Shown here one piece after another: positions 1 through 64,000 of a stretch of DNA of 64,000 bases. Source of the stretch: Hypanus sabinus (lineage: Eukaryota); the NCBI RefSeq assembly GCF_030144855.1, contig NC_082710.1, positions 152,830,001 through 152,894,000 on the forward strand, in the 5' to 3' direction. A program made the translations under genes and the position numbers. The notes under the pieces are model-generated. The model was not told where the DNA came from. It saw only the letters and a list, made by a program, of their open reading frames with translations, and searched no databases. Each line of letters starts with the position of its first letter. Positions within the stretch are counted from its first letter, which is position 1.

Positions 1-883
1 ACCAAACAAAATCAGAGGAATAAGATGCGGTATGACCGAAAGGTGAAGTTTGTCCAATTATTGCTGGGTGACCGGTCCTTTTACGGAATTTGGGACTCCC
101 CGGTAAGCACAAGTTGGCAGGTCGATGGGCGGCCACCCCCTATGTAACAGAGAACCAGATGCCGAATCTACCAGTTTACCGGGTGAAACCTGAGGATGGG
201 AATGGGCCTATCAAAGTACTCCATTGGAATCACCTGCTGCCCCTGGATCAAGTGGTGCGGGTGGACAAGGAGCCAGAGTGGGAGGCTGTGCCTAGTACAA
301 GGACTCTGTGAGGGCGCGGAGCGAGGGAAGAGGCCGCTGCTGAAGAGCGGGGATGGGTCCCTAACCCAGGAATGGATACCGATTCAGAAGCTGATGACTC
401 AGATGAGTGGCCCCTGTTCCCATTCGCTGGTGCTCCAGTACCAGAAGAGGAGGCTCCTGGCCCTTCCCATACTGAGTTGGGTGAGAGGAGGGAAGATGTT
501 TAGGGTCAGATGGAGAGGCAGCCAGCATTGGGGGAAGAGAGGGTGGAACCCAAGCATGAACCGGAGGGTTCTCAGATGAGGGGGCAACCCCGTGAGAGAG
601 GGGGTGAGGGTCTGTCAGGTAGACCTGGGGTGTGGGTTCACAGGTGAAGAGGGAGCCCAGTGAGACGGAAGGGTCAGCAGAAGGGGTACGGAGATCTCAG
701 AGAAGTAGGCGCCGCCCGGAGCAGTTGACATATGTGGTGCCAGGAGAACCGAGTGTGATTTGTACTGCTCTGGGTAGTTATGTCGCTGCTTTCTGCACCT
801 GGGTTGGGTTTTGTGTGTTGCAAGAAGCTTTGGGGAACTCTGGTAATGCCATGAGGGCATGACATTTGCTAGTGGGGGGAGAA
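1..883 (+). mobile_element. Gypsy LTR retrotransposon, 3' internal part (integrase C-terminus, 3' region, PPT)
   Basis: ORF 90..311 (LGLPGKHKLAGRWAATPYV...PVYRVKPEDGNGPIKVLHWNHLLPL) resembles the GPY/F-type C-terminus of Gypsy integrase. The purine tract AGTGGGGGGAGAA lies directly before the LTR start. Confidence 0.85.
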
Positions 884-1500
884 TGTACAATGTCCTGTGT
901 ATGTTACTCAAAATGGCTTCTTTGGTTTGTTAAGAGTAGGAATGCTTCTTTGTCCGATAAGTGTTTCTCTCGCAGTTGTTTAGCTTTGGACTTGCCGATA
1001 TGGGGATTGTATTCATTTGTTGACCAATGGGGAATGTTATTTTGTCTTGCGAGACTGGGAGCTTGGGGGTTTTTGCGGGTTTTCAGGAGAGTCTGGAAGA
1101 AGACGCTGAGGAAAGTGGATGTGCGTTGCACTGCTTGGTTGACCACCGGGGATGGTCCCAGGTGCGAAAACATGGAGGTCGGAGGGAAAGTGACGAGGGG
1201 TCAAATGGTTCAATGGTTGAGCTCCAACGATGTGCACTAAACTGACTGAACTTTGATAAATTGGCGCCTTTTGCTTTTTCTTTTCTTTCATATATATTGT
1301 ATTGCCTAGTACTCTTTTAGTTTTAGTAAACTCTTTAAAGTGTATTTCATAACGGTATCTGATGTGAATTTGATACTGTGTGCATGCGCGAGGCATAAAC
1401 TTGATTCCCACAGCATCTGTGTGTACGGGAGGTGGGGGTGGTGTGTGGCTGGATCTCATTTTCCCCTAGACATATACCAGCCTGTTGGGTGAGTGTTACA
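884..1500 (+). repeat. 3' LTR of the Gypsy element
   Basis: Begins TGTACA right after the PPT and ends TGTTACA. Shares the motif ctttgataa-ttggcgcctttt...catatata-tgtat with the reverse complement of the LTRs at 37372 and 40706. Confidence 0.75.
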
Positions 1501-1539
1501 GTTGATTCTGCGCTTCGCGCTCCCTGAAGTACAAATGTA

Positions 1540-2270
1540 AATATAATAGAAATTTAAATCATAAATCATAATTAGAAAATAGAAAAGGGAAAGTAAGGTA
1601 GTGCAAGTCAAGTCTGGATATTTGGAAGGTATGGCCCAGATCCAGGTCAGGATCTGTTCAGCAGTCTTACAGTTGGAAAGAAGCTGTTCCCAAATCTGGC
1701 CGTATGAATCTTCAAGCTCCTGAACCTTCTCCCGGAGGGAAGAGGGGCAAAAAGTGTATTGGCTGGGTGGGTCATGTCCTTGATTATTCTGGCAGCACTG
1801 CTCTGACAGTGTGCAGTGTAAAGTGAGTCCAAGGATGGAAGATTTGTTTGTGTGATGTGCTGGGCTATGTTCACGATCTTCTGCAGCTTCTTCCTGTCTT
1901 GGACAGAACAACTTGCATTCCAGGTTGTGATGCACCCTAGAAGAATACTTTCTACAGTGCATCTATAAAAATTAGTGAGGGTTTTAGGGTACAGGCCAAA
2001 TTCCTTCAGCTTTCTCAGGAATTAAAGGCATTTGTGAGCCTTCTTGGCAGTGGACTCTGCTTGGTTAGACCAAGTCACGTCATTTGTGATATTCACCCCA
2101 AGGAACTTAAAGCTTTTGACCTGTTCTACCTGCGCACCACTAATGTAGAACCCCGTACACCGGGGTTGTGCGGTCCGCTACTCCTTCTGAAGTCAACAAC
2201 CAATTCTTTCATCTTACTGACGTTGAGGGATAGGTTATTGTCTTCGCACCATGTCACCAGGTTCTTAATA
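1540..2270 (-). mobile_element. Rex1/Babar-type non-LTR retrotransposon 3' fragment
   Basis: Minus-strand ORF 1647..1874 ...ARIIKDMTHPANTLFAPLPSGRRFRSLKIHTARFGNSFFP is the typical C-terminal motif of this group. Confidence 0.65.
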
Positions 2271-2471
2271 TCTTTCCTATCTACTGCATCCTATCCCCTT
2301 ACAACTTTTCATATCTCCCTTTAATATCCTGTGCTCCTAAGAAGTAACTGCAACTGTTCAATTGTCCTCAAAAACAGAAGTACCCAGACTTTGCAGATCT
2401 TCCGTACACCCTCTCTTGTGCCGTATCATTTGTGTAGTTCACCTAACATGCCAACTTTACTTGTTGGGCAG

Positions 2472-2563
2472 GACTCAGTGAGCCCCATGGAGCAGGTCCC
2501 ATACTGCTGTTCATGGCTATGTTTGCAATGATTATTTGGAGTGATGTAGAGGAGCTGCATTGA
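2472..2563 (+). CDS. MHC class I-like paralog C, last coding exon (GLSEPHGAGPILLFMAMFAMIIWSDVEELH*)
   Basis: Preceded by acceptor ggcag and in phase 1. Homologous to 30415-30527 and 51009-51121. Followed by the same GTGGGT donor (2586) and ttttgcag acceptor (2668). The upstream exons are not in the window. Confidence 0.7.
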
Positions 2564-2668
2564 GTTAGCTAAGACAATACTGCAGGTGGGTAAACACAGA
2601 ATCATTAGCTAATCCTGTTTTCTTTTGCAGTATTGGACAACCAATCTCTTCTCAGTTTTCTTTTGCAG

Positions 2669-3230
2669 ATAAGTGTTTGGCCCTAACTCAAGCACAGCTC
2701 TGAATACAGGGTGGAGCCTCAGCCTGGTTTGGTAATGAATGGCCACATATTTCAGTATACTTAGTGTTGCATTAGTGTGGAAACTGATTACCTTAATCTT
2801 CTGCTGCTTTTCAATGCACCTTTTTACCAGTTTTAACTTTTTCTTACACCGCACTCAGAATTCAGGTTTCAGTGTTGAAATCTGAGCATCTCATTCACAA
2901 GGTCTTATGTGAGATGAGTTGCTTTCCTCAGCTTTATCTAAAACATTGATATCATATATCAGACCATTTCTGTGAAGGGCTGCGGCCAAGGAAAGTTAGT
3001 GAGACAGAGCAGAGAAAGCTTTGCTGGGTGATTGGAAGTACATCATTGGAAGTGGGAATGCTATGGACATTGGACACCCTAAAGTAATTCTTTCCTTAAT
3101 GGAGATTGGGAGGGTCCATCATTTAGCTTAAAATATGACCAGAAGCCTCTAGCTATTGGAGTAATTTGGTTTGAGATAAGAGTTGAAAATATCTGATAAT
3201 CATAAAATAATTGTAGATAGATACCTGAAT
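2669..3230 (+). other. 3' UTR exon of paralog C
   Basis: Colinear homology with 30613-31150 (gene A) and with the reverse complement of 50831-50925 plus 49850-50187 (gene B). Confidence 0.65.
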
Positions 3231-3869
3231 ATGTATGTGTGTGGCAACCTCTCTCCTTGCTTCTCCCAGAGGAAGGTTCTTGCATTCGAATGATCTATGT
3301 CTCTCCCTCAGTGCCATCAGAGGGTGGTGCCAGAGCAAGGTTAAATCAGTGCAGTTTGTGGATTGAACTCTAATTCTGGTGGGTTGTATTTTTTGTTACT
3401 TGTTTGTGTGATAGTGGTGCACATACACAAAGCAGCCTCTCAGCGGCCAACCAAAGGTGGTCTTATCTTTGTTAAATGTGTTTTTATACATTGTAAAGCT
3501 GTTCTTAACTGCAGTAACTACATGTACAGCAGGTCTACTGCATTAGTGATCTGCTCATTGTTCCGAGTAGCTGGCTGGGATGCCGTAAGTGGCGGCTGGT
3601 GGTTCAGAGAAGGTGAGTCGGTGCATTGGGCTAAGGAAGTTTTGTCAGGCCATTGGGCCAAGAGATTTCAGGCCAAGGGATTCAAGTGGAGTTGCAGGAG
3701 CTGGATTAGGTTCGGAAGAGCTGACCTGGGTGTAGACCATGCTGTTACCTGCTACTCAAAGGCACCGGATGCTTTCAAGATGACACGAAGATGCTGTGTA
3801 ATGAAATTGGCTGTATCCATGTATGGTTTGAATGACAATTAAATTTCATTTGATTTGATTTGATCTGAT

Positions 3870-4140
3870 TTTGATACCAGCACCAGGAGACATCATTTTA
3901 AGGTGAATGGAGGGAAGTTTATGGAAGATGTCAGAAGTAGTTTTTCGGAGACAGTGAATGGCGGGTGTCTGGAATGCATTGCTGGGGTGGTGGTAGATGC
4001 TGATGCAATGGGGATATTTAGAAGTCTCTTAGATAGGCAAATGGATGTAACAAAAATAGAGGATTTGATGCAGTGCTAGGAGGAAAGATTAAGACTGATT
4101 GTGCAGTACATTGTTTTTGGTCAAAACAACATCATGGGCC
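3870..4140 (+). mobile_element. CR1 LINE 3' fragment
   Basis: accagcaccaggagacat-ttttaaggtgaatggagggaagttt...ggaatgcattgctgggg...ttagataggcaaatggatg matches the CR1 3' end seen repeatedly in this window. Confidence 0.6.
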
Positions 4141-5489
4141 AAAAGGACTGTACTGTTCCATGAAACACAAGTGTAGAAATATTGCTGAACTGCTCTCTGA
4201 TCATGCAGCATTCACTTAATACAGTCTCTGACAATGCAACCATTCTCAGCATAGCACCCCCCCCAGGATGCAGACATGCAATGCTGCAACATTGCCCCAC
4301 TACCAAGTCTTTGATCATGCACTGCTCGCTCCGTGCAACAGTGCAGCTCACAAATGCTACAGTGCACCCCTAGAACCACTCCTGTCACCGCAGCATTCTC
4401 TCAGCGATGGTGGATAATTTAGTTCTGAATGTGAACCAGTGTCATTGCTCCAGTGGTGGAGACCATCACTCCAGAAGTGCAGTGTTTCCGTGTAATGATC
4501 AATTTGGATTAGACCAGATGAAAAGGAACTTCAATGGAATTAGTCCCAAATCCATGTAGCCAGACCACTCATCTCCCTGCAATCAAGGGGCAAAAAGTGT
4601 TCTGATCCATCTCTGTTTATTCAAAATGTTTGTAATTGATTTCTCAGCTCTGTTCTGTCTTCCCACTTCTATTCATAACACCACTTATCCATAGAGAGAC
4701 TGGCCCTTCAGCCTGCTGAGCCTGTGCCAACCCACTTGCTACATTTTAATCTCCGCATTTTCATGGACTCCTCTCCCTCACCCCAGATTTTCATACTCAC
4801 TCACACACTAGGAGGAACTTACAACTGTTAGCTAACCTAACAAGGAACATAAGGGACATTTCTTCCACAGGGAAGGAAACAGGAACATCTGGGGAAAACC
4901 ATTGTGGTCACAGATTTTGCACCAAAGCACAACCAGGAGAGGAAGTTATTGAGTTACACGAGGCACCTACTCCAGATAATTCAGATTTGCTCATTCTCCA
5001 TGTAACCCCTTGGAATTCTTTGGTTTGGTTTCTTCCCCCATCACAATGATGCACAGGTAGGTGCATTAAATGGCAACTCTAAATTGCCACTAGTGTCTGG
5101 GTGAGGGGCAGAATCTGAGCAGAAGATTGTGATAACATGGGGAGCATGAAATAAAAATATAGAACTAGTAAAACCAGTTGCTTGCTGGCAGTGTGGACAC
5201 TGGGCTGGATAGCCTGTTTGTCATTTTTTTGATGTTTTGCTTTTCAAACAGGCATTCAGCTTAGTTGTATCAGTTGAGTCTTTTTGTACAATTAGACTGG
5301 TAACTCCCTGTTGTTTTCTTGCACATAGACATAGACTCATACAGCACAGAACTAGACCCTTTGACCCACCAAGGTTATGCTGGCTGTCAACCACCCATTT
5401 GCTCAAATTCAACACTGATCCCATTTTGTTTGTCACACATTTCGATAATTTTCCCCAATTCCCACACATTAGAGATTATTTACAGCAGC

Positions 5490-5740
5490 CAATTTATCTC
5501 CAAACATGTTTTGTCTTTGGAATGTGGAGAGAAAAATGAAGCAGTTGGGGGAATCTTGTGGGGTCACAGAAGGAATTTGCAAACTCCTCACAGACAGCAC
5601 CAGAAGTTGGGATCAAACTTAGGTTTCTGAAGCTTTGAGGCAGTGACTCTCCCTTCTGCACCACTTTGCTGGATGAGCTTTTCTGCAAGTGAGAGTGTTT
5701 TCTGAAGGTTGCACACAGAGTGACTGATTCACATTGGACA
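5490..5740 (-). mobile_element. tRNA-derived SINE (V-SINE/HE1-like)
   Basis: Reverse complement resembles the SINE at 28930-29185 (agtttg-a-gttct, tgctccagtttcctcccaca-tccaaaga). Confidence 0.55.
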
Positions 5741-5999
5741 GCACAGTGGGTGGAGGCAAAGCAGGAGTGAAGTGTGGGAGGTAGAGTGTGTGGTTCACAT
5801 CATGAGTGGGAGAGGTAGGGGAAACAGAGTGGTACTGGAGTGAGGGTGAGAGGTGCAGAGTGAAGGAGGTAAAGAGTGACAGTGCAGGAATGAGGGTAAC
5901 AGTGAGGAGTGTGGGTGAACCTTGAGGGCAAGGATTACAGGAGATGGAGATCTACAGGAGAGTGAGGTGTCTGAGGCATATGAGAGTGAAGGATATAAA

Positions 6000-6600
6000 T
6001 TTCAATGTAAATTTATTATCAAACTAAATATTATGATACCATATATGTAGTACCTCCAGATTCCTTTTCTTGCAGGCATGAAAAGGGAAGAAAGAAATAC
6101 AATAAAAAAACAAATAAATAAACAAAACCTGACAATCAACCACTATGGAAAAGAAGTCAAACTGTAAATACAAATAATGCTGAGAACATGAGTTGTAAAG
6201 AATCCTTGAAAGTGAGTCTGGAGCTTATAAAATTAGTTCAGAGTAGTGGTGAATTAAGTTATCATGCCAATTTAGCAGCTGATGGTTGAAGGGCAATAAC
6301 TGTTTCTGCCCTGGTAATGTGAAGTCTAACGTTGTCTGTACATCCTACCCAATAGTAGTTGCAAGAAGACTGGATGGTAGGGGTTTTTGAAGATAGATAT
6401 GCTTCATTGTAACAGCTCTCCATGTAAGTGTACTGTAATCTGTATCTGTATCTGCCACTTTCAGCAGACTTTAAAGCTACTGACCCTTTGATCATCTAAT
6501 AAGGACTGGCTTGTGAACATCATGCTTCTTCCACCTGAAGTTAATAATAAACTCTTTGGTTTTACTGATGTTGAGTGAGAGATTGCTATTGTTCCCAACT
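6000..6600 (-). mobile_element. Rex1/Babar-type LINE 3' fragment
   Basis: ORF 6492..6692 contains SLNISKTKEFIINFR. The tail resembles other copies in the window. Confidence 0.55.
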
Positions 6601-9128
6601 CCTAAATCAATCCTTGCCATTCCAATTGTAAATAAATCCTGTTCCTTGGAATTTTTTTTCAATGATTTCCCTACAACTGAGATAATTACCATCAGCCTCT
6701 ACTTACTTTCCACATTCCTGGCACTTCTCTTGGATAAAAGAACATTACCTATCCTCCAGCCCTGTACTGCCTCACCCGTGGCTATCAAAAATGAAAATTT
6801 CTCCACTTTGGCCCAAACTAACTCTTTCTTTGCTTACTCTAGCATCTGAGGGTAGACCTCATCGACCTTTGAGATTTATCCACCCTTAAGCATTCCAAGA
6901 GATTTAACACTTCCTCTTGAATATTGACATGCTCCAGAATATCAATGTACCACACCCTGAGCTCACTATCTTCTACAGCTTTCTCCTTGGTAATTGGTTT
7001 ATTATCATATGTACTGACATGTATTGAAATACATTTGCTTGTGTGCCATCCAGATAGGTCATATCATTGAAGATTTTACATGTTACTATAAAAGAGAAGA
7101 ATGCAGAATATACAGCAATGTTACAGATACATAGGAAGTGTGTTATAGTTACAAATAAAGTGCATGGCTGTGGCAAGGTGGACTGAAAGATCTGGAGTTC
7201 ACCTTTAGCTGTTTTAGGTTCCCATAACCTAGTGGAGTATAATCTGCCTATTAGGAGAACGGAGACGACAGAATGACCAATTTGGGAGGGAACTTTTAAA
7301 CATTTGTTGGCTTCTTTCCTGAGGCAGTGAGATTGGTTTTAGTTGTAGATTGGCCTGTTTACAACTCTCTGCAATTTCTTGCAGTCTTGGGTAGAGCAAA
7401 GAATTAGGATGCTTTCTATAATCCTATAAAAATTGGCCATGGGGAAATGATAAACTTGGTGTATACAGACAAGAAGCATTCATTTTTAACCCTGGGCACA
7501 TCCCCTGACTGCACACATTAATAACCCTTTGGCCTTTAAAAGGAATATTCTTTATCTAATTACATTTTTGCTTCTAATATATTGCCTTGGGATTCTCCTT
7601 AATCTTTCCTGCCAGAGCCTCTTTTGTCCTCCCAATTTCTTCATTAAGTTTCCTCCTACAATCTTGATATTCCTCAAGGAACTCACTTGTATTCAGATGT
7701 CTATTCCTATCACATACCTTTTTTTTCATCAAACATTTAATATCACCTGTTCACTGGAGTTCTCGTCCTTGCCTTTATGTACTCTGTATCCTCATCTGTC
7801 AGGTGTCATTTAACTTGCAAGGATTTGCTGCCAATCTACTTTTGTGACATCCCCACTTATACTATTCAGATCAAACTTCTACCAATTTAGGACAGGATAT
7901 CAGTTGTGGTTGAAACCTGGAAAGTATGGCACATTGGGGAAGAGGGAAGAATGTGGCAGGTTAGGTGGTGGGAATGGGACTACAGTAGGAGGAAGAACAC
8001 CCTATGGATCGTCAAGGGAGAACCAATGGGGAGTGCGAGAGCACAGGGAGGGAAAGTCAAGGTCATACAGCATGAAACAGGCCATTCAGTCCACCATGTC
8101 CATGTCAACCAGTGAGTGCCCTACCTTATTAAACTGATCTTCCAACAATTGTTCCTTTGTCTTCTGCAGCTGGGAGATACACGTTTGTCCAGATGCAACT
8201 TCAGTGCTGTCAGTGATTCTGCTTCCAGAACTAACTGGGAATGTGTTCCAGATACTCACTGCTCTCTGGATGAAAATTTTTTTCATCTAAGTCTTTTCCT
8301 TATTACCCAAGTTGATCACCTCTATAAATACCTGTGACACGAGGAGTACAGTCTTGTACTCTATCTATACTCAATGTAATTTCAGGACCCCTCTAACCAG
8401 TCTCTGTCCTAGGGAGAACAAACCCAGCCTCTCTAGTCTCTTCTCATAAATCAAATATTCCAGGATGCATCTCTTCTCTATCCTCTATACTGTTTGCATA
8501 TCCTTCTTGTAATGTAGAACTGCACGCAGAGGGAGGAGAGAGCACACGGTGTGGTCAACAGTGCATGAGGGAGGGAAGGGATGCATGAATGAATGTGGGA
8601 GACTATATGGGTGGGTGGGGGGAATTGGAGAAAGAGCGTGCAGGGTCAGAGAGTGCTTGGGTGGCACATCATTCATGTGCATGAATGATGAACGTGCATG
8701 TAGGAAAAGGACAGGGTGGAGTGTAGGCAAGTGAGGAATGAGGGGAGGGAGAGGGATAGGGTGCAGAGTGGGGAGCAATGATTTTGCAGGGAAGTCCGCA
8801 CTGGCATCTGGCAGTTTGTTGTACAAAAGTGTAGTCCTAGTTGTCCAGGAGTGGGGGCACAAGTGATGAGATCCGAAGAATCGAGTGGATAGAGACTCGT
8901 GAGTATACAGACACTGGAATTAGAGCAGAAACTAAAATTCTGGGTGATCTTGTGTGGGCAGTCGACATTTTGGAATCCTATCTCTACTCTCAGTCCTTCT
9001 CCTAGATGGCTACCTGCCCTTTACCCTTCCAGTCTAGATGAAGTGTCTTGACCCAAAATGTCTCTGTGCATTGCCCTCCATAGATGCTGCCTGACCCACT
9101 GAGTTCTTGCATCTGTTTTGTTTTACAG

Positions 9129-9209
9129 CAGGGGTTCCCAACCTGGGGTCCATGGACCCCTTGCTTAATGGTATTGGTTGGTGGAATTAAAAAGATTGGG
9201 AACCCCTAT
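9129..9209. mobile_element. Short hAT-like MITE
   Basis: Terminal inverted repeats CAGGGGTTCCCAA...TTGGGAACCCCT(A) about 80 bp apart, roughly 400 bp upstream of the gene A start codon. Confidence 0.55.
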
Positions 9210-9479
9210 TTTATACAGTGGCTGGAGATGGTTTGTGGTGAGCATCCACTGGGAGGATCCTGGAAATGGCACGCCCAGAGATGTGTCAGCGACTGGTGTT
9301 GCTGCCTGTGCTTCTCTGTTGCTGGCTGCAGATGTCCACATCCTTATTGGAAGTGGTTTGGCTTCGCACCCTGCAGCTGCACATCCTGTTCCTGGCCAGC
9401 TGTCTACTGCCCTGCCTCCCTCCCTCCACACTCCAGAGCAGCAGCGGGGCCAGTTATTTCTGCAGGAAGATTTTTAGTT

Positions 9480-9609
9480 ACATTAGTTCTTACTGGCTGT
9501 ACCTTGTAGGGAGCAGTATTTATCCCTGAACTGCCTCTGTGAATTTTATCTGCGCCCTCAGCAGTGTATTGGCCAACGAGAGGATTTGTCGAGGTGAGGA
9601 GACACTGCA
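9480..9609 (+). promoter_or_regulatory. Candidate proximal promoter / 5' UTR of gene A
   Basis: Lies immediately upstream of the signal-peptide exon and is locally richer in CpG. Contains TATTTAT (9517-9523) and ATTGG (9568-9572). Positional inference only. Confidence 0.3.
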
Positions 9610-9685
9610 ATGGAGAGTCGGAACGGACCAAGATTGCTCCTTTTCACCATATTGTCTCTCTGCTCTGTTGCGGGAAGCCAGGCAG
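9610..9685 (+). CDS. Gene A exon 1, signal peptide (MESRNGPRLLLFTILSLCSVAGSQA)
   Basis: ATG followed by a basic n-region, hydrophobic core and small-residue cleavage site. Strong donor CAG|GTAAGG in phase 1 joins alpha1 in frame (G+TC = V, then SHSL). Confidence 0.8.
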
Positions 9686-10199
9686 GTAAGGCAAGGGTGT
9701 GTGATCGTTTTAAAGGTCTGGGGTTGTGTTTTGGAAACTTACCCCTAATCTTCGAGAGATCCCAGGTGTACCCCCATTAGACTGGAGAACTGGAGTGCAT
9801 CGCACTCATGTGTCCTACAGAGGAAATCCAAGATGCTGGGGAATTTCTGGACTCGGTAAGTTTGGGATAAAATTACCACTGAAAATGTTCAACTGGCGTT
9901 TGAGATCTGTCGCGGGTTCCAAAAAGTCTTTTTTTCTCTGTGAAGTTTAACGGTGGTTGGCAGACCAACATAAGGTGCATTATCACCACCTACTGAATTG
10001 GGGTGTGAAGTTAGGGACAGGAATACACACGCACTCACACGCACACACACACTCACCAAGAAAACCTCAAATAATATCAAGAAGTCTGATGCTCATTACA
10101 ATGAAAGTCAATGCTCACTTAAGCACATGAGATGGCAGTGGTATCATAACAAACTTTCCATGTTCACCAGTGTGCCAAAGATGGCAATTCAGCAATAAG

Positions 10200-13120
10200 A
10201 TGTTTCCTCTCCACTTCTTAGGAACTACATTCAAACAATGTATGCTGCGCTGTTTCTTGACAAATACACTCACTGCAGATGCCAATATCGTGCATATTAT
10301 TTAATGTAGTATGTCCAATATGTAACTAAGTATGACTTCTTTCCTTTTATACCTATCGCCTAGTTGAGTTCCCACCATCCTCTGAATTTTATATAAAAGT
10401 CGGTGTTTTATTCGTTATCCCAACTAAAAAGGTACTTCACCCATTTCTCCCAGTAATAGTGGCATTTGGGAGATCTAATAGTACCACAACATAATCTGAA
10501 TGCTTGAGCTTGAACTTTATCTAGAGTCTTTAAGACTGCTGGTCTTGCTGACCCATAAGCAAACACATCCATAATCAAAGACAGATCTGATTAAAGCAAT
10601 GTACATTTGTTTAAGTGACCTCCTATTCACACCCAACTAAGCAACTGAGCACATTAACAACATTTCTCTGGAATTTTATTCACATGCACTTGTATCCATC
10701 TACATACCTACCACAAACATAAACTTCACCAGTATCTCTTGTTTAAGAGATGTAATATATAACTTGAGATCATGACTAGGTGTAATGTTCCTTTCAGAAA
10801 AACAAATAAATTTAGACTCTGCAAGAAAAAATTTAAACACACACTGACATCACCAGTTTTTCTACTTCATTAGTAGCTCCCTGCATTTTTCTAACTCTAT
10901 AATTTATATTCTTGCCCCTCTTCCACACTGTACCATTCCATCATCCGCATTTAATGATATTGAAATATTTAAGCCAACAATTAAGATAACATTAATCATA
11001 ATAAAAATGAGTGGGGTCTCATTCTCTATTTCATACTCCTGAAAGAATGATATTTCTACCCTAACTTGTAACTCCATATCATATAAGATATCTACCACTT
11101 ATTCCCATCTTTTCCAGTTTAAGCAGCAATCCTTGCGTCCGTAACAAATAAGCTCTCTCCAAATCAAAGAAAACTGTCACCACTGGTTCTTTATTAACTT
11201 GGGCCTTATGAATATCAAATTCCAAACTTAATACCAAGTCCATCCTCATTCTTTTTTACAAAGTCCAGATGGGTATACAGCCTATAGGAATCCATGCGAT
11301 AACTATTTGTTCCATTATCTTACATGTGAAATTAGCAAAGTAGGTCTATATGATAATAATAAATACTTTATTGATCCCAAGAAGAAGGGAGTTCTTCCTT
11401 TACATTATCACCGTTTGAAAACACACAGCAGTGTGCAGAATAATGTACAGAATAATAATATACCAATGTGCAATAAAATGCAATAATAATGTACAGAATA
11501 ATAAAGCAGAGACTAATGTACTAGGATGAGTGTTCTGTTGCATACAGATGAACTGTTGTATATTGCATTCGGTAGGAAAAATTTTCTGTAACAATCCTTA
11601 TGACAGCAGAGCTGAATGAGTCTATTCAAACAGGTGCTCTGTTGCTTATTCTGTAGATCATGGAGAGGATGTGCCAGATTGTCCATAATGGATAACAGTT
11701 TGTTTAGTGACCTCCTCTCCACTGTTAACTCAAAAGGGTCTGGATTGTAGCTAAGGGTGGATCCAGGCTTTCTGATGAGTTTATTTAGTCTTTTTGCATT
11801 ACCAGCACCGATGCTGCTCCCGCAACATAAAGCAGCAAAGGAGACCTGCTACAACAGACTGGTAAAAGATCTCCAGTATCCTGCTGCAGACACTGAAGGA
11901 TCTCAGCTTCCCTAAATTTCAACCACAATTGACTCATAAACAACCCCAGACTCCAAAAGTCTACTGGATCTGATATCCCATTTTTGAACAATGTAGCCAC
12001 TCCTCCATTGCGCATTTTCTGATCATGGCTTGTGTTAACATAACAAGATTTCAACCAGGCTTCAATAAATTTCTTAACATCTTGACGATTAGTTAACAGG
12101 TTTCTAGAATTGCATTGTAAGATTAAAAAGCCATTAACAACTCTCCTTTGAAATGTGAACATTTTTACTCCTTGAAAGACATCATTAATAGCTTCTGGAG
12201 TCTTTTATCTCAATGTTTTTCTTCTGCTTTTCACATAATTTTAATATTTTGTCCTATTTTAGTTTGTGCTGTACAATTTACCATATCTGCCATGAGAGTT
12301 TTATCAACAATCAGAGAATCCTTCGTTATACAATTATGCACTTTACACAATTCCATTAAACTATCTGCATTCTGGATATTAATAGATCCCATTGACACTG
12401 TCTTCTATACTTTCTGCAGAGCCTCTGCATGTGATATGCCTATTTTCACCCAAACATGCTGCCACTTCCATTGCATTATGCAGGACATCCTGGATAATGA
12501 GGGCTATGTTTTCCTCCACAGTTGCTACAATTTAGCCTAATGCTTTTTCCACAATTGCCATAATCACCACATCTACCACACTGCTTTTTACCCTTACACA
12601 CTGCTACTACGCGACTGAACAAGTTTTAACTTGGCCATGGATACATCTAGAGGTACTCCAGAGATTACACCCCAAAGCCGTTGTGTATAATTACTTGGTG
12701 TTATTTTCTTCCTCCCACTGCTTTTAACCCCCAAAGTTTTCTCACATTGCTTTCTATCTTTGTAATATCTCTTTAAAGTTTGTGCATGCACAATATTTCA
12801 CAATTTTTCAAATCCTTAGTACTATGATTGAATTTATATTGGAAACAGATCCACATTCAAAACTCAACAAAACCTTGTACTCTTCCTTCCTTATTTAAAT
12901 CCTGTCTGCTGCCTTCATCACTGGAAGATAAGCCTCTACCATCTTCAATCAGCTATTTATTTTTCAGTTTCCCAGAGTTCTGCCATTTGCCTGCCTCTAT
13001 ACACCTCCCAGTTGCTATCTCCGAGGTCCCTGTTACTTCCAGCCATCTCTACCCCCTCCTGCCTGACAGAAAACTCCCAACAGTGGACTTAGTCCATTGT
13101 TTCAACCCCAGTCAGCTTAA
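10200..13120 (-). mobile_element. Old degenerate Nimb/I-clade LINE (ORF1, endonuclease start, RT), interrupted at 11350-11905
   Basis: Minus-strand motifs: GVISGVPL (ORF1), LILQCNSRNLLTN (EN start), VFFDLERAY and ADDG (RT), AYGSARPAVLKTLDKVQAQAFRLCCG. Confidence 0.65.
11350..11905 (-). mobile_element. Rex1/Babar-type LINE fragment nested in the Nimb copy
   Basis: ORF 11513..11722: RRSLNKLLSIMDNLAHPLHDL...NRLIQLCCHKDCYRKFFLPNAI. Confidence 0.6.
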
Positions 13121-13399
13121 TTAGCTTGGTGGATGACTTGCGAGCATATGCAAACCTTCGCAGCCCCTCAGATGCCCAAAGGTGACAGCCGCATCACCTT
13201 AACACAGACATCACACTAAAACAATCTGATCTTAATTGCCCCATTAAGGAAATGGGGCATCACCAAGGAAATAAATCTTTTTCGACACAAATACCCCACC
13301 CTCCTCATTGGTCTGCATGGATATAATGGACCGAATGGCCTGTCTTTGTGCAGTCTGGCTATATGATGCTGAGAACTTTACCTTCATTCGTCAAAAATG

Positions 13400-14030
13400 A
13401 TTCTTGCTCAATTGTGACCCCTGCTATTTGTGATTTTTATAAATGATCTGGATGCAGAGGCGGAAGGATGGGTGAGTAAGTTTGCAGATGACACGAAGAT
13501 TGGAGGATTTGTGGATGGAGATGTAGGTAGTCGAAGGTTACAAGAGGATATAGACAGGCTGCAGAGTTGGGCAGAAAAATGGCAGATGGAGTTCAATCTG
13601 GACAAGTATGAGGTGATGCATTCTGGAAGGACTAACCAGAAGACTGAGTACAGGATTAATGGTCGGTTAATTAAGAGTGTGGAGGAACAAAGGGACCTTG
13701 GGGTTCAAATCCATACATCCCTCAGCTGCACAGGTTGATAGGGTAGTTAAGCAGGCCAATGAGTTGCTAGGCTTCATTAACGGGGATTGAGTTTGAGAGT
13801 AGAGAGGTCATGTTGCAACTCTACAAATCTCTGGTGAGACCACACTTAGAGTAGTGTGTTCAATTCTGGTCACCTCATTATAGGAAGCATGTGGAAGCTA
13901 TGGAGAGGGTGCAGAGGAGATTTATCAGGATGTTGCCTGGATTGGAGAACAAGTCAAATGAAGCAAGGTTAGCAGAGCTGGAACTTTTCTCTTTGGAGCG
14001 TAGAAGAATGAGAGGGGACGATAGTAGGCA
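13400..14030 (+). mobile_element. CR1 LINE RT fragment
   Basis: IFINDLD...VSKFADDTKIGG...LQEDIDRLQSWAEKWQMEFN. Confidence 0.9.
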
Positions 14031-14169
14031 ATGATCGCTACCCAGTTTTATGTTCAGTGGGTGAAAGAGTTGAAGTAAGACCAGGTTGGGGAGTCCCAAA
14101 GTGGGTGTTTGGAAAAGCAGATTTGGGTATGTTCCAGAAGTTAAGTGAAGAAGCATTGACAAAGATTGA

Positions 14170-14650
14170 TGTTACCGGCCCTACAGCCCTCCATGTTGTG
14201 CCAACCCATATAATCCTTAAAAAAAAGTACTAAACCCACACTGTCCCATAACACTCTATTTTTCTTTCATCCATGTGCCTGTCCAAGAGTCTCTTAAATA
14301 CCCCTAATATTTTAGCCTCCACCACCATCCCTGTTAATTAATTCCAGGCACTTACAACCCTGTGTAAAAAAACTTACCCCTGATGTCCCCCCCCCCCCTA
14401 AACTTACCTCCCTTAATTTTGTACCTATGCCCTCTGGTGTTTGCTATTGGTACCCTGGGAAACAGGTACTGACTATCCACCCTATCTATGCCTCTCATAA
14501 TCTTGTAGACCTCTATCGTCCCCTCTCATTCTTCTACGCTCCAAAGAGAAAAGTTCCAGCTCTGCTAACCTTGCTTCATTTGACTTGTTCTCCAATCCAG
14601 GCAACATCCTGATAAATCTCCTCTGCACCCTCTCCATAGCTTCCACATAT
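14170..14650 (-). mobile_element. CR1 LINE 3' fragment
   Basis: Reverse complement matches the CR1 3' end and 3' UTR, homologous to 13900-14020. Confidence 0.7.
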
Positions 14651-17600
14651 AAGCTGGAAATATAGATGAATTAAACAGTCAGGTGACTTCGGCAATTATA
14701 TGGCAGCAGAAGGATCTATACCCAGGAGTAAAAATATGATGTATAGAAAACTAGTACCATGGTGGACAGAGGAATGTTGTCAGGCTGTAAAAAACAGAAA
14801 TAGAGCATTCAGGCTAGTTAAAAGAACCCATAATATGGTGCATTTGATTCAGTGTAAGAAGGCACAGGCAGTGGTGAGAAGAACTATAAGTCAAGCTAAA
14901 AGGGCAAGTTGGAGGAGGTTTTGCAACAAAATAGGAAGAATAACGCTTGTGGGAGAGGTATGGGGAATGATTAAAAGGATGGGAGGAGATAGAAGGGATT
15001 GGGAATATCCAGTAATGATATCTGAGGAGGAAACAGCAGGGATCAGGCTGAAATCATGGCCAAGTCATTTGTAAAGATAATTTGTTCAGAAAATTTGTCT
15101 GAAGAAGGAAGAAGGGAGAAGGGAAAGAACAATGAGTCAATACCCAGGTGTGTTAAACAAGAGGGAAGAAACAGATGATATAATTGATGATCCATTCACT
15201 TTGGCAGAAATGGTGAGAGTAATAAAGAGATCGAGACCAACCTCCCCAGGGAAAGATCTAATATGCTATGTTATGCTAAAAAAAATCTGGGAGAAGGAGT
15301 GCTCTTGATGTTACTGCATTTTTATAACAGTGTGGGAGGAGGGAAGATTACTAAGTGTATGGAAAGAAGCAGTAGTAATTCCAATAAGGAAACCTGGCAA
15401 GGATACGTCAAAACCCACTAGCTACAGGCCAATAGCACTAACATCAAATATATGTAAGATAATGGAAAGGATGATAACAGAAAGGTTATCATATGATCTT
15501 GAGAAGAGAGGAATGCTGGCAAGTTATCAGTGTGGTTTTAGGAAGGGAAGGAATTCCATGGACTCAGTGATAAGGTTAGAAATAAGAAAGACTGAAAATA
15601 GAAAGGCCCAGGCAAATAAAGATTCAGTAGTTGCAGTGTTTTTTGACTTTGAAAAAGCCTATGATATGATGTGGGAGGAAGGATTATTAATTAAACTGCA
15701 CACGATGGGGTTGGGGGGAGAGCTTTTAATTGGATTAAAGATTTTTTGTTTGGTAGAAAAATTCAAGTTCAGATTAGATCAGAATTATCAAATCAGTACA
15801 TAGTGGGAAATGGCACACCTCAGGGTAGTGTGATTAGCCCGTTACTTTTCATCATTATGCTCAATGATGTCTTCACAAAGGTACCAGTGGATATAGGTAG
15901 GTCACTGTTTGCGGATGATGGGGCCTTGTGGAAAAGAGGCAGGAACATGGAACATGTAATCAGGAAACTACAAGGAGCAATTGATGAAGTGGTAGAGTGG
16001 GGTTATGATTGGGGATGTAGATTTTCAGTAGAAAAAACTCAAACTGTATTTTTCACCAGGAAAAGAATTGAGGTAGGGAAGAAGTTAAGGATGCATGGGA
16101 TTGAATTAGAAAGGGTTAGATCATTTAATTTTCTGGGAGTTATATTTGATTCATGATTAACATGGGCAGACCATATCAGGAAAGTTGAGGAGCAATGTAA
16201 AAAAGTAATAAACGTGATGAGATGTTTGACTGGTAGGGAATGGGGAGCATGTTGTTCAGCATTGAAGAAATATATGTGGCTTTAGTAAGATCTGTGTTGG
16301 ATTATGGAAGTGCAGAATATGGATCAGCAGCTAGGTCTCTTATAAGGAAACTGGATGTGATTCAGGCTCAGTTTTTGAGAGTGTGCAGTGGGGCTTTTAA
16401 AACATCACCAGTATCAGCCCTGCAGGTAGAAATGGGAATAATGCCTTTGGAATTAAGAAGGATGCAGTTGATGGGAAACTACTGTGCTAATTTGCAGGGA
16501 CACAATGATTCTCACCCTGCTAAAGGAGTATTGCAGGAGTCCTGGGAAAATGGGTGGTTTCAGGTAGTCGGGTAGGGAATGATATTGCTAGAGAATGTGG
16601 AGTGTTTGATCTAAGTATAAGTCCTTCAGTAGTTTATCCAGTTGTAGCTCCATGGAAACTTGTATGGCCTGATGTAGACTGGCATTTGTTAGAGGTAAAA
16701 AGGAAAGGAAAATATAAAACTGATTTGGTAAGTGCATTTAACTGTCATGTGATGGAAAAGTATAGTGATTATACTCAGGTTTATACAGATGGTGCTAAGG
16801 AACCTGAAACAGGACTGACAAGGTTTGGGGTGGCTATACCAGCAAAAGCAATTGCAATCAGCAGAAGAACATCTGATAAGTTAGTGGTGTATACGGTAGA
16901 GATGATGGCAGTGTTGGTTGCGTTGCATTGGGTGGAGAAAGCTAGACTAGTCAAAGCATTGATATGCTCAGATTCATCCTCAGTTCTAGCAAGTTTAAGG
17001 TCTTCTCACTCAAACAGCCGGCAAGATGTACTTCATGAAGTCCTTCAGTCAGTCACAAGAGTTGCAAATCAGGGAGGTCCAGTTAAATTTCTATGGGTTC
17101 CAGCTCATGTAGGGGTGAAGGGGAATGAGAGGGTGGATGAGTTGGCAAAGAGGGCATTAAAGAAAGAAAATATAGAAATGCACATTAGTATCAGTAAAGC
17201 AGAGGTTAAGTGTGTAATCTGGGAAAAAATCAACAAAATGTGGCAAGAAAGATGGGACAGGGAGGGGAAAGGGAGGCATCTATATCAAAGACAAAAAAGT
17301 GTTGCAGGTACTAGGGTAAGTAGTAGATGCAGAAGAGAGGAAATTGTGTGGACTAGATTAAGTCTGGGGCACTGTGCACTAAACCAAACATTGAAATTAA
17401 TAGGGAAACACCAGACAGGACTGTGTGAGGAATGTCAGGAAGAGGAGTCAGTAGAACATGTTGTTCTGAGTTGCAGGAAGTATGGGATACAGAGAGAGAT
17501 TATGAGAATTAATCTAAGGGAATTGGGGGTGCAAGAATTCACATTAAAAGGGTTGCTGGCCATGGGTGAGAGAGCACAGGTTAGGGTATTTTTAGCTTTC

Positions 17601-18107
17601 TTAAGGGGTACAGGGGTTTTTGTTTTTTATAGGACTGTTTGAACTGCTTCCGTCTGGTAGGCACTTCAGATCCCTCCAGACTAAGACTAATAGGCACTGG
17701 AGAAGTTTTTTCCCTACTGCAGTCACTTTGCTGAACAGTTGACTGCCCGTTAACTGTCGGCTAACTATTACTTAGATTGCACTACCTGTATGTATAATCT
17801 ATATTTTCATTTATATTTATCATTATTATTGTTATGAGCAGAGAGACAACATCTCCCAGAAGTAAATTACTTGTATGTGCACAGGTACTTGGCAATTAAA
17901 GTCTGATTCTGATTCTGATGGATAAATAGTGATAGGGTACTAGGATGTCCAAAGATGGGAGAATAAAGTATAGGTTAGGGTATGTGTGTGTGTGTGACTG
18001 GGTGAAGGGATTTAGAATGTGAGTCTATCGCACACTCCGAGGCAGAAGGTGGTGGTAATGCACCATTAAGCTGGGTGCCAACCATCATAAAACAAGACAG
18101 AGAGAGA
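14651..18107 (+). mobile_element. Nimb/I-clade LINE, 5'-truncated, with RT and RNase H, frameshifted
   Basis: RT motifs SYRPIALTS, FFDFEKAYD, GTPQGSVISP and LFADD. RNase H VYTDGAK...WVPAHVGVKGNERVDELAK (ORF 16554..17642). 3' UTR ggtggtggtaatgcacc-ttaagctgg-tgccaacc and an (AG)n tail. Confidence 0.9.
17636..17917 (+). mobile_element. Rex-type LINE 3' tail inserted in the Nimb 3' UTR
   Basis: Absent from the second Nimb copy (47020 region). Begins with ELLPSGR-like coding remnant and ends aattaaagtctgattctgattctg. Confidence 0.6.
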
Positions 18108-18689
18108 ATCCCCCATTCCCCCCACAGGGGAGAATAAGCATCAGCATCCACCATCAAGCACTCAAGCATTATCATAACAACAGTAAAGACAAAGACTTGC
18201 AGTTTCCAAAGACTACATTGTTCAGCTGGCATTTGACATACCACAGGCTCTCTCTCTCCCTAATAAAGGAGAAAGAGGCATCTCTGTTTCACAGCGAGAG
18301 GGGAGATGTATCGAAGAACTCTGTTGTGTCTCTTTTTTATGAGCTCTGTACCCAAAGATCTTGGGTCTCTGGGCACACAGCCATAGATCTATTGACTGCC
18401 CTGATGACACACGGATCTCCTGCCATAACACCGACCTTTGATCTGCCAATCTCCAAAACCCCGAGATCCTAGGCCTCCAAAGACAAGCTGAAATCTCAGG
18501 CCGAGCCCTTGGTGTGCTGAACAACGGCCAGCTGTGAAACGCCGAGAGTGGGTCCTATTCCCACAAAGAAACGTCGTCAGTATGTAACTTCATGTCAGGG
18601 TCTTCAAAAGAACCCTGAAAGGGAAAAATAGAGATATTAAAGATGGAAATTCCAAAGATGCAAGCAAAGGAGTCGCCATATTTTAAGCA

Positions 18690-19760
18690 ACACTCAAAAT
18701 GCTGGTGGAACGCAGCAGGCCAGCATCTATAGGGAGAAGCACTGTCGACGTTTCGGGCCGAGACCCTTCATCAGGACTAAGTGCAAAGAAAGACAGTAAG
18801 TGATTTGAAAGTGGGGGGGAGGGGAAAATGCAAAATGATAGGAGAAGAACAGAGGGGGGGGGGTGAAGCTGAGAGCCGGAAAGGTGATTGGCAAAAGGGA
18901 TACAGAGCTGGAGAATGGAAAGTATCATGGGACGGGAAGCCTAGGGAGAAAGAAAGAGGGAGGGAAGCACCAGAGGGAGATGGAGAACAGGCAGAGTGAT
19001 GGGCAGAAAGAGAAAAAGGGGGAATAAACACTAAATAAATCAGGGATGGGGTAAGAAGGGGAGGAGGGGCATTAACGGAAGTTAGAGAAGTCAATGTTCA
19101 TGCCAACAGGTTGGAGGCTACTCAGCCGGTATATAAGGTGTTGTTCCTCCAACCTGAGTGTGGACAGACATATCAAAATGGGAATGGGACGTGGAATTAA
19201 AATGTGTGGCCTCTGGCAGATTCTGCTTTCTCTGGGGGACAATGAGTATGTGTTCAGTGCAATGGTCTCCCAGTCTGCGTCGGGTCTTACCAATATATCA
19301 AAGGCCACACCGGGAGCACCGGACGCAGTATACCACACCAGCCGACTAACAGGTGAAGTGTCGCCTCACCTGGAAGGACTGTCTGGTGCCCTGAACGGTG
19401 GTGAGGGAGGAAGCGTAAGGGCAGGTGTAGCATTTGTTCTGCTCGTTCTCCCTTGTTCCGAGGAAGATCGGTGGGAAGGGATTGGGGGGGGGCGAATGGA
19501 CAAGGGACTCGCGTAGGGAGCGATCCCTGCGGAAAGCAGAAAGGGGAGGTGGGGAGGGAAAGATGTGCTTGGTAGTGGGATCCCGTTGGACGTGGCGGAA
19601 GTTACGGAGAATTATAAGTTGGACCCGGAGGCTCGTGGGGTGGTAGGTGAGGACAAGGGGAACCCTATCCCGAGTGGGGTGGTGGGCGGATGGGTGAGGA
19701 CAGATTTGCGGGGAATGGGAAAGATGCGTTTGAGAACAGAGTTGATGGTGGAGGAAGGGA
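18690..19760 (-). mobile_element. Penelope-like element, GIY-YIG endonuclease end
   Basis: Minus strand VVYCVRCSRCG-YIGKTRRRLGDH and RLEEQHLIYRLSSLQPVGMNIDFSNF*. Terminal motif gacgtttcgggccgagaccctt. Confidence 0.85.
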
Positions 19761-19779
19761 AGCTATATTTTCCAACGTT

Positions 19780-20992
19780 TGAAAGTGTATGCTTAACCCA
19801 AGTTAATTAAACCCAAAGGCATAATGTTAGAAAGATACACCTGCGGAGGGATGAAAATGAAGTTTACCGATTACAAGAAACGAGAACTTAAAAAAAAAAA
19901 TGCTATGCGAGAACAAGGCGCAGCCGACGCAGGCGCGGGCAGAGAGAGAAGCGCAGAAACGATTAGAAGCTGAAGACATTAACTTTTATTATTATTGGTA
20001 TTATTAGTGCATAGCTTTACCCTACTAACTTAAAAACCTGAGGTGAAACCCCTGGAGGAGAGACAATAGTAATAAATGACGTATCGAAACTACGGGTATA
20101 ACATGCAGCAGCTATAACGAGACAGTATCAGCAGAGACGAGTGTCCAAGATTTCTACCGTGTAACTGGAAATTAGTTTTGTAAAATCATACCAAGGGATT
20201 TGGTTAAGTTTTTGTACAAGTTTGTGAATCGACTTGCCATGGACGATAAAGTACTCTTTCCAATGAGCCAAGAAAGAAGATGGCGAGCTACCCAAGATTC
20301 CAAGAGCCAGCGCGGGAACGAAATGTGTAATGACGCAGAGGATATATTATGGTTGGATGTGTAAGTTCATTTTCATTCAAAGAATCTGAATTTGATTTCC
20401 TGAAAGAACTGATTACTTTGCAAAGACTTTGATAAGTTACTGAATGAGATTTACTTTGTTTAAAAGTTGTGATGTTGGAGAATTATGAAAGGTGTTAAAC
20501 TGTGTATGTATAATTTTTGAATTTGAATTTAAATTTGTAGAAACACTCTGTGGAACTGAAACTGAAGTTAACTATAATACTTAAGAATAAGAATTATATT
20601 TGGTTTTCTAACTAACTAGGGATAAGTAAAAAGGAACGTTTAATCTGTAAACTTTTAACTAGGGTGCCAAACTGGATCTAATTAGTAAGAGAAATTAGAG
20701 TAATGAAGGAATCTCACTGATTCTAATTTAAAATGAATTTGTTTTGGTGTGATATCTAAGATTTGGTACCTAAACAGAATGTTGGAATTTTGAATTGTTC
20801 TTGCTCATGTAAATATTTTGTACATATAGTTTTTTTTCTTATAAACAAAACTTATCTCCAGAAGTATGTGGTTACTATTCACAGCCTCCTTCCACTACCT
20901 AGAAGCTTCTGATTGCCTACTAGCACCCAGTGTAATGCTATATAATTTGGTTTTCTCACACATAGTAAGGCAGGTGCTACAGAGGTGTTACA
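19780..20992. repeat. Possible long solo LTR, unclassified
   Basis: About 1.2-kb block ending TGTTACA, with AATAAA and a short CpG-rich patch. The 5' end and TSD were not resolved. Confidence 0.3.
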
Positions 20993-21696
20993 TATGTGGT
21001 AAATAAGGCTTCATTTTAAAAATATTTTATTTGCTTTATTCACTCATGGACTTGGATTCGCAAGGTGAACCACTGTTTAATTCCCTAGAGGTCCTTGAGA
21101 AGGTGGCTGCGAGCTGCCTTTTTGAACTGGTGCAGTACTCAAGGTATGCATATATGCACAATGGTGTTCAGGTCCAAGTAGTACTAAGTCTGTGCTCTCT
21201 CAAGTTTTGGACAAGTCCTCAGTTAGTGACAGTGTCAACAGTTGTTACTGTACATCCACATAGCACAGAAGCAGGCACTTAGACCCAACAGGTCCACGTC
21301 AGCCAAGATTGCTATCTACGTTGGGCTCTAAACATTTCCTATCTGCGTCCCTGTCCAAGTACGTTCAGTGGTGATACCTAAGATGCTCAACAGTTTGGAG
21401 GATTTGGACCCTTCATTTTCTGTCCCCACTGCAATTTGGTTCTTCTATCCAGAGCTGCTTGGGATTTATACATGGCCGATGCAATGAGGCCTGTTTCAGT
21501 GGTGGTGGTTCCATGTTGATGGGGAGCCAATCACTGGGGGGGGGGGGGGGTCTAATCCAGACCTGTATGTGTGTGCCTGTGTATTAGTTTGGGCAAGTGG
21601 ACAGTTTTCCATCAGACCTTTGAGTTGTGCCTTATAAATGGAGGGCATCCTTAGTTATTTTCTCACACTCCTCTCTCACTCTCTTCTTTTTTTCAG

Positions 21697-21945
21697 TCTC
21701 CCACAGCTTGACATATTTCTACCTCCATTCGCTAAACATTCCTGGGCTGCCATACATCTCCATGGTTGGGATGTTGGACGACTTGCAGATATACTACTAT
21801 GACAGCACCCTCCAGGCGGTAGAAGCCAAGCAACAGTGGATCATGGATGGCTTTTCAGCTCAAGACTGGAAAAACCAGAAAGGGATCCTGGACATGATTA
21901 AAAAGCTCCTTTCTCATAATCTGACTCCATTCACCTCAATGTTTA
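21697..21945 (+). CDS. Gene A exon 2, MHC class I-like alpha1 domain
   Basis: Polypyrimidine tract and ttcag acceptor. Reads SHSLTYFY...PGLPYISMVGMLDDLQIYYYDS...QQWI...DW. Donor A|GTACGT in phase 1. 249 nt, the same length as the gene B exon. Confidence 0.93.
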
Positions 21946-22359
21946 GTACGTGCCTTTGATCTCCAATGTTCTTTGAGGCTCACAGTGACTTGCACACTGA
22001 CAACATGTTGAACTTTCAATGGATCCAATTAAGCTGTATCAGTTTTAAAATTCTTATCCTTGGTTTCAAATCTTTCACAGGTTATATGCCCCCCCCCAAC
22101 ATTCTGTAACAAATATTTACCTGCAATTAAAAGCATTCCTTCTGTATCTCACATGTTCATGAGAAAATTTGCACTTCAATACACTATGAGGATCTATTTC
22201 TGAGAACCCACCACTCACTCCACACCGATCTCCTCCGAAAAACAGTGAGAATCAGACCCACTGCCTCTCTGGCTTTGCACGGGTCTAACAAACATAAGTT
22301 AATATAAAGTACAATTCAAAATTACATGTCATTTACATGAGTACAATAACATAATGATA

Positions 22360-22900
22360 CTTGTGCAAATTAAGAGAAAAATCTTTAGAAGTAATGTTGG
22401 GGTTTTTCAGGTTGGTTCAAGAACCTGATGGCAGTGGAGGGAAAGGTGCTAAACCTTGAGGTGTGGGTTTTCTGGCTGCTGTAACTTCTGCTTGATGGCA
22501 GCATGGAGAAGAGGACGCAGCCCTGATGGTGGTTGTCCCTGTTGATGAATGTCACCTTCACTGGTAAATGTCCTCAATGGGAGAGAGTTTCGATATGAGG
22601 ACATGATTTCTAGAAATTTGTCAGATGACATGCTGAATCTCCTTAGACTTCTAAGCAAAGATGTTGGTGTGCTACCTTCTACTCACACTGATGAGCAGTA
22701 CACAGTCCTTCAACATGACCCCTGCATTATATCATGCAATGATGTACACTCCGCACGGACCACCCCCTCCACAATCAATATTCCACTATGCCACTCTCTC
22801 ATGCTCTTGTTTATTACTGATCCTGTCGTGTGCATCACACACTGCACACAGAATGCTGTGATCCCATGCTCTTTGCCATGCCTATACGTGGCTTTGTGTT
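22360..22900. mobile_element. Rex1/Babar-type LINE fragments
   Basis: LRSLRRFSMS... motif on the minus strand and RT-like fragments (LQHDPCIISCN...PSTINIP). Confidence 0.5.
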
Positions 22901-23199
22901 CTTCATGGTAAATTGGTAAATGTTTTTGTTATTGTCATATCTGCTAAGCTGAAGTGAAAAACTTCGTTTTGCACACCATCTGTACATGTCATTTCATTAT
23001 CGCAGTACGCTGAGGTGCAAGAGGAAGTAATAACAATGCAGAATAAATTGTTACAGTCATAGAGAAAATGCAATGAAAGCAGACCATAAGGTGCAAAGCC
23101 ATAATACGGGTGTTTGTGAGGTCAAGATTTCACTTGACCCCAGTGATACATGTTTTCAGGCTTTTGTATCTTCTGCCCTATGAGATGGGGAAGAAGAGA

Positions 23200-25330
23200 G
23201 AATGTCATAGAACACAGAAGAGCACACCAGCGTTGTGCTGAACTGGCTAAAAAGCTGATCAAAAACACCCAAACACTAATCCATCCTACCTATGCTATGT
23301 CCATATAACTCCATCCACCTTATATCAATGTGCCTATCCAAATGTATGTTAAAGTTGTTTAATGTATTTGCCTCTACCTCTATACTAGGCATCCATGACT
23401 CTGAGTAAAAAAAAAAATTACCCATCACATCCCTCTTGAACCTAACCCCTCTCACCTTCTACGCATGTCCTCTGGTATTAGACATTTCAACCCTGGAAAG
23501 CAGATGCTCTCTAATCACACCCCCTTTAACCTCTATCAGATTGAGCCTTGGCCTCCAATGCTTCAGGGAATCCCATGTTTTTCCAGCCTCTTGTGATAGC
23601 ACATGTCCTCTAAACCAGGCAGCATCCTGGTGAACCTATTCATCATCCTCTCCAATGCCTCAACATCCTTCCTCTAGTGGGTTGGCTGGATCTGTAGACA
23701 ATACTCCAGATGTGAATAAACTTGAGTTTTATTGAATTGTAACGTAACCTCCTGACTTTTGAACTCAGTGCCTCAACTAGTAAAAGCAAGCATCCCATTT
23801 TAACCACTTTATCGACGTGTAGCCACGTTGAACTTGGTCCCAAGATCTCTGCTCAGCAACACTGTTAAGGACATTGCCCTTAACAGTATTGTCTCCTTGC
23901 ATTTGCCCTGCAAGGTGTAACACCTCACATTTATCTGGGTTAAACTCCAACTACCACATTTTCAGCTCATATCTGCAACTGATCTATATTGTGCTGTAAC
24001 CTTTGCCAGTTGTCTACACTATCCGCAATTCCACCAATCTTGATATCAACCACAAATTTACTAATGCAACATTTTCATTCTGGACATTTATATAAGTCAC
24101 AAGGAGCAGAGGTCCTAGCACAAATTCCTGTGCAACTCTACTAATCACAGACCTCAAGCTCGAATGAGTGTCTTAAACCACCACACTCTGTCTTCTACGT
24201 GCAAGCCAGTTCTGAATACAGACAATTTGCCATGGATTCCATAGATCTTAATTTTCCAAATTAGCCTTGCATGAAGGACTTTGATAAATGCCTTACTAAA
24301 ATCTATGTAGACAACATCCACTGCCCTATGTTCATCAATCTCTCTGTCACCTTATCAAAGAAAACTCAATTAGGTTAGTAAGGCAGAACTGGCCACACAT
24401 AAATCCATGCTGGCTCTCCTTAATTAGGCTATGGGTTTCCAAATGCTCATATATCCTATCCCTAAGAATTTTCTTAAGCAATTTCCCTACAACTGATGTG
24501 AGACTCACTGGTCTCTTGTTCCCAGGGTTTTCCCTTGTTCCCGTCTTAAATAGCAGTACAACATTAACCACTCACCAGTCCTCCAGAACCTTGCCTGTGG
24601 CTAGATAGGACACAAAAATACTGGACAGAGTCCAGAAATCTCACCTCTTACCTCCTACAAGAATCAGGTAAATCCCATCAAACCCTGGGACCATATCCAG
24701 CTTAATACTCCTAATGATGTCCAGTCGCAGATAGTGTGGGAACTCCTATTTAGGAGGCCCAACACTGGCTTTTCTTTGACCTCTAAATGCCTAACATATT
24801 TTATACTCAGTACTGATGTCCTGGTCCTCCATATCCTTTTCTTCAGTAAATACTGAGGCAATGAACTCATTAAATACATTCACATTCTTAGCATCCAAGT
24901 ACAGTAAGTAATTCCCACTTCATCCTTGAGTAGTCCCACCCTCTCCCTAATTATGCTTTTACCCAACGTGTGTGTAGAATGCCTTGGGATTCACCTTAAT
25001 CCCACTTGTCAAGGATTTTTCATGGCCTGTCCTGGCTTTCCCAATTCCCTTCTTTCATTCTTTTCTGGCTTGTTTATACTTCTCATGTGCTTTGTTTGAT
25101 TCTAACTTCCAAAGCTTTACATAACTTTTCTTTTTCTTCTTGATTAAGTTCATTACCTCCCTGGACATCCAAAGTTCACTTATCTTTCCATCCGCATATT
25201 TCCTTCTAAACAGGAACATACTTTTCCTGTACTCTAGCAATTGATATTTAAACACGCTCCACTAGTCTGATGTAGATTTGACAGAGAAAAAGTGTTCTAA
25301 ATTAATGCTTCTTAGTTCCTGCCTAATGCC
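23200..25330 (-). mobile_element. CR1 LINE (RT to 3' end), degenerate
   Basis: NVVLLFKTG-RENPGNKRPVSLTSVVGKLL...HGFMCGQFCLTNLIEF (ORF 24347..24571) and QVLNWGKANY. Confidence 0.85.
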
Positions 25331-25495
25331 CTTATAATTTGCCTTACCCCAATTTAAAACTTGTGGGTGGATGGACTCTTTGGTTATGTTGTCTGATTTA
25401 CTGAAGCAGCAAGAAATGTAGATAGAATCTATGGAGGGGGCTGTATGTGCTGAGCTATATCCATAACTTTCTGCAGTTTTTTGCAATCATGAGCT

Positions 25496-25680
25496 GGCTG
25501 GTGGCGAAGTGGCATCAGCACCGAACTTAAGAGTGAAGGCTCCCGAGTTCGAATCCAACCGGGTCCCTAGTACGCTTTCCATCTGTGCTGGGTTGAGCAC
25601 CGAGCTAACAACTTGGCCTCATAAAAATAAGAAAGCCAGCTAAAGAAAATGCCAGTCCCGATGACTCCACTCGAAGTTAA
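25496..25680 (+). mobile_element. tRNA-derived SINE with Pol III A and B boxes
   Basis: A box TGGCGAAGTGG (25502-25512) and B box GAGTTCGAATCC (25545-25556). No full tRNA cloverleaf or CCA end. Confidence 0.7.
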
Positions 25681-25926
25681 GGGCTTTCTTCTCCTCCTCC
25701 TTCTTGTGTTCATGAGCATACCAAGCTGTGATGCTTATATTGTACATCGATAAACATGACTGAGGGTCAAGGGGTACATGCCATATACTTCACCCTTCCG
25801 AGAAAGCATTGTACAAGACAGTGCACATGGTACTTACATGTTTAGCAGGACGTTATGCAGATGGGAATAGTTGAAGTATTCGAATATTCAGCCGCTAACT
25901 CAGATTAACCTGTTGGTCCTTTCCAG

Positions 25927-26196
25927 GCATCGATTTCATCCAGGCGCTTCTGGGCTGCACGCAATCTGCAAATACATTCAAAACCTTCCTCAAGATTGGC
26001 TGCCAAGATTTGGGAGAGCTCAGTTGTGACTTCACTACTGGAAAGTGTATTGCCACTGGTGTCCTGGCATTGTTAAATAGTTATCTTCAGCAAGTTAATA
26101 TTGCTGATATTCCTGAAATTTATATGATGAACAGTACCTGTATTCAGTGTTTGCAGAAAGGTCTTCAGCTTGGCAGAGAGGAGCTTGAAAGGCAAG
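25927..26196 (+). CDS. Gene A exon 3, MHC class I-like alpha2 domain
   Basis: Acceptor ttccag. Reads IDFIQALLGC...STCIQCLQKGLQLGREELERQ, with the canonical C101/C164-equivalent pair. Donor AAG|GCAAGT (GC-AG) keeps phase 1. 270 nt. Confidence 0.88.
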
Positions 26197-27011
26197 GCAA
26201 GTAGAACATCTGATTTCATACTGTAAGCTCTGTGAGGAAACTCCTGCTTCAGACAATTGATGGACTCCTGATCCGACATGTTCAGAGATGTCTTGAAACC
26301 AAATGGATGGGGGCAGCCTGATTCTAAGTTTGTGATGGAGTTTTTGATTCAGGACAGTGAGGGAACTCACAATCAGAGTGCCCTGATCAAATTTGGTGAG
26401 TGGAGTTCTGATGCAAGAAGATGAGAGAGGTCCCAATCTGCGACACTGGGGGATCTCCCAATTTTGAATGGTGAGCAATGTCCTTATCTGGGGTAGTGAG
26501 GGATCTCTTCATCTAGGACAGTGAAAGATACCTCAGTTGAAGGTGACTAATGATGTCCAAGTCAGGGATAGTGTGGAAACTTCTATTTAGACACAGTCAT
26601 ATATCTCCCAATCCAGGACATTGAGAGCATCTCTTGATCAGGAATTTTGAAGGATCTCCCAACTAAGGCTGGTAAGATAAACTTAATTTGGGATGATGAC
26701 AGCATGATCAATCTTGGAATATGAGGATAATATTGATTTGGGACTATGGGTGATGTAAAGATTGGTAATGGTGACTGTAACCTTGATCTGGGCCTGTCAG
26801 ATGAATGAAAATTACTGCTGGCTGTGGTCTGCATGGCCTTGAGCTGGGGAGATGATTTCAGGCAGGATAGTAATTCATAGTGAGCCAGGTCCTGGTCTGA
26901 GGCAGTAAAGAGTAAGAGTCCCACTCTTGGACACTGTAACTTTCATTTGTAATGGTAAGATAACATAAGTTTGTGTTGAGTTAGTGATGTTAATTCTTCA
27001 TTCTTTCCCAG

Positions 27012-27287
27012 TTGCTCCAGAGGTTCAGGTGATGAAAAAGAGGCCAACAGCTACTGCAGGCAAGAGTCTCTCATGCATCATCACTCCCTTCTACCCCCGT
27101 GCTATCAACGCCACTTGGCTGAAGAATGGGCGGGTTATCTCTGAAGACTACAAGGTGACCATGCTACCAAACTACAATGATACATACTGGATGGAACTGG
27201 TCATTGAGCTGCAGGACAATGATGTGAACATCTATACCTGCCATGTCGAGCACAGCAGCCTGCCAGAGACACTGATGGCGCGGGGAG
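27012..27287 (+). CDS. Gene A exon 4, alpha3 (C1-set Ig) domain
   Basis: Acceptor tttcccag. Contains LSCIITPFYP...W...YTCHVEHSSL. Donor G|GTAGGT. 276 nt. Confidence 0.95.
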
Positions 27288-27499
27288 GTAGGTCATTGTA
27301 TGGTACAGAATTTGCATCATTCATTTGTGATGGTTCCTAAATTCATATGGCACTGAAGGAGGCCATTCAGCTTACCACATACATGCTGATCCTCTGGTGC
27401 CAATCTATTCAAACCAGTACTTACTTGGTCTGTACTTCAGCCTTCTCTTCCTCGATGATTCAAGTGCTTGCAAGAATTATGATATGAAAATTGTTCTTT

Positions 27500-28060
27500 T
27501 GCAACAGCAGTACAGTGCAAAGACATAAAAGGCATATGAGCTTAGAACATGGACCAACTCATAATACTATCATTATTAGTGAGATTTGCTAGCTGGAGGT
27601 AAGATGGCCAACCCAAGGTACGTGGATGAGAAGAGTACGTAGGTCTATAGCCAGGTGTGGATTGAAGGGAATAAGCAGAATTGCACTTTGACGGACTAGA
27701 TGGGCCAAATGGACTCGTGTGCTGTAATGCTCCGTGACTGAAAAGTAACATCAATTATAAAATTAAGTAATTAGTGCAAAAATTGGAATAATTTGGTTGT
27801 GTTCATGAGTTTGTGACCATTCAAAAAACTAATGGTAGAAGAAAAGAAGCTGTTTCTGAATAGGGTCTTCTTTGTGAGTCCTGCACCTTTTCCCTGATTG
27901 CATTAAAGGAGAAGAGGGCATGTCCCAGATGGCAAGGGTCTTTAGTAATGGATGCCACCTTCTTGAAGCACTACCTCTTGAAGATGTCTTCGATGGTGGG
28001 GTGGGTTCTGCCCATGTTGGAGCTGACTGTATCAACAATTCTCTACAGCTTCTTATACTT
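27500..28060 (-). mobile_element. LINE 3' fragments (Rex-type and CR1 tail)
   Basis: HPLLKTLAIWDMPSS / SGKR motifs; similar to other copies in the window. Confidence 0.5.
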
Positions 28061-28447
28061 CATAAATATCAAAATAATTTTTAAATTCTGTGAGAGTGCT
28101 GCCTATACCAGCCCTTGGGCAGAACATTTCCATCTCCCACTAACCCTTTAATTAAAAAAAAACTTCTCTATATCCTCTCTAAATCTCTTATTCCTTGCCT
28201 TAAATGTATCTCTACAGTTCTGGGGAAACATCTCTGTTCTGGGGAAAAGTTTACTGCTGTTTTATAAAAGAAATTAAGTGGGAGCAGTATACAAACTACT
28301 GCAGTAAAAGAAAAGCTGTGTTCTTTCAGCATTTTGTACAGTTTTCCTTTCAATGCACCTAACAATTTTGTATAATGCCATCAGCTCCTCTCTCAGCCTC
28401 CACCCATTCAGCAAATCAAAACTATCCTCTTGACTGAAACATTACAT

Positions 28448-28661
28448 TGTGGCGACCCATTTCCTGGCACATCCGAACCGGCTCACAATTAGATAGCCTA
28501 CGGGGGTTTGCGAGCACAGAGCTTTGGAGCCTCTGCGCCACGGGGGGCAGGTTGAGGGAGGCTTAAAAGTGAGGCTGAGGATTTCGAATAAAGTTTTTCC
28601 TTCGACTACAGTTACCGACTCCGTGTCGTAATTTTAGCGCTGCGTGTAGCACACCGCTACA
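28448..28661 (+). repeat. Solo LTR in gene A intron 4
   Basis: TGTGGCG...CGCTACA termini, AATAAA inside, and a perfect 4-bp TSD ACAT on both sides. Confidence 0.85.
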
Positions 28662-28929
28662 ACATCCCAATAAAATGGTGAATCTCCTCTGCACTCTGTC
28701 CCATGCAATCTAATTGTTCCTCTAGGCTGGTGACTAAAAATGTATCAAATACCTGGGATGTAGCCTTGATAATGTTTATAAATCTATACCATAATTTCAT
28801 TGGTCTTGTATCCTGTGCCCATATTAATGAACACTCACATCCTGTACACTTTGTTCATCACCTTACCTACCTCCTTGAATGACCTGATTATGTATTTCTT
28901 CAGTAAAGCTGTACCATAGCTTCACAGGA

Positions 28930-29185
28930 CACCATGGTAGTGTAGTTCAGAGTTCAGTTCCAATGCCATCTGTAAGAGTTTGTACGTTTTCTCGATAAAC
29001 TGCCTGGATACCCTCCAGGTGCTCCAGTTTCCTCCCATAGTCCAAAGACGTACCAGCTAGTGGGTTAATTCGTCATTGTAAATTGTCCTATGATGAAGCT
29101 CGTATTAAATAGGTGGGTTGTTGGGTGGTGCGGTGCATTGGGCCAGCAAGGGCAGGTCTATACTGCATCTCTAAATAAAACAAAA
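28930..29185 (+). mobile_element. tRNA-derived SINE (V-SINE/HE1-like)
   Basis: Contains the V-domain-like core gtgctccagtttcctccca-agtccaaagacgtac...taaattgtcc. Confidence 0.65.
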
Positions 29186-30414
29186 TACATTTTATGCCCT
29201 GATTAATAAATCCTGTAGGCTTTCTTTACCACCCTGTCTACCACTTTGAAGGACCTGATTAAACAGCTCCATTCTTCTCTTACACACCTCTGAACATTTC
29301 TTTCTTCAAAAAACATATCCCATTTCCTTGCTGAAAGTTATTATTTGCTAGATTATCTGCAGATTTTCTCTTGTTTGTGTTCAATTGCAAGAAGCAATTA
29401 TGGATTGTGGGCCAAAGAAACAAAGAAATGTTCAAGGAAAAAAAACAACTGCGAAGCAATTGGGCCTGTGGGTCAAGGCCTGACTGTCCAATGGGCAATA
29501 CCTGGCTGGGAAATGACTGATATTCAGAGAAGTCATAGAGCCTTATGGCACAAAAACAGGCCCATCTGCACAACTGGTCTATGCCAACCATGGCCCATAT
29601 ACTACTAAACATCTCCTGTCTATCTACTGGTTCAAGTGATTTTTTTTTAAATGTTGTTAATGTACCTGCCAAAGCCACTTTCTCTTGCATCTCATTTTCT
29701 ATTATGGTAACCTTCGGCTTGAGAATGTTGGCCCTCAGGTTTCTATTACATTTTAACCCGAATCACCTTAACTTTTGTCCTAAAATTCCTGATCCCAAAT
29801 CCTGGGAAGAAGATTGTGCGTTCATCCTCTCTATGCTCTTTATGATTTTATACATTATTCTATATATCTCAACCTCTTACATTCAAGGGAAAATAATATC
29901 AGGCCATGCTATCTCCCCTTCGAATTGAAGTGCACCTTTCTTGGCAACATTCTTGCAAATATTTTGTACACCTTTTCCAGTTTAATGACTTCCTTCCTTA
30001 ATATAAATAAGATCACCCCATTCTCCTAAGCTCCGCACCATACATTCTTTCTTTTTCCCCCATCTTGTACTGAGTAGAAGGTACGAAAGCCTGAAAGTGC
30101 ACACTGATGGGATCAAGGGCCGCTTCTATTTAGCTGTTATAACAGTATTGTAGAGTTCCATAGTACGGCAAGTTTAAGTTTTGATGTCACAGTCAAGCAT
30201 ATTGTGGCCCTTGCACCTTATTGTGTGCCTGCACTCTACTTTCTCTGTAACTGTTACAAGTTGGTTTGCATTCTGTTATTTTTACCCCAATGTGCAATTG
30301 TAATGCAATGATCTGTGTGGATGCATGCAGTACAAGGACTTTTCAGTGTGCGTCGGTACATGTGACAACAATATTAAAATATTAACAATTTACCAATCTT
30401 TACTTGGTGAGTAG

Positions 30415-30491
30415 GAGTTGGGGAGCCTCGTGGTGCAGCTCCTTTGCTGGGGCTGATGGCGGCACTTGCGATGATGACTAAAGTGGTGTAG
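30415..30491 (+). CDS. Gene A exon 5 coding part, GPI-signal-like tail (GVGEPRGAAPLLGLMAALAMMTKVV*)
   Basis: Acceptor gagtag in phase 1. 77 nt to TAG, identical in length and stop position to gene B. The exon continues to a donor at 30528. Confidence 0.8.
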
Positions 30492-30612
30492 AGGAGCAGC
30501 AAGGAGAGACTTAAGGCTTCAATACAGGTGGGTAAGCAGGCAGGTCATTTCACTAATCCAGTTTGCCATCACAGTATTGCACAACCAATCTCTTCTCATT
30601 TTTCTTTTGCAG

Positions 30613-31150
30613 ATGGGTGTTTGGCCCAAATCTCAAGCTCAGCTCAGAACACAAGGTGGATCTACTGCCTGGTTTTGTGATTAATGGTTCAACACCTAAG
30701 CAAGCTTAGTGTTGGCTCCAGTGTGGGAACTGCTTAGCTGAATCTTCTGCCACTTTACAGCTCACTTGTTTTGTGATGTTATAACTTTTTCTTATGTCTC
30801 ACTCAGGGATCAGGTTTCATTGTTGTGGTGTGTTGAAGTTTCAATTTCTCATTTGTAAAGCCCTACTTGACCTCAGTTGCTCTTCCCAACCTTAACTCCA
30901 ATCCAATACTGTATATCAGACCATTGCTGTGAAGAACTACTGCCAAGGCAATTTGGTGGGATAAAGCAGTGAAAGTTTTACTGGACATTTGGAAGGACCT
31001 CACTGGAAGTGTGAATTTCTGTTGTGGACTCTGGATAACTAAGAAGAATTCTTTCCTTAATATGAGATTGGGAGGGTCCAACATTTTCTTTAAAATAGGA
31101 GCAGAAACCCCTTGATATTGGTGCAATTTGGGGTGACATAGAGCTAACAA
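30613..31150 (+). other. Gene A 3' UTR exon, after an 85-nt intron at 30528-30612
   Basis: GTGGGT donor and ttttcttttgcag acceptor. Homologous to the paralog C and B UTRs. The 3' end is not defined. Confidence 0.65.
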
Positions 31151-31289
31151 TTAATCTGAGGTTCATACAATGGTGTAAATATGCTCACTTTCCCTGCTGG
31201 CAGTTTGGACAGATCTGTCTTCTTTCCTCTGGAGTGTTGGAGGCATGGTATACCTGATGGGCATTTATTTAATCCTCAGCACCACCAGA

Positions 31290-32090
31290 GAGAGGATAGT
31301 CAGTCTTTTCCCCAGCCAAGAAATGTCAAATATTAGAGGGCGTAGCTTTAGTTTAAAGGAGTTGTTCTTTTTTAATGTGTAGAGTCTGGTAGGTGCCTGG
31401 AATGCATTACCAAGTGTGATGGTGCAAGCAGACTTCATAGTGGTCATTAACAGGCATTTAGACAGACACATGGACCTGTGGGAATGGAGGGATAGGGACA
31501 TGTGCAGACAGATATTTAGTTTAATTAGGCATCATGAATAGCACAGTCATTACAGGCTGAAGGACCAATTGCAGTGCTGTAATGTTTTATCCAAATGTCT
31601 CTTAACTGCCTCTAATGTGTTTGCCCCTTCCACCATATCAGGCATCCACACCTCTCAGTAAAAGAACACCTCTCATATCCCCCTTGAAACTACCCCATCT
31701 CACCTTCAATGCATGCCCTCTGGTATTAAACATTTCAACCTTGGGAAATGGATACGCTCTGTCCATTCTATCTATGCCTCTCATAATCATGTAAACCTCA
31801 ATCAGATCTCCCCTCATCCTCCGGCGCTCCAGTGAAAGCAACCCAAGTTTATCCAGCATCTCATGTTTGCACATGCCCTCTAAACCGGGCAACATCCTGG
31901 TAAAGCTCTTCTTCACCCTCTCCAAAGTCTCAACATCCTTTCTATAATAGGGCAACCAGATGCCATACGCCAGATGTGGCCTAACCAGAGTTTTATAATG
32001 TTGCAACATAACCTCCTGATTTTTGAACTCATTGTCCCTACTAATAAGAGCAAACATTCCATAAGCTTCTTAACCAACTTACTGTACACA
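31290..32090. mobile_element. CR1 LINE 3' fragments (both orientations)
   Basis: ORF 31638..32057: YKTLVRPHLAY...W.PYYRKDVETLERV...RMLPGL...RRRMRGDLIEVY. Confidence 0.8.
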
Positions 32091-32844
32091 ACTGAATTTA
32101 ATGTGCTCCAGCTTCTTGGATCCAATCCAACAGTGCTTGCCTCTTTTACAACTCAGTAACTTAGTGTTAATAGTTAATGTGATAAGTATTGAAACATTTA
32201 TAAAATATTTCACCCCTGTCCTAAAGATAAAGACAAGCATTGATCCAGGAGAAATTAAAAATCTGCTCTAATTTTGCTCCATCTGGAATAAACCAATCAG
32301 AATAACTGATATAGTTAAACTACAAAAATACCATCAAGATAAAGACAAGCATTGATTCAAATAATTATCCAGGAGAAATTAAAAAGCATACTTTTCCAGT
32401 ACACTGTGGAATTGATCTTTAAACATCTTTCACATGTCTAATGTGGACTTGTCAGAGGAGAGTGTTTCCAATTAGCCCTTCTTATTTCCTGCCTAATGCC
32501 CTCATAATTTGCCCTACTCTCCACAAGGACCATACCTATTTTTATCGATACTTATCCTGAAAGATAAGGAGTTGTGGCCACTGCTCCCTAACTGTCCCTA
32601 TCCACTGAAAGTCAGTCACCCGGCCAGGCTCATTACCCAACACCAGGTCCAATACAGCTTCTCCACTCATTGGACTGTCTGCATATGGATTGAAGAATCT
32701 GTTCTGAATACACTGAACAAATTCAACCCCATCTGGCATTCATACACTATATTCCCTCTGACCTTCACCTGTCTGGAGCAGAAAGTTCTGTCCTCAGCAA
32801 AGGCCTTCCCTTTGTACCCCTGCACCCACTCCTCAGTGAGATCC

Positions 32845-35570
32845 ACGCGTGCTATGATACTGAGCTCTCCCTCTGCTGCCTTCTTCTCCATGCATACTTC
32901 TTTGACAAGGAACCTCCAGCTTGCACCGAAAAGTCGTACTCCCATCCAACCCTCCCCCTCTTCCTGGACTTCCTGCTCTGGTCTGCTGCCTGCTCTGTAT
33001 CTTTTCATTGCTAACTGTCTACAAGACGTCAACCATCTTGACTTTACCACTCGTCTCTCCAATCCTAACCTCACCAACAATCCCGCACATAAGTGCAGTT
33101 CTGCAGTAGTCTGGCAGACTGACCTTTACATTGGTGAGGCCAGGCAACAACTCTCAGACACCTCCTCTTACTTACCCCTCAAACAGAAACCACTAAGAAG
33201 CACCAGGCCATTGTCACCTGCACCATCACTGACCTTATTAACTCTGGGGGCTTCCATCCACTGCCACCAACCTCATTGTTCCCTTATCCCACACCTCTTG
33301 ATTCTACCATCTTCTCAATGCCCATAAACCTGGCTGTCCAGACAGAACCATTGTTTCTGCTTGTTCCTGCTCCACCAAACTTAAATCTGCATACCTTTTC
33401 CCCTGAGTTCAGTCCCTTCCTACCTATATCTGTGATACATCATATGCTCTTGAACTTTTCACTGACTTCAAGTTTCCTGGCCCTGGTTGTCTCACTTTCA
33501 CTATGGGTGTCCAGTCCCTATGCACCTCCATTCCCCCATCAGGAAGGCCTCAAAGCCCTCCTCTTCTTTCTGGACACCAGACCCAAACAGTTCCCTTACA
33601 ACACCACTCTGCTCCATCTGGTGGACTTGGTCCTCACTCTCAATAATTTCTCCTTTGTCTCCTTCCACTTCCCCCACAAAAGGTGTAGCCATGGGGATTT
33701 GCATGGGACTCAGCCGATGTTCCCTCTAATTTGTAATGACATGTGTGCACAAAAATCTTGTGCTGTGCAATATTTTTACTCAGTCACAACTACATGTGTG
33801 CACTGAATAATTTCTTCAATAAAAATAGTATAAATAAGCCTGCAGGCAAACTCCACATTGTCAAAACTGTCCGCTTGAGAAACTGGAAAAGGAAATGTGA
33901 TCGTGTACAATCATGAAAAATATTTAACATGCCAACAAGGTAGAGGCTGACAACCTTATGTGCACAGTTTAAATTCCTTCTTGTGTGCTAGTAGCAAAAG
34001 ATATGTGCACTTCACAAGGAACATTGGTCCCAGCTATGCCTGCCTTTTCGTTGGCTACGTGGAACACGTGCCTACACCGGTATCACTCGCCAACTTTTCC
34101 TATGCTACATCGAAGATGCATTAGGGCTGCTTCCTGCACCCATGCAGAGCTCGTTGACTTAATCAACTTTGAATCCATCTTCCACCCTGCCCACAAAATT
34201 ACCTGATCCATTTCCAACACCTCCCTCCCCTTTCTCAATCTCTCCACCTCTATCTTTGGAGACAGTTTATCCACTGAAATCTTTTATAAACAGCTTCTCA
34301 CAGCGACCTGCACAACACCTCATACCACCCTGCCACTTGTAAAATTGCCACCCCTTCTCTCAATTCCTCTATCTCTGCTGCATCTGCTCTCAGAATGAGG
34401 TTTTTCATTCCAGAACAATTGTGATGTCCTCCTTCTTCAAAGAAAGGGGCTTTCCTTCCTCCGCAATCAATGCTGCCCTCACCTACATCTCTTGCATTTC
34501 ACACATGTCTGCCCTTACCCCATCCTCCCGTCGTCCTACCAGAGATAGAGTTCCTCTTGCTCTCACCTACCACTCCACCAGCCTCAGCATTCAGTACATG
34601 ATTCTCCGCAACTTCCACCATCTCCAATGGGATTCCACCACCAGGCACACCTTTCTCTCCCCCATGCCCTCTACCAGAAAAAGCAGGAATTCACAGGGCC
34701 ACCCATTTCAGTTCTACTTCCCCTTCTGACATGTCAATCTATGTCCTCCTCTACTGCCATGATGAGCCCTCATTCAGTTGCAGGAGTAATACCTCATATT
34801 CCACACGTACAAACAAGCTGGATGAACTCAGCAGGTTGGGCAGCATACGTTGAAACGAGCAGTCAACGTTTCGAGCCGAGACCCTTCCAAACGTTACGTG
34901 GATTTTCTAGTTTTGTGATATGCTTTTGTGATATCATTCTGGAGGAACGTTGTCTCATTTTTTAAGGGCATTGCATTTGTGGTTTCTAAATGACAATAAT
35001 CTGAATCTGATCTGAATCTGAATCAGGGTCTCAGCCCGAAACATTGACTGCTTGTTTCAATGGATGCTGACCGACCTGCTGAGTTCATCCAGCTTGTTTG
35101 TATGTGTTGATTTGACCATAGCATCTGCAGTGTATTTTGTGTATACCTTATATTCCCTCTGGGTAGCCTCCAACCTGATGGCATGAACATCGATTTCCAG
35201 TAATTGCTGCCCCCTTCACCATTTCCCATTCCCCTCTATCACATTATCTGCTTACCTGTCCATCACCTTCCCTGGTGCTCCTTCTTCTTCACTTCCTTCC
35301 ATGGCTTTCTGTCCTCTCCATCAGATTTTTCCCTTCTCCAGCCCTTTATCTCTTTCACCAGTCAACTTCCCAGCTCTTTACTTCACCCCTCACCCTCTTC
35401 AGATTTCAACTATCATCTACTGCCTTCTACTTTTTCCTCCCATTCCCCCACTTTCTTTTTTCCAGCCCCAATATCAGCCCCAAAGTATCGATTGTTTACT
35501 CTTTTCCATAGATGTTTCCTGTACTGTTGAGTTCCTCCAACATATTGTGTGTATTATTTTGATTTCCAGC
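32845..35570 (+). mobile_element. Penelope-like element fragments (RT and 3' terminal parts), interrupted
   Basis: LVLTLNNFSF, KGVAMG, MSSFFKERGFPSSAINAAL...RDRVPLALTYH, QPDGMNIDF, and terminal gacgtttcg-gccgagaccct motifs. Confidence 0.8.
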
Positions 35571-37371
35571 ATGTGCAGGTTTTTGCTTGTATGTGGTTCA
35601 ACCCCACCTAAACATCTTCCACTAAGGAGGTCCCCGTTTATATTAGGGAAGTTGAAATCCCCTGTGCCAACAAGATTTTAAAATATCAATTGATTTTTAT
35701 TTAGTTATAAACTAAAATTTATTATATTAGAGAAGAAACTAAAATGATTCACCAATTATGGAAAATGTTTAAAAATTGGAAGTCAACCCTGACTTCCACA
35801 TGGCACATGGCAAACGTTTCAATGACAGCTGAATTTAAAGTGCTGCAGCTTCTTAGAACCAGTCATTCAGAATCCAACACTGCTTGCCTCTTTCACAAAC
35901 TCAGTATCCTGACTTAAGTGATAGTTAACATGATGAATGTTTAAACATCTATAAAATATTAAGTCATGACTAAAATATAAAGGCAAGCATTCATTCAGAT
36001 CATCTTCCAGGAGAAATTAAAAATGTGCTCTAATTTTACCCACCTGGAATAAACCAACCAGAATAACTGATATACCGATGCTATGAAAATGCCATCAAAT
36101 ACTCTCCTTCTCTCATATAGAAAGCATTGTGCAACTGACAAGATGTGATTTGAACAAGTCAGTACAACAATTAGCTTTCTGGGACTAATCATAGAGTTAT
36201 GGAGAAGTACAGCATAGAAACAGGCCCTTCAGCCCATCTAACCCATGCCAAAACCATTTAAACTGCCTACTCTCATTGACCTGCACCGGGACCATAGATC
36301 TCCTTATCCCTGCTCTCTATGTACCTATCCATACTTTTCTTCAGCATTGAGAGTGAGCTTGCATGAACCACTTGTGTTGGCAGCTCATTCCACACTCATA
36401 CAATGCTCTGAGTGAAGAACTTTCTCCTCATGTTCCTTTTAAACTTCTTACCTTTCACCCTTAACCCATGATGTCTGGGTGTAGTCCCACCCAACCTCAG
36501 TGGAAAAAAGGCCTGTTTGTATTTACCCTATCTCTGCCCCTCATAATTCTGTATACCTCTATCAAATCTCCTCTCGGTCTTCTAAATTCTAAAGAATATA
36601 TTTCTAACAAATTCAATCTTTCCTTATAGCTCAGGTCCTCTGGATGCGGCAATATTCTTGTAGATTTTCTCTTTCAATCTTGTTTGCATCTTTCCTGTAG
36701 GTACTTGATTAAAACTTCACACTATGCTCCAAATTAGGCCTCTCCAACATTTCATACAACTTGAACATAACATCCCATCTTCTGTATTCAGTACCTTGAT
36801 TTATGAAGGCCAATATGCCAAAACCTTTCTTTACAGCCCCATCTACCTGGAACGCCACTTTCAAAGAATAATGAATCTGTATTCCCAGATCCCCTTTTTT
36901 CTAAACACTTGTCAGTGCCCTACCATTGACTGTGCAAGACCTACCCTGGATGGTACAGCCAAAGTGCAACACCTCACGCTTCTCTGTGCTAAATTCCATC
37001 TGTCATTTCTCAGCCCACTTTTCCAGCTGATGCCAATCTGTCTGAAAGCCATGATAACCTTCCTCACTGTCCACTACACCCCAAGGCTTGGTATCATCTC
37101 CAAATTTGCTGATCCAGTTAACTACATTATCATCCAGATCATTGATATAGATGACGAACAACAAAGGACCCAGCACTGATCCCTGCAGAACACCACTAGT
37201 CACAGGCCTCCAGTCAGAGGGGCAATTGTCAACTACTGCTCTCTGGCTTCTCCTACAAAGCCAATGACTAATCCAGTTTACTACCTCATCCTGAATACTG
37301 AGCAACTGAAGCTACTACATGTGAAGCCATGCCAACTAGCCTTAACTATTCCATGTCTTTCTAAATACTTA

Positions 37372-40300
37372 TGTCACCCCCTGGGTCGCCTCAGGCTCGC
37401 TCAGCTCATTCTTGTCTAGGGGGAGCAGCCTTCGGCCCCGCCAAACTGGGTAATCAGCTGGTGTGGATGCTGTGTGATGTCCCCGCCTCGCCCAAAAACA
37501 GACAGTACACCATATGCGATTAAATGAGTACAATTTATAAAGGTTACTATAACTAAGTGATTAATAACGATACAGTATATATGAAGAGAAAATTAAAGAA
37601 AAGGCGCCAAACTTATCAAAGTCCAAACCACTTCGTGCACAGCCGTTGGAGCTCAATTTCTGAAGTCTTCTGGCCACCATTCGATCCCCTCCGACCCTCC
37701 GAACTCCTCGACTCGCAGCTCAGGACCCTCCGAACTCCTCGACTCTCCAAACAGCTCAGGACCCTCCGAGTGGTCAACCAAGCACATCTAGCTTCATCCG
37801 CCCCCCCACGACCTCGGAGAATCTCCCGGCCTCGGACCCCCCTTTGGGGTCCGATCCTCGCCCAGCTTAGAGCATTGCGTCCTCTCTCTCGACCCCCTCG
37901 CGCCGATCTGCCCAAAAGCCCGTCAACAAAAGCTTACAGACTCAGAAGAAAGAACATTAATCCCCATTTGGTTTACAAAGGAATACCATTCTCGTTATCA
38001 GTAAATTAGCATTCCTGCTAGTTAACAAAAGGAAACCCTTTCCCAACAGTAACAAAGAAAAAAAAGAAACCCCCTTTACACACTTCCTCCACCAAATAAA
38101 AGTCATGTCCTCATGACTACTAAATAACTCGCCACTTTTCCTGCCAACACACCGTAACCCAAGCACAAACAGTGACATCTCCTCCCCACACAGTAACCCT
38201 CACGCCCTGTTCCTCAGGCGCTACTTAGGCCAACTATCTGGGAGTTCCCTAACCCTTCTGAGGCCTCCGTACCCCCTCACCTAAACCCTTCAGGCTCGGA
38301 CACAACTGGGGATACCTTGGGCCCACTACCAACTCCTCTCTCAACCTCTCACTCATGCCCCACACTGCACACAGCTAACCCTCCCCGCTACACCTGACTC
38401 AATGGGAGAAGGGCCAAAGGTCTCTTCCTCAATCGAGGGAAAGTCAGCAAAAGGCAGCATGTACCACACATCCAGCACATCATCCATCGAATCTGTATTC
38501 TTCCTCATTCCTGTGATCGGTAGCTGCTGTTTGATCTTCTCCAAACGGAAACACGTGGCCTGCACTGCTCCCGCAGTCTCTTCAGCCTCCTGTTCAGTAT
38601 GCACTGCACTTCTCTCCAGCTTTTTCTTCCTCATGACTCCTTCCAGATCAACTTTCAGGTTTTGCACTTCATTTGAACTGTCGATGGTCATCTCCAGGTT
38701 CCCTTCAAGCTTCCGCTTCTCTCTTCTGAGATTCGTCTGTAATTTCTTCACCTCCACAAACTCCCCTCTCCGGGTTCTCAGTTTGCTATTACCCTCAGTC
38801 AGACAACTTTCTTCATTCTCTCCAACTTGTAAGTCTTCTGAATGGTTCCAGATCACTTTCTCCAGTCCCTCCGTCTTCATTTCAAACTTGATTCCGTAGA
38901 GACAGTCTCTCACGAACTGCGACCTTCGCCAGCCCTGGCACGTGTCCCGAAAACACTTTAACTCGGTAGTTCTCAGCTGCTCCTGCAACGACCTCACTTC
39001 ATATTCTCCTGAGGCAAATCCAAGTACCAAGAGATCATCCACATACACCAAAACTCCAAACGCCTCCACATCCCCTATGGTCTTCCACCTGCCCCGCAGG
39101 AAGGTTGCAAGGGCTCCAGATATGCCCTGTGGCATCTTTTCGGACCCAAAGACTCCTAGGGAATTTATAACGGCCGTCTTCTCCTTGCCGGCCCCACTCA
39201 TCGGGATCTGGAAACATCCACTCCTCAGATCCAGCACCTTAAACCACTTCACACCACTCAGACAGGCCATCGCCTCTTCGGCCCTCAGGGCCATATTCTG
39301 GTCACTCTTCAACGCAATATAATCCACACACACGCTGTCTACGTCTTCCACGGCTGTAGGGGCCAGTCGCCGCAACCTCTCTCTCTCCGAGGTGTCTTCA
39401 GCAGTCAACTCCCCTCCCTTGTGGTATTTCGCAGCGTCCACGAAGAGGGTCTCACCCTCAGATACTTCCCCCAGGCCGTACCGCCAATGGCTCTTGTTTG
39501 AATTCGGTATCAGTCCAATGCTGCTACACACATCCACACAAGCAGCTCGAAACTCTGGGTGCATCGACAATGTCTCCAAACAGCGCTCACCCGCCTCCTC
39601 CGGGCAGGCCCCCAAGCGCACCAGCAGGATATTGGTTCTCTCTCGAACAGAAACGCTGCCCGTCTCAACAGGGTACGGACACATCAGCATTAACGATTCA
39701 TGAACCTCAGTCTCTTCCACATTTGCCTCCAAGAACTCCATTTTCACTGACCAACAACCGTCGTCTGGATAATCACCGGCACTGGTACCCCGAATCTCCA
39801 GTGTCCTCAATATCGCCAAGAGTATGCTTCCAATAACGGTTATGAAACAAACTGTACAGCAACTTCACCGGCGCCCCGGTGCCGAGGATGGCTTTAACTT
39901 GACTTCCATCCATCCGTAACAACACCTGTGCGCGTGGCCCCTCTAAGCCTTCAGGAATAGGGTCTGTTCCTTTCGGGAGTTCCTTGGTACATTGCTGGGA
40001 ATGTGCTCCCCCAGAGACCCCAAGCCGTTCCCCCACTGGGCCTCCTCTAAGTTTCCCGACACCTCTCGAATCAACGGAACAACTGATCCCCTTGGCACCA
40101 CAAGCAATTTATCTGCCCCCCTAGGCAAAAAGAGATACCTTAAAAACTTCCCACCAATCTCCTGCCACGGATATGATAAGCCCCCCAGCTGCGGCATTTG
40201 ACTTCCAGTCGAACCACACGCATTTTCCCACACTTTCCCAGAACTGGCAGCGGTCACTTCGAGGTAATTGCGCCCGACAGTTCTAACAAAGTCACAGCCC

Positions 40301-41416
40301 GCCTACTCAAACTTTCAACCCGTCCCTGTCGCTTTTCCTCAGCCAAGCACTGCCACTCACCCAACAACTGAGAGGTCCGCTCCGCCCACGCCTCCGCCCC
40401 TTTAGGGCTGGACATTATTCCAATAACCGGGCGGAGCTCACCACTGCTGAAACATCCCAACCTGTCACTCCTCAATCTCCAAACAGTACGGACAACCCAT
40501 GGCCCCACCACCATTTCGTCAGCACTAGTCGGAACTCGAACAACGACAATTGCTACCAACAGCAACCACCCCACCCAACACACACACAGCGATAACCAGC
40601 AATCGCACACCCACAAAGGCACACCAGCTCTTCGCCGCAGACACAATTTAAAGAGGGTGATCACGCAGCTTCCACAGAAATCAATCCCGGACGAGCACCC
40701 CACAATGTAAACCCCTGGGTCGCCTCAGGCTCGCTCAGCTCATTCTTGTCTAGGGGGAGCAGCCTTCAGCCCCGCCAAACTGGGTCATCAGCTGGTGTGG
40801 ATGCTGTGTGATGTCCCCGCCTCGCCCAAAAACAGACAGTACACCATATGCGATTAAATGAGTACAATTTATAAAGGTTACTATAACTAAGTGATTAATA
40901 ACGATACAGTATATATGAAGAGAAAATTAAAGAAAAGGCGCCAAACTTATCAAAGTCCAAACTACTTCGTGCACAGCCGTTGGAGCTCAATTTCTGAAGT
41001 CTTCTGGCCACCATTCGATCCCCTCCGACCCTCCGAACTCCTCGACTCGCAGCTCAGGACCCTCCGAACTCCTCGACTCTCCAAACAGCTCAGGACCCTC
41101 CGAGTGGTCAACCAAGCACATCTAGCTTCATCCCCCCCCCCACGACCTCGGAGAATCTCCCGGCCTCGGACCCCCCTTTGGGGTCCGATCCTCGCCCAGC
41201 TTAGAGCATTGCGTCCTCTCTCTCTCGACCCCCTCGCGCCGATCTGCCCAAAAGCCCGTCAACAAAAGCTTACAGACTCAGAAGAAAGAACATTAATCCC
41301 CATTTGGTTTCCAAAGGAATACCATTCTCGTTATCAGTAAATTAGCATTCCTGCTAGTTAACAAAAGGAAACCCTTTCCCAACAGTAACAAAGAAAAAAA
41401 AGAAACCCCCTTTACA
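37372..41416 (-). mobile_element. Non-autonomous Gypsy LTR retrotransposon with both LTRs
   Basis: LTRs at 37372-38080 and 40706-41416 (about 99% identical by eye) with TG...CA ends and 4-bp TSD CTTA. PBS TGGGGTGCTCGTCCGGGA is tRNA-Pro-like; PPT TGGTGGAGGAAGTG. Internal part has PNMA-like gag, a degenerate protease and RT pieces (YVDD), but no RNase H or integrase. Confidence 0.93.
38353..39819 (-). CDS. 488-aa chimeric ORF: degenerate Gypsy RT fragments plus a myosin heavy-chain rod-like segment
   Basis: RT motifs [18 protein letters not shown] and LVYVDDLLV are followed by [19 protein letters not shown]...[24 protein letters not shown]. Confidence 0.55.
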
Positions 41417-42399
41417 CTTATATATCCAGTCCCTTAGAATACCTTCCAATAACTTTCCCACAACTGATGTCAAACTCACTGGCCTATAGTTTCCTGGTTT
41501 CTCTTTAAAGCCTTTTTAAACAACAGGAAAAAAACATTGGCTATCCTCCAATCATCTAGTACCTCTCCTGTCGTTAAGGATGTTTAAACACTCTCTGCGA
41601 GGGCCCTGGCAAGTTCTGAACTTGCCTCCCACAGGGTTCGAGGGAACACCTTATCTGGCTCTGGGATTTTATACACACTCATTTACCTCAGGGTAGCAAA
41701 CACCTTCTCCTCTATAATCTGTACAGGATCCATGAAGTTGATGCTGCCTTGCCTCTCTTCTATTGACTCTGTGTCTATCTCCCGAGTAAATATAGATGGA
41801 AATAATGTATTTAAGATTTCTCCCATCTGTTTCGTCTCCACACACGGATTACTATTCTGATCTTCCAGAGGACCAATGTTGTCCCTTGCAATCCTTTTGC
41901 TCTTAACCAATCTAAGGAATCCCTTAGGATTCTCCTTTACCTTCTCTGCTTGCGCAACTTCATGTCTTCTTTTAGCCTTCCTGATTTCTTTCTTAAGTGT
42001 TGTCTTGCATTTCTTGTACTCCATTAGCACCTCATTTGTTTCCCTCCTGCCAATGCCTGCTAGACACTTTCTTTTTTCTCTTAACCTGGGGCACAATATT
42101 TCTTGAAAACCAAAGCTCCCTGCACTTGTTATCTTTACCTTTTATTTGACAAGTATATACAGCGTTGTACTTTCAAAATTTATTTTTAAAGGCCTCTCAC
42201 TTTCCAAGTACTCCTTTACAAGAAAATAGCATGTCACAATCCACACTTACCAGAGTCTTTCTTGTACCATCAAAATTAGCCTTTCTCCAATTTAGAATCT
42301 CAGCCTGAGGACTAGAACTATCTTTTTGCATATTTACCTTGAAACTAATGGCATTATGGGCATTGGATGCAAAGGGTTTCCCTATACAAACTTATGTCA

Positions 42400-42820
42400 T
42401 CTGTCCTGTATCATTGTGTGTGTGTGTGGCCTTCGTTGGTCATGGTCGATCATGGGTACTGCGCCTCTGGTAGTCACCAGATGGCCTTTCCAGGGCACAA
42501 GCCAGGGCAGAGTTGATATGGAGATCCATCTGTTGTCCATGCAGTGGGACACCCCCCTCCATGCTGATGACAGGTCCAGAGGAACAACGGAAGTCGATAC
42601 AGTTTGGTGCCTGCAGCATTGAGGAGTTGCCGTGCAGATGCTGGGTACAGTAGTCAGCCGCCTTTGGGACTCCGACTTTGGATTTTTCCTCGGGGTTTAT
42701 CCCAAAGCCTTTTCCATGGGCAGCTATAGTTGCACGGCAGTGGAGGTTTGAAATTGGAGTTTTCCTTCTCCAACATGAGCTACCATCCATGGTTAACGAG
42801 CCCCATCTGCCCAGACATTC
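42400..42820. repeat. Dispersed repeat, possibly RTE-associated; second related copy at 43880-44330
   Basis: The two regions share gattttt(c)cctc-gggttta-tccc-aagcctt-ccatg and ggagttttccttctcc. The family assignment is tentative. Confidence 0.5.
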
Positions 42821-45800
42821 TTTAATAGCAGATCAAGTATCCATAAGACCATAAGAAATAGAACAGAATTAGGCCATCTGGCCCATCGAGTCTTCTCCAA
42901 CATTCAAACATGGCTGATTTTTTTTCTGCCCCTCCACCCCAGTTCTCGGCCTTCTCCCCGTAACTTTTGATGCCATGTCCAATCAAGAACCTATCAACCT
43001 TAAGTACACCCAACAACCTGGTCTCCACAGCTGCATCTGGCAACAAATTCCACAAATTCACCATCAATTGAGGGGAATAGCCACAGGAGTGCTCTGCTCT
43101 AACTGCCTATATCCGTTTCTCCTAACACTCACCCAGCTATTCACCTCCTGTAACTTCGGGGTGCACACTTCCTTGTAACTTTGATCAATTATCTGCTCAC
43201 TCTCCCGTACAAGCCGAAGGTCATCCATTTGCTGCTCCAGATCCCTAACACGGTCTTCAAGGAGCTGCAGCTGGATGCACTTCATGCAGGTGTAGATCTC
43301 CGGGAGATTCTGGGTCTCCCAGTTCTCCAACATCTGGCATGAAGAGCACATTTAAATAGTACAGTAAAAGTGCATAAAAAAACAAGAAGGAAACCTTAAC
43401 AGACACCTTATAGTCCCACTCAACCTCAATTTAAATGTATATTGCTTAAAGGGAAATTAAACGCTGCAGATTGCAGTGAGAGTAATTCAAAAGAGATATA
43501 TTTAGAAGTATTGTACATAGCCCACAGAATGTCGCCATGATTCACCGGCGACATGTTGCAGCTTTACCAAACCCATTTTTAGAGTCACCCCATAATGTAT
43601 GTGTGGCGTGTCATGGCGAAGGCCTCTTCCATGTCCGACCTGACATGGGAGACATCCAAACCTCTCTTCTGCACTTAGTCGATGATATTCCTGAGTAGCT
43701 CGAGTCTGTCAGAGATTTTCCTGCCCGGTACAGAATACTGAAGAGAAGTGCTGCGGGAGCTCTGCGCTGTCAGAGCAGCGGTATTTAGTGACTTCAGCAG
43801 TGGTCGGAGACAATACTGAGAGAGCACTGCAGAGTGAAGCGATCGGCACTGATGGGCTTGTTGAGGCTTCTGTCGGTCAGCGTTGACCATGGATGTGGCA
43901 TCCTAGCTGTCCAGATACGCAAGCCTGGGCAATACAATGTGGAGAATGACCTGTTGCCCATGTAGCAAGCTCTCTCTCTCTCCGGGCATCTGATGAACCG
44001 AGAGGAACAGCAGAGACCGATACACGTTGGCACCAGCTGAGTCGCGGGATTTGCCAGTCAGCGATAAACTCAATGTACGGACTGCAGCTCCAGATTTTTC
44101 CCTCAGGGTTTACTCCCAAAGCCTTCCCCATGAGTGGGTATAGCTGCAAGGCAGCAGAGGTTTGAGATCAGAGTTTTCCTTCTCCTAGATCAATTGCCAA
44201 GCAGGGCTGGCGAGCCGCATCTGCCTGAGGTGACTGGTTTTAAAGTGACAGTACGGTAACCCAGCTTTGGTCCTTCTCCTGTCAGTAGAAACAGTTCCGC
44301 TGGGCGAGGTAGCTGAACCAGACAGGAAGATCAGGAACTGGACTGGGTTGTCAGGCTATTTGAGTCGCACCCCATTAGACAGTGGCAGCGTATCCCCATT
44401 GCCACCCCGGCGATAGCAACCTTAAGGAACTAACTGATGGACATCCGCACTGTTAGAAGGACAATAAAGTAACAATCCAATAATCAACTAACTGGCTTTT
44501 CAGCGATCACAAAGGTTCAGTATCCAGCTCAGCAGTTAATGTTTGCCGAGCTCCCTCTCACTCACTGAAGCCCTACTTCTTCCGGTCCATCACTGAAACC
44601 CATTTCCTGCGCACCCTTTCTGCTTGGCTGGTTCATGGCAAAATGTATTCTCATGTTATGCAATGGTTCTTACAAACGAGATAAGAGGCTGGTGAGGTAC
44701 CAATGCAAATAATCCTGAGAACCTGCTGATCGAACCCCAACAGATAACCCCAGAACACTGGTTTATCAGGGTTTTAATGTGCAGAGTCCGGGTCCTGAGA
44801 ACTGGCCATCACCCGAATTTCTGTGTGTGTGGGAGGGGATTGCGGGAACAGGAGAGACGGGAGGACGATGCAGACACGGGAACAGCGGCCGCCAGAGGGC
44901 TACATCCATGCCTTGGTGTCCCTGGAGAAGGCGTATACGTGTCCATGGCTTTTTCAGGGACCGATGGGCACCTCAGGGGCTCAAATACGATTGGACAGTG
45001 ACTATTTCTTCTGCTTATCGTGGAGAGTGACGTTCGTATTATAATATGAAATTGTAAATAGTGTGTTTGTCCTGTAAAATGTACAATATTGTATTCGTGT
45101 GATATTGTAATCGTATGAATAAACCTTGGTTTAAATAGAAAGTGCGTCCATCAGCTGGCCTAGTTGACTCAGTGAGCGAAGGAGCGAGTCTCCTCAGCTC
45201 CACCCAGAACCCAATTAGTGCAACTTTGGGTGGGGAGCGAGCAGGCACGGTAGATGCCTCGTATCGCCCCCGGCAGAAGGTGCCCGCAGCTCCGTATAAG
45301 CCCCAATACACCTCGGTCTGGAAAATGCTCGATTCCGTGAGTGTCTTTAAGTGTCCGTAAGTCGAGCGTTTGTAACTGGGGAGTGCCTGTTCCGCGAACA
45401 GAAGAAAGAATCCCCAAGAATTCCAGCAGCACAAGCGAAGTGCTGAAGGAACTCCACAGGCCAGGACCCAGGTGAATCTCCACCGCATTCCCTCCATAGT
45501 AAGTCCTGTGAAGCTCCGATATCCCAGCACGCTCAAGACTTCAGAGGAACCAGACAATCAGATTTTCACGAGTACTAAATGTAACCCAATTTAATATCCC
45601 AGTGTGTAGTTACCTCTTTTAAAGATCTTACGCAATGTTATGCTAAATTTTCCCGTGACCCCGGAAGAGTGCACGGGATCAGGAGCCTGGTCAATTTACA
45701 GGGAGCGTGGTATCCGGGACACTAACAAGTTTCTGGGGAGGCCGAGAACAGGAACTCCGGTAGTGTTCCGGCGACCCTGTGAATTTCAGTTGAGATTAAC

Positions 45801-46166
45801 GGGTGAGTTTGAAGGGAACACAGAAAACAGAAGTAGAGACCCAAGTGAGTCTCCTCGAACTATGGGAATTGAGGCAACAGTGAGGTTCAGGGAGCAAGGA
45901 ATATGTTATATGTGACCCAGATGCTGATATATCAGATTAATCAAAATCTTACCTTGTATAGCTCCGCCCTGGAGTATGAAGACCCAATTTTTGGACAAAC
46001 ATGAATGAACTAACTAACGAAATTTCAATTTGTCTGAAGGTTTCCTATAATTTTTTAAACAATTTTATAACTTCCATCACTTTAGAGCCGAGATTCGTGG
46101 TTGAGTTTGTGAGCTGAATCTAGTGATCTGGCTTTAGCCAATGTAGTCAGAGCCTGACCATGCATG

Positions 46167-47220
46167 CAGGCACTTCAAGATGGGGCTAAGGAACCTGAAA
46201 CAGGAGTGACCGGGTTTGGCGGGGCTATACCAGCAAAAGCAATTGCAATCAGCAGGAGAACATCTGATAAGCTGGCGGTGTATACAGTGGAGATGCTGGC
46301 AGTGTTGGTTGTGTTGCGTTGGGTGGAGAAAGCCAGACTCGTCAAAGCATTGATATGCTCAGATTCATCCTCAGTTCTAGCAAGGTTAAGGTCTTCTCAC
46401 TCAAACAGCCGGCAAGATGTACTTCATGAATTCCTTCAGTCAGTCAGAAGAGTCGCAAATCAGAGAGGTCCGGTTAAATTCCAATGGGTTCCAGCTCATG
46501 TAGGAGGGAAGGGGAACGAGAGGGTGGATAAGTTGGCAAAGAGGGTGTTAAAGAAAGAAAATATAGAAATGTACATTAGTATCAGTAACGCAGAGGTTAA
46601 GTGTGTTATCTGGTGAAAAATCAACCAAGTGTGGCAAGAAAGATGGGACAGGGTGGGGAAAGGGAGGCATTTAGATCAAATACAAAAAGTTTTGCAGGTA
46701 CTAGGGTAGGTAGTAGATACAGAAGAGAGGAAATTGTGTGGACTCGGTGAAGGCTGGGGCACTGTGCACTAAACCAAAACTTGAAATTAATAGGGAAACA
46801 CCAGACAGGACTGTGTGTGGAATGTCAGGAAGAGGAGTCAGTAGAACATGTTGTTCTGAGTTGCAGGAAGTATGGGATACAGAGAGAGATGATGAGAATT
46901 AATCTAAGGGAATTGGGGGAGCAGGAATTCACATTAAAAGGGTTGCTGAGCATGGGTGAGAGAGCACAGTTTAGGGTATTTTTAGCTTTCTTAAGGGGTA
47001 CAGGGGTTTTTGTTTTTTTATAGGATATGATGGATAAACAGGAATGGGGTACTAGGATGGCTAAAGATGGGAGGATAAAGTGTAGGTTAGGGTATGTGTT
47101 TGTGGGATTGGGTGAACGGATTTAGAATGTGAGACTATCGCACATTCCGGAGCAGAAGGTGGCGGTAGTGCGCCACTAAGCTGGGTGCCAACCACTGTAA
47201 AACAAGGATAGAGAGAGAGA
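46167..47220 (+). mobile_element. Nimb/I-clade LINE 3' fragment (RNase H to tail), second copy
   Basis: Highly similar to 16780-18107 (DGAKEPETG...WVPAHVG...). Carries an in-frame stop (TGG to TGA) and an (AG)n tail. Confidence 0.9.
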
Positions 47221-47319
47221 GTGCTCGCTTTCCCATTTCTGTTCAAAGTAAAGATATTATCAGAGTATGTATATGTTACCATTTACAACCCTGAGTTTGG
47301 ATTTCTATTGGGCATACAC

Positions 47320-48520
47320 TGAATCCAAGAAACTCAATAGAATTATCTAAACAAAAAAACTGCAAAAAAGCTGTGATGCAGCCAGACAATATACTCTCTA
47401 CCATCCATCTATAAATGTTTATCCAGGTTTTATATTTCATGCTGAATCTTTGCAAAATTAAGGAAGTAGAAGCACTGCTGTGCTTTCTTCATAATGGCAC
47501 TTATGGCTAGGCCCAGGACAGATAATCTGAAATGATAACACAGAGCAATTTCAAGTCACTAATCCTCTCCAGCTTTTATTCCCCAATGAGGACTGACTCA
47601 TTGACCTCTTGTTTCTTCCTCCTGAAGTCAATAATCAGCCCCTTGATCATGCAAACATTGAGTAAGAAGTTGTTGCTGTGGCACCACTGCCAGATTTTCA
47701 ATCTGCTCCTATATGCTGATTCATCACCACCTTTAATTCGGCCAACGAGTGTGTCATTATCAAACTTACGTATGGCATTGGAGTGTGCATAGCTTTACAG
47801 TCAAAAGTATAAAGCAAGTACAGCAGGGTGCTAAGCACATAGCCTTGTGGTGTTTCTGTGCTGATGGACATGTTGCTGCCAATCTAAACTGACTGGTGAT
47901 AACATGCGAGGACTTTGAGAATCCAATTGCACAGAGATATTAAGGCCAAGATCCTGAAGCTTATTGATTACTTTGGAGGGAGTGATATTATTAAAATGCC
48001 TAGCTGTACAGTAGCCTATAAAGAGTATTGTGATGTATGCACCTTTGCTGTCCTAATGTTCCAGGGTTGAGTGAAGAGCCAATGAAATGGCACCTGTTGT
48101 GACAATATGCAAATTGGAATGGATCCAAGTTGCTTCTAAGACATGTTGATATGTTTTATCACTAACCTCTCAAAACACATCATCACAGTGGATGCAAGTG
48201 CTACAGGATGATGGTCACTGAGGTAGGTTAGCACATTCTTCTTTGCCACTGGTGTGATTGAAGCCTGCTTGAAGCAGATGGGTACCTCACACTGCTGAAG
48301 TGAAAGGTTAAAGCTTTAAGTGAACACACCAGCTACTTGATCACCACAAGTCTTCAGTACTTGGCCAGGTACCCCATCGGGGCTGGATGCTTTTTTGTGG
48401 GTTCACCTTCCTGATGAATGCTCTCACAGCACATCTGTGACTCACTCCACTTGCACTTCTCAGGAACTGAATTCATTCATGAACCATGTGTTATTTTCAT
48501 CATGAAGCCATGCAGCATAG
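47320..48520 (-). mobile_element. Rex1/Babar-type LINE RT fragment
   Basis: Reverse complement encodes RT-like motifs (FDDDTLVGRI, LIIDFRRKK). Similar to other copies. Confidence 0.55.
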
Positions 48521-49109
48521 GACGAACAATAGTATTGAAAGGAGTATTTTCTGTGCCAATGTACAGATAGAGGGAAACACCCAGAGTGCTGCATTGCTGG
48601 GCTCAGAATGCAACATGTGGAGGCCAATGTTGAGGGAGTGTTGCATTGTCAGCTGGCAATATTACCCTGTCAGAGGGCAGGACTAAGGAAGCATTGTACC
48701 ATTTGAAAGCGTAACACTAAGCAGTACTCCAATGTAACAGGACATTCCAAGGAAGCACTGTAACAGCAGAGGTGTGCAATGAGACAGTGAAAGGGAGATA
48801 CTGAGAGACTGTGCTACTGTAAAGATTAAACTTAAGGAAGCAGTCAAAGAAGGATATCGAGGGAGAACTGTTCTGTTGAGAAACAGTGCTAAGGGAACAT
48901 TGTACAACTGGAGGGGTTGTGCCAGTCTCTACTGTTGTAACTAAGGTTCTGATTCACATGAAGTGGATTATCTGAAGGACCATTGCTGAGGGGCTGCTAT
49001 AGTGTCAAAGGTGCAATGCTTGGAGCATTGTGCCCCTGGAGAGACAACCTGTCAGAGCTGAGGGAGTAGTGCATGTTTAGAGAATCAGTCATGAGAATAT
49101 GTTGCAGTA

Positions 49110-49630
49110 TCACATGTTTGCATCCTTAAAGCGGTTGTGCTAGTTTAATTATTGTGTTCATTTCTGGCCACTTCATTATAGGAAGGATGTAGAATCTTTA
49201 GACAATAGATGCAAAGGTAGGCCATTCAGCTCTTCTAGCCAGCACCACCATTCACTGTGATCATGGCTGATCATACACAATCAGTACCCCGTTCCTGTCC
49301 TCTCCCCATATCCCTTGGCCCCGCTATCTATGAGAGCTCTATCTAACTCTCCAAGGGTGAGTGGAGAGGGTGTCGTGGAGATTTACCAGGATGCTGCCTG
49401 GATTGGTGAGTACGTCTTACGAGGATAGGTTCAGTGAGCTAGGGCTTTTCTCTTTGGAGCAAATGAGGATGAGAGGTAACTTAATAGAGATGTACAGGAT
49501 GATAAAAGGCATAAGAAAAATAGGTTGAGTGGATAGCCAGAGCTTTTCCCCATGGTGGAAATGGCCAATATGAGGGGGAACAATTTCAAGATGATTAGAA
49601 GTGAGAAGTCAGGAGGCAAGTTGTTTTTTT
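49110..49630 (+). mobile_element. CR1 3' fragments
   Basis: atttaccaggatgctgcctggatt...gggcttttctctttggagc...agaggtaacttaatagag matches the CR1 RT end. Confidence 0.65.
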
Positions 49631-49849
49631 GTTTGTGTATTTTAAAACAAAAAAAAAGCAGTGCATTTAATATTTGACATTTCTAGTCCAGAAAAAACTG
49701 ACTATCCCATCTCTGTGCGTCTCTCAGGATTATATAGATCTCTACCAGGTCTGCCCTCAACCTCCAATGCTCCAGAGAAATCAATACAAGTTTGCCCAAC
49801 TATACAACAGGGAAAGTAACCATGTTTATTTCATTGCATAATCCTCATT

Positions 49850-50925
49850 TTGTAGTCACTCATTCTCCAAATTGCCAAAAATTTTCAGAGTGTCTGCTCT
49901 GGAATTATGACTGTTGGACCCTGCCAATCTCCCATGAAGAAAATTACTCTTGGGTGGCCAGTGTTCAAAACAAGCATTTTTACTTCAGATCAATGACTTG
50001 ACATCCAGCATTTGTGGTGGAATTAGGACTGGAGAGAGCAACTCAACTCAAGTGGGTCCTGACAGACCTTGCAGTTCACTTGAATACTTTCTCAGATGTA
50101 AGAAAAAGTTAAAACATAGCTAAACAGGAGTTCGTTCAAGCAGCAGAAGATTCAGCCAACAAGTTCCCACAGTGGATGTAACACTAAACCTATCCTTGTA
50201 GAGGGATCAGAAGTGGAGGGAATGAGAAATTTCAAGTTCCTGGGTGTCAACATCTGAGAACCTAGCATGGATGCAACATATTGATGCAGCTATAAAGAAG
50301 CCATGACAGTGGCTATATTTCATTAGGAGATTGAGGAGATTTTGTTGTTCTACTAAAACACTCGAAAACTTCTACAAACGTACAATGGAGAGCATTCTGA
50401 CTGGCTGCATCACCATCTGTTATGAGAGACTACTCTACAACTTGTAAAATTAGTCAGATCAGGGGTACCAGCCTCCATAGTATCCAAAACATCTTCAAGG
50501 AGTGATGCCTTAGGAAGGCTATATCTACCACCGCTCAGGACATGCCACGTTACACTGGAGCCATTAGGAAGGAGGCACACAAGCCTAAAGGCACAGCTTC
50601 TTCCCCTCTGCCAGCCAATTTCTAAATTGACATTGAACCCATGAACACTACTTCACTACTGTTTTAATTTCTGTAATTTTGCACTACTTGTTAACTTAGT
50701 CATATATATACTTTATGTAACTCAGTTTTTTCTTTGATGTTTATTTATTGTTAATTTCATTGTACTGCTGCTGTAAAGTTAACAAATCTCAAGACCTATG
50801 CCAGTGATATTAAATCTGATTCTGATTCTGACTAAGCTTGCTGAGGTGTGCAGTCATTCATCACAAAACCTGTTTGAGGCTCCACCCTGTGGTCACAACT
50901 GTGGTTGAGAGAGCCAAATGCTCAC
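49850..50925 (-). other. Gene B 3' UTR exon, interrupted by a LINE insertion
   Basis: Reverse complement of 50831-50925 and 49850-50187 is colinear with the UTRs of genes A and C. Confidence 0.65.
50188..50830 (+). mobile_element. Rex-type LINE 3' fragment inserted in the gene B 3' UTR
   Basis: Contains NFYKRTMESILTGCITI-like motif and an aaatctgattctgattctg tail. 5-bp TSD ACTAA at 50183-50187 and 50831-50835. Confidence 0.75.
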
Positions 50926-51044
50926 CTGCAAAGGAGAAAAGAGAAGAGATTGAATGTACAGTATAATACTGTAGCAGGTTTAACAAAGGCATCTGTCTGT
51001 TTACCCACCTCCAGTGATGCCTTGGTTCTTTCCTTGCTGCACCT

Positions 51045-51121
51045 CTACATCACTCCAAAGATTATTGCAAACACAGTCATCAGCCCCAACATGGGACCTG
51101 CACAATGGGGCTCACCAACTC
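51045..51121 (-). CDS. Gene B exon 5 coding part, GPI-signal-like tail (GVGEPHCAGPMLGLMTVFAIIFGVM*)
   Basis: Acceptor ggacag in phase 1. 77 nt to TAG. GTGGGT donor 36 nt downstream and an 83-nt intron at 50926-51008. Confidence 0.82.
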
Positions 51122-51559
51122 CTGTCCACCAAGTAAAGATCAGTAAATTAATAAATGATTTTATTATTGTCACCAGTTACCAGGTACAGTGGAAATACTT
51201 GTTTTGCATTCTGTCCCTGTAGATCATTACATCAGGATATAAAGGTTGTACAAGGGAAAGCAGTAACAGAATGCAGAGGATGTGTGGTGCTGGCCGGCAT
51301 TAAGATGCAAGACCATTAAAAGTTAAACTGAGGTCAGATGCCCATCTTACTATGTTTGGAGACTATTCAGTTTTCTCACAGGAGAAAAACAGAAGTGTTC
51401 ATTGATCATAGTAGTACATGCATTCAGGCTGTTGTATCTCTTACCTGATGGGAGCTGGGAGAAGTGGGGGGTGAGGTGTGGGGGGGGGGGGGGGGGAGGG
51501 TGATCCTTGGTGGGTGGTATCCAATATATTGGAAGATAGGAAAATGGAAGGTTTTGAGG

Positions 51560-52790
51560 AAGGAAGGTAATGTCATTCGGATGGAAAGGATGGAGAGGAG
51601 ATTCACAAGGATGATGCCAGGAATGTAATGCTTGAGATACAAGGAGAGACAGGGTAGGCATGGACTATCCCCCCCCCCCCCCCCAGAGTGTAGGAGGCTG
51701 AGTTATACAGAGAGGTATATACAATTTTGAGGGGCATAGTGCACAATAATTTTTCAGGGCTGCTGATGGTATAGGTTTCAGTTGAGAGAAAAGATGTAAC
51801 AGGAACCTGAGGGGCAACATTTTCACACATTGGGTGTTCATTTTATGGGTGCCAGAATAAGTACTTGAGGCAGACAAGTTAACATCTTTTAAGATACATC
51901 CAACAGTAGATGGATCTAAAGGGTTTAGAGAGATATGGGCCAGGATATATGGGAGTTTCTTGAAGGGGAATCTTGATTGACAAAGGTGTGCTGGGCTGAA
52001 GGATCTGTTTCTCTGCTGCCAAATTCTATGAATCTATGACAATCAAACACTCAACAGCCAGGCAGTGACCACTTGACAGTCAGGTCTTCCCCACAGTCCC
52101 AATTGCTTCTTAGTTGTTCTTTCTGTTGAGTTCCTATTGTGTTTCTTTGACCAACAGCTCAACTGTTTCTGTAACAGCTGGTGAGCAAAAGGAACAGATT
52201 TAATTCAAATGATAAAAGAGCATAGTAAATAATAACCTAGAAATTGGAAATTGGATATTTTCTTAGAATTAAGAAATTTTCAGGTGTGCAAGAAGGTGTG
52301 GGGCTACTTGAGCAAGTCTTTCAAAGTAGGGGATAAGGTGATGGAGATAGCCTACAGGATGCTGGATTTCATTGATCAGGGCATAGAATTCAAGAGAAGG
52401 GAACTTATGGTGCAGTTTCATGGTGGAGATTCTTGATTAGGTCTTTCAAAGAGGGAAATAGGGTGGTGAAGGAAGTGTACAAGAGACCAATTGTCAGTGC
52501 TTAGAATACAAGAGCATGGAAATTATGGTACAGCTTCATAAAACATCAGTGAGGCTACATTCTGAGTATTGTTTACAGTTCTGGTCACCAGAGCAGAGGA
52601 AAGGTGTGTTTGCATTAGACAGAGTGCAGACAAGATTCATCAGAATGGGGCTCAGATTGAATGGGAAGAGAAAATGGATACACTGAGTTTGTTTTCCTTA
52701 GATGGGAGGAGACAGAGGGTGGACCTGATGGAGCTATACAAAATTATTAGGGTTGTAGATAGGAAACAAACTGTTGGAAGCATTTTTTTA
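51560..52790 (+). mobile_element. CR1 LINE fragments
   Basis: AYRMLDFIDQGIEFKRRELM and related CR1 RT 3' motifs. Confidence 0.6.
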
Positions 52791-53374
52791 ATATAAATTA
52801 ATTCTGTTTTCACAATATTTTAAAAACTGTTTAATATGTATATACACACATTATAGTTGATTTACTTATTTTATAATTCTTATATTATCATTCATTGTAT
52901 TGTTCTGCTGCAGCTAAGTTAACAAATTTCACAACACATGCCAGCAACAATAAACCTGATTCTGATACTGAAGAATGCTGTAGGTTTTGCTTGCTGCAGT
53001 TTATGCTTCCACTTCATGTGTTTGCTTGAACTGTAGTAAACTTTTCCCCATAGTAAAAGTGCCTATAACTCAAGGTAGATTTAAGTTGATGACCTTTAGA
53101 AGTTCATAGGGAATCTACAGATGAATGCTTTCACCAAGGGGGTGTTGGAGTTGGGAATGGACTGCCTGAGGAGATGGAGGCAGAGGCCCTCATTATTTTC
53201 AAGACATATCTAGATGAGCACTTGACTCATCAAGTTAGGGAAGGGGATGGGTTGTGCTTTTGAGAACTAGGTTTGCATGAATCAGGTAGGCTGAAGAGCC
53301 TCCTTCTCTGCTACATGAGACCATGAGCCACCACAGGCAGAATGAAGCAAATTCTGTACCGTATAATGACCTAC

Positions 53375-53650
53375 CTCCCATCACCACCAGTGCCTGTGTC
53401 AGGCCGCTGTGCTCGATGTGACAGGCATAGATGTTTGGGTTGTTGCCCTGCAGCTCAATGACTAGTTCCATCCAGTATGTATCATTGAAGTTCGGTAGCA
53501 CAGTCACCTTGTAGCCCTCACAGACAACCTGCCCATTCTTCAGCCACGTAGCATTGATAGCACGGGGGTAGAAGGGAGTGATGATGCATGAGAGACTCTC
53601 GCCTGCAGTAGCTGTTGGCCTCCTTGTTGACACCTGGGCCTCTGGAACAA
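53375..53650 (-). CDS. Gene B exon 4, alpha3 domain
   Basis: Acceptor ttccccag. Contains LSCIITPFYP...W...YACHIEHSGL. Donor G|GTAGGT. 276 nt and about 74% aa identity to gene A alpha3. Confidence 0.95.
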
Positions 53651-54289
53651 CTGGGGAAGAATCAAATTATGTCACCATCTCACAGGCTGATGTTACCTTA
53701 CTGTTACAGGCTGAAGTTAGTGTTCAATGTTGGGATTACTCTCACATCCATCACTGTCTCAGAATGTGATTTGTCTCACTATTACACTATCTGATCTGAA
53801 ATCAGCCTCCCCAGCCCAAACTCATGCAAACAACAGACATATTACATTCATTCATCTGACAGGTCCAGATCGAGGTCACAGGCACTGTTTCCAATGAAAC
53901 AGTCATACTATATCCCAAATTAAGATAATCTTTAAACTGCAAGATGGAGAATGCCCTCAGCACAGCGGTGGTGATCAGAAGGTCTCTCACTGCCCCACAC
54001 ACTGCCCCAGATCGGGAGATCAGTCAATTTCTCAATTTGGGAGCACCCTCACTCAAAGATTTGAAGTACATTAATTATCAAAGTGTGTATACAGAATACA
54101 GCACTGAAATTTATCCTCCAATGTATCAGAGAGACAGAGACCCCAACGAACCCCTTCAAAGAAAACGAACACCAAACATGCAAAGAGAACAGATTGCACA
54201 AACAGCAAAGTGAGCTAGCAACTCATGGAATATCAAACATCTGAGCAGGAGTATTTCTGTTCTTAAGTGTCCATTCCCCATCTGTTAGG

Positions 54290-57200
54290 GCATAATAGTG
54301 GCAATGACTCCAGGGGCAGTGTCTCGTACTGAGAGATACGAGACATCCAGATGTGTCAAGCTGCAGCTCCTCAATGTTAAGAAATTGGACCTGCAGCTCA
54401 ATGACCTTAGCTTCATATGGGAGAAAGGAAGTGGTAGATAGGAGTACAGGGAGGTAGTCACCCTAGGTTGCAGAAGATAGATAAATTGGTGACTGTCAGG
54501 AGGAGAAATGCACAGCCAGTGCAGAGTAGACCTGTGGTCATTCCCCTCAATATAAGTGTACTACTTTAAATACTGTTGAGGGGTACAACCTACCGGGGGT
54601 AACCATAGTTACCAGGTATCTGGCACCGAGTCTGGTGCTGTGGCTCAGAAGAGCAGAGGGGTGAAGAAGACTGCAGTGTTGATAGGAGATTGCATAGTCA
54701 GAAGAACAGAGAAAAGATTCTATGGGCACAATGGGGACAGCCGGATGGTATGTTGCCCCTCAGTTGCCTGGATCACAGATGTCTCGGATCAGGTCCATTG
54801 CATTTTCAGGAGGGAGGGTGAGCATCCAGAAATCTTGGTGCATATTGGCACCAATGACATGGATGGAGAAGTGGAGGAAGTCCTGAAGAGAGGTTTTAGG
54901 GAGCCGTTTAGAAAGCTGTAAAACAGGACCTCCAAGGTAGTAATCACTGGATTTCTGCCCATGCCACACATCAGTGAGGGGAAGAATAGTATGATTCGGC
55001 AGGTGTATGTGTGACCAAGGAATTAGTGGCGAGGGCAGGGGTTCTCTTCTGGGTATGACCTGTACAAAAGGGACAGGTTATACCTGAACCCAAGGGGGCC
55101 CAATATCCTTGCATGCAGGTTTGCTAGAGTTGTTCAGGAGAGTTTAAACTAATTTGACAGGGGAATAAGAACCCAAGTGATAGTGCTGAGGATGGGGTAG
55201 TTGGTTTACAAACAGAGGCATTTTGTAATAGGACTCATAACAAGGAGGGGATGATGATTGGGCAAAATTGCCATCAACAGAATGAGCTGAAATTTAAAAA
55301 GTGGACAAAATCAAAAATGGTGAATACAGGACTAAAGGTGTTATATTTGAGTGTGTGCAGCATATGCAATCAGATCGATGAACATAGCACAGTTACAGAT
55401 TGGCATGTATGATTTTGTTTACATCATAGATTATGGCTGAAAGAGGATCAGATGGGATATTAGCATTCAAGGATACACATTGTATTGAAAGGATAGGCAG
55501 GTAGGCAGGGGGGGGGACGCATTGCTCTGTTGATAAAAATTGAAATCAAATCATCAGAAAGGTGATGTAGGGTCAGAAAATACTGAATCATTGTGGGTAG
55601 AACTAAGGAACTTCAAGAGTAAAACAATCTGTTGAGAGTTACATACAGACCCCTAAACAGCAGTAAGACAATAGGTGCAGAAGTAGACCATTCGGCCCTT
55701 TGAGCCTGCAATGCCATTCTGAGATCATGGCTGATCATCTACTATCAATAGCCAGTTCCTGCCTTGTCCCCATATCTCTTGATTCCCCTATCCATAAGAT
55801 ACCTATCTAGCTCCTTCTTGAAAGCATCCAGAGAATTGGTCTCCACTACCTTCTGAGGCAGTGCATTCCAGACCCCCACAACACTCTGGGAGAAGAAGTT
55901 TTTCCTTAACTTTGTCCTAATTGACCATTCCCTTATTCTCAAACCATGCCCTCTGGTACTGGACTCTCCCAGCATCTGGAACACATTTCCTGCCTCTATC
56001 TTGTCCAATCCCTTATTAATTTTATGTTTCAATCAGATCCCCTCTCAATCTCAGGATGTGGTCAACAAATTACAATGGGAGATAGAAACTGCTTGCCAAA
56101 AGGGCAGTGTTACAATAATGGTGGGGGATTTCAATATGCAGGTAGATTGGGAAAATCAGTTTGGTGCTGGATCCCAAGAAGTGGTATTTCTAGAATGCTT
56201 GTGGGATGGCTTTCTAAAGCAGCTCATGGTCGAGTCCACTGGGGTATCAGCTATTCTGGATTGGGTGTTGTGCAATGAACCAGAATTGTTTAGAGGGCTT
56301 AAGGTAAAGGTACCATTAGGGGTAACTGATCATAATATATTAGAATTCACAGTGCTATTTGAGAAGGAGAGCTAAAAGTCAGTTGCATCAGGATTACAGT
56401 GGAGTACAGGGAATTACAGAAGCATGAGAGGAGCTGGTCAAAATTGATTTGAAACAACTGAAAGGGATGATGGTAGAGCATAAATGGATGGAGTTTCTGG
56501 AAGCAATTCAGAAGGCGCAGGATATATACAACCCATAGAGGAAGTATTCCAAAGGCGAGATGACATAAGGTGGGTGGATAACAAGAAGTCAAAGCCAACA
56601 TAAAAGACAGAGCAGAATATAATAGAGCAAAATTTAGTGGGAAGTTACAGAATTGGGAAACTTCTGAAACCCAGCATAAGGTAACTAAGGAAATCATTAA
56701 GGAAAAGATGGAATATAAAAATAAGCTAGCCAATAATAATGAGGTTACAATAAGTTTCTATGATAGATAAAGAGTGAAAGAGCAGTGAGATTGGATTTTG
56801 GACTGCTGTAAAATGATGCTGGAGTAGTAATTGGGGTCAATGAAATATTGGATGAAATGAGGAAGACACTAGCAGTATGCTGGAAGCCTGAGAGTATCAG
56901 GGGAGCTGGTGTGTCTAAAGTTGCAATTACTAAACAGATGTTTCTTGTGAAAATGAAAGGTCTTAAGGTGACCTGGACAGATGGTGTACATGCCAGGGTT
57001 CTGCAAGAGGTGGCTGAAAAGATTATGGATGCATTAGTAATGATCTTCCAAGAATCTTTAGATTCTGGAACTGTTGCAGAAGATTGGAAGATTGCAAATA
57101 TCACTACTCTTCAAGCAGGGAGAGACACACAGAAGAAAGGAAATGATACGCCAGTTAGTCTGACCTCAGTTGTTGGGAAGATTTTGGAGCTGATTGTTCA

Positions 57201-59430
57201 AGATGGGGTTTTGGGGTACTAAGAGGCACATTATAAAGTAGGCCATAGTCAATATAGTTTCCTCAAGGGAAGATCTGTTGGAATTATTTGAAAAAATAAC
57301 AAGCTGGATAGACAAAGGAGGAGCTGTGGATGTTGTGTATTAGGATTTTCAGAAGGCCTTTGACAAGGTGTGACAGAGGTAGAACAAGGAAAGGGGTTCT
57401 ACTGAGGAAACTTGAACAACTAGGCACTAAATTAAAAAAAGCAGAACAAATAAGGTGTGAATCTCTGGATTACTACTGAGCCACGAGCATATTGGCATAG
57501 GGTTTAGAAGATTAGAGAGTAAAGTGTGTGGCTGAAGGACTGGTGTGGGAGAAGGAGGTTTGAATTCATGGGAAATTGGCACCAGTATTGGAGAAGGAGG
57601 GAGCTGTACCAATGGGACAAGCTCCACCTGAACTGTGATGGGACCTGGACCCTTGTGAATCACATAACCAGGGCTCTGCATAGGGATTTAAATTAAATAG
57701 TAAGGGGTGGGTTTAGTAGGGGGAAGGGTTCAACAGATTATAAAAGTATATATAAAGTAAAAGAGGAAAGTATAGATAAGGATAATGAAAAATCAAGATA
57801 AAGAGTTGAGTAAAGAAAAGAAGTCCAAAAGAGAAAAAGATGACAAGATTTTAAAAGCACAATGAGTGTAGGGGCATTTTATCTGAATGCCCTTAGTATT
57901 CAAAATGAGGTCTGTGAACTTTTGACACAAATCGGTACAAAGGGGCATGATTTCATGGGCATTACAGAATTGTGGTTGCAGGGTGGAGAGGATTGGGAAG
58001 TAAATATCCAAGGGTATCAGGTAATACAGAAGGATAGCCAAGAAGGGAGGTGATGTAGCACTTAATTGAGGAGCAGATCAGGGTGATAGTGAAAGGTGTA
58101 AGATCTAATGAGCAGAATTTTGAATCCATCTGGGTAGAGTTTAGGAATAGAAAATGGAAAAAAAAAATCACTGGTGGAAGTTGTCTATCGACCACTGAAT
58201 TATAACATTAGTGGCACAGGCAAATATCTGTGGCATGTAAGAATGGAACAGCAGTTATCGTGGGGGTTTTTAACTTGCGTATAGATTGGGTGAATCACGT
58301 TGATGGAGGCAGTATTAAGGATGACTTCATAGAATACATCCATGATGGCTTTCTTGAACAGCATGTTAATAAACCTACAAGGGAACACGCCATCTTAGAT
58401 CTGGTCATGTGCAATGGTCAAGTAAAATTAGTGATCTTGTAGTTAGGGATCCTCTTTGAAAGACAGATCACAGTATGATTGAGTTTCTCATACAAATGGA
58501 GGGTGCAATAGTTTGATCAAAAACAAGTGTTTTATGCTTAAACAATGGAGACTACAATGGGATGGTGGAGGATTTGGCTTGTGTGGACTGGGAATGCAGG
58601 TCATATTGTGGGAGGGTTGAGAAACAGTGGAAGACTTTCAAAGAGATATTTCAGTATTCAAGAGTATATGCCAGTGAATAGTGGGAAGTAATTAAGGGTG
58701 GGGAGAGCCAGCCTTGGATAACCATGGAAGTGAAAGAAGGCATCAAACTAAAAGCTTGTTTGTACAAATTTGCCAATAGTGGGAAACTGGAAGATTGGGA
58801 AAACTTTAAAAAGCAACAAAGAACCACTAAGCAAGCAATAAAGGGAAGACAGATTATGAAACTAAACTAGTACAAAATACAAAAACAGTTTGTAAAAGTT
58901 ATTATATAAAGCAGAAAAGGTTGGCTTAAGTGAAAATAGGTCCCTTGGAAGATGAGAAGGGAAATTAATGGGTAATGAGGAAATGGCAGAGGCTTTAGAT
59001 CTATGTTGTGTCGGTCTTCACAGTGGAGGTGGAGGACATGTATAACATGCCAAAAGACAGATGTTATGGATGCGATGGGAGGCAGGAACCCTGATACAAT
59101 AGGAATCACTGAAGAGGTAGTGCTGAGCATACTTGTGGGCCCGAGGATAGACAAGTCCCAGGGTACTGAAAGAAATGGCAGAAGTTATAGTAGAGGATTT
59201 GGTGATAATTTCACCAAAATGGAACAATAGAGTTGGAGTTAATGTATTAGCATGGATAGAGGATTGGTAGACTAATAGAAAGGAGAGTTGGGATACCTGC
59301 ATGTTACTCTGCTGTTAATCAGTGGTGAGTGATGTGCTACAGGGGTCTGTGCTGGGCCTGCAACTGTTCACGATATACATTAACGATCTAGAAGAGGGGA
59401 TTGAGTGTAGTGCATCCAAGTTTGTGTAAG
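54290..59430 (+). mobile_element. Degenerate CR1 LINE(s): ORF1 with esterase, endonuclease and RT; nested minus-strand CR1 tail at about 55670-56030
   Basis: SGNH-esterase-like VLIGDCIVR...VHIGTND, endonuclease IMVGDFN...AILDWVLCNE, RT PVSLTSVVGKILE and QGSVLG. Confidence 0.85.
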
Positions 59431-60600
59431 GTATGGAAGCATCCTGAACTTTGTCAATAAGGTCTAATCAGGCACACCTGACTCCTGAAAACTACTGAAT
59501 TGCATGTATTTTAAGGTACGAGACCATACTTGAGCTCACTTTAGCAATCTTTTCATGGGCTCACTGTAGTCATGTAATTAAGTAATTGGACTGAATACTG
59601 GGGTCTGTGTCTTTGTTTAATCGGAGATAGTAAAATTTCTGTGACACTCAGTGTAGAGGAGCATCCTTTTAAAATGGAGGTCAGGAAGTATTTCTTTAGC
59701 CAGAGAGCAGTACATCTATTGAATTCGTTGCCACAGGCAACTTGGCAGCTATGGAGGCCACATCTTTAGGTATATTGAAAGCAGAGATTGATAGGTTCTC
59801 TATGGTCATGACATGAAGGGAGACGGTGAAGGCAGGACATTGGAGCTACGAGGGATAATGGACCAGCATGATGAAATGGTGGAGCAGACTCGGTGGGCCA
59901 AATGGCCCCATTCTGCTTCTATATCCTATGGTTTTATCGAGTCTAGATATATTCAGTTTAGTTCAGTGCCTTGCTACAAGTCAAATGCAGGGTGCAGAAT
60001 CAATCTTTGAATTGCCCAGTGCACACTGATACACCTCGATCAAACTGCTCATAAACAGCAATACCTGAAACATGAACCCAAAAGTTCCCCAAAATGAGTC
60101 ACAACCATGAGTCTCACTGATCAATCCCTGCACTTTCCTCCAACCACAGCTAGTAAAAGGGAGAGGAATAGCAGCCAAACACGGCAGATGGCGCCAAACA
60201 CCAGCCTGGCCTCCACCCCAGGCCTCGTGCACTTCAACCTTGCTCAACGCCTCAGTCAGAGAGAAGCAATGGAGCCAATAATGGGCTCACAGTCCCCCTC
60301 CAGGCCGTGCACTCCAATCAACTCACTGTTTCAAATTAGATCCCTTATTACTCCAGGTGGGAAACCCCTAACCATTTTGTTTTGGGAGCTCCCTCTTTCC
60401 CATATCAGGAGATCCCTCTGCATCTCCGATTGGGAGCTTCCTTGCTGTCCAGATCAGGAGATCCATCAAATCCTTCGGTATCCTGAATCATGACAGCCCA
60501 CACCATCTCTGTCTCAGAGCCCCATAATCGTCTCAGACTGAGATATCTCTTATGTCGCTGAATTGGGAGTTCCCTCACCATCACAGAATGTTCCACTTGC

Positions 60601-60846
60601 CTTGCCTTTCAGATGCTTCTTTTCCAAGCTGAACAGCTCTTTGCAAGTACCGAATGCAGCAAATCTCCAATTCATGCTGTTCTTTGAAATTGAGTTGCTG
60701 AAATGAATTGAACAATCCTATGAGATTTTTCTTTGTGCTAATATCATTGCTGATTGCTCCAAATTCAGGGATGTTGACTTTTAGAATCAGATTGACCGTA
60801 TTTCCAGTCTGTGTGCAGCCCAAGATTCCCTGTATGTAGCTGAAGT
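60601..60846 (-). CDS. Gene B exon 3, alpha2 domain (8 aa shorter than gene A)
   Basis: Acceptor tttacag. Reads FSYIQGILGCTQ...ICCIRYLQRAVQLGKEASERQ. Donor AAG|GCAAGT (GC-AG). 246 nt, phase 1. Confidence 0.88.
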
Positions 60847-60946
60847 CTGTAAAGTAACAACAGATTAATTAACATTCATGGCTGAAGCTTCCAACATTAA
60901 ATCTGATATCCATCTGGATAATGATCTACTAAGTACATAAATGCTA

Positions 60947-61332
60947 CAAAGGCTGATTGATAAGTTTATGGCCTAAGGTAGAAGGAGTCAATTTAAGAAA
61001 ACCTAGCACATTTTTCAACATACTTCCCTCCTTCATTTACACACTTAGTCCAGAGGACATGGAGCATATGGATCGTCGACCTCCAGAAAGCGTCCACAGC
61101 AGGGGTGATTGATAAATTTGTGGCCTAATGTAGAGGAGATGAGTTATACAGCTCTCATTACTTGCATATGCAGTTCAACTCGGTGATTATGCAGAAAGTT
61201 TGAAGTTAATAACTCGCCAGGGGTAATAAGTCCGTGGCCTAAGGTGGAAGGAAATGTTGAAATATAAATGTGCTAGGTTTTCTAAAATTGACTCATTCTA
61301 CCTTAAGCCACAAACTTATCAATCACTCTTCG
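60947..61332. mobile_element. Tc1/mariner-type MITE
   Basis: Imperfect TIRs of about 80 bp (tgattgataagttt-tggc-taaggtagaa...aaaacctagcacattt) flanked by TA on both sides. Two further internal partial copies of the terminal motif. Confidence 0.8.
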
Positions 61333-61339
61333 TACGTGA

Positions 61340-61870
61340 CAAAGAGGTGCACAAAGTAGTGGGTCACGGTGAGGGACTGTGTACAGTTAAGGCTGAGAGC
61401 ATGGGGTGACAGCGTACCATATAGAACATTTGTCTGTGGCACAGATCACAGGGTCTTGTGGAATCAGTAATCAATGTGAGCAACTGTACATGGCAGGGTG
61501 GGAGGGGAAGTTTAAAGAGATTAATTTGTTATCAAAGAATGGCAATGTTTTCAAGTGTACAGTGAAAAACATTCGGATTGGTTACATCAAAGCTGGTAGG
61601 TAAACACCAAAGCCCTGAAAGACAAAAGGCTGTGGGAGTAGTGGACAGCCAGTCCCATCACAGGTACAGCTCTCCACATCGTTCAGGACATCTGCTGAAG
61701 GCAATATCCCAGGAAGACAACATCCATCATCTGGAACCGCACCCTCCATATCATCCAGGACAGACCCTCATCTTGATGCTCCCACCAGGAAGGAGAGACA
61801 GGCCTAAGGACTCACACCTCAGGCTCCGACAAGAGCTCCATGACCAACAGCACCAGGTTCTTTAACCAAC
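61340..61870 (+). mobile_element. Rex1/Babar-type LINE 3' fragment
   Basis: HHLEPHPPYHPG...LLPPGRR-like C-terminal motif. Confidence 0.5.
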
Positions 61871-62339
61871 CAGAAAAACCTTAACGTGACCCGGGATTAT
61901 AGTCTTATCTCTCTTAACCTTGCACAAATATTACATTTATTTTGTTGTATATCTTTGCACATGTGCAGGTTGTGTATACTTAAAATTTTAAATTGACTCC
62001 ATGCTAACATGTCCTGTAATACAGAATGCTGCTGCTGCAAAACAGTAATTTTATGGCATTTGTACCCTGTGTATGTAAGCCTATGATCAGAAAAAAAATT
62101 GAGCTTGAACATATGCAGAGTGCACAGTACAGAGATCACATTGAAACAGTGTGCATACAAAGCAGGGGGCACATTGAAGGACTCTGTCAATATGTGGGAC
62201 AGAGCAGGAGCTTGGTGAGAATCTGCACTGTGCAGTCGGTGCTGAACCACGTCCACTGCAGAGTTACGGCGGTGAATTGTGAAAGCAACGTGTTTGTATT
62301 CAGTGTCAATAAGCACAGAGTGTGCACCACAGCAGGTCT

Positions 62340-62760
62340 GGTCGCTCTGTGATGGTGAGGATTTCGAGAAGGTGCAGAAGATGCTTACCAGATGCTGCCT
62401 GCATTGAACAGCATGTGCTATAACAAGAGATTGGACCAACTTGGGCTGTTTTCAGTCGACATCTGTATCATTTTTTCCTTAGTTGAAATGTCTAATACAA
62501 GAGGGTATGTTCAATGCTGATGTGCAGGGTCAGTCTTTAACAGAGTGGCCCGTTCCTAAATTGTGCTGCCAGGGATGGTGGAATTAGCAGATACAAAGAG
62601 GGTGTTCAAGAAACCTAGGCGAGCAGGAAATGGGATGACATGGACATTGTGTACACAGAAAAGATTAGATTAGTTTGGCATTTGATTATTAATATAATTA
62701 GTTCAGCAGAACTTTGTGGGCCAAAGGGCCTATTCCTGTGCTGTTGTGTTCTATGTTCTA
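62340..62760 (+). mobile_element. CR1 3' fragment
   Basis: agaaggtgcagaagatg-ttaccagatgctgcctg...ttgggctgtttt...gggccaaagggcct-ttcctgtgctg tail. Confidence 0.65.
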
Positions 62761-63203
62761 ATGCACGGAGTCACAGCACCGAATTAGATCTGGAAAGCGT
62801 CACTGTGGCAGGTGACTAGGTAAGAGCCATTGACGTCTTAGTTCCAAACAATCCTAGACTGAAGCATTCCCAAGTCTGGAGTTGGGGAGTAGGCAGAGGA
62901 TTGGGTTAGAGCCAGCGCAAATCCTGTGTGGACAGTGGGTTTGATTTTCACTGTTTCTCTGAATAGGTCAGTGGGGAATGAAGACTGGATAATGAGTTTA
63001 CATTGAAGGGTCAGAACTTAGCCAGATGATTAAGATGGAATTCTTGTAATTGGAGTTAAGGAAGGTAGAGAGCATAATGGAGAGTTGAAAGAACGAAGGA
63101 ATTTAAACTTGATACAACAAAATCAGATCCAATACAAGATCAAGATATTGGCAATATGCAAGTCACTGACACTCAAGGGACAGTGGAGATGAAAGACACT
63201 CAC

Positions 63204-63452
63204 TAATGAATATGGTGATTGGCTTCAGAAATGTCGAGAGGATCTCATGAAACACGTCAGTTATTTCTTTCTGTTCTTTCTGGTAGTCAGTCGATAAGCC
63301 ATCTGCGATCCACTGATGCTCGATTTCTACTTCACGGAGGGTGCTGTCATAGTAGTCAATCTGCAAGTCATCCAACATCCCAATCCTGAAGAAGGCTGGC
63401 AGTTCAGTAATGTTGATGGATTGGAAGTAGAAATACATCAAGCCGTGTGAGC
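63204..63452 (-). CDS. Gene B exon 2, MHC class I-like alpha1 domain
   Basis: Acceptor ttttactcag. Reads SHGLMYFY...ELPAFFRIGMLDDLQIDYYDS...HQWI. Donor A|GTGAGT. 249 nt and about 52% aa identity to gene A alpha1. Confidence 0.93.
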
Positions 63453-64000
63453 CTGAGTAAAATGAGAGAGAGAGAAAGAGAGGGAAGTGTTAGGAAACAA
63501 AGGATGCTCACAATTTCCAATGCATAACTCGGGAGTTTGATAACATACCACTTGAATGGATTAATACACATCCAAGCAGACATCCTACTGGATCAGGTGG
63601 CACCCCAACACCACTCCCCTTCTATAAAGCTCCCCAAACACGAGCAACAAACACTACTAAAACATGCCTCACTGCTCTGGCTGTGTACAAAATCCCAAGT
63701 AGATACTCAGAAGCCAATCCAACAGAACAACCAAAACCCCAGCAGAAAGGAGGTCAAGGGCAGCAGGTAAACAGGAGCCCCAACTCCCACTATAGGGTTG
63801 CTTCTAATTCAGAGGCAAACATACTGGAATATGTGTCCGCCATGATAGAGAGGAAGCCAAGGTTCAACTGGAAGCAAAAGAAATTTCCAGGGCACCAGTG
63901 TAGAAATTCTCATCATCACAGCAAAGGTGACAGAGAAAGGACAGAAAATTGGTCGTGGAGTCCCACAAGAGGCAGAGTGGGAGGATTAAAAGTAAAGATA

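Follow-up and report, generated by a model that had tools for sequence, protein, structure and literature searches.

UFA-lineage MHC class I genes of the Atlantic stingray with a putative C-terminal GPI-attachment signal

Genes at the locus

The window analysed here, a stretch of 64,000 nucleotides from Hypanus sabinus (Atlantic stingray), is a cluster of MHC class I genes of the UFA (CD1-like) lineage. An A-type gene and a B-type gene lie in it tail-to-tail, accompanied by the final exon of a third copy that is broken. An earlier note on this DNA had described class I-like genes from a cartilaginous fish that splice in frame, in phase 1, through alpha1, alpha2 and alpha3. This is borne out for genes A and B, which are intact: their exons are stop-free and all junctions are in phase 1. 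The gene products are 100% identical to the RefSeq proteins XP_059826634.1 (gene A) and XP_059825168.1 (gene B), and the genes have therefore already been annotated automatically. The automatic RefSeq name for gene A is 'H-2 class I histocompatibility antigen, Q7 alpha chain-like', and several UFA family members have been named 'CD1d-like' in the same way.

Gene A spans 9610-30491 on the plus strand, leader included, and encodes a product of 315 amino acids; the CDS spans 20,882 nt, as in RefSeq. The coding part of the leader exon (9610..9685), located by tblastn and the RefSeq CDS span, encodes MESRNGPRLLLFTILSLCSVAGSQA and the first base of a Val codon, and a skate mRNA aligned to 9543-9685, covering this exon. 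By eye, the core of the 25-residue leader is hydrophobic and its cleavage region is made of small residues. Its donor (g/gtaagg) opens an intron 1 of 12 kb, which owes its length to a LINE-type retrotransposon remnant with reverse transcriptase and RNase H ORFs (13430..17642, plus strand). The alpha1 exon (21697..21945, phase 1 in and phase 1 out), the alpha2 exon (25927..26196), the alpha3 exon encoding the Ig C1-set domain (27012..27287) and a 77-nt terminal coding segment (30415..30491) follow on the same strand.

Gene B runs along the minus strand from 63452 to 51045 and is composed of an alpha1 exon (63204..63452, phase 1), an alpha2 exon (60601..60846) that is 24 nt shorter than its counterpart in gene A, an alpha3 exon (53375..53650, phase 1) and a terminal coding segment (51045..51121) that is likewise 77 nt long. 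The alpha2 donor is not GT but an identical GC donor in both genes (AAG/gcaagt), and the junction that it gives in gene A (ERQ/VAPE) matches the RefSeq protein. Products of 315 residues had been proposed for both genes, which is correct for gene A but not for gene B, whose product has 313. Moreover, contrary to what had been supposed, the window does not contain all of gene B: its leader lies outside, approximately 6.75 kb past base 64000 according to the RefSeq CDS span.

As had been noticed earlier, the terminal coding segment of both genes encodes GG-VGEP-xxAxP followed by 15 hydrophobic residues and a TAG. The gene A product ends in ...MARGG-VGEPRGAAP-LLGLMAALAMMTKVV (TAG at 30489-30491) and the gene B product in ...VVMGG-VGEPHCAGP-MLGLMTVFAIIFGVM (TAG at 51047-51045). 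The terminal exon of gene C (2472..2563, plus strand) is the only part of that gene in the window, the remainder being upstream, and its presence explains why the earlier note had the cluster start at 2472. It is frameshifted and reads G-LSEPHGAGP-ILLFMAMFAMIIW-SDVEELH before its stop; owing to one extra base, the shared TAG is no longer in frame and the exon reads on to ...FAMIIWSDVEELH. RefSeq annotates no CDS at 2472-2563 and, given the frameshift, gene C is therefore probably a pseudogene. Besides the UFA genes, the window contains transposon remnants only, with no marker gene within 10 kb on either side. UFA has been mapped in the MHC class Ib cluster beside UDA and UEA (PMC10751288).

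The MHC class I heavy-chain plan, an alpha1/alpha2 platform and an Ig C1-set alpha3 with a phase-1 exon for each domain, is present. In gene A, the Pfam C1-set model passes its cut-off in alpha3 (E = 1.8e-13), and the MHC_I model scores 27.1 bits, slightly below its cut-off of 28.3. Among the best 50 Foldseek PDB matches listed for the model, every chain is class I or class I-like.

Assignment to the UFA lineage and family expansion

Judged from best matches and from a tree built without named UAA, UBA, UCA, UDA, UEA and UGA references, genes A and B belong to the elasmobranch UFA lineage, which the earlier note had not been able to assign but which is named and has a solved structure. Shark UFA (8GM8) is by far the best match in both sequence and fold. 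In phmmer searches against the PDB, 8GM8_A was found at E = 2.9e-62 for gene A and 2.3e-48 for gene B, with runners-up at 1e-31 and 3e-29. Expressed in bits, gene A scores 214 against 8GM8, compared to 114 against UGA (9CH4) and 105 or less against all others, and gene B scores 168 compared to 106 for the next match. Similarly, Foldseek with the model gives as its top match 8GM8, titled 'Crystal structure of shark nonclassical MHC CLASS I, UFA'; the platform of the model has a pLDDT of 70-88. A bamboo shark relative matches 8GM8 at 1e-101 and clusters with the family in the tree, in which the family and its shark relatives form one group, the sole outgroup being one TM-type protein. The genes group with shark orthologues of the crystallised protein, and they share with it the alpha1 motif MLDDLQ-x-YYDS; its alpha2 has extra cysteines, as do the A-type genes. 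Identity over alpha1-alpha3 is just ~38-45%.

UFA has been called CD1-like and lipid-binding (PMC10751288, PMC12562908), and it has been reported to bind CD1d-type lipids (PMC12562908). CD1 proper was considered as an assignment and rejected, as CD1 chains reach only E ~1e-21 compared to 3e-62 for UFA, and the stingray proteins have zero cytoplasmic residues.

The view of the earlier note that this is an expanded and diverging family is supported by the stingray expansion in the tree and by the identity between A and B, which is 52% in alpha1, 38% in alpha2 and 74% in alpha3. Over the four stop-free coding exons, dN/dS between A and B is 0.34-0.82, and gene A has 1:1 orthologues in Hemitrygon and Mobula with 85-91% identity. 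One gene each was found in sharks, skates and numbfish, and several in stingrays, mantas and sawfish. Reviews describe UFA as single- or low-copy (PMC10751288, PMC12562908), whereas stingrays and mantas have at least five UFA gene products, and this window alone has three loci in 64 kb.

The C-terminus across sharks and rays

Every full-length UFA model found, from 11 shark, skate and ray species, ends at one aligned position, and the alignment shows this stop position to be shared by sharks, skates, numbfish, sawfish, stingrays and mantas. The hydrophobic tail of these models is 13-16 residues long, and nearly all have a small-residue triad, G-V-[G/S], 7-10 residues upstream of it; this triad or an equivalent one was found at that distance in all 14 members checked. 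A Lys is found in A-type tails at four residues from their end. In each of the 26 family models scored, 0-3 residues lie beyond the best hydrophobic 15-mer (mean Kyte-Doolittle value 1.9-2.8), with no basic cluster. By comparison, non-family relatives selected for a clear TM segment (Kyte-Doolittle value above 2.7) score 2.8-3.95, and have 15-43 residues after the segment and 2-4 Lys/Arg among the next 12 residues.

The isoform X1 models share the tail-less hydrophobic end. Furthermore, two skate Logan contigs from two RNA-seq runs contain an intron-free CDS ending in ...VMIIGTW-TAG; transcript support for Hypanus itself is the RefSeq model, the RNA contigs being from skate. A full TM segment and tail, which would have contradicted the earlier note, appears in no transcript or model found among the RefSeq models of 11 species and the skate mRNA contigs. 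On the evidence of these alignments, the tail-less end is ancient and no local accident.

A putative GPI anchor and its alternatives

The presence of a short hydrophobic tail with no cytoplasmic part in every shark and ray relative found suggests a lipid (GPI) anchor. We infer that this is the best reading of the C-terminus, and we put its probability at roughly 0.65. The GPI-signal layout invoked in the earlier note, taken here as a small omega/omega+2 pair, a polar spacer of 5-10 residues, a hydrophobic end of 10-20 residues and nothing beyond, fits the C-terminus as a textbook pattern conserved across sharks and rays (14/14 members equivalent by a rule-based check, the omega-site rule being a hand-made approximation). 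The putative signal of 25 residues would consist of the omega triad G-V-G, a 7-residue spacer (EPRGAAP or EPHCAGP) and the 15-residue hydrophobic end, the putative omega residue of gene A being the second Gly of GG-V-G. This lies only 2-3 residues past alpha3, a short stalk that counts against the GPI reading, as does the Lys of the A-type tails. Ahead of the C-terminal GPI-type signal, each protein has a cleavable leader, an alpha1/alpha2 platform that is divergent and a C1-set alpha3 that is conserved, which makes four parts in all.

In the proposed mechanism, the GPI transamidase of the ER would cut at the omega Gly and then attach GPI, leaving a mature protein of ~265 residues, with no cytoplasmic tail, in the outer leaflet of the membrane, from which phospholipases could release it. 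The tyrosine-based endosomal sorting motif used by CD1b, CD1c and CD1d would accordingly be absent. The terminal exon would be an old transmembrane exon that was shortened by an ancient TAG just upstream of the stop-transfer residues, and the old cytoplasmic exons would persist as 3'UTR. Mouse Qa-2 and MICA*008 reportedly gained their GPI anchors by the same route of TM-exon truncation.

A tail-less transmembrane anchor, in which 15-19 hydrophobic residues span or dip into the bilayer and no GPI is attached, is rather unlikely. The C-terminal 19-residue Kyte-Doolittle window does reach 1.65 in gene A and 2.05 in gene B, and the family as a whole ranges over 1.65-2.2, values that equal or exceed the classic cut-off of 1.6; AlphaFold places a helix at residues 301-314, though with a pLDDT below 50. 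However, the purely hydrophobic run has just 13-16 residues, with a Pro before it, nothing after it and no basic residues at its flanks, and its hydrophobicity is clearly below that of the relatives' TM segments. Type I proteins that end in this way generally either receive a GPI or are held back and degraded. In Qa-2 and MICA*008, class I-like TM segments that had been cut short turned into GPI signals.

In the numbfish Narcine, additional soluble isoforms exist beside X1, the RefSeq isoforms X2 and X3 carrying short polar ends in place of the hydrophobic end, and a short tail (GRSLYGTEFASF...), unusually conserved between genes A and B, would result in both from read-through of the alpha3 donor. 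These observations would suit a mainly secreted or soluble lipid-binding protein, whose hydrophobic end is no working signal or whose transcripts mostly omit it. Such a protein is quite improbable here, as the hydrophobic end has retained its length and character on both sides of the shark-ray split, is part of each species' main model and is included in the skate mRNA contigs, and a useless hydrophobic tail would not persist.

The sequence beyond the stop also bears on the GPI reading. The earlier statement that there is no basic stop-transfer cluster is true within the ORF, but the 36 purine-rich nt directly after the TAG would encode basic residues (RSSKERLKASIQ in gene A and RCSKERTKASLE in gene B), and in both genes they are closed by a perfect splice donor. 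In gene A, the post-stop block (30492..30655, plus strand) comprises these 36 nt, the conserved donor (30526-30535), a mini-intron of 83 nt whose polypyrimidine tract and acceptor (30586-30612) are conserved, and an exon-like block of 43 nt ahead of a second donor. The longest invariant runs among the three paralogues are the donor, the polypyrimidine tract with the acceptor, and the second donor. The potential basic cluster, these splice signals of two further small exons, which are the best-conserved stretches among the paralogues, and a skate mRNA that also reads AGA AGA GGT... after the TAG could be taken to mean that an alternative downstream exon supplies a full TM segment and cytoplasmic tail, or that the TAG is read through, the short end being an annotation artefact. 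This is very improbable: the gene A exon is closed before the donor in all three frames (in the remaining two the stops, as read from the sequence, come earlier still), the next exon-like block of gene B has an in-frame stop, read-through in skate would end after 14 codons, and the longer end is in none of the models from 11 species. A basic-looking translation is in any case expected from purine-rich DNA, and we know of no leaky context of the form TAG-A. We read the post-TAG sequence instead as what is left of a transmembrane exon and of cytoplasmic exons, with mouse Qa-2 as a parallel; in gene A the former stop-transfer and cytoplasmic exons would now form a 3'UTR that is probably spliced.

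Lastly, that these are decaying pseudogenes, with the shared TAG as a disabling mutation in dead class I copies, has a negligible chance of being right: the last exon of gene C is frameshifted with no called CDS, and introns and intergenic spacers are filled by transposon insertions, but the exons and splice sites of A and B are intact with dN/dS below 1, gene A retains its orthologues in Hemitrygon and Mobula at 85-91% identity, sharks share the stop position and the family is transcribed in a skate.

Comparison with known systems

No published statement on the mode of UFA anchoring was found, and the construct crystallised for 8GM8 is the ectodomain. CD1 of mammals, birds and reptiles is a much weaker match (chicken CD1-1, E = 8e-22) and has a TM segment and a short tail, with a YXXZ endosomal sorting motif in CD1b, CD1c and CD1d, whereas the stingray proteins are entirely tail-less. 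A broader proposal, to which we would give even odds, is that the CD1-like UFA proteins were GPI-anchored before the shark-ray split and that the expansion of this anchored form in stingrays, mantas and sawfish produced two sub-lineages whose grooves diverge. If true, the oldest known lipid-binding class I system would work without tail-driven endosomal recycling, in contrast to mammalian CD1b, CD1c and CD1d, which depend on it, and UFA would be loaded with lipid along the secretory pathway, on the surface of the cell or via GPI-specific uptake routes.

Mouse Qa-2 (Q7/Q9) is similar in being a GPI-anchored class Ib molecule with the full class I exon plan and a short hydrophobic end without a tail. 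Stroynowski in 1987 and Waneck in 1988 are said to have described how the TM exon of Qa-2 is shortened by a stop while unused downstream exons persist, and soluble forms reportedly arise there by alternative splicing. The origins are nevertheless independent: Qa-2, which binds peptides, branched off from rodent classical genes recently, whereas the UFA truncation predates the shark-ray split and lies in a CD1-like lineage. MICA*008, ULBP1-3/RAE-1 and MILL1/2 likewise have a class I-like fold that is GPI-held instead of carrying a TM segment and tail; in MICA*008, as Ashiru is said to have reported in 2013, the truncated TM segment itself serves as the GPI signal. We know of no molecule among MICA*008, ULBP1-3/RAE-1 and MILL1/2 that presents lipids. 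ULBP and RAE-1 differ further in being without alpha3 and beta2-microglobulin binding, whereas the stingray proteins keep a well-conserved C1-set alpha3.

Gene Organisation

Six-frame scanning and tblastn locate two class I-like exon sets and one orphan exon in the window. Gene A lies on the forward strand, with a leader (9610-9685), alpha1 (21697-21945), alpha2 (25927-26196), alpha3 (27012-27287) and a 77-nt terminal coding segment closing with TAG (30415-30491). Gene B is arranged tail to tail with it on the reverse strand, with alpha1 at 63452-63204, alpha2 at 60846-60601, alpha3 at 53650-53375 and its own 77-nt, TAG-closed terminal coding segment at 51121-51045. The exons are stop-free and every junction is phase 1, and the earlier note, which had described in-frame phase-1 splicing and a shared 77-nt tail ending in TAG, is borne out by the exon phases and the terminal-exon sequence. 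The predicted products end in G-VGEPRGAAP-LLGLMAALAMMTKVV (gene A) and G-VGEPHCAGP-MLGLMTVFAIIFGVM (gene B), and on inspection both alternative frames of the gene A terminal exon close earlier. The alpha2 donor of both genes is GC (AAG/gcaagt; 26197-26202, forward strand, and 60600-60595, reverse strand), and because the RefSeq proteins need exactly this junction, a GC-AG intron is conserved in the pair.

A leader immediately 5' of alpha1 was also considered. The ATG-bearing stretch at 21470-21515 contains a stop in gene A and its counterpart in gene B has no ATG, and this candidate was dropped because the true gene A leader was found 12 kb upstream, at 9610. The two genes are roughly 70% conserved over approximately 170 bases 5' of the alpha1 acceptor (21455-21630, forward strand, against 63702-63480, reverse strand), where gene A has a G-run; since this stretch holds no usable start codon, it is read as intron sequence and not as a leader exon.

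The orphan exon is the terminal exon of a third locus, gene C, at 2472, which is why the family had been described as beginning there. One extra base puts the shared TAG out of frame, so that the exon reads ...ILLFMAMFAMIIW-SDVEELH before a stop. No CDS is called at this exon in the public annotation, and the remainder of the gene lies upstream of the window. We take gene C to be a pseudogene, a reading that was rejected for genes A and B. A VGEP match at 5911 and other weak tblastn matches were set aside as chance.

Annotation and Lineage

Genes A and B are already annotated in RefSeq. Searching 1.8 billion representative proteins with the alpha3 exon in HMMER brought up a 315-aa protein (88% identity) whose cluster includes XP_059826634.1 of the Atlantic stingray, Hypanus sabinus; that RefSeq protein is the gene A model, identical over 315/315 residues and with the same CDS span of 20,882 nt. 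Gene B corresponds to XP_059825168.1, and the span of that model puts its leader ~6.75 kb past the end of the window. The complete gene B protein, which had been thought assemblable from the window, therefore cannot be built from it, and the product is 313 aa. The automatic names do not agree with one another ('H-2 class I ... Q7 alpha chain-like', 'CD1d-like', 'MR1-like' and 'zinc-alpha-2-glycoprotein-like').

Assignment of both genes to UFA, a named CD1-like class Ib lineage of elasmobranchs, is well supported by best hits. In sequence searches of the PDB, gene A matches 8GM8 chain A at E = 2.9e-62, followed by 9CH4 (1e-31) and Xenopus class I (6e-29), and gene B matches 8GM8 at 2.3e-48, with the next match at 3e-29. 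The entry titles are 'Crystal structure of shark nonclassical MHC CLASS I, UFA' for 8GM8 (released November 2024) and '... UGA' for 9CH4 (released March 2026). Foldseek with the AlphaFold model of gene A also ranks 8GM8 first; the mean pLDDT of this model is 72.5, with 70-88 across the platform and alpha3 and <50 in the leader and the last 23 residues. Furthermore, a bamboo shark relative (P0056) matches 8GM8 at 1e-101 and groups with the ray genes in a maximum-likelihood tree of the family, whose only outgroup was one transmembrane-type protein.

UFA has been introduced as a new lineage 'very similar to CD1' within the class Ib cluster, on the basis of unpublished data (Verissimo et al., 2023; PMC10751288). 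A 2025 review describes UFA and UGA as single- or low-copy and, citing personal communication, reports crystallographic and mass-spectrometric indications of CD1d-type lipids (PMC12562908). Our literature search found no primary paper on UFA, and full-text searches found neither a paper for 8GM8 or 9CH4 nor any work tying GPI anchors to class I molecules of cartilaginous fish.

A Conserved Tail-Less C-Terminus

In a word-index search, gene A retrieved 25 relatives with E <= 1e-60, every one of them elasmobranch. Together with their cluster mates these span 11 species, namely stingrays and mantas (Hypanus, Hemitrygon and two Mobula species), other batoids (Pristis, Amblyraja and Narcine) and sharks (Cetorhinus, Carcharodon, Heterodontus and Scyliorhinus), with additional skate sequence from RNA-seq assemblies. 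Full-length RefSeq models of the family are 309-321 aa long and all stop at the same aligned position; the one exception in length, Carcharodon isoform X1 (331 aa), differs at the N-terminus only. Counted from the last proline or charged residue, the hydrophobic run is 13-16 residues, with nothing after it. Isoform X1 of Carcharodon, Heterodontus and Narcine has the same type of end, and Narcine has two further isoforms with short polar ends.

For comparison, class I-like or C1-set proteins from the same search with 10-110 residues after the alpha3-like domain were used as a hydropathy control. In 26 family members the best 15-mer has a mean Kyte-Doolittle value of 1.9-2.8, with 0-3 residues beyond it and no basic residues. 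Where non-family proteins have a clear transmembrane segment (KD >2.7), they reach 2.8-3.95 and carry 15-43 residues beyond, with 2-4 Lys/Arg in the next 12. At the transcript level, intron-free coding sequence of the skate protein is present in two Logan contigs, each from a different RNA-seq run, and ends in ...VMIIGTW-TAG followed by ~200 nt of 3'UTR, which supports the alpha3-to-terminal-exon junction and the stop, in skate and not in stingray. It is very nearly certain that genes A and B belong to UFA, that they are intact and that the tail-less hydrophobic end is old and conserved in the lineage.

Mode of Anchoring

For a secretory type I protein that ends in this way, GPI attachment is the best explanation, with a probability that we put at about 0.65. 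A simple rule was applied, under which the attachment residue (omega) must be one of GASNDC and the omega+2 residue one of GAST, with a 5-10-residue spacer before the tail. Under this rule a G-V-[G/S] triad is present in nearly every family member checked, with equivalents in Mobula and Heterodontus, and in genes A and B the spacer after it has 7 residues and the tail 15, matching textbook GPI-signal spacing. The chief competing reading is a tail-less membrane span, very short and with no GPI, and hydropathy is compatible with it, as a 19-residue window reaches 1.65-2.2. GPI attachment is favoured by the conservation of the small-residue triad and its spacer, by the modest hydrophobicity of the tail and by the lack of any cytoplasmic residues, as well as by the precedents of Qa-2 and MICA*008, in which truncated class I-type transmembrane exons have turned into GPI signals. 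The proposal in the earlier note of a GPI-anchored (or secreted) class I-like family is supported as far as sequence goes. Read-through of the stop is unlikely to matter, since gene B has an in-frame stop in the next exon-like block and the skate frame would close 14 codons on.

The anchored form may be accompanied by soluble ones. The first ~40 bases of the intron after alpha3 (27288-27330, forward strand; 53374-53332, reverse strand) are far better conserved between genes A and B than the rest, and in-frame read-through past alpha3 gives GRSLYGTEFASF in both before they diverge. This stretch may act in splicing, or it may form the end of a soluble isoform that retains the intron.

Sequence Beyond the Stop

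The sequence after the stop was compared among the three paralogues of the window and one skate mRNA. The 36 nt 3' of the TAG are purine-rich, with in-frame translations of RSSKERLKASIQ (gene A) and RCSKERTKASLE (gene B), and close with a perfect donor, CAG/GTGGGTAA. The donor is followed by 83 nt that resemble an intron, including a strong polypyrimidine tract and AG, and then by a 43-nt exon-like block that has a donor of its own. Of the six longest runs invariant in the three paralogues, five lie at or beside predicted splice signals, namely CAATCTCTTCTC and TTTGCAG at the polypyrimidine tract and acceptor, AGGTGGGTAA at the donor, GGTGGA at the second donor and CTTTACTTG just 5' of the terminal-exon acceptor, and the other, TGTAGAGG, spans the TAG.

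In our reading, the terminal exon would be the ancestral transmembrane exon, which an old stop has cut immediately 5' of the stop-transfer residues, with the small cytoplasmic exons persisting as a putative spliced 3'UTR. Purine-rich DNA, however, gives Arg, Lys and Glu whichever frame is read, and a role as a splicing enhancer may instead explain why the block is retained. In the skate mRNA the TAG is followed by AGA AGA GGT GCA ATG AGG AGA, which hints that the purine-rich block is kept across batoids; the rest of the skate 3'UTR gave no alignment to the window. In the skate contig L001 (1134-1336) the TAG precedes AGAAGAGGTGCAATGAGGAGAGAGGTCAG, purine-rich as in the stingray post-stop sequence.

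Divergence and Expansion

Between genes A and B, dN/dS is <1 in all coding exons, at 0.82 for alpha1 (52% amino-acid identity), 0.34 for alpha2 (38%), 0.52 for alpha3 (74%) and 0.61 for the terminal exon (50%). Judged by these values, the platform is diverging fast and alpha3 is held. The maximum-likelihood tree places one gene in each shark, as also in skates and Narcine, and two in Pristis. Stingrays and mantas have an A-type clade of 1:1 orthologues (Hypanus, Hemitrygon and Mobula) and a B-type clade that expanded separately in Dasyatidae and Mobulidae. The earlier description of the family as expanded and diverging therefore holds in this part of the batoid tree, and it departs from the 'single or low copy' UFA of the 2025 review (PMC12562908).

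Extra alpha2 cysteines are common to A-type genes and the shark UFA sequence. Gene B (alpha2 at 60601-60846, reverse strand) and its orthologue P0164 lack two of them (SCD...KC to SND...KK), and the B-type relatives P0163, P0166 and P0168 have lost at least the second; all of them carry short alpha2 deletions at the lost-cysteine region. The platform of this B-type subgroup has probably been reshaped. The stingray expansion, in which A-type orthologues occur beside several B-type copies whose alpha2 is altered, suggests that the ligand repertoire is diversifying.

Significance

UFA is being proposed as the cartilaginous-fish counterpart of CD1, and the anchoring mode decides where in the cell a lipid-presenting molecule meets its lipids. 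A conserved GPI-type end, if true, would separate UFA from CD1 in trafficking. CD1b, CD1c and CD1d are steered through endosomes by a cytoplasmic sorting motif, whereas the elasmobranch CD1-like molecule would have none, and this would be the most interesting consequence of the GPI reading. Such an end would also offer a simple experimental handle (PI-PLC release, soluble forms) and would be a very old, independent addition to the few class I-like molecules in which a truncated transmembrane exon has become a GPI signal. The novelty is modest, as annotation of the genes and both a name and a crystal structure for the lineage already exist, and GPI anchors are familiar among class I-like proteins; the result refines known biology and is no new kind of system. 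The lineage-wide GPI-type end and the stingray expansion appear to be unreported in the literature searched.

Transposable Elements

Gene A intron 1 contains LINE-type ORFs for reverse transcriptase and RNase H (13430-17642, forward strand), and a shorter second copy of the same element lies between the genes (46164-47023, forward strand); their flanks, 18000-18107 and 47110-47218, are 87% identical. In addition, near-identical ORF-bearing repeats at 37557-38009 and 40891-41340 (forward strand) bracket a 488-aa ORF (38353-39819, reverse strand) with a weak reverse-transcriptase match, and together these look like an LTR retrotransposon with its two LTRs.
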